DNA from: Octopus sinensis
Taxonomy: Eukaryota
Direction: 5' to 3'
NCBI RefSeq assembly: GCF_006345805.1
Contig: NC_043001.1
Span: 103,044,001-103,108,000 of the forward strand
Length of the DNA stretch: 64,000 nucleotides
Part shown: positions 1 to 64,000 of the stretch, in pieces
Layout of the letters: every line of letters begins with the position of its first letter
Position numbering within the stretch: the first letter of the stretch is position 1
The notes under the pieces: generated by a model
What the model saw: only the letters and a program-made list of their open reading frames with translations
Database searches by the model: none
Told to the model about the DNA's origin: nothing
Made by a program: the position numbers and the translations under genes

Positions 1-3000
1 GTTGCTTCCTGTTGTATTTTTGGCCTACACAAAATTGGTAAGTAAAATAAGGAATCACAAATGAGTTGATTGTAAGTATCATGCTTTAGATTCTTTAAAT
101 ATTTTCATATTTTATCGTTACATATAAATAAATTTTTCATACTTGTAAATAACTAGTTAGGTTCTGTATTTAAACCCTGCCAAGGTAAACTTTGCTCTCA
201 CTCTTCCAAGGTTGATAATAACCATTTCAGTTCTGAGGTTGATTTAATCAAAGAATCCCTTCCTCCAAAGTTCTAGCCCAAATTCTAAATTCTAATTATC
301 TTTTATCTCTTACCTGTTTCAGTCGTTGGACTGAGTCCGTCCTGGGGCACTGCCTTAAAGAATTTTTAAGTGAAATGAATCGACACCAGCACTGTTTTTT
401 AAGTGTGGTACTTGTTTTATTGGTCTCTTTCGTAAGAACCACTAAATTATGGGGATGTAGACGAAAAAACAATGGTGGTTAAGCGGTGGTGGGAGACAAA
501 CAAAAACACACACACACATATGTATGTATATAAATATATATATATATATATATCAATGGAAATAGGAGTTATGATGCCTGTGCCGGTGGCACATAAAAAG
601 TACTATCCGAACGTGGCTGATGCCAGCGCTGCCCCGACTGGCCTCTGTGCCGGTAAGACCATCCGAACGTTGCCAGCGCCGCCTTGGCTGGGTCCCGTGC
701 CGCTGGCACGTTAAAAGCTCGAACTGATTGTGACCGATGCCGGACCCCCCCGGCCCCTTGTGCAGGTGGCACGTAAAAAGCACCCACTCCACTCGCGGAG
801 TGGTTGGCGTTAGGAAGGGCATCCAGCCGTAGAAACTCTGCCAGATCAGACTGGAGCCTGGAGCGGCCCCTGGCTTCCCAGCACCCACTACACTCTCAGA
901 GTGGTTTGCATTAGGAAGGGCATCCAGCTGTCCTCAGTCAAAATCGTCCAACCTGTGCTAGCGCGGAAAACGGACGTTAAACGATGATGATGATGATATA
1001 TATATATATATAAACATAATAAATAACAGTAGGGCAATAAGAATTATATAAATAATTTATATAATTCTTATTACCCTAATGTTATTTATTATGTTTAAAT
1101 ATTCTTTGATAAATTTGTTTTAAATTTTACTGGCATTCCCTCTGTCGCCGTATATAATCTGCATCTGCGCAGTGGTTTGAAAAGTTAGGATATACATACA
1201 GCTAGTTTACATGTGGATCTAGTCGTGTGTATATTTGAATTCTAAAGGCTTCCTACTGATGAAAACTAGCCTCAGTAAATATTTTTTTACTAGAATTAGT
1301 TAGAAACCATGGTCTAGGAACTAAATAAGATGGTAAACGTTTTTAATTTTCATTCCTTTCGAGAATTTATCCCTAATTAGTGGTTTGAGTTTTCTACTGC
1401 TCTTTCTAGCACAAGGCTTTCCTATTTGGAAGCCTCTTGATGTGTTTTAATGTACACGATATTTATATATATATATATATAAAGAGAGAGAGAGAGAATA
1501 AAGTGTACGTACGCCGCTATATATTTATATAAAATACAAAATGGGACAAGAACGCAAAACATCCAGACAACTAGGTGATGAAAAAGGGGAGATAATAAAG
1601 TACTTGTGATTCCAAAAGGAAGGTGCACGTGCGTTTGTGTATGTGAGAGTGTGTAAGTATATGTGTGTGGGTAGGGGCTGGTGACTTTGACATGTGGATG
1701 TGTACATGTGTAAGTGTGTGTATCTGTAATGTGTGGGTATGTGGATGCTGGTAAGTGGTGAATGCTAGTGTGTGTGGATTGGTGTAGGTTCGTCTGGTGT
1801 GACGGTGTTGGGGTGTGGGTTTTGGGTGGAGATGTGGGGGTAGGGGTATATATGTGTGTGTGTGTATATATATATTAGTTTTTTGTTTTGCTTCCTTGTT
1901 TTTACAGTTGAATATCATATGCTGTGCTCTTGTCGGATCCTATGCGATAGTGTTTTCAATCGATATCCTCACATATGGCATCATTAGGTACATATTCCTG
2001 AATTCATTCCACCACATGATCTATGCCAACTTCAATAAAGCACTAGCAGTAACACCATTTCAGAAAAATGGTAAGTTTCCTGTTTTTCTTTTTCAATATT
2101 ATCACCACCCTCATCATTGTCCTTATCACTGCTATCATAAGACAGGAGCTAGAGCAGTAGGGAGAAGCTATTGATGGTCTATTCTCCATAGAAAGCAAAG
2201 GGCTAGGTTAGATAGAATTTGTCACAGCAGATGTTCTGTAGCCAGATGTTCTTCCTCTCACCAAGCCTCTTCTGTTTCCAACCAAGGTTATTTTTGCTGT
2301 TGGTCACACATTTTTCTCAGAAGAATAACTTTTCTTGTTTGATAGTGATGCTTCTTTACAGCCATCACATGATCTCAAGACAAGCTCACACACACACACA
2401 CACACACACACATAATAGGCTTCTTTCAGATTCTGTCTATAGCATCCACTAGGTTTTGGTCTGCCAGGGGCTATAGTCAGAAAGATTCATTGCCAGTGCT
2501 ACTGGACTGGCTCCTGTGCAGGTGGCACATAAAAAGCCCCATTTGAGCATGGCCATTGCCAGTACCGCCTGACTGGCCCTCATGCTAGTGGCATGTAAAA
2601 AGCACCCACTACACTCTTGAAGTGGTTGGCATTAGGAAGAGCATCCAGCTGTAGAAACTCTACCAGATCAAGATTGGAGCCTGGTGCAGCCATCTGGTTC
2701 GCCAGTCCTCAGTCAAACCGTCCAACCCATGCTAGCATGGAAAGTGGACGTTAAACGATGGTGATGATGATTATGACTTGTCCAAGGTGCTGCTGTGCAG
2801 TGGGACTGAACTTGAAACCATATGATTCGAAAATTAGCTTCTTAACCTCACAACTACAATCATCATCATCATCATGGATTAACGTCCGTTTTTCCATGCT
2901 GGCATGGATCGGTGCATGTAGCAATTGTCTTCCAGATTATTGTTCGCTGGAAACATTTAAGATGAGGAGCATCCAAGATGAGAGAAACCAACATTAATCT

Positions 3001-3779
3001 AAAGAATACAGCTTAGCATATAAGAGACAATATTGGTTTCAAATCTGGCACAAAGCCAGCAGTTTCAGGGGATGGGGTAAGTGGATTACATCAATCCCAG
3101 TATATAACTGGTACTCATTTTATCGACTTTGAAAGAATGAAAAGCAAAGTTGACCTTGGTGGAATTTGAACTCAGAATGTAAAGACCAATGAAATGACTA
3201 AGTATTCTGCCCAGCATGCTAATGGTTCTGCCAACTCGCTGCTCTAGAGACAATATCGTTAGACAATATCGTTAGTCAATGTTAGCTTAATATAAAATCA
3301 AATTCTCATTGCCTCTAAAATAATAAGTGTTACAGACTTGGTAGTTATAGGTTACGAGTTCAAACCCTAGGTTTGGAATATTACTTGAAGACGTCTGGGG
3401 AAAATGTCAATGAAAACATTGTGTTAAATGTTGTCCTGAATATCACAGACGAAAGAAGCACCAACACTTTTCCGTTCTCTTTCCAGATATGATTCTTGCT
3501 GGGCTTTGGGTTGGTTTCTTCGTTGCCGGTGTTATATTCCAGTTGTTCTCTGAAAAAGGAAGAGCTCCATTCCCACCAGCCAGTAACATTTTCTGCTGCC
3601 AAAATGGAAATGAACCCCGTCGACCAATAGTTGGTAACGAACGTGAACCTCTCCTACCAGATAATCCTCCAGTCGGCAGATATGGAACACTTGGAAGGGT
3701 TGTTCCTCCCACTCATCAACCATATCAGTCCTATACTGTTATTACAGGTTTTGCTAGTTCAGCTCCAGCACCAAAATGA
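1..3779 (+). CDS. TM7SF3: Transmembrane 7 superfamily member 3-like protein, last three coding exons (gene starts upstream of the window)
   Basis: Exons <1-37 (LLPVVFLAYTKL, donor GTAAGT at 38), 1908-2070 (tttacAG|LNIICCALVGSYAIVFSID...ALAVTPFQKN, donor GTAAGT) and 3487-3779 (ttccAG|DMILAGLWVGFFVAGVIFQLFSEKGRAPFPP...EREPLL...stop). Phases join in frame. The peptide resembles the recalled TM7SF3 C-terminal pattern LNILTCGVIGSYSVV...PFQTND...RGRPFFPP...ERTPLL. Confidence 0.85.
575..996 (+). mobile_element. RTE-LINE 3' tail copy with internal structured ~65-bp tandem units
   Basis: Same sequence as the 3' UTR following the RTE ORF at 34790-35315: GTGCCGGTGGCAC units, GGAAGGGCATCCAGC box and (GAT)n tail. 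Confidence 0.75.
1250..1320 (+). ncRNA. Type I hammerhead ribozyme-like motif
   Basis: Stem I TTCCTA(1250-55)/TAGGAA(1315-20); core CTGATGA 1256-62; stem II AACTA/TAGTT with AGTAAA/TTTACT extension; GAAA 1303-06; palindromic stem III ACCATGGT; GTC cleavage triplet. The first stem II pair is an A-A mismatch. Confidence 0.7.
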
Positions 3780-4080
3780 GCTCTGATATGTCCGGTTGTC
3801 TTTCAGAATCATCTGTTTTCTAGTTAATACCTTTTAGACTCTGTTGAAATGCATTTGAAAAGTGTCCTGTGTAAAACAGTGTTGTATGTATATGTACGGT
3901 GAGTGTGAGTATGTGTTTGTATGTGTTTGTGGATGCATGTGTTTGTATACACACACACACACACACACACACACTTGTGTATAAGAGGATAATTTTATAA
4001 CTTTGTTAAACTGAAGAGCAAAATTAAAAATAGGAGTGCTGCTGGAAGTGCTCAGGTGAGGCACTGAGGCAAAAGGAGAA

Positions 4081-4805
4081 ATAAATTGAAAGGTAAAATG
4101 GATAAACACTCCAATCAGTCAAAACAACTTTGTATCACTCCCAAATTACCAAAAATTGAAAATAAATATATATTTAAATAATAGGGCACCCAACGGTAAA
4201 ACCCAACAGTATAAAATATACACAAATAAATAGGAAGGGCATCCAGCTGTAGAAACTCTGCCAGATCACGATTGAAGCCTGGTGCAGCCATCTGGTTCCC
4301 CAGCCCTCAGTCATTCGTCATGATGATGATGATAATGAAAAGGTGATAAAACCCAAAAGGGTAATACGAGTGAAGTCAAATGAAGAAAAATATATGGAAT
4401 AAATTCATACGTAATAAAGATGGCTAAAAATTTAAGGCAATCAAGCTAAAATAATATAAATGTATAAAAATACAAGAGTATAAATATAAAAAATAAAATG
4501 TAAGGAAACCAGAACAGAGTCCATTGATGCCCATCTCTACGATTGTTTCAAATCATGCTGCTTCACATTGTTAATGTACAATCCATTAAGGAAATCCAAC
4601 AGCAACACCTTTTTATCAGGAGAAAACTTCACATTTCTGGTTATTTTATTATTCGTTGTTATGTGTATATTTCATACTGTCGGGTTTTACCATTGGATGC
4701 CCTATTATTTCAATATATATTTATATTCGTTTTTTTATAATTTGGGAATGATATAAAGTTGTTTTGACTGATTGGAGTGTTTATTCACCATACCTTTCAA
4801 TTTAT
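4081..4805. repeat. Long inverted repeat element (~144-bp arms 4081-4224 / 4662-4805) ending at (TA)n
   Basis: ATAAATTGAAAGGTA...ATATACACA is the near-exact reverse complement of TGTGTATAT...TACCTTTCAATTTAT. The interior holds an RTE-tail fragment and a degenerate hammerhead on the minus strand. Confidence 0.75.
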
Positions 4806-5202
4806 ATATGTATATATATATACTTTAAATGACCAGAAAATAGAGAGAATTTTAGATCAACAAACAAATTGGACCACATGTGTAGATTATTTTTTTAATA
4901 CTAAACATAACATTTCTGTGACAGGTTACGGCATGTTTAGTATTAAAAAATAATCTACACGTGTGGTCCGATTGATTTGAGGTTTTCTCTATTTTCTAAT
5001 TATTTAAATTTGATTCCTAATAAACTTTTGTTTATTCTGTTGTTACCTATACCCTATGAGCATAGTGTCCCTGCATACCCATGCCCAGAGACAACACAGG
5101 TAACTGATACCAATAGTAAATATGGATATTTTATCCCTTAGTTACTATAACCACTAACACTGCTTACTCTTTATATGTTTATATGTATGTGTATATATAT
5201 AT

Positions 5203-5240
<38 letters not shown>

Positions 5241-6446
5241 GGTGAGAGAGTTGGTATGTGAAAGCACGTGGTTGGATGTATAAAAAACAAAAAAGGGTAA
5301 AAAAAACTACAGAATTTTTTCACAATCTCCTGTTTTGATAATATAATTACTCTGCAAAATTCTATTTTCCAGTAGTTATGAACTGTTATGTAAGCCTCAG
5401 TGTAATACTGGAATACACAGATGTGCTTCACACGGACACAGCTTGGATTATAACTCTTTCTACAAATATATATATATATATATAAATTCAGCAAAATTTA
5501 GATTCAGATGAATATGGTACTTAAGTTAAAGGCACCAGAATTTAGTATGGTATTATCCATATAAATCAAATGGGGGTGATGGGATATATATATATATATG
5601 ATGATGATGATGATGATGATATATATATATATACATATACATATACATACATACATACATACATACATACATACACACACACACATATATATGCAATGTA
5701 TATTCTATTCTAAATTAATGATTCTTTTTACGTGAGTTATATAATGGATGAAACATTGGGTTTTTTTTTTATCTGATATTTTATAAAATCAAACGATGTG
5801 ATATTAAGCCCTATTTTTGAGATATTAATCTTTGTATATATGCTTTGTTTAAAAATTTGAGTTGTAAAAACCAAAATCTTTAAGAATTTGTTTTAAAAAC
5901 TAAAACTGAAGGAAACACTTGTGGTCCAAATTGCACTTATTGTTCTCTGTTGATTCATCTTCATACATTCCATTTCATTTGTTTGTATTTAGATGTTTCT
6001 TGATGATATGAATAATATTAAAACAGAATATAAAAATATTGTTAATCATTTCATTCAGAAAAGTTATGAGAAATCATTTTCCAGAATATTTTTGGGAAAT
6101 ATATTTTGTGAAAAGACAAAAAAACAGTCAGTTCCTAAGTGAATTGACCAATTCTATGATGAATGCTAAATTTAGCATTATATGGTTGCAGTGGAAATAA
6201 ATTTGTGTTTTCATTGAAGTCATTCTGTATACATTTTTAAATTTTTGGCTGTAAATAACCAAGTGGTAACAGTTAAATTGTGTAAATTCAAATGTGTTTT
6301 TACTATTTTTGAAATATCAGCAACGAGAAGCAGACATTCACCCTTTAGCATTTAAACTGGCCATGTCCAGCTGAAATATTCCACCTGTTTTAAGTTTGAT
6401 CTGACCTCTCATCAGATTACACCTTACAGTGTAATTTTAAAAATAA

Positions 6447-7813
6447 CACTGGTCAACAAAATGAAACTTTTTTCAATCATCAGAGTTGTTGATTGACTTT
6501 TCTGGGTTAATTTTTGATGCTGATTATGAATCTGAAGTCCGATTTCCTCTATCAGGTCACGTGTTCATGTTAATGATACCTGCTCTTTTAACTTATAGGA
6601 TACATAAAGCATGTCTATATAAAGTATATTGAATACAAGATACGATAATTTCATGGCTTTTTATTGTACGAAATTAAAATTATTGTGTACAAATAAGTTA
6701 GAATACGCTTAAATGCATAACAACTTAAAATCTTTGGGATTTGGACTTTCTATGGTGTTTTGTCTCGGGCTCATCCCTGTGTAACATCCAACAGTAGCCA
6801 GCTAACATTCCTGCATTCCAAAATCCTTGATATCGTTGTTCCATTGATGCAATATCTTGATGAAAGCATTCTCCTTGTTCATCAGACACTGCAAAAAAGT
6901 CCAGCCCATTGCAGCGTAGGAGTCTAGAAGACATCTCATTCCATTTCTAAACTCTAGAGATCTCTTGTTGCCTAGGAAATTTTCACAGAGCCATTTCAAG
7001 GATTACCAGGCTTAAGCTCAATCTCATCCAGTGCTGTGAGGAAGTGGTTGTCCTTCAGGAGTTCTTTTATCTGCAGACCTATAAATATGCCCTCCTTCAG
7101 TTTTGCCTCGGGGATTTTTGGAAATTTGGCCTTCACATATTCAAAACCTTTTGAGCTTTTCCTGGCAAGTGTCTTCACAAATTGTTTTATGAGGCCAAGC
7201 TTTATGTGAAGAGGGGGAAGAAGAACATTTTCTGGGTTTAAAAGTGGCTTACTCTGGACGCTATAAACTCCTGGCTTATATGATTTTTGCAAAGGCCACT
7301 CTGATTGCACATAGTGCTTGTTAGTTGCACGACTGTCCCATGGGCATAAAAAGGAACAATATTTCATGAACTCAGATTGCATTCCCATCAACATTCCAAT
7401 CACCTTCAAGTCTCCACATATTTTCCAGCTGTAGTTTGTATACTTTATGGCATTGAGGAGTACTTGCAGATTTTCATAACAATCCTTCATGTGCACTGAA
7501 TGTCCTATGGGAATGGATGGTTTCTTATTGCCGTTGTGTAGTAGTACTGCCTTGAGGCTTCTCTTAGATGAATCAATGAATAAGCGCCATTCAGCTGGAA
7601 CATGCTTTTGGAACAAACAGCAAAATAACTCATCAGTGTTATTACTGAAACAAAGTGGTCCAACAACAGAGAAGCATGAAGTCAGACCCCTATTTTTCTT
7701 CCTGAAATGAGTAATACAAACATCTTTCTTAAGCAGACACTTTTCTTGTAGGCGAGATGCTAATAGTTCAGCTTTATCCTTCGATAATGACAAGTCTCTA
7801 TCTAAATCATTAA
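6447..7813 (-). mobile_element. DNA transposon remnant with frameshifted, 5'-truncated transposase (CMC/Chapaev3-like)
   Basis: ORFs 6996-7793 and 6725-6934 carry LNDL.RDL.LSK.KAELL.SRL, WRLFIDSSKRSLKAVLLHNGN, PPLHIKLGL and EQGE.FHQDI..ME.RYQG.W...MLA.YCW. Terminus CACTGGTCAACAAA at 6447. Family assignment is from recalled motifs. Confidence 0.7.
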
Positions 7814-8032
7814 CCCTTTTACCATATTTCTTTTGAGATGCTCTGTGTTTCTTTCAATTAATTTTAAATATAACTAAGAATTTAGTAAAATAGATTGGTT
7901 ATCCTTAAGCTAGTGTTAGGAACATAAATTGTGACTAAGTTTTGGTGGAAGATTTTAATTCAGAACTTTTGAAAACAAGACATTTGTACTACAGAGCCAG
8001 AGGTGGTTTTAGCTGGGTTGGTATTGAAAGGG
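7814..8032. mobile_element. piggyBac-type MITE family 2 (219 bp)
   Basis: TTAA|CCCTTTTACCA...TGGTATTGAAAGGG|TTAA. The left part resembles the left end of the 20079-21118 element. Confidence 0.7.
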
Positions 8033-9118
8033 TTAATTCAAAACAATGTGAATAAACAGGCATTACGTTTGAGAGAGGAATCTGAATGCTGAACAGTTAA
8101 ACAACCACATGATCTTTAGTGTTAGGAAGTTGTCCTCTTTTCACTGCTAAGATGGATTCCTTTAGCTGCATGGAGATGATTTTTACTTCTAAAGGTGTGG
8201 ACTGTAAATAATGTTGGTTTATAACAGCAGTATTTGGATTAGTCTATCAGATGTAATACTTATTTATTCACATTGTTTTGAATTAATCGTGCATTATCTC
8301 TTAGTATCAAAATGTTGATGCTGTGATAGTTTATCTTTAGAATGACTTTGCTGAGCATGTGTGAGAGGCCTAATCTGACTGGATTGAACATAAACAAGTT
8401 TAAATACTAAAGGATTAAAACAACAGTTATTTTTATTTCTTCAAGATTTTCAGAATTGGATTTTAGGTTCTTGTCAATGGCTTGGCTGTCTTGTGATGCC
8501 AACAAACAGCTTTATTGATGAGCAACCAATAAAACTGTATTGGTTGGTCAGTAAACCAGCAGTGTCTATTCTAACATACAAACTCATCTTAATTAATACT
8601 TAAAACTGTAATTTTGAAAGAATGGTTTAGTTTTATAATTTCTCAAATGTCATTAACACTGAACCATCCAACCACCCACCGTTAACCATCATAAACTACC
8701 TCTTGTTTATAGTTCAATTATTCCTTCTTCTTTCACCTCTACATACTTCAGTCAACGCTCTTTCCCAAAACTTATTCTATGTCTCACTCCCTACTTTTAA
8801 ATATTTCACATACCCATGACATCCCTGTCTTTTTACCATTTCCTTATAACTGAATTGCACTTTTCCAACACATCCCAATGGCTAATAACACACAACTGAA
8901 GCCAAACATAATCTGTGTTAATCTCACTTTTCCACCTTATCGTTATAATCCATTGTCAGAGTAACAAATGGTGATGATTTCTTGGACGCTTACATGTGGC
9001 ATCGTCAATGAAATGTATTTTGTATCTTACTGGCTTTACCTTTGTGTGTTCCACTTCAAATTTTTCTCTTTGTACCAATGAAGAAAATCATTATTATTCA
9101 TAGTAAAGTCATGTTTAA

Positions 9119-9334
9119 CCATTTGACGTTCAGATTATTTTGTCAAATGTAACATTCTTTTCTTCCACGTTGTTTTTAATAAATCATGCATTATTTTGTA
9201 GCCTTGAAATTTTGATAATGTGATTGTGTTTTTAGAATGTCATTGAAGAGTTGGTGTGATAGGCTGGATCTGGCTGGCTTCAAAATGTAAAACGGGTAGC
9301 ATATTTGAGCCTGACTGGTTTAAATACTAAATGG
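9119..9334. mobile_element. piggyBac-type MITE family 1 copy (reverse orientation)
   Basis: TTAA|CCATTT...AAATGG|TTAA; reverse complement of the 38831 copy. Confidence 0.6.
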
Positions 9335-10340
9335 TTAACACATTCCAGTGTAACTGCAACATGGTAAGAGCCATTTTACTACAGGAATAGTGAGCAGAGA
9401 AAATTCTCCACTGGATTTGTGTAAATACATTGAACTAAGAAACCAACTCAGTCTCAACTGAGCAGGTTTAAGTGACTGATGAAGTGCAAAGATGCAGAAA
9501 TCCATGTGTCCTACAATCAAATCTGTATTATAGCCCAAAATACAAGTCTAGGTGGAGAATTTTCTCCTAGAAATATTTTTGCAGACAAATCTCTTTACCA
9601 TGTCCAATTACACTCCAACTTGTTGCACACGACATATTGTATTCCACGCTGCTTGGTATGACATTATTGATTTAATATTTATCATTTCTATAATAACTTG
9701 ATTTGCTCTTTATCTTATCAACTCTGGAAAAATAAAGGCACAATTGCTCTCTATGGAATTTGAAATACAACTTTATTACAGGATTTTTGTAAAAAATAGC
9801 TTAAATTTCATGTAAATTAGAGATTCGGTTTAGTGAACAAAATAATAGAAAAACTGAGTGAAATTGCTTCTACAGCAATGCTTTTGCAATCATGTCTGAT
9901 GATCTCTGGCTAAACATGCCATTTGGTCTGGGGAGTACAATCCGTTACTCCGTACCCCCCATCTTCTGGTTCTTAACTCCCCCACCCCTACTTTTTTCTT
10001 TTTTTTCCATTTCCTTGGTGAAGTGGTTATGTTTTTTCTTTTCTTGATAATTTGCTTTTTTACACTGTTAATGTTTTTTTCTTTCTTTTCTTCCTGTAAA
10101 AATATTTTATTAATAAAAACAAAGTCTAATCCCCCCCCCCCAAAAAAAGACAAAAAATGACTGGAATACGTCGACAGTACCATTCTCTTAGATGTATCTC
10201 AAGAAAGAAAAATTCAGTTCAACTTTTCTTATTGTGGACACCAAATAATCTTTGTCCCAAAATGTGATTGCTTTGCCATGTCTGTGGACAGGTTCTTGTG
10301 CCGTAAAGGGAAGTGAAACAGGACTTCAGTCTATCTTTAA

Positions 10341-10528
10341 CCCTTTAGCCATATTCAGCCAAAATACTCTACCAAATCTGGCCCCTCACACTTTCCATAC
10401 AATGTCATTCAAAAAATAAACTGCCACATCATCAGAATCTTGAAGCTACAATATTAATTAATTATTAATTTTAAAAAATGCAAATGAGTAAGCAGAACAT
10501 TTGACAGAATAATCCAAATATTAAAGGG
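10341..10528. mobile_element. piggyBac-type MITE family 1 copy
   Basis: TTAA|CCCTTTA...TAAAGGG|TTAA. Confidence 0.65.
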
Positions 10529-10727
10529 TTAATGGGGGCCACAGACTTATTTTATTTTACTTTCCTTCTTTTTTTTTTTTTGTTTTGTAAATTGCAAACC
10601 ATCTCTAGTTTCTTTGGTTTCAAATATTCCTTTTGCTGTTTAAGGAATGATATATTTTGATGAGAAACATCTTATTTTCTGTTTTTGTAACAAGTGAACC
10701 ACAATAATAATTATTTTGTTGTTGTTG

Positions 10728-10769
<42 letters not shown>

Positions 10770-11419
10770 TATTATTATTATTATTAGCCAAGTAAAAAAG
10801 AAAGCTAATTGTGAAAATATACAGGTTATGTCTAATCTAATGCAAAAGCAACCAGTTTTCAAGTGAAGTCTACAGCCAGAGATATTTGTGAACTTTATTG
10901 ATGAAATGCTTCTGAAAGTAAAGCAAAAAAAAAAAAATAAGTTAAAAAAATTATCTAACAGTAAAAATGATACATAAAAAAATATTTGAAAAAGCAACCA
11001 TTTAACATAAATAAAAAAAAAAAAATTTTGTGCATGAAATATTTATTGGAAATGATTGCATTGAATTTGGAAACAAATTATATATTTCCTCTTTGGATCC
11101 CTTTTCAATATCATGAAAATCTTCCTGTTCTGTTGACACAAACCCAATTTGTAAACAAAATATTCTGTGATTGAATTATGCAAGATATTGAAAACTCAGC
11201 TTACATATTCATGTGGCTCTTGTCAAATGTTTTTTTTTCTAAATTTTAATCAGCAACATGTGACTATCTTTTTAATTTTCTATTAAATATACTTGTCTTG
11301 TCTGATGTGACTAAAAGCTTTTCCCCTTCTTGCTTATGCAATAATTGGATGTACATTTGCAATTTTATAAACAAAATTTTATAAATAATTTTGATGTGTT
11401 CGTTTCCTTCTTAAATTGA

Positions 11420-11811
11420 CTGGCATCTGTGCTATCGGGTTTCAAAGAGCACCATACGAGTGTGATCGTTGACAGAGTGGCTAACCAGCTTCCGTGCCAG
11501 TGGCACATAAAAGGGCACCATTCAAGCGTGATCGTTACCAAAGTCGCCTTACTGGCACTTGTGCCGGTGGCATGTGTTAAAAGATTCGAGCGAGGTCATT
11601 GCCAGTACCGCCTGACTGGCCCCCATGCCAGTGGCACATGAAAAGCACCCACTACACTCTCGGAGTGGTTGGCGTTAGTAAGAGCATCCAGCTGTAGAAA
11701 CTCTGCCAGATCAAGATTGGAGCCTGGTGCAGCCATCTGGTTTGCCAGCCCTCAGTCATTCATCCAACCAATGCCGGCATGGAAAGCAAATGTTAAACGA
11801 TGATGATGATG
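11420..11811 (+). mobile_element. RTE-LINE 3' tail copy with tandem structured units
   Basis: Units of GTGCC.GTGGCA...AAAAGCACC followed by the GGCATCCAGCTGTAGAAAC box and (GAT)n. Similar copies at about 2490-2770, 13150-13490(-), 14665-14830(-), 22255-22500(-), 27902-28146, 30370-30670(-), 36520-36905, 42435-42812, 43560-43870(-) and 51760-52155(-). Confidence 0.7.
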
Positions 11812-14501
11812 TTAACCAGACTTTTTGTTTTTGTTTCTAGTCTCACAGGATTACAAGAGTGTTTAAAGGAGCCAAAAGATCGATTTGTCGTTACCGGGGT
11901 GGGGGTGGATGAACCTCAAATGTTTCTTCATCTTCTTCTTCTTGATGAGACTCTTTGAGGTTGTTTTCTATGGTTGGATACTCTTCCTGTCACCAACCCT
12001 TATTATTATAATTTTTGTTTCTTATGTGAAGTATTTTAATTCCACCGGTCTTTACGTATTGAAACCTATAAGCTATGAGAAGTGTTGTTTATGGGAAATG
12101 GGTGTTAAGACTCATGGAAACAAACCTTCACATATGCATATCATCGTTATTATTTAACATCTGTTCACGCTTTGATTAGATCTAATAAATTCAAGGACTG
12201 CATCACGTTCCACTCGTCTACCTTGGCAAGGTTTCTGCAGCTGGAGGACACCCTTCCTAACGCCAGACACTTTACAGAGTGTGGATCGGGTGCTTTTCCA
12301 TTCCACTTGCTGCACTGTTGACGTCTCCATGCAGCTTGTATGACTATGAACCCTAGGGGAGTCGGGGGACTCAGCTCCATGTTAGGTAACAAACAGGCTT
12401 CTGTACAGTTTCCGTGGTTGGTCTGTGGTTATAGCTAAAAGATACTTGCTCAAAGTTTTTTTTTTCATATCTACTCTAGGCACAAGGATTGAAATTTTTG
12501 GGGAGGGATGCACTCGATTAGATCGACCTAGTATGCAACTGGTACTTAATTTATCGACCCAAAAGGATGAAAGGTTGCTTACCAACCACATGGTCCCGGG
12601 TTCAGTCCCACTGCGTGGCACCTTGGGCAAGTGTCTTCTACTATAGCCTTGGACCGACCAAAGCCTTGTGATTGGATTTGGTAGACGGAAACTGAAAGAA
12701 GCCTGTTGTATATATGTATATATATATATGTGTGTGTGTTTGTCCCCCCAACATCACTTGACAACCGATGCTGGTGTGTTTACGTTCCCATAACTTAGCG
12801 GTTTGGCAAAAGAGACCGATAGAATAAGTACTAGGCATCCAAAGAATAAGTCCTGGGGTTGATTTGCTCGACTAAAGGTGGTGCTCCAGCATGGCCACAG
12901 TCAAATGACTGAAACAAGTAAAAGAGTAAGAGTAAGTATTTTGCCTGGCGTGCTAACATTTCTGCCAGTTTGCCTCCTTGTTCAAATTGTCACATGAATG
13001 GATTGAACCCAGTGCTACACAGTTGCAACCCAGCCATGCCTCTGCCGTTCACAGTTTGATTTACCAAAGGATGCCCTCTAATGGCATGTTTACTTCCCAA
13101 CTGGTTCTTAGCTCCAAAGGATCTGTTTCATGATTAATGTGTGGTAACATCATCATCATCATCTTTTAACGTCCGTTTTCCATGCCGGCATGGGTTGGAT
13201 GGTTTAACTGAAAACTGATAAGCCAGGGGGCTGCGCCAGGTTCCAATCTGATTCAACAAAGTTGCTACAGCTGGATGCTCTTCCTAACATCAACCACTCT
13301 GAGAGTGTAGTGGGTGCTATTTATATGCCACTGGCACAGGTGCCATCTATGTGACACTGGCATCAGCCACAACTACAGACTTGACTGGTCAACACAAGCA
13401 TGGTATATTGCCAAGGGTCTTGACCCTCCTGAAGCCCAACGCTCGAATGGTGCTTTTTTTTGTGGCACTGGCATGGGTGCCAGTCAGACAGCATTTCAGT
13501 CTTACTGTAGACTCACCTGTCAGTTACATCTAACCATGTAAAATCCGTACCTTTTAGAATGATTGGCAAATTGAATGCCTGGTAGAATAACACAGCATAA
13601 TTATTGGGTGATAAATAAAGGCCAAGTAAGATAAAAAAAACAAAAAAACTCAGTTCACAATATAGAGGATATTGTTTTCAAGCAAGGTAATATTTCCCCA
13701 TGACATTGCTTGTATAACAGAGATACTCATTTGACAATTATCATTCAATGTCAAGACAAGGAGACACAAACATATATCTCACACACACATGATGGGCTTC
13801 TTTCAGTTTCCATCCATGAAATCCACTCAAGGTTTTGATCAGCATGGGACTGTAGTAGAAGACACTTGCTCATCTCATGCCCAGAACACAAAAGCTGCAC
13901 AACTATTAGATTATGCAATGAAACCAAAATATTTTTAAATTTTTATTTTCTTCTCTAGGCACAAGGCCTGAAATGTTGGGGGAGGGGGCCAGTAAATTAA
14001 ATTGACTCCAGTATGCAACTGGTACTTAATTTATCAACCCTGAAAGGATGAAAGGCAAAGTTGACCTTGGTGGAATTTGAACTCAGAATGTAAAGACAGA
14101 TGAAATACTGCTTGGCATGCTAACGATTCTGCCAGCTTGCTGCCCTAATGAAGCCAAAATATTTATTTCTTTATTGCCCATAAGGGGACTTAACATAGAG
14201 GGGACAAAGAAAGGGATCAAGTTGATTACATTGACCCCAGTGTGTAACTGGTACTTATTTAATCAACCCCGAAAGGATGAAAGGCAAAGACAACCTTGGC
14301 GGAATTTGAACTCAGAATGTAATGGCAGGCGAAATACCGGTAAGCATTTCGCCCGGCGTGCTAACGATTCTGCCAGACCACCATCCTAAATGAAACCAAA
14401 ATATTGAAAGCTTACCTGTCATGTGAGACTGTGAGCCCTCACAGTCCTTCTTATTACAGGTACCAACCTCTTCACACAAATAGACATCTACATCACCCCA
14501 A

Positions 14502-14613
14502 GATACAGGCATTCAGCAACAGGACCTCTGTAATGCTATGATGGACCGTGAAGTCTGGCGTAGCATGGTAAATTCCATTGTCTCGACCACGGTCGAACAA
14601 TGATGATGATGAT
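14502..14613 (+). mobile_element. LINE (RTE/RTE-X-like) extreme 3' end fragment
   Basis: Reads DTGIQQQDLCNAMMDREVWRSMVNSIVSTTVEQ* followed by (TGA)n. The DR..WR motif is typical of RTE-group ORF2 C-termini. Confidence 0.55.
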
Positions 14614-16341
14614 CAGGAGGGCCTCAGACAGGCATAAAAAAAAGCATATTTTAAAAATAGCCTCATCATCATTTAATGTCTGTTGTCCATGCTGGCATGG
14701 GTTGGATGGTTTGACAGGGCTGGCACGCTGGAAGGTGGTACTAGACTCCAGTCTGATTTGATAGTTTTCTACGGCTGGATGCCCTTCCGAACGCCAACCA
14801 CTCCGAGAGTGTAGTGGGTGCTTTTACATGCCATTTGTGTGACACTGGGGTGTGTTGATGTGCCACTAGCATGGGATTCCAATCTGCGTGACACCATTCA
14901 TAGACAGCAGCACCAATCATTGCAACAGAACAGCAACCGTAACGTTCACAGTGAGCCCAGCTTTGTTCCTGCCAGACATTACAGAGTGGTCAGAATACAA
15001 AAGACCCAAACTGCAACACATGCAATTAAGCCCTGTAAGAATGGGCAGTAAATCTTCAACTGGACGGAGGTAAAAGATATCTACAACTGTGGATCACAGC
15101 TTGTCTGCCTGTGTGCCATAGATTTAGTTGAACAGGGCTGAAATAGGTGCTTGGCATCAGTGCACAAGGCTACCAAAGCAGTCAAGTTTTCAGGGGTTCT
15201 ATCAAAGGCACAGGGCCACCAAATTTTGTGTAGGAGGAGAATCAATTTAATCAACCCCAAGAAGAGTGAAAGGCAAAATTAGCCTTTCTTTTTCTTTTAC
15301 CAGTTTCAGTCATGAGACTGTGGCCATGCTGGAGCACCACCTTCAAGAAGTTTTAGTGAAATGAATCAACCCAAGTACTTGTTTTTTTTAAGCTTGCCAC
15401 TATTGGTCTTGTTTTGCTGAACTGCTAAGTTACAGGGACGTAAACACACCGACACCGGTTGTCAAGCAGTGATGGTGGTGGAGACAGATGCAGACAGAGG
15501 TGCACACACGCATATACAGAAAGTTGAAGTTCCCTGCTAACCAACTCCATGTCAAACCGTCCAACCCATGCCAGCATTAAATGATGAAGATATACATACA
15601 CACACTGACAATGAGCTTCTTACAGTTTGTGCCTGCCAAATCCACTCAGAAGGCTTTGGTCAGCTCGAGGCTATAGTAGAAGACACTTGCTCAAGGTGCC
15701 CTGCAGTGGAACTGAACCCAGAACCATGTGGTTGGGAAGCAAACTTCTTACCACAGCCATGCCTGGCCTCTGTAGGATTTGAAACTAAAATGTAAATTAT
15801 GCCAGATAATGGCGTTAGGAAGGGCATCCAGCTGTAGAAACACTGCCAGATCAGAATGGAGCCTGGTGCAGCCCCCTGGCTTCCCAGACCCCGGTCGAAC
15901 CATCCAACCCATGCTAGCATGGAAAACGGACATTAAACGATGATGTTGAATAGCTCTTCTGCTAATCCACTACCTTTATTCACACAATAATCACAAAATC
16001 AAAGGATTCAAATTAAAAAAAAAACAATTAAATTTTGTTAATTTTGTTTCTATGTTTTTTTTATTTAATTCAAAACTTATTTTTTTTTACACAGTTTTTC
16101 CTCAGTTATTGAAACTCAACTAAACAGTCTACTGGTCTCTATTTTTTAATAGGATATAATGGAGCTAAGAAAAACATGTCACAAAAAGTGATGCACCAAA
16201 ATGAATAATTAAATAATTATTCATTTGGTTGGAACAAGTATTTTTTCTTTACTAATGCAACTTGGATGTGGAATTCATTCCACCAATGAAAAATTGCTAA
16301 GCAAAGCAGAAAGTAACAAGGGGACAAGGTTATGCCATATA

Positions 16342-16564
16342 CACCGGGGTGCAAAAGTGGGTATACACTTATGAAAAAAAAAAAAAAACCCGTACTATAT
16401 TCATTTATTTTCATAAAAAAAAAAAAAAAGCCTGAGTTTTTCAGTGTCGTTAATCATAACTTTAATAATACTTTTATTGTTAACTTTTAATTTTTTTTAA
16501 TAAAAATAAATGAATATTGTGTGTGTGTGTTTTTAAACTGTATACCTACTTTTGCACCATGCAG
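16342..16564. mobile_element. Tc1/mariner-type MITE
   Basis: TA|CACCGGGGTGCAAAAGTGGGTATACA ... TGTATACCTACTTTTGCACCATGCAG|TA: imperfect TIRs with a TA target-site duplication. Confidence 0.6.
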
Positions 16565-17072
16565 TATACAAAGGCAAATAAATGCTCACATCCTGTCATT
16601 CCTCAATACAGAGAAGAATTAAAGTAAAACGATTCTGCATTTGCTTTGGAATATGTTTACAATGAAGTTTATCCGAATACAGACAGGTTATTATTAATGA
16701 AAATTGTCTTCTTTGGAAACAAAAGTTAATGAGACATTTGTTACTCACAATATGCATTTCAAATTTAGGCACAGGGCCAGCAATTTCAGGGGCAGTCGAT
16801 TATATCAACCCCAGTACTCAACCGGTACTTCTTTTATCAACCCTGAAAGTCAAACATGGCAGAATTTGAAGAAATGTTGCTAAACTTTTTCTCCTGATGC
16901 AATAATGATTCTGCCAGCTCACCATTTTACTTGCTACTCACAAATATTAAGAGTTTTTATAAGCCATCTTATAAACATCTCATTGTAGTTATGTTTATGA
17001 AAACTGATCCATTCAGAAGTTCCAGGTTTACCAAAAGTAAAATTTGACAAAAATGAAAAAAAAAAAAAAAAA

Positions 17073-18041
17073 GAGAGCAACAACTTGTTTACCATTTTGG
17101 TTTCATAATAGGATTGGATTATAGAACTATAAAGGGATACAAATATATGTATGTGTGTAAACTATCAGTTTACCAGTTTTAAGTGAGGGCTGCCAAAGAT
17201 AATCAGATTGACACAATTTCTGATAATTTGTGTGTTTTTCCTTTGTACAACATAGTTTAAAAAAAGTTACCCACTTTTGCATGTTTGCATGAGTGGAACA
17301 GTTTATTGTCAGAGCAATTTCTTTAGTAGTTAGATGCACTTTTTACTACAAACCATTTCTCTTTGATGTAGGAGTGGTCGAACCTGTTTTGTATCCATTC
17401 AGACAGAGTTAATTACCCCATTTAGGAGCACAAAACAATAACAGTAGTAACATCTGAACTACATGGGCATGTGGTCATTAATCCACCATGTTAACCTCAC
17501 AACCATTTTACCTCAAGTTAGCAAATTAATAGAAAATTATGACAAAAAAAAAAAAAAAAAAAAAAAAAAGAGAGCAACAACTTGTTTACCATTTTGGTTT
17601 CATAATAGGATTGGATTATAGAACTATAAAGGGATACAAATATATGTATGTGTGTAAACTATCAGTTTACCAGTTTTAAGTGAGGGCTGCCAAAGATAAT
17701 CAGATTGACACAATTTCTGATAATTTGTGTGTTTTTTCCTTTGTACAACATAGTTTAAAAAAAGTTACCCACTTTTGCATGTTTGCATGAGTGGAACAGT
17801 TTATTGTCAGAGCAATTTCTTTAGTAGTTAGATGCACTTTTTACTACAAACCATTTCTCTTTGATGTAGGAGTGGTCGAACCTGTTTTGTATCCATTCAG
17901 ACAGAGTTAATTACCCCATTTAGGAGCACAAAACAATAACAGTAGTAACATCTGAACTACATGAGCATGTGGTCATTAATCCACCATGTTAACCTCACAA
18001 CCATTTTACCTCAAGTTAGCAAATTAATAGAAAATTATGAC
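17073..18041. repeat. Near-identical ~471-bp tandem duplication separated and bounded by poly-A tracts
   Basis: 17073-17543 and 17570-18041 differ by one T indel and one substitution by eye. Confidence 0.9.
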
Positions 18042-18157
18042 AAAAAAAAAAAAATGTTAGAAGTATAGCACTTGAGAGATGTATATAAATAACTATGAAA
18101 TGATATATTAAAATTTAGAACTATATAATCAGTGAAGGAAATGCTTCGGAGCCACAG

Positions 18158-19666
18158 CTAGCCTTTATGAGTCCTAGTATGTTTTTTCAGTGTATCTTGT
18201 CTGGAAAATTCTTTCCCACACTGATCACATTTGTATGGCTTTTCCCCAGTATGAGTTCTCATATGTACTTTAAGATTGAAGCTATTTGTGAACATTTTAG
18301 GACAAGCTTCACAATGGAACGGTTTATCGCCTGTATGAATGCGAATATGACGACGGAGCAGGCTTCGGTTGGTGAAGTTTTTAGGACAGTGGAGACATTT
18401 AAATAGACTCTCACCTGTATGACTTTTCAGGTGCAGCCCGAGAATATCCTGACGAGAAAATGTACGACTACAATAAACACAAGTGAACGGACGTTCCCCA
18501 GTGTGTGTTCTAATGTGACCCTGGAGGGTAGTCTTGTGTGAGAAGCATTTGCAACAATGGGGGCAGCTATAAGGACGTTCCCCACTGTGTACACGGCGAT
18601 GGACACGAAGTCGGGAACTGCTGATGAATGCAAGTTCACAGGTAGGGCACTGATAAGGTTTCTCTCCCGTATGGCGCCGTAGATGGACATTAAGGTGAGA
18701 ACTGACGGCAAATGTTCGGTCGCAGTAAGCGCATTCGTAAGGTCTTTCACCAGTGTGGGTGCGTGTATGCTCTTGCAGAGTGTCCGGTCTAGCAAATGTG
18801 CGTGGACAGTGGTTACAATGATAAGGACGTTCTCCGGTGTGTGTACGGGTATGTATCTTGAGGTTTGAGTTGGTGGTGAAAGTTTTAGCACAGAAGGTGC
18901 ATTGGTAGGGCCTCTCTCCGCTATGTGATCGTATATGGATCTTCAACCTGAAGCCATATGCAAATGTCTTCAAGCAATGAATGCACTGATAAGGCTGTTC
19001 TGATTTATGAGAACGAAGATGAGTCGTTAAATCAGACTTACACGAGAACACACGATTACACTGATCACATCTGGGCAAATTACTTGTTACACTGTCCTCG
19101 CAATCTTTGTTGGATTCCATTTGGTTAGCCAGCTGATCGCTATAATCTTCATTGCTATTCGAAGCACCCTTATTATTGATGGCTTTTTCTTGGTAGCTTT
19201 GATCTTTGTTAAATTTACTAGTGTTGCCAGCATAATTAGGAATTGATCCAGCATTAGTATCCAAATTCTGAGCAAGATCAACATCAAGATTAAAATCAAG
19301 ACCATGAGTTGGACTTGGATCAATATCTTGGTTGCCTGAAAGATCGGAAAGCGATTGATTTTGTGACGATAGATTCGACGGTTTTGCAATGTGTGATTTC
19401 AAATGTATTCTTAGACTGGTTGTGCTGGGGAAAACCTCCCCACAATAAAGACACACGCTTCTGTTGTTGTTGTTGTTGCTGTTGTTGGTAGCCATATTTC
19501 TGTCCATGTCATGATTCATGTCTCTGTACAAGTTTCGAGGGAGCAGATTAGAGTTGGTGTAGTCTGTGAGATGCTGAGATCTTTGGTTGTCTCCATACAG
19601 AGATAATGGATAGTTTATGTTGCTACCGTCAGGCAGAGTCTGGTTCATATTATAATTATTCGCCAT
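18158..19666 (-). CDS. C2H2 zinc-finger protein (1 isolated + 11 tandem fingers, ~502 aa), single coding exon
   Basis: Intact ORF with CxxC-x12-HxxxH repeats and TGE(R/K)PY linkers. ATG at 19666 in Kozak context CACCATGG. Polypyrimidine+AG acceptor at 19805 implies an upstream 5' UTR exon. Asn-rich N-terminus; no KRAB, BTB or ZAD domain recognised. Confidence 0.9.
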   Translation of the reverse strand: MANNYNMNQTLPDGSNINYPLSLYGDNQRSQHLTDYTNSNLLPRNLYRDMNHDMDRNMATNNSNNNNNRSVCLYCGEVFPSTTSLRIHLKSHIAKPSNLSSQNQSLSDLSGNQDIDPSPTHGLDFNLDVDLAQNLDTNAGSIPNYAGNTSKFNKDQSYQEKAINNKGASNSNEDYSDQLANQMESNKDCEDSVTSNLPRCDQCNRVFSCKSDLTTHLRSHKSEQPYQCIHCLKTFAYGFRLKIHIRSHSGERPYQCTFCAKTFTTNSNLKIHTRTHTGERPYHCNHCPRTFARPDTLQEHTRTHTGERPYECAYCDRTFAVSSHLNVHLRRHTGEKPYQCPTCELAFISSSRLRVHRRVHSGERPYSCPHCCKCFSHKTTLQGHIRTHTGERPFTCVYCSRTFSRQDILGLHLKSHTGESLFKCLHCPKNFTNRSLLRRHIRIHTGDKPFHCEACPKMFTNSFNLKVHMRTHTGEKPYKCDQCGKEFSRQDTLKKHTRTHKG

Positions 19667-20078
19667 GGTGTTTGTCACTCGAATTTTATTCCTCAGTTTC
19701 TTAAGAAAGGTTAAATTTCCAAAGCACTGTTGAATGTGTGAAGTTCTCAGGTGAGAAATGGAAGTAGAAAGAATTCTTTGAACCAACAGGAAATTCTTAT
19801 TTTACTAAAGAAAACAAAACAAAAAAAAAGTCATTTAGTCCAGAGCTTCATCATAATATTGTGCAACTACATATAACAATAATAATAAAAAAAAGGATCA
19901 ACATTAATAATAAACATTCTGAAGAACTCTCAATATATTTTCTCTGAATCTGCATTAAATATCCCAAAATTGCCTCAGATAGTTTGAATGTATTTTTAAA
20001 AAATCGGAACTAAAAGCTGGTAATGGAAGCTGAAATGTGAACTTTTGCTATTAGAAAACCAATTCTTACTGTATTTAA

Positions 20079-21118
20079 CCCTTTTGTTACTATATTTCCT
20101 ACCAAAATACACCCCTTATGTGTTTCAATTAATTTCTAACATAATCATAAATTTAGTCTGGTTTCATTAAACAACTATAACTTTTTTATTTATCAATATA
20201 TTAACGTGAATTTTGGAAGATAATTTAATGAAATGTTCTCAACCAATTCTATACTATAATTTTTGTCACAAAGTGACTAATTGCAGGTAGATACAGGTAA
20301 ATTCAACAAAATATAAAATTATTAAAATTTTGTTCAAACATCGCTATAGAAAATGGGTTATTAGCTAATATTCAATTGGGTATACAACAAAATTTTACGA
20401 TAGAATTTGTTATTCTGGGTAACTTTCTGATACCCATAATAATATTTATGGCAAAATAGTCTTAATTTCATTTAAGGTTATGGGAAACCACAAAGTATCC
20501 TTTCTTTCGTTTTGTTTACATTTAGCGTAACGGTTCGTTTCCGCCGTAATGATTTCAAATAGGCTCATTCGAAAAAGTAAAAAGAAATAGTCTAAGGCTT
20601 TACTCTTCTGGGAAAGTCTGTGGCTTGGTCCAGTTTCTTCAGAAAAATCACAGAAAGAAACAGTTTTTAAATTTTCACTTCATTCAGGTGCCAATTCATT
20701 TTCTTTATCGCTGTCGGAGCTCTCGGATTCACTGTTTTCACTTTTGGAAAATGAAACATCAGATTCATTATCAAATACCACATGCTTTTTTTTTTTTCAG
20801 TCATAGAGTTAGATTTATGAAGGTCTTCAGTAGAAAATCCTTCGAATTCTGACTCGCTGCTTGATATAATGAAATTCGTATCCATTTTTTGTCAGAATTA
20901 CAAATTTTGAAAACACAATAGGAACAAATTTCGGAAAAAAATCTCCCAAAATTCACGGAATTAAAATTACACTTCGATTTTTGTACAAAACTGTAGTTGA
21001 ACTCTACGAAGTATAATACGTATTTTCACGAATATACTAAAGAGATTTGCTCTGATATTCTCATTTAAATATGAATAGGTAAATTCGGGCGGCTTTGGGC
21101 GGTTTGGTAACGAAAGGG
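20079..21118 (-). mobile_element. Non-autonomous piggyBac-like element (1040 bp)
   Basis: TTAA on both sides; 14-bp TIRs CCCTTTTGTTACTA / CCCTTTCGTTACCA; internal acidic remnant MDTNFIISSSESEFEGFSTEDL resembles a piggyBac transposase N-terminus. Confidence 0.75.
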
Positions 21119-23037
21119 TTAAAAAGAAAGCAAAAATAAATTCTAATTGGAATGAAACAGTTTATGAAATTAAATTCACAATGTGTCTCATAAAATGTAT
21201 TAAGAGGTCACATACAAGCCTCATGGTCAGTTCTTTAATTTGATAAAAAGTACTGGAGTTAGTTCCATGTAATAAGTACTGGTGATGGTGCCATGTGAAA
21301 AGTATGGGTGATGGTACCATGTGAAAAGCACCCAATACACACTGTAATGTGGTTGGTGTTAGGAAGAGCATCCAGCCATAACCCTCCCTCCTGCTACCCC
21401 ATTACATTCATACTAATACTCTCCTCACCTTCTATTCACACTATTGGTCACCTTTGTTTCGAACGTTATGCAGAGGAGAAAGAAGACAAGACAACCTCTC
21501 TGGTGCTGGTGCCACAATAAAATGCACTCAATATGCTCTGAAAAGTGATTGGTATTAGGAAGGACATCCAACTGTAGAAACCACGCCGAAAAGGAACAAA
21601 TGAATGAGACAGGGTCTTCTAATTGCCTAAGAGGGCAGTTACTCTAAATAACAATTTACTTGGAGCATGAGGACTCATATGGAAAGCAAACTTAAATGTG
21701 TATGTAATTAAGAAGCTAACTTTGTAACCATGTGGTTTCAGGTTCGGTCTCAATCCATGGCACCTTGGGCCAATGTCTTGCATTACAGCCCCAGACCAAC
21801 CAATGCCTTGTGAGTGAATTTGATTGATGGAATTGTGTGAAAGCTCATTGTGTGTGTGTGCATGTGTGTTTGTACCCCCATTGCATGACAACCAGTGTTG
21901 GATTGTTGACGTCCCAGCAGTGTAACGATTTGGCAAATAAAAAAAGAAAAAAAAGACCAATAGTATACCTATCAGACATAGAAAAGAAGTACTAGGATTG
22001 ATTTGTTCAAGTAATTCCTTCAAAGAGGCGCACCAACATGGTAGCAGTCCAAGAACTGAGACAAGTAAAATGATATGTATGAACAAATATTTATCAACAT
22101 AGCTGATCATTCAATTAGGTCAAGGTAAAATATTATCTGTTTTAGATTGAATCAGACAGTTTGATTTACAACTTGAAGTGCATGTAATAGATATCTTTAA
22201 AAAGGATGAAATCTAAGTACAATGATGGTGTCTTTGGCATCCTTTGGTGAGCATGCTTTCCATGCTAGCATGGGTTGGACGATTTGACTGAGGGCTGGCG
22301 AACCAGAAGGCTGCACCAGGCTCCAATCTTAATCTGGCAGAGTTTCTACAGCTGGATGCCCTTCCTAACACCAACCACTCCAAGAGTGTGGTGGGTGCTT
22401 TTATGTGCCACTGGCACGGGGCCAGTCTGGCGATACTGGCAATGACCTTGCTCGAATCTTTTACACATGTCACCGGCACAGGTGTCAGAAGGCGATGCTG
22501 GTATAAATCCTTAAAATCCTTAAAAATGTTTTAGCCCGAAGGCGGCGGCCATGCTGGGGCACCACCGCTGTATTTTTAACTCGCTGTAAAATATCTCTGG
22601 ATAGTTTTTTTTTTAAACCCTTTAGCATTCAGATTACACTGTAACATGTAATGCTTATTTTTTCACTTTATTTTGAACTAGCTGGGCCCATGCTGTCAAA
22701 AATGACGGCTAGTTGTAGTATTTTATATATAAATAAGGACGGTAAATCAAATTAATACACTTGTCAATGTTATCTAGTGGTTGTCTTTTGAGATGTGACG
22801 TTGATCATCATTTGTTACTTAAAGAACGCTAGTTCACACATACATTCACATATTTCCCTTGTACACATACACACATATACTCACAGAGTTGAAACGCTGT
22901 TTGATTTTCCTTTTCAGCACTGAATGTTCACCATTCCACTTCCATTGCATGCACACACACAAACATTCACATACCTCCCCCCACACACAGCTGAAATGCT
23001 CCCACTACCAGTTTCCTCCCTTCCTTATTCATCTATC

Positions 23038-23093
<56 letters not shown>

Positions 23094-24589
23094 GCGTAAG
23101 TGTGAGTGTATGGTAAAAAGTTTGATTCCCAACCACATGTTTCCGAGTTCAGTCTCGCTGTGTGACACCTTGGGCAACTAAAACCTTGTCAATGGATCTG
23201 GAAGACGGAAACGGAAAGAAGCCCCTGGTGTATGCATGTATGAATATATACATATATGTGTGAGCATGCGTGTTTGTTTCGCAACTAGTGTTGGTGTTCA
23301 CGTCCCTGTAACTTAGCGGTTCGGCATAAGTAAGCGATAGAATAAGTACTAGTACTTTTAAAAACAAAGTACAGATGTCATTTGACTAAACCCTTCAAGG
23401 CAGTGTCCCAGCATGGCCGCAGTCCAATTGAAAACAAAATGAAAGGCTCTGACGGGGGAAATGGGCAACAAGTAGGAGATCGTTGGGTGGAGGGGACGGG
23501 CTGCAACAAGCGACGACGGTGCAGTAGTCATACCTTAGAATATAGAATATATACGGACCGAGTAAAGCTATTTAAAATGCTAGGTAAAAAGTTCTGGACA
23601 GCAGCGACGTCCTCCACTGACAATTAACTGTTTTAATCATTGAATAGGTGCGCGTTTGACGGAGTAAGAAATATAAATAAAGACTGGTGTATAACAGTCT
23701 ATCTACGTTAAAATCATTAAAATATTCAAATTCATTTCGTCAGTTCCGAATTTTACTAAACTAGAAGATGAAGTACAACTATGAGAATAAATGTCGTGAG
23801 TTAAGGAATACAACGAATTCGGTCAAACAACGGAAATATGTGAAGTCTTCAAGTAATCAATGGGAAATAAAGGCGAAAGAAAGAAAAAGAAAACATTTAT
23901 AGATTTAAATGAGATGCAGCACTAAATGTATTAGAATTTTTAGAATAGTCATTCACCTGCCTTTAATTCAGTTTTAATCTGCAATTGGTGCCAGTAAAAC
24001 GAGAGATCGAACCATCGGTTTGGCTTCAGTATTTATATTTAATTGAAGAAGGCACTGTATGTAGCTGGTGGTAAATGTTTGATAGGGTCACTGGCAAAAG
24101 GGAAAGATAGTAAAAAAAAAAAAAGCTAATACTTAAAAATACAAAAAAGTAAAAACGAAAATTAAAGTAAATCTACAAATTTGTCTCTGGTTTTTATTTT
24201 ATGCATATACATGGAATCATTAATTATTACACAATCTCGGACCGAATTATATTTAAATATATATGTTTAATTATAATAAACAATAATCTATATATTCTTT
24301 AGCCCATGTTACTGGTATCAACTTTACTTCCAATAATCGGAACTTAAAGCAAAAACCATATCGGCAGGAACTAAGGAATGCTCCCTAGTTTAAACCTCCA
24401 ACTCACATGGAAACTCATCATCTGACCGAAGGGAACAAGAAAAGATTTCCCATTACTCTGATATCTTAATTAAATTATTATTATTATTATTACAAACAAA
24501 ATGGAAGAAATTCTTATGACACGAAGTCTGAATGCAAAATAAAGAATACAGAGAAATAAAACATTTGTTGTGTATTAATTAAAAACATG

Positions 24590-24752
24590 CAAAACACACA
24601 CACACACACACAGATGAACATGCATACACACACATACATAAATATATGCACACACACACACATGAAGTGTTTGCTGCAAGAAACACACATGTGCAAACAC
24701 ACACATATACATGAACATGCATACACACACATACATACATAAACATTTGCAT

Positions 24753-24800
<48 letters not shown>

Positions 24801-25172
24801 ATATGCATATATATATATATATATACACATAAAAACATACATCTATTCACACACACACGTATGTGTGTCTAAAAGCGGAGGGTGGTGGTTTAAGCTGTGA
24901 ATTATTCCTCCTTAATGAGAAACAAAAACATTGTATTTAACGTCGATCGGCGGCAGATCAGGTGAAATGATTAACATTGGAATTATTTTAAAATGGAAAG
25001 CAAAAACAAATTTCGGCTGCCAGTGAAATGAATAAATTTTCCACGGCTTACATTATACGTGGATGTGTGTGTATTTAAGCATATACACACACGTGTGTGT
25101 ATGAGACGTGTGTTGTATGTGTGCGTAGATTGTGCGTGTGTGTTGTATGTATGTGTGTGTGTGTGCGTGGAT

Positions 25173-25202
<30 letters not shown>
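24590..25202. repeat. Compound (CA)/(TA)/(TG) microsatellite region
   Basis: Dinucleotide runs seen directly. Other long runs at 10716-10785 (TGT/TAT), 23043-23088 (TA), 52160-52310, 53841-53905 (TA) and 60921-60988 (AG). Confidence 0.9.
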
Positions 25203-25204
<2 letters not shown>

Positions 25205-26499
25205 GTCCACCTTCAACTGCAACTCGCCCCCCCCCTCCCAAGTAAACATCCGACAGCAAATTTCATGCAAAAATCATAAGCATCGTTTCCTTACCATTTT
25301 CTGGCAACAATTTTGCATTATTCCAAAATCACAAACGAAGAACACATTTCGGTCAGAACCAAACCAGCAACGACGACCCCTGCTTCTCTCTTTCCTCTTT
25401 TGCTGTCTTTTGTTTAAATATATTCTTGGAAAGACTACACAAGAAACCAGAACAGTAAAGCCGGTGTAAGCCGAGAACATGTACACTTTGTAACGGTAAT
25501 CCTGAATAGCGGACTTCTTGATACAAAATCGAAACTCGACGGAGCAGTTTCAAATTCAGTTCTGTTTTGCTGGCTTTATTTTTGACCAAAACATTAATGT
25601 AACAACTTTACATGTGTTTTTTTTTACTCTAAATTATAAGATATGAGTCTAGACAACAGGGTTTTTTTTTTTAAATGATCCTGTTAATGTCGTTTTCATC
25701 CCTTTTTTTAAACATTTTATGTCCCCACCTCTGATGTGGCATCAATACAATAAGGGATTGAGTTTATTAATTAATGCCACATGCGAATCTTTGAAAAATA
25801 TTGTTTTAAAATCTTGGTAAATCGAATCAACGCCCTGGCTATGGACCCACCTGATCGGGATTGTAAGGTGTTTTGTAGGCCTATTGACTTTACATTAGTA
25901 ATTCCTTCCGTATTTATTTTGTGTCTTATGTCTAAGTAGTAGATAATTATTTTGGCAAACTAGGCGAAGTCGCCCTAATTTGAAGATGATAATGTAGGCC
26001 ATTTATTTGCCATGCTGTGATTACCTTTGATTACTCGTAGCCCGTAAAAAACATTAAATTCATGGAGGCCAAAAATTATAGGACAAAAAATAATTCTATT
26101 TAGTACGGTTTTTTTTTTCACTATTCTTACTGCACGGTCTACTATCCCAATTCCGATGTATACTACCTTTCGCAAAACTTTCTTACTTCGCATTCTTCAT
26201 CCGTATGTATATTTCTTTAATTGCTAAGGGATTTTTTTGTCAAAATGTTAAAATTCATAAGAACGTTTCTTTCAAGGTTAACACTAAAGATAAAAACCAA
26301 CTTTTTTATGATTAATCATCATAAATGATGCAGTCTTCCAGCATGTCAGCCCAGTCAAACCGTCCAACCCATGCCAGCATGGACAGCGGACGTTAAATGA
26401 TGATGATGATGATGACGAAAGTTAAAATAAGGTTAAAAAATGTAATCTCATAAAAAAGAAAATTTCTTATCGTTAGATATTGAAAAGAATAAATAAATT

Positions 26500-26544
<45 letters not shown>

Positions 26545-26769
26545 CGATCACGTGACCGACCAGACCATCAGATGTTGTTACACATCGCTGGTCACAATGC
26601 GTTCGCATTGTTTTAGCCTTCGAATGACGCCACCCTGCTGGCTAAGCGAGCAGGCCAATACATATATATATATATATATATATTTAAGTATTGGTTAAAC
26701 CTAAATTTGATATATATTTCTACTAATTTTTAATTGAGTTGTTGAACAGAAATTTCTCTTTGGAGCTAT

Positions 26770-27860
26770 TTTTAGCACCCCCTATGGCTGATAGTGACTC
26801 AGCTATTAGAGCAAGGTCATCAGCATTGAGAAGCTCCCAAGGGCATCCTCTCTTGAATTCCTCTGTTATTGCCTGGAGGACTTAGATGAATAAGAGGGGA
26901 TCAAGGACTGATCCTTGGTGAACCCCTACTTCTACCCAGAATTCTTCACTATACTCATTGCCAACCCTCACCTTACTGACAGCATCCCTGTCTATCCCTA
27001 GTTTCTGCATTGACCACCAGGTAAGGGATCGGGGGGACCCTGTCAAAAGCTTTCTCTGTGTCAACAAAAGCCAAGTACAGAGGTTTATCTTTGGCTAGGT
27101 ATTTCTTCTGCAGCTGTTTTAACAGAAATATAGCATCAGTGGTGCTTTTACCTGGCACAAAGCAAAACTGCATCCCATCTAGGCTAACTCTCTCCCTAAT
27201 TAGTTGGGCTATGACCCTCCATGACTTTCATCACTTGATCCAGCAATTCAACACCTTTGTAGTTATTTCTATCTAAAGCATCACCTTTATCTTTGTAGCA
27301 GTTGACTATGGTGCTGCTACACTAGTCATTGGGTATGACTCCTTCGTGAACTACCTGATTTATGATACAGGTGACTATACCATAACCCACACCACCAGAT
27401 ATTGTAAGCATTTCAGCAGTAATTCCTGATGGGCCAGGGGCTTTCCTTGTCTTCATATCCTTAATTGCTTTAACTACCAGGGTACTGTTGATTCAGGTAG
27501 CTGGTCCCTCAGTTGGGTCAACCTTTGGCAGACTCTTCTCCTCCCATTCATTCTCCACATTCAGCAATCTGTCATAATGGCTTCTCCAAGCCTCTTCCTT
27601 TGCAGAATCATTAAATGAAGACACATTTCTCTCCTATGACATCATGGTTTTCTCTCTCACATAGTTTGCAATCCAAAATATTTCAGTTCTTTGGTCCTCA
27701 CATTGCTGATCATTAGCAAATTTCTCCTTTTCTGCCTCTCCCTTGGCTATATACACTGTGTCCCCTAGCTTCCCTTTTGGCTATCTGATACAGTTCCTTG
27801 CTACCCCAACTCATCCAGTCTTTCTAGGCCTGTTTCTTTGCTCTGATGGCCCTATCTACA
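26770..27860 (-). mobile_element. RTE-type LINE reverse transcriptase fragment (pseudogenised)
   Basis: Broken frames give QFCFVPGKSTTDAIFLLKQLQKKY...YLAFVD.EKAFDRVP, GVHQGSVL.PLLFI and ELLNADDLAL. Confidence 0.85.
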
Positions 27861-28736
27861 ATATTTCAATAAATATTTTTTAAGGTATCATTTAAATCTT
27901 TGGCACCTGTGCCGGTGGCATGTGTAAAAAGATTCGAGCGAGGTCATTGCCAGTACCACGTGACTGGCACCCACTACACTCACGGAGTGGTTGGTGTTAG
28001 GAAGGGCATCCAGCCGTAGAAACTCTGCCAGATCAAGATTGGAGCCTAGTGCAGCCATCTGGTTCGCCAGCCCTTAGTCAAAATCATCCAACCCATGCTA
28101 GCATGGAAAGCAGACGTTAAGCGATGATGATGATGATGATGATGATAACTCTTTTATGTAAATTTTTACCTGAGGTTAATTGAATTCAATAATTTTCTTT
28201 TACTGTTGTATTGATTGATCTTCTTTAAAGTTTGTTATGAAATTCTTTTGTCCCTGCCTTATTGAGCTGACTAATCCAAGTTTGAGAAGTCTCTTTCATT
28301 CAGTCAAGAAGCCACTGCCATCTCAGTCTATGTGTGGAAAATATGTTCATTTGCTTCATGCAAACATGGTTGAAAATTGCAAGAGTTGCCTGGCTGATCA
28401 AAATGTAGTTTTAGTGGTTGATAGTTCCAAGAGAGAATTTTCTCCTACTATTGTCTGATGCTGCTCGGTATATGGTAGCGGCTGGAGAATCATTGCAAGT
28501 TATGTACCCTAAGCTCTTCCTTGTAACCTGCTTCTCCCACCTACTGCACAACAGGGCTCTAAAAATAAAGGCTTTCTATTCAGCAGACGATTGCCTGATT
28601 GCCAATGTCAAGGCTGCCACTGTAAAAGGCAGACATTGTGACTAGGTGGGGCAGCTGGTTGGATGCCTGGGATTACTATGCCAGGAACCTTGCAGTGAGC
28701 TTTGAGGACAAAAGCATTTTGGGTTAGAGTTAGGGT

Positions 28737-28774
<38 letters not shown>

Positions 28775-28778
<4 letters not shown>

Positions 28779-29402
28779 GCCCTCTATATAATATAAATAA
28801 ATAAATTCAAGTGGAAAAAATTTACAGATTATTTTCTCATATGAGGTTTTTCATGCTAACTACTTGATAATTTCTTATGAAGATTTTATCCTATTTTTAA
28901 ATTATAAATTTCACTGGAATAATTCAATACTGAATTTTTATTCCGAATAAGCACATTGTTACCGAAATACAATTCGAAAAAGCCCGCCATTTACATAGAT
29001 GTATAAGGGGTGAACAGTTCTATATGCTACGGTGGATACGATGGTTGTTCGTCTGGTATGTTGATTTTGTTCATTCATTATAAATCTTGAATCACACTGT
29101 CACTGATGAGTAAGGGACGCAGCCACTGCGTTGATTACGAAATCACTGGTGATCTACAGCTAAATTCTGTTTTTAAATGACTTGCTTCGAGACTTGCATT
29201 CGGTACGATATATTTATTTTGGTAGTTTTGACTTTAAGAGTCCCTCCTAGCAAGCGGCATTTATGTGTAATAATGCCCTCTATATAATATAAATAAATAT
29301 ATTCAAGTGGAAAAAATTTACAAATTTTTTTCTCTTATGAAGTTTTTCACGCTAACTACTTGATAATTTCTTATGAAGATTTTATCCTATTTTAAAATTA
29401 TA
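28775..29402 (+). mobile_element. Non-coding element with 132-bp terminal direct repeats (496-bp period) in (TA)n, containing a hammerhead
   Basis: 28775-28906 is repeated at 29271-29402; (TA)n on both sides. Confidence 0.75.
29097..29159 (+). ncRNA. Type I hammerhead ribozyme-like motif
   Basis: Stem I CTGT(C)A/TACAG; core CTGATGA 29103-09; stem II GTAA/TTAC plus ACGCAG/CTGCGT; GAAA 29139-42; stem III TCAC/GTGA; ATC triplet with cleavage predicted after 29154. Confidence 0.75.
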
Positions 29403-31433
29403 TATATATATATATAAGAATTTTCTGCGTAATAAGATAAAAAACCAAGGCTGTGTAGATATTAGAGCATTTATAGATAGATAGGTCTTACAGCTGTTTC
29501 TAGGATATTAATTAATATCCCTTCATTGGAGAAGGTGCACTTATTCAGCATTACCTGACACCTTTGGGCCTCAATGGCACCATTATCTCTTATATATGAA
29601 TGAAAGAAGCTGTGAATTCATGAAATCAGGACAAACCTTACCCAAATCTGTTCAAACTACTAAAAGACTTGATTTTGAAAGTTGAGTCAGCAGCCTTCAC
29701 CATCTTCAGTGCTTACAAAAGCCTTAAAGAATTGAAAGTCAACAAAGACCTATGTTGCAGCATGAATAATATTAATTTCGGATTCAATTAAAACCAAATC
29801 AATTTGATAATTCAGCTAATGAACTGCAGAGATTCACCTGTGGAATATGTAAATCTGATACAATGCCAAGCAACATCATTTACAGTCGAATGCATTTTTT
29901 CAATGCTGAAAAATTCCTTGCAAAGACAGGAATTTTAAGGCATTATATAAAACAAAAAAAAAAAACATCCACTTCCCTCTCAGAGTGGCTGGCATTAGGA
30001 AGGGCATCCAGCTGTAGAAATATTGCCAAATCTGATGATAACCAGGGGCAGCCCCCTGGCTTACCAATTTTCAGTCAAACAATCCAACCCATATCTGCAT
30101 GGAAAGCAGATGTTAAATGATAATGATGATGATGATATATTGTGCTATAATAAATTTCCACAATAACCATTTAAAAAAAAAATTGTTTTGATAATAATCA
30201 TTATATTTTAAAGTAATCAAAACTCTAGAGAACTCCATAATGTTTATGGATTTATTAATTAAGGTTAAAAAAAGTTGCCCTACAAATTCCCTTTTTTGTC
30301 CTTGCTGACATCTTACTAATTAGTTTCTCACCTTCACTCATTCTTCTCACTAAGTGACCAAACATGATACATCATCATCATGATCATCGTTTAATGTTCG
30401 CTTTCCATGCTGGCATGGGTTGGATGGTTTGACAGGGCTTGTAAGCTGGGAGGCTGCACCAGGCTCCAATCTGATCTGGTAAAGTTTCTACAGCTGGATG
30501 CCTTTCCCAATGCCGACCACTCTGAGAGTGTAGTGGGTGCTTTTTATGTGCCACTGGCATGGGAACCAATCAGGGGGCACTGACATTGACCATGTTCAGA
30601 TGGTGCTTTTTACGTGCCAATCAGGTGGTACTGTCATCAGCCATGACAACAACTTCACTTTCCTCAACAGGTCTTCAGAAGTGCAGTTTATTGCCCACAA
30701 TCTTCATATTTCACCCCTTTTCCCTTTCACACATTTCGAAGGTCACCTGTTTCTATTTTACTCAGTTTGTTTAATATATTTCTTTATGAATGTCTTTCAC
30801 AATTAAGAAAGTCTTAAATTTTTGGCATTTATTCTTTTACTTGTTTCAGTCATTTGACTGCGGCCAGGCAGGAGCACCACCTTTAGTCGAAGAAATCAAC
30901 ACTAGGACTTATTCTTTGTAAGCCTAGTAGTTATTCTATCGATCTCTTTTGCTGAACTGCTAAGTTACGGGGACGTAAACACACCGACATCAGTTGTCAA
31001 GTGATGGTGATGGGACAAACATATACATATACGATGGGCTTCTTTCAGTTTCTGTCTACCAAATCCACTCACAAGGCTTTTGTTGGCCTGTGGCTACAGT
31101 AGAAGAAACTTGCTCAATGTGCCAGGCAGTAGGATTGAACTTGGAACCATGTGGTTGTGAAGCAAGCTTCTTACAACACAGCCATGATCACATATATATA
31201 TATATCCCTCTCTCTCGGTGAGGCACAAGCACCTACACACACATATATACATGTGGCAGTAACTTCCGCCGACCAAATTCAATCACAAAGCTTTGGTCGG
31301 CCCGGGGCTATAGCAGAAGACACTTGCCCAGGGTGCCATGCAGTGGGACTGAACCTGAAACCATGTAGCTGGGAAGCAAGCTTTCTAACCACACAGCCTT
31401 CAACCCATGCCAGCATGGAAAGCAGACATTAAA

Positions 31434-31471
<38 letters not shown>

Positions 31472-31577
31472 GGTTGTTCATGGAGTGAAAAAGACTGAGG
31501 TGTGTTGAAGCAAGCAGGGGATGACATGGTTTAAAGCTCTTTAGCTGAAAAGTCATCCAATGATCCATTTAGTCCCT

Positions 31578-32097
31578 GTGACATCCCAACACTTTTGTAG
31601 CAGATTCAAAACTGAATTGCTGGATAGCTGAGTAAATATAATGGCAAAGCCTGTCATTTCATGTGATTGGCCAATTAACTAACCAATCAGTGTTAAGCCA
31701 TTGCGTAATTTGTCTTTCTAGAACTTTCCCATTATATAAAGGTGGTTTCTGGCGGCAGTTCCAGAATGTGAAGCAGCTACTCCCAGAATGTTGAGGCAGC
31801 TGCTCAATGTCTCCGTTCCTTTGGCAGTTTAGAAGACACAGATTCTGGTGTCATGAATATAATGCAATTATTTTCCATTTGTGATGAGTCAGCCATAGAT
31901 TGTTACATTCCAGTTAAATTGTTGTAGATCCCAGTAATATGTCTCTCCCTGTGTGTATAAATTGTTGCTGTAATTTTACATTGAAAGACCAACACAGAAA
32001 ACACCATGTGCAGCAAATAAAACTTGTCAATTGTTTGTGAGTGTTGGTAATTATTTTCACACAGTCCTAGAAAGACATTTTCATTCTCAACCAACAT
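31578..32097. repeat. Diverged dispersed repeat, possibly a solo LTR (second copy about 42900-43460)
   Basis: Shared blocks TTTCATGTGATTGG, TTCTAGAACTTT, AATTATTTTC and AAAGACCAACACA; contains CCAAT, TATATAAA and AATAAA. No TSD found. Confidence 0.35.
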
Positions 32098-32118
32098 CAA
32101 GGACCCAATGACATCTAA

Positions 32119-32332
32119 CTCTTTTACTCTCTCTTTAACTTGTTTCAGTCATTTGACTGCGGCCATGCTGGAGCACGGCCTTTAGTCGAGCAAATCGACC
32201 CCGGGACTTATTCTTTGTAAGCCCAGTACTTATTCTATCGGTCTCTTTTTGCTGAACCGCTAAGTGACGGGGACGTAAACACACCAGCATCGGTTGTCAA
32301 GCAATGCTAGGGGGACAAACACAGACAAACAA

Positions 32333-32372
<40 letters not shown>

Positions 32373-32542
32373 ATATATACGACAGGCTTCTTTTCAGTTT
32401 CCGTCTACCAAATCCACTCACAAGGCACTCGTCGGCCCGGGGCTATAGCAGAAGACACTTGCCCAAGATGCCATGCAGTGGAACTGAACCGGAATCATGT
32501 GGTTGGTTAGCAAGCTACTTACCACACAGCCACTCCTGTGCC
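32119..32542 (-). mobile_element. tRNA-derived SINE family B (with internal microsatellite)
   Basis: Reverse complement of the 52679-53078 copy. Other copies at about 12575-12930, 15295-15765(-), 21700-22070, 23100-23440, 30835-31185(-), 36945-37250(-), 39980-40290(-) and 44965-45345(-). Confidence 0.8.
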
Positions 32543-32622
32543 TAAGGACTCTAAGGACACTTTTAGTAACAAAATATTTTATTATTTTGCTATGGACTAC
32601 AGAATTAGATTTAAAGTTTTCT

Positions 32623-33923
32623 TTATTTTTGTAAATGAAGTTTAGATTCAAGCAAAGCAAGTTCTCCATATTCAGGACATTTCAAACCAAAATGTATAGC
32701 AAATAAACTTTTCGCTCGGTTGATAGTTTTTAAAGCTTTTTTCCTTTCTCCAGCTATGTAGAGCAGTTCACAGAATTTCTGGAGTTCTCGTGCCAGTTCC
32801 AGGCTACCACTGCCATAACAATCTTCAGTAATTGTCAAACTGGATTCTAAAACTTTGCAAGCTTCTTTGTATTTACCTGAAAATAGAAAAATATCTTAGT
32901 TTAAAGACACGAGCATCATCATCATCGTTTAACGTCCGCTTTCCATGCTAGCATGGAATTTGACTGAGGGCTGGCGAATCAGGTAGCCGCAATAGGCTCC
33001 AATCTTGATCTGGCAGAGTTTCTACAGCTGGATGCCCTTCCTAACGCCAACCACCCCGAGAGTGTAGTGGGTGCTTTCAGAGTGGTTGGCGTTAGGAAGG
33101 GCAATATTGGAAAAACTGTTACAGGTGTTGCTCAAAAATGCGAAAGTGGATGGGAAAGAATTATTGTCAAATACTGATGTTGCCACCCTGTGTATTAGAA
33201 TAGGTTAGTTGCAGCATCCCTGTATATCTCATAAGAAGCAACAGTTGGTGACTGGAAGAGCATCCAGCTATGAGACACTGCTTCTTGCAATGGAAATCAC
33301 CAATCTCCCTGCGATATTTGCATCAGAAAGAAGACATAAAAAAAATGATGACTTTGTTATTATGATTTGTTGTTTCTAAGCCTCAAGTATATTCTTCAAA
33401 AACTTTATTATTACATCGATATCTATTGCTCCCGAATGGGATCTGATGTGAGTTATCTCACTTGTCTATGACTTCCAGGTGTTTTAACACCAAGCACATT
33501 GATGAGAATGCATTCTCTTATGCCCATAAGCGCAGCCTAACCATGAACTATCAAAATACATACCTTGTGTATGTATGTTCAGTATTGTTTATATCCTTCA
33601 AGCAGCTTTTTCTAAACTCATATTTGAACTCATTATTATCATTATTAAGATGGCGAGTTGGCAGAATTGTCAGTATGCTGGACAAAATACTTAGCATTAT
33701 TTTGCCTGTTGCTATGCTCTGAGTACAAATTCCACCGAGGTCAGCTTTGCCTTTCAGGGTCAATAAATTAAGGACCAGTGAAACACGGGCGGTCAATGTA
33801 ATCAACTTACTCCACCCACAAATTTCAGGCTGTGTGCCTTCAGTAGAAAGGGCTACTACTACTACTACTGAGTGTGTCAGTAATGTGTGTTATCTATCAA
33901 TATATACATCTAAATATATGTAC

Positions 33924-33970
<47 letters not shown>

Positions 33971-36900
33971 ACAAAGTGAAGTTGTAAGGTACCGTATGAG
34001 TGGAAATATATATGAAAGAAGGTTTGAAAATGCAATTTTAAAGATGTTTATTCATTTGACCGGTTTCACTTTTTTAGAAAAAGATTGTCAAAAGTAAAAT
34101 GTAAAGCTTTGTATAAGCTTTGTTGTGTTAAGTACTGGTTGTCACAAAATATTACAATACATTTATATACATTCTTTGATAATAATAAGAAAATGTTAAA
34201 AACAGTTTACAAGAAAGTATCTAAGAAAATATTCAACAAAATATATTAAGAGTTCAATAAAAATCATGTTTTTTTGGTAGTATTTATATACACAGAAGGG
34301 CAAAGTTTAGAAAGCTCCTACCCCTACTGGCGACAAAGGGTCTCTCACTCAGAGTGAAAGGTAGATTGTATGATGCATGTGTGCGAACTGCCATGCTTCA
34401 CGGTAGTGAAACATGGGCCGTGACTGCAGAGGACATGCGTAGACTTGAAAGAAATGAAGCTAGCATGATCCGCTGGATGTGTAATGTCAGTGTGCATGCA
34501 CGACAGAGTGTAAGCACCCTGAGAGAAATGCTGGACATAAGAAGCATCAGATGTGGTGTGCAAGAGCGACGCTTGCGATGGTATGGTCATGTACTGCGGA
34601 TGGATGAGGAGAGATGTGTGAAGAAGTGCCACTCCCAAACAGTTGAAGGAATCAGGGGGAGAGGTAGACCCAGGAAGACATGGGATGAGGTAGTCAAGCA
34701 TGACCTCAGAGCATTGGGCCTCACTGAGGCAATGGCGAAGGACCGAGATCTCTGGAGATGTGCTGTGACTGCAAAGACCCAGGCTGCTTCCGGCACCAGG
34801 TCCGCATAGCCCCTGCCCATTCAAAGTACCTTGGATCCCAGAACATCTTGCTGTGCTTGAGGAGACCTGTTGAGTCAAGTGCAGGTTCATGAACATCGAA
34901 ACAAATATCAATGGAAATAGTAGTTGTGATACCTGTGCCGGTGGCACATAAAAAGCACCATCCGAACGTGGCCGATGCCAACGCCGCCTCGACTGGCTTC
35001 TGTCCCGGTGGTACATAAAAAGCACCATCCGAACGTGGCCGATGCCAGCGCCGCCTTGGCTGGCTTCCGTACCGGTGGCATGTTAAAAGCACCAACCGAT
35101 CGTGGCTGATGCCAGACTCCCCTGGCACCTGTGCCGGTAACACGTAAAAAGCACCCACTACACTCGCGGAGTGGTTGGCGTTAGGAAGGGCATCCAGCTG
35201 TAGAAACACTGCCAGATCAGACTGGAGCCTGGAGCAGCCCCTGGCTTCCCAGATCCCGGTCGAATCGTCCAACCCGTGCTAGCGCGGAAAACGGACGTTA
35301 AACGATGATGATGAAGAGATATATTTAAGAGTTTACAAAGAATTTGAGATGAACCAACCTGTTTTCTTAGCATTTTATTATTTTGTGTGTAGCTAAGGGT
35401 TGTTTGCTATTTTAAGGGACAGTTTCTTTCTTAGACTGACATTGTAAATAAATAAATAAATAAAACCAATACTAACCAAGAGAAGCCAAACATCGAGCAA
35501 TGCAGTCCTGTATTTCACCGTAATCCTTAGTGTGGTGTGCAAGTAGTCTCTTGCGTAGATCAGCGCAGAGACGGAATGTAGCGAGGGCATCTGAGGAATA
35601 GAGATATTGTTGTTAGAGACTGTTTGAGGCAAGCAATTAGACTTTGCAGACAATTGTGGGATTGCAGGTATTGGGATGCTATGATAAAGTCGGTGAGAAT
35701 TTAAACAGAGTAAAACATATAAATATATAACCATTGTGTACGTGAAGATATCTGTGTATACGAAAGCACGCACACATACACACAAATATATAAACACATA
35801 CATATAAATACACACATATATATATACACATATATCAATACACATATACATGACGGGTTTTTCATAGTTTCCATCTACTGGAAACGCCATGAAGTGAGGA
35901 TCATAGTGAGGGATTTCATCAGGTCATCGCAACTATGGAAAGAAGATACCAAGGACGATGGGATACTGCTTTGATGGGAGATTATAAATGGTCTCTAGTC
36001 AGAAGAGATGAAGGTATACACTCCAGAAAATCTCGATCATCAAAGCACTTCTCATCTTAAGAAAAGAGTTATCAAGGCATTTACAGTGCAGAGTTTTATT
36101 GCTTCTTTTTGTTCTAACTAATATTATACTTCCTAAATACCTTTCAATATATGAAAAAGTACTAAATGTTGTGTAATTATCCTTACAATACTAGAATAGA
36201 TTGAACCAACAAAGTGCTGTAGAGAAAAGTTACAAATATAACAAGCAAATATGAAATTAGGAATTGATTCATTTGACTAAAAATTCTTCAATGTGGTGCC
36301 CCAGCATGGCCACGGTCTAATGACTGAAACAAGAGACAAAAGATAAAAGATCTACCTTCAATATTATTTGATTCCAGTAAAGTCAGAGCCTTCTTGAAGT
36401 TATTTGCTTCACCAAGTAAAGCTGACTTTGTGTGCTCCTTGGCATTTTCACATGGTAACTGCGAGAAACATTGATAGCAGTCTTCGTCCTGGAGAGTCAA
36501 GATATCAAAAAATTATTTCAATGAGTCAAGAGTCAAGTACATCAACATCAAAATAAATATCAAATGGAAATTGTAGTTGTGATACCTGTGCCGGTGGCAC
36601 ATAAAAAGTACCATCCAAACGTGATCAATGCCAGTACCACCTTGACTGGCTTCTGTGTCGGTGCCATGTAAAAAGTACCAACCAATCGTGGCTGTTGCCA
36701 ACCTCGTCTGGCACCTGTACCGGTGGCATGTAAAAAAACACCCACCACACTCACAGAGTGGTTGGCATTAGGAAGGGCATCCAGCTGTAGAAACACTGCC
36801 AGATCAGACTGGAGCCTGGTGCAGCCTCCTGGCTTCCCAGACTCCAGTCGAACCATTCAACCCATGCTAGCATGGAAAATGGACGTTAAACAATGATGAT

Positions 36901-39900
36901 GATGATATATATATTTATAAATATTTCTTTTTTTAAAATTTATTTGTTTTGGTCATTAGACTGTGGCCATGCTGGAGCACTACTTTGTGAAAAATTTTAG
37001 TCGCATGAATCAACCGCAGTACTCATTTTTAAAAATCCTGCTGTTTATTCTGTCGAACTGCAAGGTTGTGGGAATGCAAATGCACCATGACTGGTTGTCA
37101 AGTGCTGGTGGGAGATAAACACAGACACAAAGACACACAAGTTGGGCTTCTTTCAGTTCCATCTATCGGATCCACTCACAAGGTTTTGGTCAGCCTGAGG
37201 CTATAGGAGAAGACACTTGTCCAAAGAGCCATGCAGTGGGACTGAACCCGGAATGGTGGTGGTGGAGGTGAGAGTAATGAAAAAAAACAAAGATTATGAA
37301 AGAATTAGCGGTGGTGGTGGTGGTGGTATTAGTAGAGGTGATGGTAGTGGTGGTAGATGGTGGGAGTGGTAATAACCATAATATACCGAAGCTGATGGTC
37401 TGTGGGAACCTTCCAGGATGCAGGCTTCACATTGACATTTAAAGAAATATTGATCCTTCAGAATCTGTTGACGTTCCGCAAAATCCATTCTGAAGCTGTG
37501 GGGCCCTGCAATGAGAAAGGAAATGATTGATTGGTGAATGCCTGAACTGTTCCAAAGTAATGACAAAACTGTGCCAAAGATGATGTCAGAAGTGTTTCAT
37601 AAGCTATGTTAGAGCTATTCCAAAGTCTTGTCTTAAATGTGTCAAATTCTTTTCTATTTGAGGCACAAGGCCCGAAATTTTCGGGGAGGGAGCCAGTCGA
37701 TTAGATTTACCCCAGTATGCAACTGGTACTTAATTTATCAACCCCAAAAGGATTAAAGGCCAAGTCAACCTTGGTGGACTTTGAACTCAGAACATAGCAG
37801 CAGACAAAATACCACTAAGCATTTGACCCAGCTTGCTAATGATTCTGCCAGCTAACCACTTTATTAATAATAGTAATAATCCTTTCCATTATAGGCACAA
37901 AGCCTGAAATTTTTGGGGAGGGGACCAGTCGATTAGATCGACCCCAGTGGTACTTAATTTATCGACCCCAAAGGGATGAAAGGCAAAGTTAACCTCGGTG
38001 GACTTTGAACTCAGAATGCAACGGCAGATGAAATACTGCTAAGCATTTCGCCCGGCGTTCTAATGATTCTGCCAGCTCGCTGCCATAAATGTATCAAATT
38101 CATACAAGAGCTGTGCTAAAAGATTTACCAGACTTGTACTTCCAAGTTATGTCAAACCCGAAACCCTAAAGTTACATTGAAGCTGCACCAAAATCATGTT
38201 AGAATGATTATGTTAGAGTTATGGCATAAGTATGTTAAAGCTAAGTTGAAGCATTGCCAAAGTTCAGAACTTTTCCATTGTTAGATCAAAAACTATGTCA
38301 AAGTCATTTTAGAACTGTCCCAAAGTTGTGTTGGAGTTATTCCAAAGGCGTAATCAAAGCCATTCCCCAGGCACAGCCTGAACTGCATCCAAGTCATGTA
38401 AAATTCCTGCCAAGTTGCATTAGCAATGTGTTCAGATTATATTAGAGCTGTTCCCGAGTCATACGGAAACTGAACAGAAACCCCATTGAAGATGTGCAAA
38501 AATGGTGTAGGAAAAGAATTGTCATTCTAACATGATTTTGGTGCAGCTTCAACATAACGATGATGATGATTTATTTATTTCTGAGCCATAAAAGTGAACC
38601 ACAGATATTGCAGTATAGTATGAGTATAACCTGGATATTGAAGCGTGATATTATGAAAGATTAAAATATTATTGTACCGTAGCAGCTGAAAACTTCTTTT
38701 CCTTCTGAGATGTCTTTCACTGAACGAACAACCAACGTATCTTTCTGAAAACTAAACACAAACGTTATGACAAGTTTTGGTTCAAAATTTTATTTTATAA
38801 TTTTTACCAATCTTTTCTGTTTGTTTTTAACCATTTAGCATTTAAACTGGCCATATCCGGCCCAAATAGTCTACTTGTTTTATGTTCAAACTGACCAGTT
38901 CTTACCTCTCACACCTGCCCTACAATGTCATTCTAAAAATAAACAATCACATCAATGAAATCTTGAAGTTATGAAATTCTGCATGATTAATTCAAAACAA
39001 CGTGAATAAACAAGCATTACATTTGTGAAGGCACATGGCTTAGTGGTTAGGGGCATTCGGCTCACGATTGTAAGGTTGTGAGTTCGATTCCTGGCGACGC
39101 GTTGAGTCCTTGAGCAAGACACTTTATTTCACGTTGCTCCAGTCTCCTCAGCTGGCAAAAATGAGTTGTACCTGTATTTCAAAGGGCCAGCCTTGTCACA
39201 CTCTGTGTCACCCTGAATCTCCCTGAGAACTACATTAGGGGTACGCATGTCTGTGGAGTGCTCAGCTACTTGCACGTTAATTTCCCAAGCAGGTTGTTCC
39301 ATTCATCATATCAGCTGGGACCCTCGTCGTCGTAACTGACGGAGTGCTCCTATACATTTAAGAGAGGAATCTGAATGCTAAATAGTTAAACAGAATGTAA
39401 AACTTAATAATTTCATAAAAATTTTTTAAATTTCAACTTTTAAACTTTTGCTTATAATTTCTTAAAAATGTGAAATATTCCAAATTTGAAATCAAAATGA
39501 AGAAACTGCAAAACCTCGAGGAAGCAAAAAGTATATATCAGTACCTTAACGATATGGAAGGTTGACAAGAATGGTTTAGAAGACTAACTGTCGGATACAC
39601 AGCCGTAGCAAGGCGAACTTGGCTGGTTGTTTGTATAGAAACTCCATCATTGACTGTGGTAGGTCTTGGATCAGAAAAGTCTAGTTTGGTTATGGCATGA
39701 GCATTGCATATGAGTTGTTGGATGTGATGTAATAGAACAGCCCCAACATAACGGTGTGGCTCAGACCACAATAAATGGCTTTCCTTGGCCTTGTTATCAT
39801 AATTGTCTAAAATCTGTTGAACTGTATACTTCTCCTGGAACCATCCAGATTGATTCAATATGTGAAGCAAGAGAACTGCAGTCTGAGAAAACAAAATTTG

Positions 39901-42900
39901 GATAAAAAATGTATTTTATCTTGGACGAAAAATTTATAAAACACATCAAACATCATTTTATTTGGCTTTTTAAAATTTTATCTTTTACTTGTTTTAGTCA
40001 TTAGACTGTGACCAAGCTGGAGCACTGCTTTGAGGAATTTTTAGTTGAATGAACTGACACCCGTACTTTTTTTAAGCCCTGTACTTATGGGGATATAAAC
40101 ACACCAACACTGGTCATTAAGCAGTGGAGGACAAACACACACACACACGATGGCTTCTCTACCAAATTCACTCACAAGGCTTTGGTCACCTGAAACTACA
40201 GTAGAAAACACTTCCTCAAGGTACCACAGTGGGACTGAACCCAGGACCATGTGGTTAGGCAGCAAGCTTCTTATCTCACAGCCATGCCTGCACCTTTATC
40301 TTTTTTGTGCATGTTTAAGATTAGTTTTGTTAGAAATGACTGGAATTCTTTAAAGCCAAATGACCTACCAATTACTAATAACTCAACCTTGAAATATCAA
40401 GTGGAATTTAAAACCCATTAATCAGGTCAATTGAAGAAAGCCGAATTCTAACCTCTACGCAGGACCATAACACAATGACTTTTGTAGATAGTCTGTTGTG
40501 TCTGGGGAGAGTCATTTTCTTTTTGTGCCTTATATTTTAACACACTCACCAGTAAAATTTCCACTTTTTTCTTATTTTTATTGTCCTAAAATTTTCGTTG
40601 CATCTTGCAACCTTTTCAATAGTTTTGACTCTGCACACACATACATACATATATACATATGCATACACACATATATATATACATACATACACATGCAAAC
40701 ACACACATACATACATACGTACATGCGTGCATGTATAGGCATACACACACACACTCACCCACACACATGCGCACAAACAAACAAAAGGGAACGCAGTGTA
40801 AATAACGGACAGAGTCAAGACTACTGGAAAGGTTGCAAGATGCAACAAAAATTTTAGGACAATAAAAAAAAAAAAGAAGTAGAAATTTTACCAGTGAGTA
40901 TGTTATATTATAAGGCACAAAAAGAAAATGACTCTCCCCAGACACAACAGAATATGCTTCAACACATGAACTCATATAAAGAATCTTGCAAACCAAATCC
41001 CAAAACGAAATATTTTGTAGATAGGTTTGGTCTTATGATTACATGTTTTCTATTCCAGCATCTTAACCTATTTCTTTACTACCCACAAGGGGCTAAACAC
41101 AGAGGGGACAAACAAGGACAGACAAACAGATTAAGTTGATTACATCGACCCCAGTGCGTAACTGGTACTTATTTAATCGACCCCCGAAAGGATGAAAGGC
41201 AAAGTCGACCTTGGCGGAATTTGAACTCAGAATGTAATGGCAGACGAAATACCACTAAGCATTTAGCCCAGTGTGCTAACGATTCTGCCAGCTCACCGCC
41301 CTTCTTGAAATACCAATAATTGTAAAACTCACCATAGAATATTGCAGCTGATCTTCAGCAGGTATGTCGGTGGAGTGAGTCATGAGTTTGTAGACAGATA
41401 AGTAATTAGTCTCATAGCAACCAGCATCAGTAAGACCATCAATTCCCGAAGGAGGTGTGTCTTTGGTGTGATTTTCTTTGAAATCTTTTAACAAATACAT
41501 ATAGAGAAACTACAGTAAGATATATATATATATAATTATATATGAACACATGGAGAGAGAGAAAGAGTTTTAAAGATTATCAATTTTATGTCTTACCAAG
41601 GAGATACTGTAAGCCAGTCACCAAGATGATTCTCAGACTTAAGTGAGCAATACCAACCTGTAAAATTATTAAAAAAAGTAACCTGTGATGTTTTAGTAGA
41701 CAACTGTTGCACAGGTAAAGTGAAGAGAAGCATTTAACAATGCAGAATATGAAGGAAAATACACGTTCATTCAACATTTTATCTTCCCTAAGCCTAGGCT
41801 TTGAATTGAGGATTAACAATAAGATGCAAATGGTAAGCAATTGAAATACGAAATGCAGAAAAGCTCTGCACATTAAGGTTACAATGATATTTTGATCTTA
41901 CAATAAGTCTCTGACATGTAAGAATCTGATGATGGCTGTTAATGAGTTGGTTCAAACACCCAAGGACGAGAATTTCTCTACAAAATTTGCTGCATTTATT
42001 GTATTTTGCATTTTTCTATTTTCTCTGCTAAGAGCACCATCCAAGCGTGATCGTTGCCAGAGCGGCTAACTGGTTTCTGTGCCGGTGGCACATAAAAGGC
42101 ATCATTTGAGCATGATCCTGGCTTGCCAATCCTCAGTCAAACCGTCCAATCCATGCCAGTATGGAAAGCGGACATTAAGCGATGATGATGATGAAGAGGA
42201 GAAAAATATTAGAGGAAAAAATATACATAACTTACAGAATGCAACAATTTCAGAAAATAACATTCCACATAATGACAGGACGACCAATCTTGTTGACGGC
42301 AGATGCGGCTACAGTAAAGGACGTGACAGCATCTTTGACAGCTGGAAAGAGCATAAAAGAAGAAAGATGAATGGAATTATAATGTAAAGAATAATAATTC
42401 AAATTTTCCAGACTCATCAATATAGACAATGTGTGAAAAGCACCATTCGAGCGTGATCGTTGCCAGTGTCGCCTTGCTGGCACATGTGCTGGTGGCACGT
42501 GAAAAACAATATTCAAGCGTGGTCGTTGCTAGTGCTACTGGACTGGCTCCCATGAAGATAGCACGTAAAAAACACCATTTGAGCATGGTTGTTGCCAGAA
42601 CCATCTGACTGGCCCTTGTGCCGATGGCACATAAAAAGCACCTACTACACTCTCAGAGTGATGGGCATTAGGAAGGACATCCAGCTGTAGAAACTTTGCC
42701 AGGTCAGATTGAGTCTGGTGCAGCCTCTGGCATGCCAGTCATCAGTCAAACTGTCCAACCCATGCCAGCATGGAAAGCAGATGTTAAACAATGATAATGA
42801 TGGTGATGATGATGTGAAAATATAATAAAACAGACTACTTACAAGATGGGCATAGGTTCAATACTTACATTGACTTCAAAACACGGACTACTGATTGATG

Positions 42901-45900
42901 TTAGTGTAGCAGTGGTTTGAAACTGAATCTCTGGATATGCAGTCAGACACCATGAGCAAAGTGCAATAGTTTCATGTGATTGGTCTACGAAGCAGTCAAT
43001 TAGCCTCAAGCCATCACATAATCCACTCTTCTAGAACTTTCTGCTTGTGTCCTATAGAAAGCCACTTGTAACATCAAAACTTTTGGCAGAGCATTGAGTC
43101 CAGCCGACTTGTTCACATGTCTGACTTTTTACCAGGCAGAAAGTTGGGGCAGCTGCATGTCGAGTCTCCATCCTTGCCATCTCCATCCAGTTAAGACAGG
43201 AATTTTCATCTCCACAAATATTGTGCAATTATTTTCGAGTTATGATGGGCCAACCACAGATTGCTAAATCAGTAAGTTTGTCATAACCTCCGAGCAGTAT
43301 GTCTTCCCCTACTATTTAATTATTACTGTTAGTATTTGTAAAAGACCAACACAATTGAAACACTGAGTGCCATAAAATCTTCTGTTAAATGTTTCCAGGT
43401 TGTTGTTCAGTTATTTCTTCACACAACCTGAGAAATACATTTTCCTTCAGCAACTCAACCAGTCATCACCTCAGACCAGCCAACAACAACACAGCATTAG
43501 TTTAAATAACTGAAGAATGGTACCATCTGCTCTATGGAACAGGAACTCCTCCTCCTCGTCGTTGTCATCATTGTTTAACGTCCACTTTCCATGCTGGCAT
43601 AGGTTGGACGGTTTGTCTGGGGTCTGGCAAGCCAGGAGGCCACACCAGACTCCAGTCTGATCCGGCAATGTTTCTACAGCTGGATGCCCTTCCTAATGCC
43701 AACTACTCCGAGAATGTAGTGGGTGCTTTTTACATGCCAGTGACATGGGAACCAGTCAGGTGGTACTGGCATCTGCCACGTTTGAATGGTGCTTTTATGT
43801 GCCTCTGGCACAGGAGCCAGGACTGGCATTGGCCACATTTGGATGATGCTTTTTATGTGCTACCACAACAAGAGTCAGTCGGGGTGGGACGGGTGGCTGA
43901 TTTTACAAATTCTAATAATTTATTTTTTTGCACTGAGGCAGATACACCCAAGTTTGCATTGAACGTTTCTATTCCTTGCTTCAGGGAAGGTCAGCAGGAA
44001 GGGCATTCAGTGTAAACTACTTTGACAGATGGTTTGTAGTGTCCCTTTGCTAAGACACCAGAAGTGCATTCGACACAGGCAAACACTGAGGAATGGATTA
44101 TTTATATCCTTCTGATGTTCTGCCTTGATGATGATGATGATGATGATGACGATGATGATGCAGCAGCAGTGGTGGTAATGTTATTGGTGATGATGATGAT
44201 GACAAGTGATAAAAGAAGAAAGATGTTATGAAGACTGATAATAAAGAAAGAACGGAGGAAGCAAAGTAGAGAAAAAATACTGAAGATGGTGTAAAGAATG
44301 ATACTTACGGTACAGGAGAAACTAATTCATCTAAACAGTAATTACAATGAGATAAGTAGTAGTCTGGTAGGAGGATAGCAGCATACGGCTTCTCAACGAT
44401 AAGGACATCTCCTGCTTTGAGAGGGTGTTTCGCCTGGAAATATTGAGAAATGTGTTTGATTTTTTGCTGGTAACATGTACTTTAAATTATGAAAATTTCA
44501 AACAGATACCATTAAATTATCTGCTGGAACAGAATTCCTGAAACAAATGACAAAGTTATTACTGGACTTACTCGAAGATGTCGGCCTAAACTGCTATTGT
44601 CTTGGAGTTCAACAGCACTCGATGCACAAGTAACGACAGAATTGGTGACATAACTAACTTTGGTACAGGGTTCGCAGACATTGTCAGTGTCAAGCAGATG
44701 AGTTGAGGTAATATCATTTGTTAATTCCAGATCGCTATAAAATAAAGAAAATTAATTCTGTTGATTAATACCCTAATTAATGATGGGGAAGTTTTCTTAG
44801 ATGTGGTGTGTTGGTGTTATTGTTTAGCTTCAAATCAACCCTGACTGAACCAAATTAGGATTAACCCTTTTGCATTCAGATTATTCTGTCAAACGGTAAT
44901 GCTTCTTCATCCACACTGGTTCCAAGGGATCGTGGATTTACCTCACAGCTTCAAGATTTTGATGTGGTTCTTTTACTTGTCGCAGGCATTTGACTGCGGC
45001 CATGCTGGAGCACCACTTTTAGTCAAACAAATCGACCCCAGGGCTTATTTTTTGTAAGCCTAGTACTTATTCTATCGGTCTCTTTTGCCGAACCAATAAG
45101 TTACAGGGACATAAACACACCAACATCGGTTGTCAAGTGATGTTGGGGGAACAACAACAGACACATACAAATATACATATATACAACGGGCTTCTTTCAA
45201 TTTCCATCTACCAAATCCACTCACAAGGCTTTGGTCGGCCTGAGGCTATAGCAGAAGACACTTGCCCAAGGTGCCACACAGTGGGACTGAACCTGAAACT
45301 ATGTAGTCAGGAAGCAAGTTTCTTATCACACAGCCAGTCCTGCACCCATACATAAAGACAAACGAAATACCTATTTCTTTACTACCCACAAGGGGCTAAA
45401 CACAGAGAGGACAAACAAGGACAGACAAACGGATTAAGTTGATTATATCGACCCCAGTGCGTAACCGGTACTTATTTAATCGACCCTTAAAGGATGAAAG
45501 TCAAAGTCGACCTCGGCGGAATTTGAACTCAGAACGTAGCAGCAGACGAAATACCGCTAAGCATTTCGCCCGGCGTGCTAATGTTTCTGCCAGCTCACCA
45601 CCTTAGAATGACATTGTAGGGTAGGTGTGAGGGATCAGATCTAGACTTTGGGCTGGGTACAGATAGTTTGAATGCTTAAAGGTATTCCATCAGTGACTCT
45701 TCCATCTCTTTTCCAGACACCGTGTATCTTGGACAACAGTATTCGATGTAGGATTCCTTTTCTAAATGACCAGGATGTTATTCAAAGAATATTTCTTTGA
45801 TATTAAGAGTGCCAAGTATCTTCTCTATACTCAGACACCTATCTCTATTCCTCTGTTGTACCTCTCAACCGACGCAAAGCCACTTCCTCAGTACCACTCC

Positions 45901-48900
45901 CTCTCTCAGCCAAGGGGTCTTTGTCTAGCAAGTTACTTGGCAACCCTGCTGGTGCTGGTGCCATATAAAAAGCACTCAGTCCACCCTGTAGAGTGGTTGA
46001 CAGTAGGAAAGGGCACCCAGCTGTAGAAACCATGCCAAAACAGATCATGGAACCTGGTGCAGATCCTGGCCTTGCCAGTCCCTGACAAACTATCCAACAC
46101 ATGCCAGCATGGAAAACAAACACTAAATGATGATGATGATGGTTGGTGTTGATGGTTTTGACAGAGTGGTTGGCATTAGGAAGGGCATCCAGCTGTAGAA
46201 ACACTGCCAGATCAGACTGGAGCCTGGTGCAGCCTTCTGGCTTCCCAGACCCCAGTCGAACCGTCCAACCCATGCTAGCATGGAAAGCAGATGTTAAGAG
46301 ATGATGATGATGACGACGACGGCGACTAGTGCCAAGTGGTTCCGAGTTTTAGACATTGGTTTTCATTCCTTGCCAGAATAGTTTTGGACCCAATCAATAC
46401 TTCATTCCATGTTAATAACTTTAAAGACAAAATTGTGCATTCTTCACCATAGACACAGGCATTCTATCAAATTCGTTAAAACTTATACAACTTCACTTAT
46501 GATTCGTAAACATTCCAGAAATTTGTAAATTCTCCAACTTACAATTTTGTTTCTACTTTCTTCAGCCATTTTTCAAAATCAGACAATAAACTTTCTGTTA
46601 AGAAAAAAAAAAAGTAAATACACTGAAGACAAGAAAGACAAATGAAAGAATGGAGAAAATTGAATAACAAAAGAGAAAAAGAAGGAAAGTTAGAGAAAAA
46701 ATAAAGAACTAAAGAAAGAAAAGATGAAAATTATATAAACGTGTGTGTGTGTGTGTAAGCATAGTACTACATACAACTATCTCTTGAAGTAAGAAAGAAC
46801 TCAATACATTTGTAGAGTATGAATATTTTGGTGGGTATCATAAAGTTGAATGCCTCACAGTACCTTGTGGTTATATTTCCGTCCTGTATAAAACTACAAG
46901 TCATTATTGTGAAGCACTGAACGTCTCAGTGCTCACAATAAGATATACATTTATTTTTATTTATCATCTTTCCTTTTCCTTTAATTAGCCTCATGTCTTT
47001 CTTTTGATTAGCTCTACATCATGATATCAAGCACTACTATCACATTAAAATTCATGTATTCATAAGATTTGGCAACACCAAATATTTACTTGCTTCATAA
47101 TTCATCAATATTTATTCTCTAAGAGATGTAATGAGTATGTATAAATGAGTATGTATTCTGTAAACAGAAATAAATGTACATTAAAAAATATCTAACCCTT
47201 TTTCTTTGGATCATCATAAGTTTTCTGTTGTAAGTTCTTCATTCCATCTTGCAATTCTTTAAATAAATGTTGGTAAGATAAAGATAAAAAAAAAATGAAG
47301 AAAAATTTTATACTGATTTGCATCCACTTTTCTGAGTTAGTATATAAAGAGATAACGGTAATCGGATGAGAAATTACAGGAATCTGGAATTTTAAGGCAG
47401 TTTTTTTTAAGAGAAAAGTTAGCTTAGGAGGAGCAGTAACCAAGGACATCTCAAAATTGTAGAACTGAAGAAGTTGATGTCTAGTTGAAACATCTGTCTA
47501 CAAGAAAAATAGGAATGAAGAAGGGCCTGGGATTTTGGTTTGAATGCTTCCCATACACAATGAACTCCAGTAGATGTACCCAAAAACAAGATGGTAGTCT
47601 CAACTAGACACTGGATTAGGTCTGAGGCAAGCAAACTCATATACTTTTCTTAGGAGCACAATACTATGGTTTCAATAGTAAGTGTTGCACTCATAACTGC
47701 ATGTTGGACTCTTAAGTTCATTAATTTTGCAGTCACTATGGTCTCATAACTGATTTCTTACACAGACAAAAGAATAATTTTCATAGGAGCAAGTGTATAG
47801 TCAATTGAATCAGTCATAGTACATTGCTGGTATTTATTTTATTGAAGAAAATGGCAAAGTAAATTCTGCAGACAAATTCACCATCTTTGCAATTACCTGC
47901 TTCCAGGATCTATTCCACTGCATGACACCATGTTAAGAACCTCCTAGGGTACAGGCATAGATGGCTATGTGGTTCAGAAGTTTACTTTACAATCATGTAG
48001 TTCTGGGTTTGATTCTTCTCCGTCACACTTTGGCCAAACATCTACCAACGTCTTGGGGAGAGGGACAGGCAAGTTAAGCCAACCTTTGTGAGATAAACTG
48101 GGAAGATGCAAACTAATGATGCAGTTTTTTGGATGGATGGATGGTTTTAACATCACTTGGCCTTCAGATGACTTTAGTGAATTTTCTCTTTTGTTCCAGT
48201 CAATCCAACTGAGTCTCCAGTGGGATCATAATCTAATATCTTGATGTGCTGCTTCCTTCTGCACCAACCTATGAAACATTGCTTCTTCCTAATCTCAGGA
48301 AACTGGAAAGGTTGTGGGCCACAAAGCCCATCTTCCTGTGATTAAATTAGAAAAAAATCCATTTTTCATTGGTATCGATAAATCAAGTACCAGTTGAGTA
48401 CTGGGGTTGATGTTTTCGACTGTACCCCTCCCCACAAAATCCAGGTCTTGTCCCTATAGTCAAAAGGATTAGTTTAATACACTGAAGTAGGGATCAAACA
48501 GCAGGCAATTGTCCTTAAAAATGCTTTGGTAGTTATCATAAATAATATTCCTAGATAATCTGGTAGCCTTTTTCAACACTTAGAGAAGTAGAATTAAGTG
48601 TACTATCCAACAAAATGTGTGCAGTGAGTTGGAATCCAGTAACATTGAACTAATGAGTTGATTCCAGCAGATGTCATGAAGACTGGTGCCTTAATTCTTA
48701 CTTGGTCATATAATCATGATTACAGCATCAATATAAGACACTAACTTCAGGATACAAAGAGTGAAAGAGAGAGAGAAAAGAAAGCAAGAGAGATGTATCA
48801 TGAAAATTGTTCACAATTATTTCAAAACAATTATTTGAAAAGCAGTTATGTGAAATAAATATCATTTGGGTACCTGATTTTTAATTTTATCATTTTTGTT

Positions 48901-51676
48901 AAATGAAATAAAAAGTTTAGAATAATTAACATTTCGTATAATTGTCCTTTTGAATAATTTTCATTCATATAATTTTCCATTTGAATAAATGTTTTCCGAA
49001 TAATTGCTTTCGAACAACGTTCGCATAATCGAACAATGCCTGTGGTGTGCTGATTGGTTTAAAGTTCCCTGAATAAATCTCCAAAGACTGGATGAAGGAA
49101 CAAAGAAAAAATACATAATTACCAGTTTTTGCTTCTTTGTAGCGTTGAAGATAGAAAAGACATTGTGCTTTCCGAAGACTGAGTCTCGATGGAAGATGAG
49201 CAGGAACACAAGAACATTGTTTGACTTCTTCTATGTCAGCTATGCATGCCTGGTTGGTGGGAAGAGATGGAAAAGATCTGATATTTATACAGAAGATATT
49301 CTTTTGAAGTGGAACAGAAAGTAAATATATTTGGTTGTTCTGAAAATAATGGCCACTCTAAGTGCTGTGTTTTGAAATGTGATTTTATCTATGGCTGGAT
49401 ATCCTTCCTAACGCCAACCACTCTCAGAGCAAAGTGGGTGCTTTTCACATGCTACCAGCACAGGTGCCATTGACCTGACACCAGCATTGGCCATGACTAC
49501 GGTCTCGCTCAGCTCGACTATAAAACATTTATTATTTATAAAATATATACAGACATGTATTGCTTAACACATTCTTTCATATTTTCACTTTGTTGGCTCC
49601 AGCTTCTATCCAAGTATTGGTTTTATCAGTTTCCATCCAGTCTCCTTGGCTGACGTTTGTGCCGAAAGTGACTTTAGAGTCCAAGTCTTTACATTCTGAG
49701 TTCAAATTCTACCGAGGTCGACTTTGTCTTAAATTCTTTCGGGGGTTGATAAATTAAATACCAGTTAAGTATTGGGGTTGATCTAATCGACTGGCCCCCT
49801 CCCCCAAAGTTTCAGACCTTATGCCTAGAGTAGAAAAGAATATACTGGTTTTATTCAATTGGTTTACTTATAATCTATAACTTAAAATGTTTTTGGTAAC
49901 AACAAGAAACCTTTTTCCTCTTGGGAGGTCAGTTTGGGGACAAAAGGAATAAAGCACTGAACTAGATTCCTCTCAAGAATTAGTTTTGTCTCTCCTTTAG
50001 ATTGAATATAAATCTCAATGAGTTTGATTTTGCCTCTCATTCTTCCAGGGTTGACAAACTAAATCCCAGTAATATACTGGGCGCAATTCAATTGCCTCTA
50101 CCCAACACCTCCCACAAATGCATCATTATGCTAATATAGTCATTATTGGTGTCGTCCATTAAACAAAACTCCCACAGTAACAATGGCATCAGCGAATGTA
50201 GAGATTACACATTCTATGAGAGAACAAGCGCAAGATATGAAGCAGTTGTAACTGAGGATTGAACCAAGCTGATGCTTCCATTCAAAGTAGCTTTGCCATT
50301 ACATCAACATTTTGCTACCCAGTAAGTAAAGAAGCAACAGGATGGGTTGGCAGAATCGTTAGCACATCGGGAAAATTGCTTAGCAGTATCTTGCTTGTCT
50401 GGACGTTCTGAGTTCAAATTCTGACATGGTCAACTTGGATTTTCATCCTTTCAGGGTCAACAAAATAAGGACCAGTGGAGCACTGGGGATGATGTAATCG
50501 AACTAAACCCCTTCCCCAAAATTGCTGGCCTTGTGCCAAAGTTTGAAACCATAGATGTTTGTTTAATACTCACTTGATATTTGCCGAGATGAAAGAGAGC
50601 AGCAGATCGATTAGAATAAGAAAGAGCAAGGTCATCGGAAGTTAACGGTGCCAAAGTTAGGCTCTGAAAAGAGAAAGAAAGGGAAAATAGACTTGAGTAA
50701 CTGAAAGCAATAGTAGAAAGGAATTCTTATGCTTTGTTATAATGGTCACAAGTGACATAACCTGTAAAGCAATGGTCAAGATGCTTTGTGATATCTACAG
50801 TGACCAGAGTTAAAACAATAGCATCTTCTCTCAGTTTGTCTATTTCCTCATATTTATATATATATATATATCATCATCATCATCATCGTTTAACGTCCGT
50901 TTTCCGTGCTAACTGATGCTGGTGTGTTTACCTCCCTGTAGCTTAGCGGTTCGGCAAAAGAGACCAATAGAATAAGTAGTAGGCTTACAAAGAATAAGTC
51001 CTGGGGTCGATTTGCTCGATTAAAGGCAGTGCTCAAGCATGGCTGCAGTCAAATGACTGAAACAATTAAAAGAATAAAGGAATGTACTTTATTTCCCGGC
51101 TAAATCAATCTCACCAGGCTGGAGAGGCCCACAAAACATCATCAGAACTGCTCTCTTCTCTCTTGATTACTTTACAAAACAAAACAATTCACAACATTTT
51201 TCACTGGTAGTGTACTCTACCAGTGAAGCCATCTTGCATTCATTGACCAGAATTAAAACAAAAGAACACAATTAACCTTAGTGTAATGCTCCAGAGCCAC
51301 TGCAAAGTTCTTCGCTTGAAATGCCTTGTTGCCATTTTGTCGTGCTGCGACTGATTTTTTGTCAGATTTCAGGTGTAATTTATCAGCATTCTCCAAATAG
51401 GCAGAGATCCAAGGAATATTTCTAAAAATGAAAAAAATAATCATATACATATATATATAGTACAAAGTAAGATAGGGGTTATGGGTGTAACCCACTATGG
51501 GATATCGTTTATCCAATACACTGTTGGTAAAGTACCCAAATTCTTAATTGATTTATACAATATTTTGTATGCTTTTGATGTTCTCATTTGTAAAATGAAT
51601 AAATAATCCAACATTATGATATCTGAAAGTTAATGAACAAACCAAATTTGTTTCTCCATTTTCTCATTTGTATTAT

Positions 51677-51707
<31 letters not shown>

Positions 51708-53840
51708 AATATATATACATATATATATATATATATACATACATACATATATATATATATCATCATCATCATCGTTTAACGTCCGTTTTCCGCGCTAGCA
51801 CGGGTTGGACGGTTTGACCGGGGTCTGGGAAGCCAGGGGCTGCACCAGGCTCCAGTCTGATCTGGCAGTGTTTCTACAGCTGGATGCCCTTCCTAACGCC
51901 AACCACTCTGCAAGTGTAGTGGGTGCTTTTTACGTGCCACCGGCACAGGTGCCAGGGGAGTCTGGCATCGACCACGATCGGTTGGTGCTTTTAACGTGTC
52001 ACCGGCACAGAAGCCATTTGAGGTGGCGCTGGCATCGGCCATGTTCGGATGGTGCTTTTTATGTGCCACCAGCACAGGTATCACAACTACTATTTCCATT
52101 GATATTTATTTCGATGTTCATGTACTTGACTCAATAGGTCTCCTCAAGCACAGCGGGATGTATATATATACATATATATATATATGTGCATGCATGCATG
52201 CATGCATGCATGCATGCATGTATGTATGTATGTATGTATGTATGTAGTATGTATGTATGTATGTATGTATGTATGTGTGTATGTATGTATATATATGTGT
52301 GTGTGTGTGTAGAGTGAAATACAAACACAAACAACAGCAACAGTAATAAAAAGAATGTATAAATGATTTATGAAGAAATTCTTGTTGTTCAGCTGAATAG
52401 GTATTGAACATAATGAATAGCTTGAATTTTGGATTGCATGAAAGCAAATTCTTTAAGTTGAAGCAACAAGTGAAGGAGAAGTAATACTGAAATCATAAAC
52501 TGATGCACTTAAAATTGAGTAAAGATGGCTTTAATTGCAGGTAAAAATGCAGTTTTAATAAAAATAATTATGAAAATAAATGTATTATATGCATTGATGA
52601 ATTCAGTATAGAATTTGGAAATTTGAAAAGAAGTTGTACATTTTCTATCCAAGAGAGGACATTATTTGAATAACCATAGGCGCAGGAGTGGCTGTGTGGT
52701 AAGTAGCTTGCTAACCAACCACATGGTCCCGGGTTCAGTCCCACTGCGTGGCACCTTGGGCAAGTGTCTTCTACTATAGCCTTGGGCCGACCAATGCCTT
52801 GTGAGTGGATTTGGTAGACGGAAACTGAAAGAAGCCCGTCGTATATATGTATATATATATCTATGCATGTGTGTGTCTGTCCCCCTAGCATTGCTTGACA
52901 ACCAATGCTGGTGTGTTTATGTCCCCGTTACTTAGCGGTTCGGCAAAAGAGACCGATAGAATAAGTACTGGGCTTACAAAAGAATAAGTCCCAGGGTCGA
53001 GTTGTTCGATTAAAGGTGGTGCTCCAGCATGGCCACAGTCAAATGACTGAAACAAGTAAAAGAGTAAAAGAGAGAGAGAGTATTATAGGCATTGATGAAT
53101 TCAGTATAGAATTTGGAAATTTGAAAAGAAGTTGTACATTTTCTATCCAAGAGAGGAGATTATTGGAATGACCAGTCTAAAAAGTGCTGTGCGTGCATGT
53201 GTGTGTTTGCATGTGTAATCTCTTTTTCTTATTCAGCTCTCTACTCAGCTAACATTTTCTTCTGAAATACATGTGTATTGAGTTCTACACTAGGTTATTA
53301 ACCTGGCAGTGATTAGGGCGCAGCCCTCACTACAGGTTAAGGGTGTGGCACTCACAATCGCAAGATCGCGGTTTCAATTCCTAGACTGGGGTGGTGCATT
53401 GTGTTCTTGAGCAAAACACTTCAGTTCACGTTGCTTTGCGATCACTTCGACACCCGACGCGTGTGACAATGGGCACCGGTTCAGGTAACGTCGATTTGAC
53501 GGAGCGAGAGTGAGCAAATGTGCAGCACGTACTATTTGATCATTATAAACGAATTATCGGAGCAGGTCGTTCGGAAAAAGCTGAACGCTCATACCCGTCG
53601 TCTTCGACGAGAGACTCCATCAGATATACGTAGGAACAAGAACTTTTGGATGGAAATTCATAAATCCTTTAATATATATATATATATATATATTTCTTTA
53701 TTGCCCACAAGGGGCTAAACACAGAGAGGACGAACAAGGACAGACACACAGATTAAGCAGATTATCAAAACGTAACGGGCAGACGAAATACAGCTACGCA
53801 TTTCGCCGCCCGGCGTGCAAACGTTTCTGCCAGCTCGCCT

Positions 53841-53913
<73 letters not shown>

Positions 53914-54301
53914 TACATACACACACAAAACATTATTTCGATGTAAACCAGGTGATGTTTTTGTCAAAAGAAGCCCCTCCCCCACCTCTCTCTCTCTCTC
54001 TCATACACACACACACACACACGATAAAACCGTCCCAAATACAGAAACAATGTATTGTGAGAAACGAAATCCTCAAATAAATATTTTCGTCTGCAAAATA
54101 AAGTTACATCGAAAGTTCGTAAATGATAAATGACATCAGAATGAAATAAATAACGTACAAAATAATATTTTTGTTTAGAATAAACTCAATCCTATTCTGA
54201 TTAGAGGTGAGTGTTCGGAAATATTCTAAAGAACCATCTTTGTCGAATTCTTCAATAATATTATCCAAAGCAATTTGCCAGTTGCCGATTTTTGACGCCA
54301 T
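32623..54301 (-). CDS. SMYD4: SET and MYND domain-containing protein 4-like lysine methyltransferase (TPR-SET/MYND-postSET-TPR), 17 coding exons, ~751 aa
   Basis: Exons (minus): 54301-54159, 51421-51277, 50663-50574, 49249-49123, 47256-47197, 46594-46543, 44734-44572, 44433-44309, 42341-42236, 41657-41597, 41484-41333, 39882-39545, 38751-38678, 37505-37387, 36488-36356, 35590-35477, 32876-32623. All are GT-AG with consistent phases, total 2256 nt. Motifs: TPR GNKAFQAKNF..ALEHYT / YSNRSAALFHL; SET-N GRHLRA...GDVLIVEKPY; MYND HCNYC..PCQRC....YCS.IC....W...H..EC; LLNHSCQP; EVFSCYG; LKDQYFFKCQCEAC. Confidence 0.88.
34296..35315 (+). mobile_element. 5'-truncated RTE-type LINE: ORF2 C-terminus plus full 3' UTR
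   Basis: KGRLYDACVRTAMLHGSETW...RRLRWYGHVLRM...RGRPRKTW..DRDLWR runs directly into the window's ubiquitous 3' tail ending (GAT)n. Lies antisense in the last SMYD4 intron. Confidence 0.88.
38831..39385. mobile_element. piggyBac-type MITE family 1 carrying a SINE insertion
   Basis: TTAA|CCATTTAGCATT...AATGCTAAATAG|TTAA, interrupted at 39025-39352. Confidence 0.65.
39025..39352 (+). mobile_element. tRNA-derived SINE (family D)
   Basis: A box TGGCTTAGTGG, B box GTTCGATTCC; flanked by 7-bp TSD TACATTT (39018-24 / 39353-59). Confidence 0.75.
40493..40950. repeat. Fold-back element: ~140-bp inverted arms around a microsatellite
   Basis: CTGTTGTGTCTGGGGAGAGTC...GACTCTG (40493-40633) versus CAGAGTC...GACTCTCCCCAGACACAACAG (40810-40950). 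Confidence 0.8.
45360..45603 (-). mobile_element. SINE family A copy
   Basis: Reverse complement of GGCGAGCTGGCAGAA.CGTTAGC...GAGTTCAAATTCCGCCGAGGTCGACTTTG..TTTCATCCTTT..GGGTCGAT. Other copies at about 3045-3243(-), 13955-14385(-), 33650-33850, 37655-38085(-), 41070-41300(-) and 50345-50545. Confidence 0.8.
52679..53078 (+). mobile_element. Full-length tRNA-derived SINE family B
   Basis: GGCGCAGGAGTGGCTGTGTGG (A box) ... GGTTCAGTCCC (B box) ... ACCTTGGGCAAGT; internal (TA)/(TG) tract; AGTAAAAG-repeat tail; flanked by 95-bp direct repeats. Confidence 0.85.
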
Positions 54302-54354
54302 TGGGCCGGTGTAAACCCAAGTGGATTCCTTGTTAATATTAAGGCTACGATTAC

Positions 54355-54990
54355 GGCGGCGAGCTGGCAGAAACGTTAGCACGCCGGGCGAAATGCTTTG
54401 CGGTATTTCGTTTGTCTCTACGTTCTGACTTCAAATTCCGCTAAGGTCGACTTTGCCTTTCATCCTTTCGGGGTCGATTAAATAAGTACCAGTTAAATCA
54501 ACTTAATCCGTTTGTCTGTCCTTGTTTGTCCCCTCTATGTTTAGCCCCTTGTGGGTAGTAAAGAAATAGGTATTTCATCCATCTTTATGTTCTGAGTTCA
54601 AATTCCGCTGTGGTCGACTTTACCTTTCATCTTTTCAGGAAAGGGCAGTGAGCTGGTAGAATCGTTAGCACACCGGGAAAAATGCTTAGCGGCATTTCGT
54701 CAGTCTTCGTGTTTTGAGTTCAAATTCCGCCGAAGTCGACTTCCCGTTCATCGTTTTGGGGTCGATAAAATAAGTACCAGTTGAGCACTGGGGTCGAGGT
54801 AATCGACATATCCTCTCCTGAAATTGTTGCACTCGTGCAAAATGCTTAGTGACATTTTTCTGGTTTTACGTTCTTAGTTCAAATTCCACGGAAGTCTGTG
54901 TGTCTTTCATCCTTCCATGGTCGATGAAATAAAGTACCAAGTCAGTATTGAGGGTCGATGTAATCGTCAAGACTTCTCCCCAAACTTTCA
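54355..54990 (+). mobile_element. Cluster of 3-4 full or partial SINE family A copies
   Basis: Repeated GTTCAAATTCC..CG..GTCGACTT...CATC...GTCGAT blocks starting about 55 bp from the SMYD4 ATG. Confidence 0.8.
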
Positions 54991-55626
54991 ATCGAAAGCC
55001 TTCATTTGGCGACATACCGTCTGTGCTGCTGGTCATTGCGTGGGCGACGTGCATGGGATGGTGTCCCTCTACATCATGGGTGATAGGGATGCTGCCGCTT
55101 ATAGTGTCGAACCTTCTCAACCTCAGCCTAACTGAAGCACAACTTTGGTGTGTAGTCTGCCGCAGAATCCTTAGTCTACTCTGTGAAACTATCTTGCAGG
55201 AGTTCGCTTGGCCCTGCCTGCCTGAGATTCGAAATCGAATCCACACACTTGTTGCTTGTCAGACAAGTGTGTGATCTTTTGTGATTTCATCTCCACACCG
55301 GGTGATTGATGGGAAACACTTGACCTCCTAGGACCTTTGCTGGTCACCGAAGGGTCAGTCCTTTATTGAAGGTTTGACCTACTTCCTGGTCATACACTAT
55401 ATGACGGAGAGCATTTCTCTCTCACTCGTCCTCTTCGGTTTTCAGTCGGTTAGCCGAGGAGCATCTTTCGCCAGCGCAGAAAGACAAAACCCAATTTTCA
55501 CCCTTTCCTTCTCTCTGCCAGCACAAAGCAATCTTTACCTTTTCTTTCTCGGTCAGCAGAACGCACCACTATCAAATACCAACCAGCGAGCCATCAACAT
55601 GTCGATTATTTACAATCACTACTATG

Positions 55627-56001
55627 TGTTGTGGCACTCTGTCAGTTACAATGAGGAGGGTTCCAGTTGATCAACGGAACAGCCTGCTCGTGAAATTATC
55701 GTGCAAGTGGCTGAGCACTCCACAGATATATGTACCTTTAACAAGGTTCTCAGGAAGATTCAGCGTGACACAGAGTGCGACAAGGCTGGCCCTTTGAAAT
55801 ACAGGTACAACAGAAACAAGAAGAAAAAGTTAAAATGAAAGAGTATAGCAAGGGTCGTTACCACACCCTGCCGGAGCCACGTAGAACTTTAAGTGTTTTC
55901 ACTCAATAAACACTCACAACGCCAGGTCTGTCTGGGAATCGAAACCGCGATCCTATGACCACGAACCCACTGCCCTAACCACTGGACCATTGGGCCTCCA
56001 C
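55627..56001 (-). mobile_element. Chimeric tRNA-derived SINE (family C head + family D tail)
   Basis: Head matches the 56957 copy; the 3' half TTGTACCTGTATTTCAAAGGGCCAGCCTTGTC...GGAGTGCTCAG matches the 39025 copy. Confidence 0.7.
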
Positions 56002-56221
56002 ACTACTGTATGTATATAACTAACCACTGCGGGCAAATAAATGTGCGAATATTATTCTTTATTCGTTGCTGTTATTCTTCACTTCATCTGCGCGTTACAA
56101 TGGTATTGTTCTTCACATTAACAGTAGCTACATCGTTACCCTACAATTATAATAATTGCATTTTTCTCCACAATTGGTGCCTCCGACTTGAGAACCTTAG
56201 ATCTTCACACTGCAACCCGAT

Positions 56222-56393
56222 CTAGGTTAGGATGAGGGTTAAAGTTTAGGGTTCGAGTTTAAGTTTAAGATTTAAGATTAGAGTTAGGGTTCGGGGTTAT
56301 GTTTGAGGTTTAGGGTTGGGGTTTAGGGTTAGGGTAAATGTTAAGGTTAGGATTTAGGGTTTAGGATTAGGGTTGGAATTAGATTAGAGTTAG
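56222..56393 (+). repeat. Degenerate (TTAGGG)-like array
   Basis: GGTTAG/TTAGGG/TTTAGGG variants over about 170 bp. Confidence 0.7.
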
Positions 56394-56956
56394 ACTGCAT
56401 GCGAAAGTATAAATAGCCAGGTAGACCACACACTAAAGTGGACCCTTAAGGACCTTAGTGTAATCATAGATTCCCAAACCCATTTCCATCCATGAAGATA
56501 AGTAATAGTAAACAGTTTAAATCTACAACCGCTTGAATTATTCCGCAAAGACGGAATCTTCAGCGACTTGTCTGTGTCCTGATGAGTTTAAAGGGCATTA
56601 TTTTCAACTAATGCGAACAGTGATAAAAAAAAACTACAACAAAACCCGAATACTGAACAGTGACCAGAAACAAGGTTTAGACTTTAGACATAAAAATGAT
56701 AACGTATGAAGTATTTGTAAACATAACATTTCAGTTAGAGTTAACACGTTCATGACTGCACTCTTGAAATAGGTTCAAACTAATTTACTTATCGTTTTTC
56801 ATGAAGTGTGTTGGAAGGAATGGTTTTATCTTTCTTTCATTCACCCAGAAAAATATTGGTCAGGTAGTAAAGCGATTAGTAATGTGAGAGTAGAAGCGTA
56901 TCTCATTTGTAATGAAGTGCGAATAAAACAGACTATTGGTCGGATTCATAGAAGTA

Positions 56957-57274
56957 GGTGGAGGCGCAATGGCCCAGTGCTTAGGCCAGCGGACTTGTTG
57001 TCAGAGGATCGCGGTTTCGATTCCCAGACCGGGCGTTGTGTGTGTTTATTGAGCGAAAACACCTAAAGCTCCACGAAGCTCCGGCAGGGGGTGGTGGTGA
57101 CCCCTGTTGTACTCTTTCGCCCTAACTTTTTTTCACTCTTTCTTCCTGTTTCTTGAGTAACGCTGCGATGGACTGGCGTCCCGTCCAGCTGGGAGGAACA
57201 CATACACCACAGAAACCGGGAAACCGGGTCCATGAGCCTGACTAGGCTTGAAAAGGACGCATAAATAAATAAAA
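56957..57274 (+). mobile_element. tRNA-derived SINE family C
   Basis: TGGCCCAGTGC (A-box-like), GGTTTCGATTCCC (B box), (AAAT)n tail. Confidence 0.7.
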
Positions 57275-57699
57275 ATAACAGAAAGTAGATTGACGCTTTA
57301 TTAAGTATAACATAACGATAGAACCTTGGTAAGTTTTAATGAATTTCATTAAATTATTTCCTGTTGTCTTTTTAGGAGCAGGAATTTCTAGAAGGGGTGG
57401 ATTCCCAGTCCCCTCGCTCCTACCCCTTTTAGTCGCTTCTTACAACACGCTGGGAATACGGCGACTGTATTCTACCGATCCCACACACCCAGCCGCAGGG
57501 TTTGGGTGTTAGTTAACCCATCGCTGGGGTCCTTACAGGTGCTACCACCCCGGGCCAGAGTAGACCTGGGAACAATAGAGGCTAAGAGGTGATTCCACAC
57601 TCCTCAGACTCTGAAACCAGGGCCCCAGGGGTCCCACTACCGGGTGTAGTTTAGAGTCATACCCAGGTGATGAGATTTTCGAGAGATGGAATGGCTGGT

Positions 57700-58330
57700 T
57701 GGATGAATGTGAGTATAAACGGTGAGAGGTTGGAGGAGGTGAGTGTTTTTAAGTACCTGAGATCACGTGACGGCGGATGGGGGAGGGGTTGGCTGAGGAA
57801 GTGGGCTATAGAATGAGGGAGGGGAAAAAGATACTTGGAGTTGTGAAAGATATGCTGAGAGATAAGCGGTTGAGTATGAAAACGAAAAGAGGTGTGTATG
57901 AGGGCGTGATTGTACCGATAATGTTATATGGTGCAGAGACGTGGGGTCTGAGAGAGGCAGAAAGGAGGCGACTAAATGTGTTTGAGATGGGATGTTTGAG
58001 GGCTATGGTTGGTGTGACACGGACGGACAGGATGAGGAATGAGGAGGTGCGAAGACGAGTAGGAATGAGGGAAAAACTAACAACCAAAATAGACGAATGT
58101 TGAGGTGGTTTGGACTCATGGAGAGGATGGATGAGGAGCAGAGGAAGATGAGGGCAGAAGTGGTAAGCAGCAGAACCAGAGGTAGACCTCAGTTTGTGTG
58201 GATGGATGGAATGAAGAAAGCTTTGGTGGTTGGAGGTGTTGGAATGAGAGAGGCAAGAGAATTTATAAATGATAGGAAAGCTAGGAGAGTGTTTGCGGAT
58301 GGATGCTCAAAGGGGTTCGGAACCAGCATG
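57700..58330 (+). mobile_element. RTE-type LINE ORF2 3' fragment (second RTE family)
   Basis: GERLEEVSVFKYL; YEGVIVPIMLYGAETW...LNVFEMGCLRAMVGVTRTDRMRNEEVRRR; LRWFG.MERM...RGRP..W.D, with frameshifts. Confidence 0.85.
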
Positions 58331-59841
58331 ATGCAGTGGAGGTAAACCAGCATATGCTGTCGGCCCCCACTGCTGATATCGGGGGTTGCGTTTTATGCCT
58401 TAACCCGAGCATAGGATGGGGCTCGCCTCTTTGAGCTGGGAAATGAATGGTATGTGTCTTGTTGTGGTTACCCGCTCCAAAAAAATGGGAAATAGGCCTG
58501 GGTGTATATAAAAAAATGTATAAATTATTTATTTCTTCTGAGAAAAACAAAACAATTTACTTCATGAAAATAGCGTAAAACTGTTCTCGAGTATTTTAGT
58601 AGATTTCGCTTTTAGTACATAAGTATTTTTTTTTCTCTTAGGTCCAAGTCGGCTCTGAACGAGCAGATTTGAGATCAACGGTGCTGCAAGTGTCATCCTA
58701 TATTTTCTTCAAACAACAATATAATTCAGTCTCATTCCATAAAAACAAAACAAAGCAAACGGTACGGATGTAATTTGAGTGAGATTTGACAACCAATTTT
58801 AGCACCTCAAGAGACTATCTTTGGTTTGACAGTATTTTAATAATCGAAAAATGTAATGATTTTAACATCCTTTCGGTTGGAGGCGCCTAGAAATCGTTAC
58901 AAACTTTTGTGCATGTTGAGCAGTTAGCAAACCCAGATTTAGCCTTTTGAGCGATTGCATTAAAAATTACAGCGGCCTCACATTTTGTCGGAGCAAGACG
59001 AAAACTTTGGTTCAAACGTTTTGAGGAATGGACGGACGTCTTGAGACTGAAGTAAAAAAAAAAAAAACTAAATGAAAAGCAAAGAAACGAGAAAAACATA
59101 CTTCATCTAGCACTGGAGACCAGGGCCGACCCTGGGCAAGCTGAATTTCGGCATGTCGTGGAAATTTCTTTGTTTTCATCACGTTCACCCAAGCGTCCCC
59201 TAGCACATGGTACCCTGGGCGACTGCCCGAGTTGCCGGTACCTTGAGCTGGCCCAGCTCGAGACATGTGTCAGTAGCCACGTTTGCAAAGGTTTTACTTC
59301 AAATGGAGGCAATGGTCACCAACAGAAATTGATCTAGCATCGCAAAGAATTATAGAAACTTTGTGTGATTTTGTGAACGTGCCATCCAACTTCTCAAAAG
59401 CGACAATGTACAGGATGTGAATTCTACCATCGTTCAACAGGTACCAGTTCAAACCAGATGATTTAAGCCAGCTTATGCTGTAGTCGATGGGAACGATGCT
59501 ACCGACTTTCCAACATAGTTTCTCAATTTGCTTTGCTGACCTCTTACCAACCTCAAAGAATCTTAAAATCTTAAGCAAGGAAGAAAACCCATCCTGTGCA
59601 CAGTGTAGAGCAACTCTTTCTACACAGAATCACATTTTCCGACTGATGACGTAGAGTAGAAGAGAAAAGTTGTACAGGGAGACAGCAATCCTCACGGAAA
59701 TTGCCAAGTGGTGGGACCTGCGGAAGTTGAGACCAACAAACAGCCAAATTCGAAATAGCAAAAAGACAAAATTAAATACAGGAAGGAACACATATAAAAG
59801 CCCTCAATTAATTATTGAGAATAGTGGGTTGGGCAACATAA

Positions 59842-60235
59842 TCTCTCTCTATATAAAGCTGAAGTTGTCTGTGTATGGCAGGTTTGGTAGCCTTCAATTA
59901 ACACTATCTCCTCCGAGACCCTGCGGCGCAAGTTGACCAAAATTGAGAGTATGATAGAAGAAGGCTTGCTCTTTCTTCCGTAGAAGATAAAATTCAAATT
60001 GGACCATGTTAACACCAAAAATTATTTACATCAAAAAGGTCTCATTTTTTTCTATGAAAATCCCTATTTTTTACGATATTTTGACTGCTGTGTCGCTATT
60101 TTTCGGTGTATTTCAACCAGAAAAATGTTCACTTAATGAGAATAATAAGCTACATAATACAAAATTTTTACTTTTCAAAAATTCCAATTCTAAAGGATCG
60201 AAACAAACCCGAGCAACGCCGCGCGATACTGCTAG
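59842..60235 (+). mobile_element. Non-autonomous Helitron (394 bp)
   Basis: A|TC 5' end, GC-rich subterminal CCCGAGCAACGCCGCG, CTAG|T 3' end, no TSD. Confidence 0.7.
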
Positions 60236-60544
60236 TATACATTAAAAGATAAACCGAACTCGATATCGGTGTCAATCCCAATTTCCTTCAAAATGACTAA
60301 TTTATTTGTTGAAGGAAAAAACGACGTCGTTGAGTGTTAGCAAGAAATTATATTTCGCCAGGATTTGATCAAAGGTCTGTTCGATAAAGTTCAAAGGTAT
60401 TTGATTCTTAATGGATGATGATAAAGCTCCTGAGACAAAAATAGCTGTGCTTCTTTGTATCAAGCCTCTGACAGAGTGCTGCAAATGGATCTGGTGGGTA
60501 CACTGCTCTGACTTGGCATAACACTTCTTCTTCTTCAATGTAGG

Positions 60545-60790
60545 GGCACAAAATAGTTACTTGTGGTTGAACTTGCAGTGCACTGGGGGGGAAGGCTTGA
60601 TATTTCTTACCAACTGAAGAAAGCTAAGTACAAGGGCTTAAGTGAGGATCTTGTCAAAGGATGGCATGCAGAATCATTTTCCATTGAAGTCCTCTGCTGC
60701 GGTTTCCCAGCGAAATCATTGCCCTATTTTGAGGCAGAAGTTGTGTTTAGACCCCAAACAACTGAGAAAATCCACTGAGGAAGATAGGTC
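60545..60790 (+). mobile_element. RLE-type non-LTR retrotransposon remnant (R2/HERO-like endonuclease tail)
   Basis: VELAVHW..RLDISYQLKKAKY..L....GW.....IEV.C.GF resembles the ELTVPWE...KKAKY...IEVGCRGF restriction-like endonuclease motif. Confidence 0.6.
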
Positions 60791-60917
60791 TGCTAGCTGA
60801 GACAAGGTCAAGGTAGTTGTGTTTTACAAGAGAGCACAGATAGAACCCTTTCGGTAGGTGAAGGGTCAGTCTCCACATGCAGATTAAGGGGTAAAAAGCT
60901 TGTGAGAAAGAAGAGAA

Positions 60918-60992
<75 letters not shown>

Positions 60993-61129
60993 TACTAACA
61001 AAGAGACAATATTAGGAGAGGCGCTTGCAACATGTTTCAGTTGCTCCCGCAGGTTCTGCACGGAGCAAAAGATCTCTAATGTGTAGTCCACTTATAAAAA
61101 ATAATCCCCAACTCGAATGGAATTACAGA

Positions 61130-63683
61130 ACAGAAAAGAAGACAAGCTTTCAAGGACATCACAACAAAAACACGAGATAAAAAAACCCGTGACACCATTA
61201 GTGTCAGTATTAGTACGTATTAGTATGTATAAGGGTGTGTGTGTGTGTGTGTGTATGAGAGAGTATTAGTGCGTATGAGAGGTCTGAACGTGTGTATATA
61301 TAGGGTTGGTGTATGTATTAGTATGTATTAGTTGGTGTATGTATTAGTATGGCACATCATATATGATGTGATGTGTAAAGTCGTGTGGTGTAGTGTGGAG
61401 AGAGGAGAAGAGGGGGAGGGGGGGGAGAGGGGGGAGGAGAGGAGGGGGAGGGGGAGAGAGAGGAGGGGAGAAGGAAGTGGATGAGGAGGGGAGGAGGAAG
61501 GAGGAAAGAGGGAGGGGGGAGTGAGGGAGCAGAGGGAAGGGGAAGAGGGAAGGAGGGAGGGAGAAAGAGGTAAGAAGGGAAGGGAGTAGGGGTGAAAGGA
61601 TGAAGGACTGAAGAAGTAGGGGTCGGGGGGAAGGTAGGTGAGGAGGGGGAGAGGGGGTTAGATGAGGAGGGCGGAGAGAGTTGAGAACAAATGGCGTATA
61701 AGAGCGAAGAGAGAAGATTAATTCCTGTTCACGGCGCAAACGGGAATCCGGATGGCCTCTGTGTAAGGACAAACCGAACACAGATAGGTGTTGCAAGGAG
61801 TGACCGGTGGAGCGGAAATGGCGAGAGACCGGTGTGTCGTTCGCAAGGTGGATGTCTCGAAGGTGTTCCGCGAACCGGTCAGCCAAGCGGCGTCCCGTTT
61901 GTCCGATGTACAAGGAATGGCAGAGAGAGCAAGAGACGCAATAGATAATATTGCTGGAGGTGCAGGTGAAGGAGTGGATGATGGGATAGGGTCGATGATG
62001 GGTGCTAGTGAGGAGGGTGGGTGGGAGAGGTAAGGGCAAGTGCGGCAACGTGGGGCCGGACAGGGGAACGAGCGGGTTGGGAGGTAGGGTCAGGGAAGGA
62101 GCTATGGACCAAAATGTCTCGAAGGTTGTGGGCTCGTTTGAAAGAGGGGAGGGGTCGGTTAGGGAAGAAGTGTGAAGTGGACGGGTCGGACTGGAGATGA
62201 CGGAAAGCTCGAAGAATGGTGCGTTGGGAAGTTGGGTCGTGGGTGTGGTAAGTGAGGGGAAAAGGGAGGCGGGAGACTACAGGCGGGGTTCGGGGAGAGA
62301 GAGCAGATACACGTCCACGGACCGTGCTCTGGCAAGGGCGGTGTGGATAGTGGTGAGGGGGTATCCACGTAGGGTGAAGTGGTGAGCCATACGTTAGACT
62401 GAGTCTCAAAGTGATGGTCGTCACTACAGAGCCTACGTAGACGGAGGAATTGGGAATAGGGGATGGAAAGCTTGGTGTGTTCTGGGGGGAGGAAGAGAAG
62501 TTGAGGTATGAGTGTGAGTCTGTGTGTTTGTAGTGAATGGAGGTGGTAAGAGTGGAGTGAAGAATGCTACCCGAAATGTCGAGGAAGGAGACAGAGGTGT
62601 TGGAGATAGTGGAAGTGAAGTGAGGGCTGGATGGAAAGATTGGACGAAAGAGAGGAAGGAATCTAGATGTTCACGGGAGAGTGAGGTGGCACCGATAATG
62701 TCGTCAATGTAACGACCATATAGTTCAGGAGTGGGACCTGTGAAATTAGAGAATATTTGGGCCTCAACATAGCCAACGAACAGTTCGCGATAGTTGGGGC
62801 CCATTCGCGTTCCCATGGCCACTCCCGAGATCTGATGGTAGAACTCGCCCGCGAACGAGAAGCAGTTCAGAGTAAGGACAAGTTCGGCCAGACGAATGAG
62901 TGTGGAGGTGTCAGGTACAGGGTTGGAGCGGAGGTCAAGAAAGTGTCGAAGGGCCTGCAGTCCTTCGTGTGAGGGATAACAGTATAGAGGCTTTGGATGT
63001 CCATAGTAAAAAGGATTTTGGAGGAGCCGGGAGGAAAGGAGAAAGAGTTGAAAAGCCGGAGAGCATGGTTGGTATCGTGGATGTGGGAGGGAAGAGATGC
63101 CACTAGGGGGGCAAGGACACGTCGAGGTATTTAGAGATGAGCTCCGTGGGGCAGTTACAGGCGGAGACGATGGGGCGTGCCAGGGTTGTTGGGTTGGTGG
63201 ATTTTGGGAGGAGTAAATGGTGGGGGTACGTGGGTTTCGCACAATTAGGTTGGATGCGGTTGTGGGGGAGACGGGAGGACGAGATGAGGTCGCGGACAGT
63301 AGAGGATACCGTCTGTTGGTAGCTACGTGTGGGGTTAGAGGGCAGAGGGGAGTAGAAGGAGGTGTCATTGAGTTGGCGGAAAGCCTCGGCCCTATAGAGG
63401 TCCGCGCGCCACACCACTACAGCTCCACCCTTGTCAGCCGGTTTGATGAAATGTCAGCGCGCTGTTGGAGGGAACGAAGAGCCAGAGCTCAGCCGGGGAG
63501 ATGTTGAGGCGGCGTTGGCGCCTGGAGAAGTTGAACCGCTCCAATGCACGCTGACAAGCGCCCGCGAAAAGATCCACTGCTAGGAACTGGCCAGGGGCAG
63601 GCGTCCACGGGGATGGTCGGCGGCCAGGCCAGTGAAGCAGTCCTCTTCGTTGGGTGTGGGTGGCGAGTCGTGGTAATGCGCAC

Positions 63684-63685
<2 letters not shown>
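61130..63685 (-). mobile_element. Penelope-like retroelement (RT + GIY-YIG endonuclease, probably Neptune-type), 5'-truncated and frameshifted
   Basis: IKPADKGGAVVVW; RPIVSAC.CPTE.IS; TMDIQSLYTVIPH; GVAMGTRMGP.Y..LFVG; YGRYIDDI; FTCTSSNIIYC..C..C..LYIGQTGRRLADRFAEH; REQELIF.L.S..P..LN. The 5' end abuts (TA)n at 63686. Confidence 0.9.
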
Positions 63686-63734
<49 letters not shown>

Positions 63735-64000
63735 TAATAAAGAAATAAAACATATGCATATATATAAACATATATGTACGTACCTACCTCTACATGTACA
63801 TATACACGCATATATGAGTACAGGACACCAAAGGGACGTCGAACACATAGAGAAACGAAAACATAGACACAAACCAAAGGAACAGGACATTGTTTTAAAA
63901 ACAACAAGAAATGGAGTACACACACGCTCTCATCCTCTCTGCAACACACACACACACACCCACACCCGCTCGTTCTGTTATCAGCTTTTTTCATATCTTG

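What the first reader, a model, noticed from the sequence alone, without database searches (positions are those of the whole stretch)
1011..1465. Second, sequence-unrelated (TA)n-embedded cassette with terminal 87-bp fold-back hairpin and type I hammerhead (TM7SF3 intron, sense strand)
Seen: 1011-1097 is a near-perfect palindrome with 43-bp arms, directly after (TA)n. 1250-1320 folds as a hammerhead with a 6-bp stem I, intact CTGATGA/GAAA/GTC and a minimal palindromic stem III (ACCATGGT). Known: such minimal palindromic stem III hammerheads are typical of Penelope-like elements and are proposed to cleave as dimers; inverted termini are a PLE insertion hallmark. Inference: because it is sense to TM7SF3, it could cut the pre-mRNA intron. 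The A-A at the first stem II pair may weaken activity.
Basis: partly seen in the sequence, partly recalled or inferred. Interest (0 to 1): 0.75.

Follow-up and report, generated by a model that had tools for sequence, protein, structure and literature searches.

The report
Hammerhead-ribozyme retroelement copy in an intron
Window 1011-1465 is one truncated copy of a roughly 470-base repeated mobile element that carries a conserved hammerhead self-cutting RNA motif and sits in a TA repeat inside an intron; it is likely a passenger of Penelope-like retrotransposons, an already described kind, and its cutting of the host gene's RNA is untested.

Summary
The palindrome is real (48-nt arms, 94% complementary; z = -12). 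The hammerhead at 1250-1320 is also real, but it is a family feature and not special to this locus.

Window 1055-1465 is one 5'-truncated copy of a dispersed, partly tandem repeat with a period of about 470 bp (family A). A sister family B has the same layout.

- **Conservation:** the 12 invariant core sites vary 1.7% against 7.8% elsewhere (P = 0.0006), while the free site N7 varies 30%.
- **Covariation:** pairs in helices I and II change on both sides, AU to GC. Helix III stays palindromic although its sequence differs.
- **Palindrome:** it is a short inverted copy of the element's own start. 10 of 29 other loci carry an adjacent inverted copy and 9 a partial tandem copy.
- **Ends:** the terminal 3' ends examined mostly abut TA runs.
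- **Context:** the genome holds many Penelope-like elements with C-terminal GIY-YIG that also end at (TA)n. None of the 30 sampled shares sequence with the unit.

Verdict: a new member of the known animal non-LTR retrozyme / PLE-hammerhead class. Cleavage of the host pre-mRNA is possible, but untested and likely weak for a lone copy.

The parts
996..1012 (.). (AT)n run on the left of the insertion, taken as part of the target microsatellite
   Evidence: Sequence; TA-rich direct and inverted repeat families.
1011..1053 (-). Short inverted copy of the element's own 5'-truncated start, forming the left arm of the 87-bp palindrome. Its outer end lies in the family's second 3'-end zone ('type b').
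   Evidence: Arms 1006-1053 / 1055-1102 at 94%. Most other copies hold only the right arm. L006 and L010 have fold-backs with other centres.
1055..1465 (+). Direct, 5'-truncated copy of the family A unit (period about 470 bp), ending at ...gtacacgatattta next to (TA)n ('type a' end)
   Evidence: 88-95% identical copies elsewhere in the genome; alignment of 30 loci; 3'-end table.
1250..1255 (+). Hammerhead helix I, 5' strand (TTCCTA)
   Evidence: Pairs 6 of 6 with 1315-1320. In family A position 1251 is T in 9, A in 13 and C in 8 copies while its partner 1319 stays A, so most copies have 4 pairs, a mismatch and 1 pair.
1256..1262 (+). Core CUGAUGA (C3-A9). N7 is 1260.
   Evidence: C3, U4, G5, A6 and G8 are kept in 30 of 30 copies and A9 in 28 of 30. 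N7 is T in 21 and C in 9.
1263..1302 (+). Long helix II: an A.A mismatch at its base, a proximal helix 1264-1269 / 1296-1301, and a distal helix 1274-1279 / 1286-1291
   Evidence: Pair 1264/1301 covaries A-T with G-C within family A. Pairs 27-81, 28-80 and 30-78 of alignment A1 change on both sides. Helix II folds on its own in nearly all copies.
1303..1314 (+). GAAA core, palindromic helix III (ACCATGGT, 1306-1313) and C17 (1314). The predicted cut is between 1314 and 1315.
   Evidence: G12 28/30, A13 and A14 30/30, A15.1 29/30, U16.1 29/30, C17 30/30. Family B has the 12-nt palindrome ACTATGCATAGT instead. The dimer minimum-energy fold uses an 8-bp helix III between two molecules.
1315..1320 (+). 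Hammerhead helix I, 3' strand (TAGGAA)
1340..1399 (+). Most conserved stretch of the unit downstream of the ribozyme; function unknown (candidate recognition or promoter module)
   Evidence: Minor-letter fraction 0.028-0.040 against a family mean of 0.078.
1464..1481 (.). (TA)n run on the right of the insertion
   Evidence: Sequence. Most terminal family ends abut TA runs.
38..1907 (+). Host intron that holds the cassette (GT at 38-39, AG at 1906-1907), between an exon end at 37 and the exon 1908-2070
   Evidence: Sequence; open frame and translation; Pfam TM7S3_TM198 hit for 1908-2069.

Best explanation
Window 1011-1465 is a single, 5'-truncated insertion of a roughly 470-bp non-coding repeat that carries a family-conserved type I hammerhead ribozyme motif. 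It was likely copied into a (TA)n tract by reverse transcription using the enzymes of Penelope-like elements, which would make it an animal 'non-LTR retrozyme'.

Shown here:
- the repeat family and a sister family exist
- the hammerhead core is conserved and its helices covary
- copies form partial tandems, carry inverted 5' copies and end at TA runs
- Penelope-like elements with C-terminal GIY-YIG and (TA)n-abutting ends are abundant in the same genome

Inferred:
- Multimeric or circular element RNA is cut by paired hammerheads, which form a long helix III between two motifs through the palindrome. The resulting unit-length RNA is probably circularised.
- A PLE reverse transcriptase/endonuclease nicks (TA)n and primes on TA-like stretches of that RNA at two preferred sites, which gives the two classes of 3' end.
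- The cDNA is often 5'-truncated, and a second priming event or template switch adds an inverted copy. Here that copy is the 43-nt left arm of the palindrome.
- The lone sense copy in this intron is predicted to be a bystander that cuts the host pre-mRNA weakly if at all.
For: Family:
- The own-genome search with 1098-1460 listed 58 matches at 86-100% identity (2022 first-look candidates, 40 scored); the full-length copies fetched as loci are 88-95% identical to the window.
- A 24-nt degenerate pattern for the hammerhead 5' half hits 67 places, against 0 for the reversed control.
- Sister family B was found beside a family A copy in L013. Its search listed 149 matches, the full-length ones 80-89% identical. 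Its 22-nt 3' half hits 84 places against 0 for the control. Three direct pairs lie 464-486 bp apart and one 687 bp apart.

Ribozyme:
- The 12 invariant core sites vary 1.7% against 7.8% for 344 other sites; P = 0.0006 from 20000 random site sets. N7 varies 30%.
- 44 of 51 distinct hammerhead segments keep a strict CUGANGA...GAAA...U-H core with pairing helices.
- On 50 sequences the named structure pairs in 85.4% of cells, against 21-43% when the partners are slid. 0 of 500 shuffles reach the observed covariation score.
- Both-side changes occur at pairs 18-99 (AU 30, GC 16), 27-81 (AU 24, GC 14), 28-80 (AU 31, GC 16) and 30-78 (UA 31, AU 13).
- Helix III is ACCATGGT in family A and ACTATGCATAGT in family B, both palindromes.
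- The dimer minimum-energy fold is a double hammerhead at -35.8 kcal/mol, against 2 x -14.0 for monomers. The monomer hammerhead fold is -8.7, above the monomer minimum of -14.0.

Insertion architecture, my reading for 29 loci (L002-L030):
- 9 have an upstream direct partial copy, 10 an adjacent inverted copy (L020 and L023 duplicate each other) and 10 neither.
- Of 40 unit 3' regions in 28 loci, a script flagged 20 as ending at the 'gtacac' zone plus a TA run and 6 as ending about 110 nt further on plus a TA run.
- It flagged 6 more as internal tandem junctions and left 8 unclassed. By eye 3 of the 8 are the second type and 2 are internal.

PLE context:
- Pfam GIY-YIG gives 149 scored matches over its cut-off (5029 first-look candidates), several in open frames of 780-883 aa.
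- The domain sits at the C-terminal end of the frame in L057 and L058.
- 27 of 30 such loci have (TA)>=6 within about 1.7 kb downstream. Many end in a shared terminal motif followed directly by (TA)n, and some carry a tail of about 35 nt.

Literature:
- PMC8557442 (passages): partial tandems, an inverted 5'-truncated copy, a tail and (TA)n targets are PLE traits.
- PMC4209133 (passages): PLE hammerheads have a long helix II, a short helix I and a palindromic helix III, and are thought to act as dimers.
- PMC7229834 (passages) and the preprint 10.64898/2026.07.22.740005 (abstract and Results part 1): animal non-LTR retrozymes, proposed to be non-autonomous PLE derivatives.
Against: - **No PLE link by sequence:** 30 GIY-YIG loci (+/-1.5 kb) were tested by BLASTN (TA runs only), by an nhmmer profile of both families (no hit at E <= 1) and by the covariance model R1 (one weak hit at 15.4 bits). 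None links the unit to a PLE.
- **Few tandem forms in family A:** the 67 exact family A motif hits include no direct pair and 4 inverted pairs. Most copies are therefore solo, and tandem forms with two ribozymes are few (L029 in family A; L045 and the direct pairs in family B).
- **Rfam does not recognise the motif**.
- **Base of helix II:** family A has an A.A mismatch where PLE and canonical hammerheads have G10.1-C11.1. Only subfamily B2 shows the PLE-type unpaired base followed by G-C.
- **Helix I:** in 21 of 30 family A copies it has a mismatch at its fifth pair with no compensation.
- **No direct RNA evidence:** every run found is kept as assembled contigs and labelled RNA only by guess.
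- **Distal helix II:** families A and B are misaligned there in both alignments, which lowers the paired percentage.
Confidence: 0.7

Rival explanations
1. A SINE-like non-autonomous retroelement mobilised by a LINE rather than by a PLE. The hammerhead would be carried for RNA processing, or be a relic. The TA runs would be LINE-type microsatellite tails, and the inverted arm would be an L1-style twin-priming inversion.
For: 5' truncation and 5' inversion also occur with LINEs (established knowledge, recalled). No sequence link to the sampled PLEs was found. Most family A copies are solo.
Against: - Partial head-to-tail tandems with a fixed period of about 470 bp, and copies longer than one unit, are not LINE/SINE traits.
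- TA runs flank both sides of the insertion.
- Copies with an inverted arm have both outer ends at element 3'-end zones, as described for PLEs (PMC8557442).
- PLEs of this genome end at (TA)n.
- I tested no LINE with a matching tail.
Confidence: 0.13
2. A cut-and-paste or rolling-circle DNA element (a MITE with TA target duplication, or a Helitron derivative that inserts at A|T). The hammerhead-like motif would be incidental.
For: Insertion in TA-rich DNA. A terminal palindrome in this copy. Inverted head-to-head pairs occur elsewhere.
Against: - Only 3 of 30 loci have a fold-back at the start of the unit, each with a different centre.
- 5' ends vary widely.
- There are no shared terminal inverted repeats.
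- The hammerhead core is kept far better than its surroundings and its helices covary, which points to selection acting on an RNA.
Confidence: 0.04
3. The motif is a chance hammerhead look-alike in an ordinary AT-rich repeat and has no RNA-level role.
For: No Rfam hit. The monomer fold is not the minimum-energy structure and z = -0.89. Non-canonical 10.1/11.1 pair.
Against: - 0 strict hits in 200 shuffled windows.
- Core sites vary 1.7% against 7.8%, with N7 free.
- Both-side changes occur in helices I and II, and the palindrome is kept with another sequence in family B.
- 0 of 500 shuffles reach the observed covariation score, although related sequences can inflate this measure, as the tool warns.
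Confidence: 0.05
4. The intronic sense copy has been taken over by the host: it cuts the TM7S3/TM198-domain pre-mRNA and so tunes expression of the gene.
For: Sense orientation in a 1.87-kb intron. This copy has an intact core and a full 6-bp helix I, better than most family members.
Against: - It is one of many near-identical dispersed copies, with no sign of locus-specific conservation.
- No second hammerhead lies in the 64-kb window to form a dimer.
- Published lone PLE and amphibian motifs cleave poorly (PMC4209133, PMC7229834).
- This copy carries a C.A mismatch in distal helix II: 1292 is A here and G in 26 of 30 copies.
Confidence: 0.05

Closest known systems
Animal non-LTR retrozymes (Cervera and de la Pena 2020, PMC7229834; Li, Clavereau and Pollet 2026 preprint, 10.64898/2026.07.22.740005)
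   Same: - AT-rich, non-coding units of a few hundred bp that carry one type I hammerhead.
- They occur as monomers, dimers and multimers, and coexist with PLEs in the genome.
[quoted passage not shown]
- A mismatch at the base of helix II has a precedent (U.U in axolotl HHR_Amex2), together with better cleavage as dimers.
   Different: - The unit of about 470 bp is above the 170-400 nt range given in the 2020 paper, but inside the 51-972 bp range of the 2026 preprint.
- Family A is mostly solo or partial-tandem rather than in long arrays.
- Helix II is very long, 40-54 nt, with two helical segments.
- Circular RNA was not shown here.
- I saw no statement about a (TA)n target or two alternative 3'-end zones in the passages I read for retrozymes.
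Hammerheads in the pseudo-LTRs of Penelope-like elements (Cervera and de la Pena 2014, PMC4209133; Craig et al. 2021, PMC8557442)
   Same: [quoted passage not shown]
- Palindromic 15.2-16.2 / loop 3, with presumed dimer action.
- Location about 100-150 nt from the element's 3' end.
- Partial tandems, an inverted 5'-truncated copy and (TA)n targets.
   Different: - No RT/GIY-YIG ORF between the repeats, and no sequence similarity to the 30 PLE loci sampled.
- Family A has A.A at 10.1/11.1 in place of the unpaired base plus G10.1-C11.1. Subfamily B2 does show that PLE-type arrangement.
Newt satellite 2 and Schistosoma Sm-alpha hammerhead repeats (named from recall, and as cited in PMC7229834)
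   Same: Dispersed or tandem repeats that are transcribed and carry type I hammerheads. Their weak palindromic helix III favours double-hammerhead cleavage.
   Different: Those have compact helix II and conserved loop 1 / loop 2 contacts. Here helix II is long, and no loop-loop contact could be assessed.
Intronic hammerheads conserved in amniotes (recalled; cited as reference 25 in PMC7229834)
   Same: A hammerhead in sense orientation within an intron of a protein-coding gene.
   Different: Those are single, locus-specific and conserved across species. This one is a recent copy of a dispersed repeat with no sign of locus-specific selection.

Membership tests
Hammerhead ribozyme, type I | Conserved core C3 U4 G5 A6 N7 G8 A9 ... 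G12 A13 A14 ... A15.1-U16.1, with H17 at the cleavage site | tested here: met
   Present at 1256-1262, 1303-1306 and 1313-1314. Kept in 28-30 of 30 family A copies, with only N7 free. 44 of 51 distinct segments of both families pass a strict core pattern.
Hammerhead ribozyme, type I | Three helices around the core, with helix I open (both ends of the motif lie in helix I), supported by covariation | tested here: met
   85.4% of cells paired against 21-43% for slid controls. Both-side changes occur in helices I and II (and again). Helix III has only 2 common pairs and these barely vary, each on one side only.
Hammerhead ribozyme, type I | G10.1-C11.1 pair at the base of helix II (nearly universal, though not absolute) | tested here: not met
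   Family A has A.A (30/30 and 29/30). Subfamily B1 has G.U. Subfamily B2 has an unpaired U followed by G-C. Published precedent: a U.U mismatch in axolotl HHR_Amex2 (PMC7229834).
Hammerhead ribozyme, type I | Match to the curated Rfam hammerhead models | tested here: not met
   No hit at gathering score, nor at E <= 10 on 900-1600. The long helix II and short helix III probably cost score (inference).
Hammerhead ribozyme, type I | Site-specific self-cleavage | not testable with these tools
   Only energy predictions are available: the dimer minimum-energy fold is a double hammerhead at -35.8 kcal/mol.
Animal non-LTR retrozyme | Short non-coding repeat unit with one type I hammerhead and low GC | tested here: met
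   Period of about 470 bp, my arithmetic from the coordinates of L003, L016, L024 and L029. GC of the hammerhead segments is 0.30-0.40. No ORF of 80 aa or more lies in the unit of L020, and the unit shows no PLE-like coding sequence.
Animal non-LTR retrozyme | Head-to-tail tandem copies, so that two hammerheads flank a unit | tested here: inconclusive
   Direct dimers exist: L029 and L045, three family B pairs at 464-486 bp and one at 687 bp. Family A's 67 exact hits include no direct pair. Most copies are one unit plus a partial unit.
Animal non-LTR retrozyme | Expression as unit-length linear and circular RNA | not testable with these tools
   The runs are assembled contigs labelled RNA by guess. 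They cannot show ends or circles.
Penelope-like element (as a non-autonomous derivative or pLTR relative) | Insertion architecture: 5' truncation, partial tandem (pLTR-like), adjacent inverted 5'-truncated copy, microsatellite target | tested here: met
   9 of 29 loci have an upstream direct partial copy and 10 of 29 an adjacent inverted copy. TA runs lie at the 3' ends and on both flanks in the window.
Penelope-like element (as a non-autonomous derivative or pLTR relative) | Sequence homology of the unit to the UTR or pLTR of an RT / GIY-YIG element of the same genome | tested here: not met
   There were no hits beyond TA runs in 30 GIY-YIG loci (+/-1.5 kb) by BLASTN or nhmmer. R1 gave one weak hit at 15.4 bits in L069. 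Only 30 of at least 149 loci were sampled, so a partner may have been missed.
Penelope-like element (as a non-autonomous derivative or pLTR relative) | Autonomous PLEs with the same target preference coexist in the genome | tested here: met
   149 GIY-YIG matches over the cut-off, with open frames up to 883 aa. The endonuclease is C-terminal in L057 and L058. Element ends abut (TA)n.

The most novel reading that the evidence does not exclude
The two alternative 3'-end zones, the copies longer than one unit and the inverted arms whose outer ends fall in those same zones are genomic footprints of rolling-circle reverse transcription. A circular, hammerhead-processed RNA of about 470 nt would be copied by a (TA)n-specific Penelope-like RT/endonuclease that primes by TA microhomology at two internal sites, from both nicked target strands. 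That would make this family a natural system in which retrozyme mobilisation by PLEs can be read directly from insertion junctions.
Probability: 0.3. Interest if true: 0.6.

Novelty: new member of a known kind. Interest (0 to 1): 0.35.

Why it matters
Hammerhead-bearing repeats and their tie to Penelope-like elements are described for cnidarians, mussels, insects, amphibians and fish. How they are mobilised is still a proposal.

This genome offers two young-to-middle-aged families of about 10^2 motif-intact copies each. They have clear covariation, a clean (TA)n target, two discrete 3'-end zones and many tandem and inverted junctions. Beside them are intact PLEs that also end at (TA)n. Together these make useful material for testing the circular-RNA and PLE mobilisation model.

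For the host gene the finding is ordinary. An intronic transposon copy carries a ribozyme motif whose effect on the pre-mRNA is unproven and probably small.

Tried and rejected
- **Rfam:** no hammerhead in the whole window at gathering score or in 900-1600 at E <= 10. The only hits there were miRNA-like matches to the palindrome, far below threshold, which I read as generic AT-rich hairpin matches.
- **Rfam on 20 GIY-YIG loci** at E <= 0.1: only microsatellite-driven miRNA-like hits and one tRNA. No hammerhead.
- **Search for an autonomous partner:** R1 on 30 GIY-YIG loci gave one weak hit (L069, 15.4 bits, E = 0.23). BLASTN of both units gave TA runs only. nhmmer with a profile of both families gave nothing. 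My own relaxed hammerhead descriptors gave 2 and then 1 doubtful hits. The L054 candidate lies antisense inside the ORF region and is probably chance.
- **L020 / L023:** these copies diverge at window position 1399. The downstream ORFs are low-complexity and not PLE-like.
- **Sequencing runs:** no RNA holder was listed. All 24 runs are Logan contigs and 'RNA?' is a guess.
- **Laying X1, X5, X7 and X10 on 951-1550**: summed contig depth rises downstream of about 1311-1330. Contigs cannot show ends or levels, and the 3' part is also the most conserved part, so I draw nothing from this.
- **5'-end test:** I checked whether a 5'-truncated upstream copy in L003 starts at the cleavage site. It starts at about 1321, not 1315.
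- **Extended helix I** (ATCTAA / TTAGAT around an internal loop): 83% paired in family A with no covariation. The window copy has two mismatches there. Left open.
- **Realignment to the covariance model** did not fix the family A / family B register in distal helix II. That helix was judged from single-sequence folds instead.
- **Search of the own genome with the RNA model** was not accepted.
- **Earlier findings of this scan:** none for this genome.
- **Species:** my literature searches used 'octopus' and 'cephalopod' on a guess about the organism that no call tested.
Full report
**1. Observation**

The sequence shows an (AT)n run at 996-1012. It is followed by a near-perfect palindrome centred at 1054. 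The repeat finder reports arms 1006-1053 / 1055-1102, 48 nt long and 94% complementary. As RNA, 1011-1097 folds at -42.5 kcal/mol with z = -12.07.

Positions 1250-1320 can be drawn as a type I hammerhead:
- helix I: TTCCTA / TAGGAA
- core: CUGAUGA
- helix II: 40 nt long, starting with an A.A mismatch
- then GAAA
- helix III: the palindrome ACCAUGGU
- C17 at 1314

A strict descriptor finds this motif once in the window and never in 200 block-shuffled windows.

Three results go against it. Rfam finds no hammerhead. The local fold is not unusually stable, z = -0.89. The hammerhead fold of the monomer (-8.7 kcal/mol) is not its minimum-energy structure (-14.0). The sequence of this copy alone therefore leaves the motif plausible but unproven.

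**2.

A search of the window's own 2.72-Gb genome with 1098-1460 listed 58 matches at 86-100% identity (2022 first-look candidates, 40 scored); the full-length copies fetched as loci are 88-95% identical to the window. Mapping 951-1520 on the 30 fetched loci gave two results.
- Most copies match from about 1051 to 1481, so they hold only the right arm of the palindrome.
- Only L006 and L010 have a fold-back, and each has a different centre.

The alignment shows that the full unit runs further on both sides and joins head to tail. Past '...gtacacgatat' it continues through a linker into '...gtgctaggccactggtaat...ccctaat...'. From the coordinates of L003, L016, L024 and L029 I work out a period of about 470-478 bp.

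The window copy is 5'-truncated at 1055. Its left arm (1011-1053) is an inverted duplicate of its own first 43 nt.

**3. The hammerhead is conserved and covaries**

In 30 family A copies the core is almost invariant:
- C3, U4, G5, A6, G8, A13, A14 and C17: 30 of 30
- A15.1 and U16.1: 29 of 30
- A9 and G12: 28 of 30
- the one free core position, N7: T in 21 and C in 9

Over 1100-1455 the 12 invariant sites have a minor-letter fraction of 0.017, against 0.078 for the other 344 sites. P = 0.0006 from 20000 random sets of 12 sites. Within family A, pair 1264/1301 switches between A-T and G-C.

A 72%-identical relative beside the family A copy in L013 led to family B. Its search listed 149 matches, the full-length ones 80-89% identical, from 2722 first-look candidates. 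Family B has the same layout and 3' end, and a hammerhead built from other helices:
- helix I: TTCCTG / CAGGAA
- helix II: GAGCA...TGCTT, or an unpaired U followed by GGCAA...TTGCC
- helix III: the 12-nt palindrome ACTATGCATAGT

Of 51 distinct hammerhead segments from both families, 44 pass a strict core-plus-helices parse. The 7 failures each carry a substitution or a small deletion in the core.

On a 50-sequence alignment (one segment of the 51, L035, was left out because its helix III is deleted) the named structure pairs in 85.4% of cells. When the partners are slid the figure is 21-43%. 0 of 500 shuffles reach the observed covariation score. Four pairs show AU/GC or UA/AU exchanges in 13-16 sequences each.

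Two caveats apply:
- Much of this covariation reflects a few subfamily splits, and related sequences inflate shuffle tests, as the tool states.
- Families A and B are out of register in distal helix II in both alignments. I judged that helix from single-sequence folds, where it forms in nearly all copies.

Helix I is weaker evidence. In 21 of 30 family A copies its fifth pair is a mismatch. Family B does show TTCCTG/CAGGAA against TTTCTG/CAGAAA.

**4. Monomer or dimer**

Helix III of family A is two pairs plus a CAUG loop. Two copies of 1249-1321 have as joint minimum-energy structure the classical double hammerhead. It has an 8-bp helix III formed between the two molecules, at -35.8 kcal/mol against -28.0 for two monomers. 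This is a prediction only.

It fits what is published. Short palindromic helix III motifs cleave poorly alone and better as dimers (PMC4209133; PMC7229834). A mismatch at the base of helix II occurs in the axolotl HHR_Amex2 motif (PMC7229834).

**5. Insertion architecture**

This is my reading for loci L002-L030:
- 9 have a 5'-truncated direct copy just upstream (a partial tandem)
- 10 have an adjacent inverted copy, including the two fold-backs (L020 and L023 duplicate each other)
- 10 have neither

Of 40 unit 3' regions in 28 loci, the script sorted them as follows:
- 20 end in the 'gtacac-gatat' zone followed by a TA run
- 6 run on for about 110 nt into the next unit and end at '...ccctaat-attattta' followed by a TA run
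- 6 are internal tandem junctions
- 8 were unclassed. By eye 3 of these are the second type and 2 are internal.

The outer ends of the three fold-back arms (window, L006, L010) all fall in the second zone.

Several features match the traits that Craig et al. 2021 list for Penelope-like elements (PMC8557442):
- copies longer than one unit
- variable 5' ends
- two preferred 3' ends
- TA runs on both flanks
- inverted 5' copies

The tandem cDNA model proposed for retrozymes fits as well (PMC7229834).

**6. PLE context**

Pfam GIY-YIG gives 149 scored matches over its cut-off, from 5029 first-look candidates. Several lie in open frames of 780-883 aa. In L057 and L058 the domain lies at the C-terminal end of the frame.

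Of 30 such loci, 27 have (TA)>=6 within about 1.7 kb downstream. Many end in one shared terminal motif directly followed by (TA)n, and some carry an extra tail of about 35 nt. Enzymes that target (TA)n are therefore plentiful in this genome.

I could not link the unit to any of these 30 loci by sequence. The mobiliser remains an inference.

**7. Copy number**

First-look candidate counts are not copy numbers. Exact pattern counts are firmer:
- Family A, 24-nt degenerate hammerhead 5' half: 67 hits against 0 for the reversed control, with 4 inverted pairs and no direct pair.
- Family B, 22-nt 3' half: 84 hits against 0 for the control. Three direct pairs lie 464-486 bp apart, one lies 687 bp apart, and there are 2 inverted pairs.

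By my count of the rows, about two thirds of the sampled family A segments would match the first pattern. Each family therefore has on the order of 10^2 motif-intact copies.

**8. Host gene**

The frame of 1908-2069 hits TM7S3_TM198. Splice signals bound an intron at 38-1907. The hammerhead is sense to this gene.

The covariance model finds no second hammerhead in the 64-kb window. This copy has a C.A mismatch in distal helix II, since 1292 is A here and G in 26 of 30 copies. No usable RNA data exist. Cutting of the pre-mRNA is therefore possible, untested, and by analogy likely inefficient.

The 2026 preprint reports that retrozymes are depleted from Xenopus introns relative to intergenic DNA. 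That is consistent with some cost of genic copies, but it says nothing about this locus.

**9. Comparison and verdict**

The element works like, and most likely belongs to, the animal non-LTR retrozyme / PLE-hammerhead class. Defining features that are met:
- the core
- three helices with covariation
- a palindromic helix III
- a short AT-rich non-coding unit
- tandem and inverted PLE-type junctions
- coexistence with PLEs

Features not met or still open:
- G10.1-C11.1 is absent in family A
- no Rfam match
- few true dimers in family A
- no circular RNA or cleavage shown
- no homology to a PLE

In the library searched I found no paper that describes hammerhead repeats in the animal group I guessed. 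A 2026 octopus repeat annotation lists PLEs but has no occurrence of 'hammerhead', 'retrozyme' or 'ribozyme'. I did not open any supplements.

Novelty: a new member of a known kind. Interest is moderate to low for the locus and somewhat higher for the family as material for studying retrozyme mobilisation.

Noticed in passing
L051, L055, L062, L066, L070, L075-L080 (aligned) and L057, L058 (printed): about 75-110 nt upstream of the (TA)n-abutting 3' end: The 3' UTRs of the abundant C-terminal GIY-YIG Penelope-like elements share a conserved hammerhead-like motif. It reads UUGAUAA, then GGUUC...GAACC, then GAAAC-AUGU, with U3 and A8 in place of C3 and G8. These are the two core bases that pair with each other in the active fold (recalled). 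It also has G10.1-C11.1 and the palindrome ACAUGU. L069 has an AUGAAUA variant (A3/U8). Standard CUGANGA descriptors miss it. Helix I is only 3-4 A-U pairs. Whether it is active is unknown.
   Followed up: partly
window 556-992: The neighbouring GC-rich cassette between two TA runs is an unrelated and very abundant repeat (8375 first-look candidates; copies up to 98% identical over 1-331 of the query). The window copy carries an internal duplication of about 50 nt (779-830 against 880-931, 88%).
   Followed up: partly
window 1340-1399: The stretch downstream of the ribozyme is the best conserved part of the unit (minor-letter fraction 0.028-0.040 against 0.078 overall). In the contig laying, several loose ends at 1387/1388 suggest that further related families share it and then diverge. 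Its function is unknown.
   Followed up: no
window 1246 / 1314 (contigs of runs X7 and X10): One contig in each of two runs, labelled as different organisms, joins an inverted copy whose 5' end is at 1314 to a direct copy starting at 1246. The breakpoint is within one base of the predicted cleavage site (1314|1315). This is a single junction and may be coincidence.
   Followed up: no
L013 565-664 and 1626-1721 (both on the - strand): A family B copy and a family A copy lie about 1 kb apart in the same orientation, each ending at its own TA run. This suggests repeated insertions into one TA-rich region, as in the window, where two unrelated cassettes share one TA tract.
   Followed up: no
L055, L073, L076-L079: Some Penelope-like copies carry an extra segment of about 35 nt (...ACCCACTCGTATACGAGCTAATCTTATTATAAA) between their usual terminal motif and the TA run. 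This matches the 30-40-bp 'tail' described for PLE insertions (PMC8557442).
   Followed up: no
window 1482-1880: The rest of the intron downstream of the cassette is mostly (AG)n followed by degenerate TG-rich direct repeats (families D2 and D4), ending in another TG/TA run just before the acceptor site.
   Followed up: no

Follow-up and report, generated by a model that had tools for sequence, protein, structure and literature searches.

The window, the whole 64-kb stretch of octopus DNA analysed here, contains five non-coding cassettes, A to E, which all carry a hammerhead-type fold, and a fragment of a Penelope-like element (PLE), family F. Their features are as follows.

996-1012 and 1459-1481, (TA)n flanking A on both sides
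1011..1458 (+), cassette A, gene-less PLE-type head-to-tail unit of about 464 nt
1006-1053 / 1055-1102, 5' inverted arm of A, 48 nt, terminal duplication
1250..1320 (+), hammerhead of A; core 1256-1262, GUC site 1312-1314, predicted cleavage nt 1314
3981..4805 (-), cassette B, probable 5'-truncated pLTR stub of an autonomous, presumably Nematis-like PLE
about 4231-4338, SINE fragment interrupting B
4534..4625 (-), hammerhead of B, decayed in the window copy (G8A, helix III palindrome broken)
4649-4805, 5' inverted piece of B, adjoining (TA)n
28723..28776 (+), telomere-like hexamers, (TG)n and (TA)16, at the left end of the inserted block
28774..29398 (+), cassette C, gene-less PLE-type unit of about 496 nt with (TA)n on each side
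29095..29160 (+), type I hammerhead of C; core 29103, AUC site ending at 29154
29417..29597 (-), cassette D, probable pLTR stub of a second, presumably Nematis-like PLE
about 29485-29535 (-), hammerhead of D; window core CCAAUGA, family core CCGAUGA
29537-29597, inverted piece of D
33971..34297 (-), cassette E, probable pLTR stub of an autonomous, presumably Neptune-like PLE; 3' end at (TA)13
about 34051-34100 (-), hammerhead of E; U3-A8 core UUGACAA
61195..63685 (-), family F, frameshifted, presumably Neptune-like PLE fragment with RT, C-X4-C-X2-C linker and GIY-YIG

As the preliminary description had it, the cassettes are diverse and mutually dissimilar: they belong to five unrelated repeat families, with short cross-matches only (best E 0.007). 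First-look genome candidates, which are not copy numbers, amounted to 2028 for A, 201 for B, 2096 for C, 3112 for D and 2119 for E. The terminal duplications it reported were recovered as well, inverted in A, B (arms of 144 nt) and D, and direct in C (136 nt). Cassettes C and D lie tail to tail in one common (TA)9 tract (29399-29416).

All five folds reported for the window are present, with located cores and family-wide conservation, and three of them are recovered above shuffled controls; by sequence, all five are minimal type I hammerheads, and every one comes from a high-copy PLE family of its own. Among the window copies, an intact CUGAUGA core is found in A and C only; both have a palindromic helix III, with an unpaired A on either side at the stem II base in A and a G10.1-C11.1 pair in C, and the lone window copies of the B and D hammerheads are likely dead. 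Across the sampled copies, the core is canonical in 28/30 for A, 17/30 for C (a further 9 have U4C) and 17/29 for B (16 CUGAUGA, 1 CUGAAGA), while the D family has CCGAUGA, a U4C core, in 17/29 and the E family the U3-A8 variant UUGACAA in 28/30. Helix III is a perfect palindrome in 24/30 copies of A, 28/29 of D, 21/30 of E and at least 12/29 of B, and in 20/30 copies of C comprises 5 bp surrounding a 2-nt centre. At the stem II base, C has G10.1-C11.1 in 24/30 copies, with no extra 5' base; an A is left unpaired on either side in A and D, E shows U.U, and the closing pair of B is A-U. Compensatory changes in stem II were found in A (AU in 14 copies, GC in 13) and at two pairs in C (AU 17 / GC 10; CG 20 / UA 7), all falling between subfamilies and thus counting as one to three events.

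Detection depended on the descriptor. Rfam at E<=1 gave 41 matches in the window, to microsatellite-like miRNA and snoRNA models and none to a hammerhead family; a strict hammerhead descriptor recovered 0/5 folds, a looser one 2/5, and a family-tuned one 3/5, against a mean of 0.05 across 20 shuffles. The last, which was tuned on the cassette families and does not detect B and E in the window, found 8 hammerheads in genome stretches sampled at even spacing and totalling 600 kb, against 0, 1 and 0 in three shuffles. Scaled up, this gives roughly 36,000 descriptor-passing hammerheads genome-wide, with a wide error. The density of one per 13 kb proposed from the window is overstated as a genome rate (3 in 64 kb here against 8 in 600 kb elsewhere).

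Since this genome has about one (TA)5+ tract per kb, the adjacency of such tracts to the cassettes needed a control. A (TA)4 run was found at the 3' end of 26/30 copies of A, 27/30 of C, 20/29 of D and 25/30 of E, up to ten times the background rate (1736/22143 random positions, 7.8%), so the enrichment at (TA)n holds; the bias is weaker, and modest, for B (9/29). The (TA)n said to abut each cassette lies at the 3' end of A, C, D and E, with C and D at their common tract; the (TA)n of B sits at its 5' inverted end, and its 3' end (about 3981) adjoins a short ATAC and (TG)n tract. Downstream of each of the five top hammerheads from the random sample, (TA)5 lies no more than 300 nt away, against 16%. 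Inverted pieces occur in 11/30 copies of A, 11/30 of C, 11/29 of B, 19/29 of D and 4/30 of E. The 3' ends form two clusters per family in A, C and D, and element ends finish in TTAT-like motifs.

Three insertions lie in a TA tract internal to a SINE and kept in 69-72 of 83-87 SINE paralogs, so that for these three copies the target is older than the insertion. They come from empty-site screens in which a paralog was available for 4/178 and 7/206 insertions, four of the seven latter cases resting on one weak paralog and being excluded from the count. At the C/D site, 15/19 host-repeat paralogs span the insertion point, and none has the (TA)n or the left-edge repeats, which argues that this tract was no old target. 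Contigs of three other DNA runs bridge the block from 28680 to 29710 (filler content unspecified). The telomere-like hexamers were considered as a recurrent junction feature and rejected, being seen only at the window site and at one unrelated place.

Longer copies connect B, D and E with coding elements. Upstream of D, RT and EN motifs occur in locus L227 and EN in L198, L206, L209, L197, L199 and L222; upstream of B, EN occurs in L071 and L074 (34-38% to the EN of D) and RT/thumb in L232, with 3/29 B copies reaching an ORF. In L183, two E sequences in direct orientation, 4352 nt apart, stand on either side of an RT, as a pLTR. GIY-YIG follows this RT in 18/25 of its copies, and E sequence lies within 1.5 kb of it in 7/25; in 3 of these 7 it is downstream and same-sense. 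These RT and EN motifs of B, D and the E parent were read in broken frames, and the longer B, D and E copies have ragged 5' ends. Because RT and GIY-YIG lie upstream in longer copies, B, D and E are 5'-truncated pLTR stubs of three autonomous families. We take the parents of B and D to be Nematis-like and family F and the E parent to be Neptune-like, from motifs and not from a tree. A search for longer homologs of the EN of D found none, which is weak evidence. E was also considered as an endonuclease-less family, which was ruled out, the EN loss being private to L183; ORF pieces 3' of the second pLTR there are parts of other insertions.

Family F shares this architecture, with the hammerhead in the pLTR, 3' of the RT/GIY-YIG ORF, as in B, D and E and unlike the ORF-less A and C. 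Open ORFs occur in L161 and L155 and the pLTR in L164 and L177; the hammerhead core is CUGUUGA (A6U) in 27/27 copies having the motif, and 27/30 copies end in AT repeats. In Pfam, the family matches RVT_1 above the cut-off and GIY-YIG below it (E 0.005), while the broken frames of the window copy matched no family. The F 3' UTR is C/T- and AC-rich, and the window copy lacks the 3' pLTR and hammerhead. At 63686, where the element had been said to end at (TA)n, the (TA)n junction is genuine and marks a 5' truncation, since 28/29 other copies continue upstream. No sequence common to the window PLE and any cassette was found, and the pLTR and hammerhead of F match none of them; of the suggested mobilisation by PLEs, the link to PLEs stands, and a link to this particular element finds no support. 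A hammerhead-like stretch at 60992-61215 was ruled out as the pLTR of F, having 2 candidates in the genome.

Cassettes A and C are organised differently. Among copies reaching the unit start, 22/25 of A and 20/23 of C have the tail of the unit itself immediately upstream; five of the six exceptions are short tail remnants and one is an inverted piece. No common ORF was found in 30 copies of each, and both units fold on themselves more stably than 25 shuffles (z -2.7 and -4.9). The same closed gene-less organisation recurs in a sister family of A, with 72-76% identity to it and 1760 candidates. The thirty best-matching copies per family yielded no autonomous parent for A or C, and this small, similarity-biased sample could miss rare ORF-bearing copies. 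A parent of A was also sought through the sister family, where 30 loci gave none and a single EN match (L329), 1.6 kb away and unshared; the PLE ORF matches at C loci L041 and L055 come from insertions in the flanks that the other loci do not share. Of the A and C loci with 1.5-kb flanks, 0/60 had two whole hammerheads as a direct tandem, second copies being partial or inverted. A and C are thus likely non-autonomous, and as no parent was found, their mobilisation in trans by PLE enzymes is suggested by shared anatomy only. Of the five non-autonomous elements originally proposed, A and C remain as gene-less units, and B, D and E become the tails of RT and GIY-YIG families. The preliminary description had weighed against its own novelty the case that all cassettes are PLE pLTR fragments, which applies to three of the five (B, D, E) and not to A and C.

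The cassettes are new members of kinds already described in other animals. PLE minimal hammerheads, (TA)n preference and non-autonomous PLEs have been published, as far as the portions available of PMC4209133, PMC8557442 and bioRxiv 2026.07.22.740005 describe them. Like the minimal hammerheads of metazoan PLE pLTRs in the accessible part of Cervera and de la Pena (2014, PMC4209133), ours are type I with a short helix I, a long helix II, a palindromic helix III and, in part of the families (not in C), an extra base 5' of stem II, come in many families per genome and stand mostly as single motifs from truncated PLEs; the U3-A8 covariant of E matches Schistosoma Cercyon. Unlike them, A and D lack G10.1-C11.1 beside GAAA, having A on either side, and E has U.U there, D has U4C family-wide, and F has A6U. 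That part of the account names neither a mollusc nor a (TA)n link. The coding families resemble the Neptune and Nematis EN+ PLEs as outlined in Craig et al. (2021, PMC8557442), with RT, C-terminal GIY-YIG, a Cys linker, pLTRs, a 5' inverted truncated copy and an optional tail; (TA)n is named there as the preferred target, alongside a microsatellite bias. Here, about 100-140 nt separate the two 3' end points; the tail in the same source measures 30-40 bp.

Two kinds of gene-less element come closest to A and C, to judge from the portions available of their descriptions. One is the non-LTR retrozymes (PMC7229834; bioRxiv 10.64898/2026.07.22.740005), likewise gene-less, low-GC, head-to-tail and self-folding with a type I hammerhead, and proposed to be PLE-derived and PLE-mobilised (Cervera and de la Pena 2020, PMC7229834; Li et al. 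2026). A and C differ from them in occurring as dispersed copies of 1-1.5 units at (TA)n with PLE-style inversions, in having minimal where retrozymes have canonical hammerheads, and in their unit length (464 and 496 nt against circles of 170-400 nt in PMC7229834), A and C being known here from DNA alone. The other is non-autonomous Chlamys PLEs such as MRC1 (PMC8557442), also gene-less, pLTR-forming, head-to-tail and microsatellite-biased. As described there, these are mostly without hammerheads and have a 3' end resembling their autonomous partners, whereas no partner of A or C was found.

Taken together, it is very probable that the five cassettes are hammerhead-bearing PLE 3' ends at (TA)n, B, D and E being stubs of autonomous families and A and C gene-less units likely copied in trans. 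We predict the mechanism already known, in which a PLE endonuclease would nick TA-rich DNA and the nick would prime reverse transcription at one of two internal RNA sites, each ending in a TTAT-like stretch able to pair with the TA tract. Synthesis would usually halt early, and second-strand events would produce a 5' piece that is inverted or directly repeated; priming near the hammerhead would explain why most copies are short ribozyme-bearing stubs. A and C would be copied by some Penelope enzyme, and cleavage by the hammerheads may be weak, in dimers or aided by protein. PLE hammerhead dimers are attributed to Lunse et al. in the part consulted of a review (PMC6765202).

That the folds are chance products of AT-rich DNA beside very common microsatellites has a practically negligible probability: the absence of an Rfam hammerhead match, three deviating window cores and the frequency of TA tracts would suit it, and the shuffle controls, family-wide conservation, covariation, pLTR position 3' of RT/EN and 3' TA rate refute it. 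We hold it very improbable that all five are dedicated non-autonomous elements moved by PLE enzymes such as that of the 61195-63685 element. Short non-coding copies do dominate every family, A, C and the sister of A are closed gene-less units, and the short B, D and E stubs could themselves be re-copied; for B, D and E as families, however, this is refuted by the upstream RT/EN and ragged 5' ends, their sampled copies show no gene-less head-to-tail junction, and the mismatch with the F pLTR and hammerhead speaks against the window PLE as the source. The opposite reading, that A and C are also mere pLTR stubs with coding copies unsampled and nothing here non-autonomous, seems quite unlikely; only 30 copies were read per family and coding copies are rare even in B, yet upstream of a coding element's stub one would expect a 3' UTR and not the stub's own tail.

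It is unlikely, too, that the (TA)n is at least partly made by insertion, through reiterative copying of a terminal TA motif or nick repair. The tract-free paralogs and bridging contigs at the C/D site, the TTAT-like element ends and the relationship of PLE RTs to telomerase (noted in the part available of PMC8557442) favour such an origin, but the evidence comes from that one site, and the three well-supported empty sites show the TA tract already in the host SINE. Moreover, telomere-like hexamers and (TG)n, absent at other copies, stand at the start of the C/D block, so the tract may come from an earlier, separate repair event. A broader version, in which A, its sister and C are long-lived dispersed hammerhead mini-PLEs whose matched parent was outlived or unneeded and PLE integration also lays (TA)n, strikes us as quite improbable. 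Were it true, PLEs would be one source of the one-per-kb TA microsatellites and would feed further insertions; if insertion does create TA tracts, a telomerase-related RT would be tied to microsatellite birth.

With the cassettes read as hammerhead-bearing PLE 3' ends, the result as it stands is a gain in annotation: many PLE families with hammerheads, gene-less ones included. The literature searched yielded no cephalopod account of such PLE hammerheads, and the main text of an octopus repeat paper (PMC13282606) contains no mention of ribozymes in the part available. An in vitro study doubted the role of cleavage in PLE mobility (PMC11167929). The core variants U4C, U3-A8 and A6U, the last in the young family F with open ORFs, form a natural panel with which one can ask whether cleavage matters for that mobility.

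The window holds five hammerhead-bearing cassettes (A-E) and one coding Penelope-like element (PLE), a member of family F:

1011-1458, cassette A
3981-4805, cassette B
28774-29398, cassette C
29417-29597, cassette D
33971-34297, cassette E
~61195-63685 (-), coding element F, with reverse transcriptase (RT) and GIY-YIG endonuclease (EN)

Together they represent ordinary PLE biology, with three coding-family stubs, two gene-less dependants and a real TA bias. An Rfam search of the window did not find a hammerhead, and a strict descriptor found 0; a descriptor tolerating a mismatch or bulge scored A at 15 and C at 14, against 11 for the best of 12 shuffles. Searched against the 2.72 Gb assembly, the cassettes each drew between 201 and 3112 first-look candidates, of which the best 30 loci per family were read (148/150 anchored). 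A layout of short stem I, core, long stem II, GAAA and palindromic helix III is kept within families. Among these best copies, the core is CUGAUGA (19/30) or CUGACGA (9/30) in A, canonical (17/30) or CCGAUGA (9/30) in C, CUGAUGA in 16/29 copies of B, CCGAUGA (17/29), CCAAUGA (7/29) or CUGAUGA (2/29) in D, and UUGACAA in 28/30 copies of E. Given these family-wide core words, the window copies of B and D are decayed hammerheads and that of E is a U3-A8 covariant, a variant found in Schistosoma PLEs (PMC4209133) and active in vitro (PMC3088659). Compensatory stem II changes were seen in A and C; since they fall between subfamilies, they amount to few events. Sequence comparison detected no resemblance among A-E, bearing out the preliminary description of five mutually dissimilar cassettes.

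A further descriptor, fitted to the cassette families themselves, was applied to the window and to 60 evenly spaced 10-kb genome stretches. The hit rate exceeded that of shuffled sequence in both: A, C and D were detected in the window (mean of 20 shuffles, 0.05), and eight motifs in the 600 kb sample (0, 1 and 0 in three shuffles). Motif density was one per 75 kb in the sample versus one per 21 kb in the window, which lies at the rich end of hammerhead density, since P is ~0.055 (computed by hand) for three or more motifs. By similarity, families A-F had 9 loci in 600 kb versus 5 in the window. The five best random-sample hammerheads comprised D, E, a sister of A and two families absent from the window. 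Random stretches held more hammerhead families (L302, L308, L273), each at most 240 nt from (TA)5; that of L302 is a second U3-A8 variant, not related to E.

Longer copies show that B, D and E are stubs of coding PLE families. Searching with the upstream part of D recovered copies that extend a further 1.2-1.7 kb in the upstream direction and there enter a GIY-YIG domain that has a Cys-rich leader; one of them (L227) runs on into RT motifs of matching orientation. Two B copies (L071, L074) extend to a GIY-YIG related to that of D (34-38% identity), and a third (L232) to the RT thumb and core. At L183, an RT lies between two E repeats that are separated by 4352 nt. In 18/25 copies this RT is followed by a GIY-YIG resembling that of F, and E also lies downstream of it, in the same orientation, at three loci (L344, L351, L358). 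By their motifs, B and D are presumably Nematis-like and E and F Neptune-like. Tested against autonomous PLE ends, B, D and E are the ends of coding elements, and the proposal of five non-autonomous elements probably holds for the gene-less A and C, while it fails for these three, which have RT or GIY-YIG upstream in longer copies. The 5' end of E is adjoined by 34298-34830 (+), which we take to be an RTE-like LINE 3' fragment. A near-perfect, MITE-like inverted repeat of ~185 nt (4824-5008) directly adjoins the (TA)n of B. At L191:5661-9448, near-perfect inverted and tandem repeats form a large block that includes a 2.3-kb palindrome, 97-99% alike.

A and C, as judged from their copies, are gene-less units. 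The unit start of A is present in 25/30 copies, with its own tail immediately 5' in 22/25; in C the same holds for 20/23 copies reaching it. Copies of A repeat themselves with a period of 449-479 nt and those of C with one of 480-500 nt; a sister family of A (72-76% identity, 30 loci) shares the period and both ends of A. No ORF common to copies was found next to either (best 30 copies each). Because they bear PLE marks, namely TA ends and 5' inversions (11/30 copies of each), PLE enzymes are their likely movers. In predicted working they resemble non-LTR retrozymes or non-autonomous PLEs, but they depart from the tandem criterion for retrozymes of a 2026 preprint (bioRxiv 2026.07.22.740005), as a direct tandem of two whole hammerheads is absent from all 60 A and C loci.

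F is a young family with open ORFs. Among 3886 genome candidates, the best 30 are 95-98% identical and some hold open RT-EN frames. Full copies carry their own hammerhead ~110 nt before the TA end (L154-L182). A6 is a conserved hammerhead core base, and the F core is CUGUUGA (A6U) with a GUU site in 27/27 copies with the motif found. The available text of PMC3088659 gives low activity for A6C and does not mention A6U. The 3' end motif is present in 27/30 copies, and all 27 continue into AT repeats. The window copy lacks the hammerhead-bearing 3' end, and copy comparison places a 5' truncation at (TA)n 63686, earlier read as an element end like those of the cassettes. The F terminal repeat (pLTR) did not match A-E; the few cassette matches inside F loci are flank insertions not common to copies.

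Tracts of at least five TA units occur at 1.05 per kb in the genome sample. With element spans taken from natural reference copies, (TA)4 was found at the 3' end of A in 26/30, C 27/30, D 20/29, E 25/30 and B 9/29 copies, against 7.8% of random flank positions; the tested interval reached 8 nt into the element, whose last bases are often TTAT. At the 5' end the counts were 10 (A), 14 (C), 17 (D), 7 (E) and 10 (B) of 30, 30, 29, 30 and 29. The TA bias is real. Downstream of the predicted cleavage site, 3' ends cluster near +150/+250 in A, +135/+245 in C and +72/+215 in D; they are ragged in B (near +355 and +470), and E has a single main end near +90. The paired ends recall the two internal priming sites of an anole PLE, although the interval is longer here (PMC11167929). 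Different PLE families often share or neighbour TA tracts (L161, L163, L170, L173, L199, L224, L035), in that F copies have pieces of B, D and E as neighbours, D copies have F ends next to them and C is followed by a D-like end; C and D of the window show the same kind of pile-up.

Existing TA tracts are used as targets, since three insertions (L012, L058, L071) occupy a TA tract inside a SINE, at a position where most paralogs already hold TA (70/84, 72/87 and 69/83, respectively). The C/D block splits an older DNA-transposon-like repeat (28150-28722 and 29598-29936) with a TRWGSW-like frame, 27 candidates and paralogs 70-89% identical; 15/19 paralogs span the site, and (TA)n is present in 0/15. 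Contigs of three DNA runs, probably paralogs, join 28680 to 29710 across the block, which opens with ~2.7 telomere-like hexamers. At this one site, the tract, which lies behind the hexamers, may have arrived together with the elements or shortly before them.

Earlier work described minimal hammerheads in the pLTRs of PLEs, along with single motifs, in their thousands, that derive from truncated PLEs (PMC4209133). A target preference for (TA)n is also in print, together with 5' inversions, tails and non-autonomous PLEs (PMC8557442), as are gene-less hammerhead repeats that depend on PLEs (PMC7229834; bioRxiv 2026.07.22.740005). Penelope families were counted in O. vulgaris, in a study whose main text never uses the words hammerhead, ribozyme or retrozyme (PMC13282606). 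A search of the literature found no account of octopus or cephalopod hammerheads. Within the literature searched, the cassettes are new for the taxon, though not a new system.

Elsewhere in the window, a 285-aa frame at 6996-7853 (-), without a match in a Pfam search, resembles a DNA transposase fragment. A 547-aa open frame with ~ten C2H2 zinc fingers at 18158-19801 (-) is likely a host gene exon. Two 498-nt tandem copies at 17049-18054 are 99% alike, each with a poly(A) run at its start, and may reflect a duplication in the assembly.
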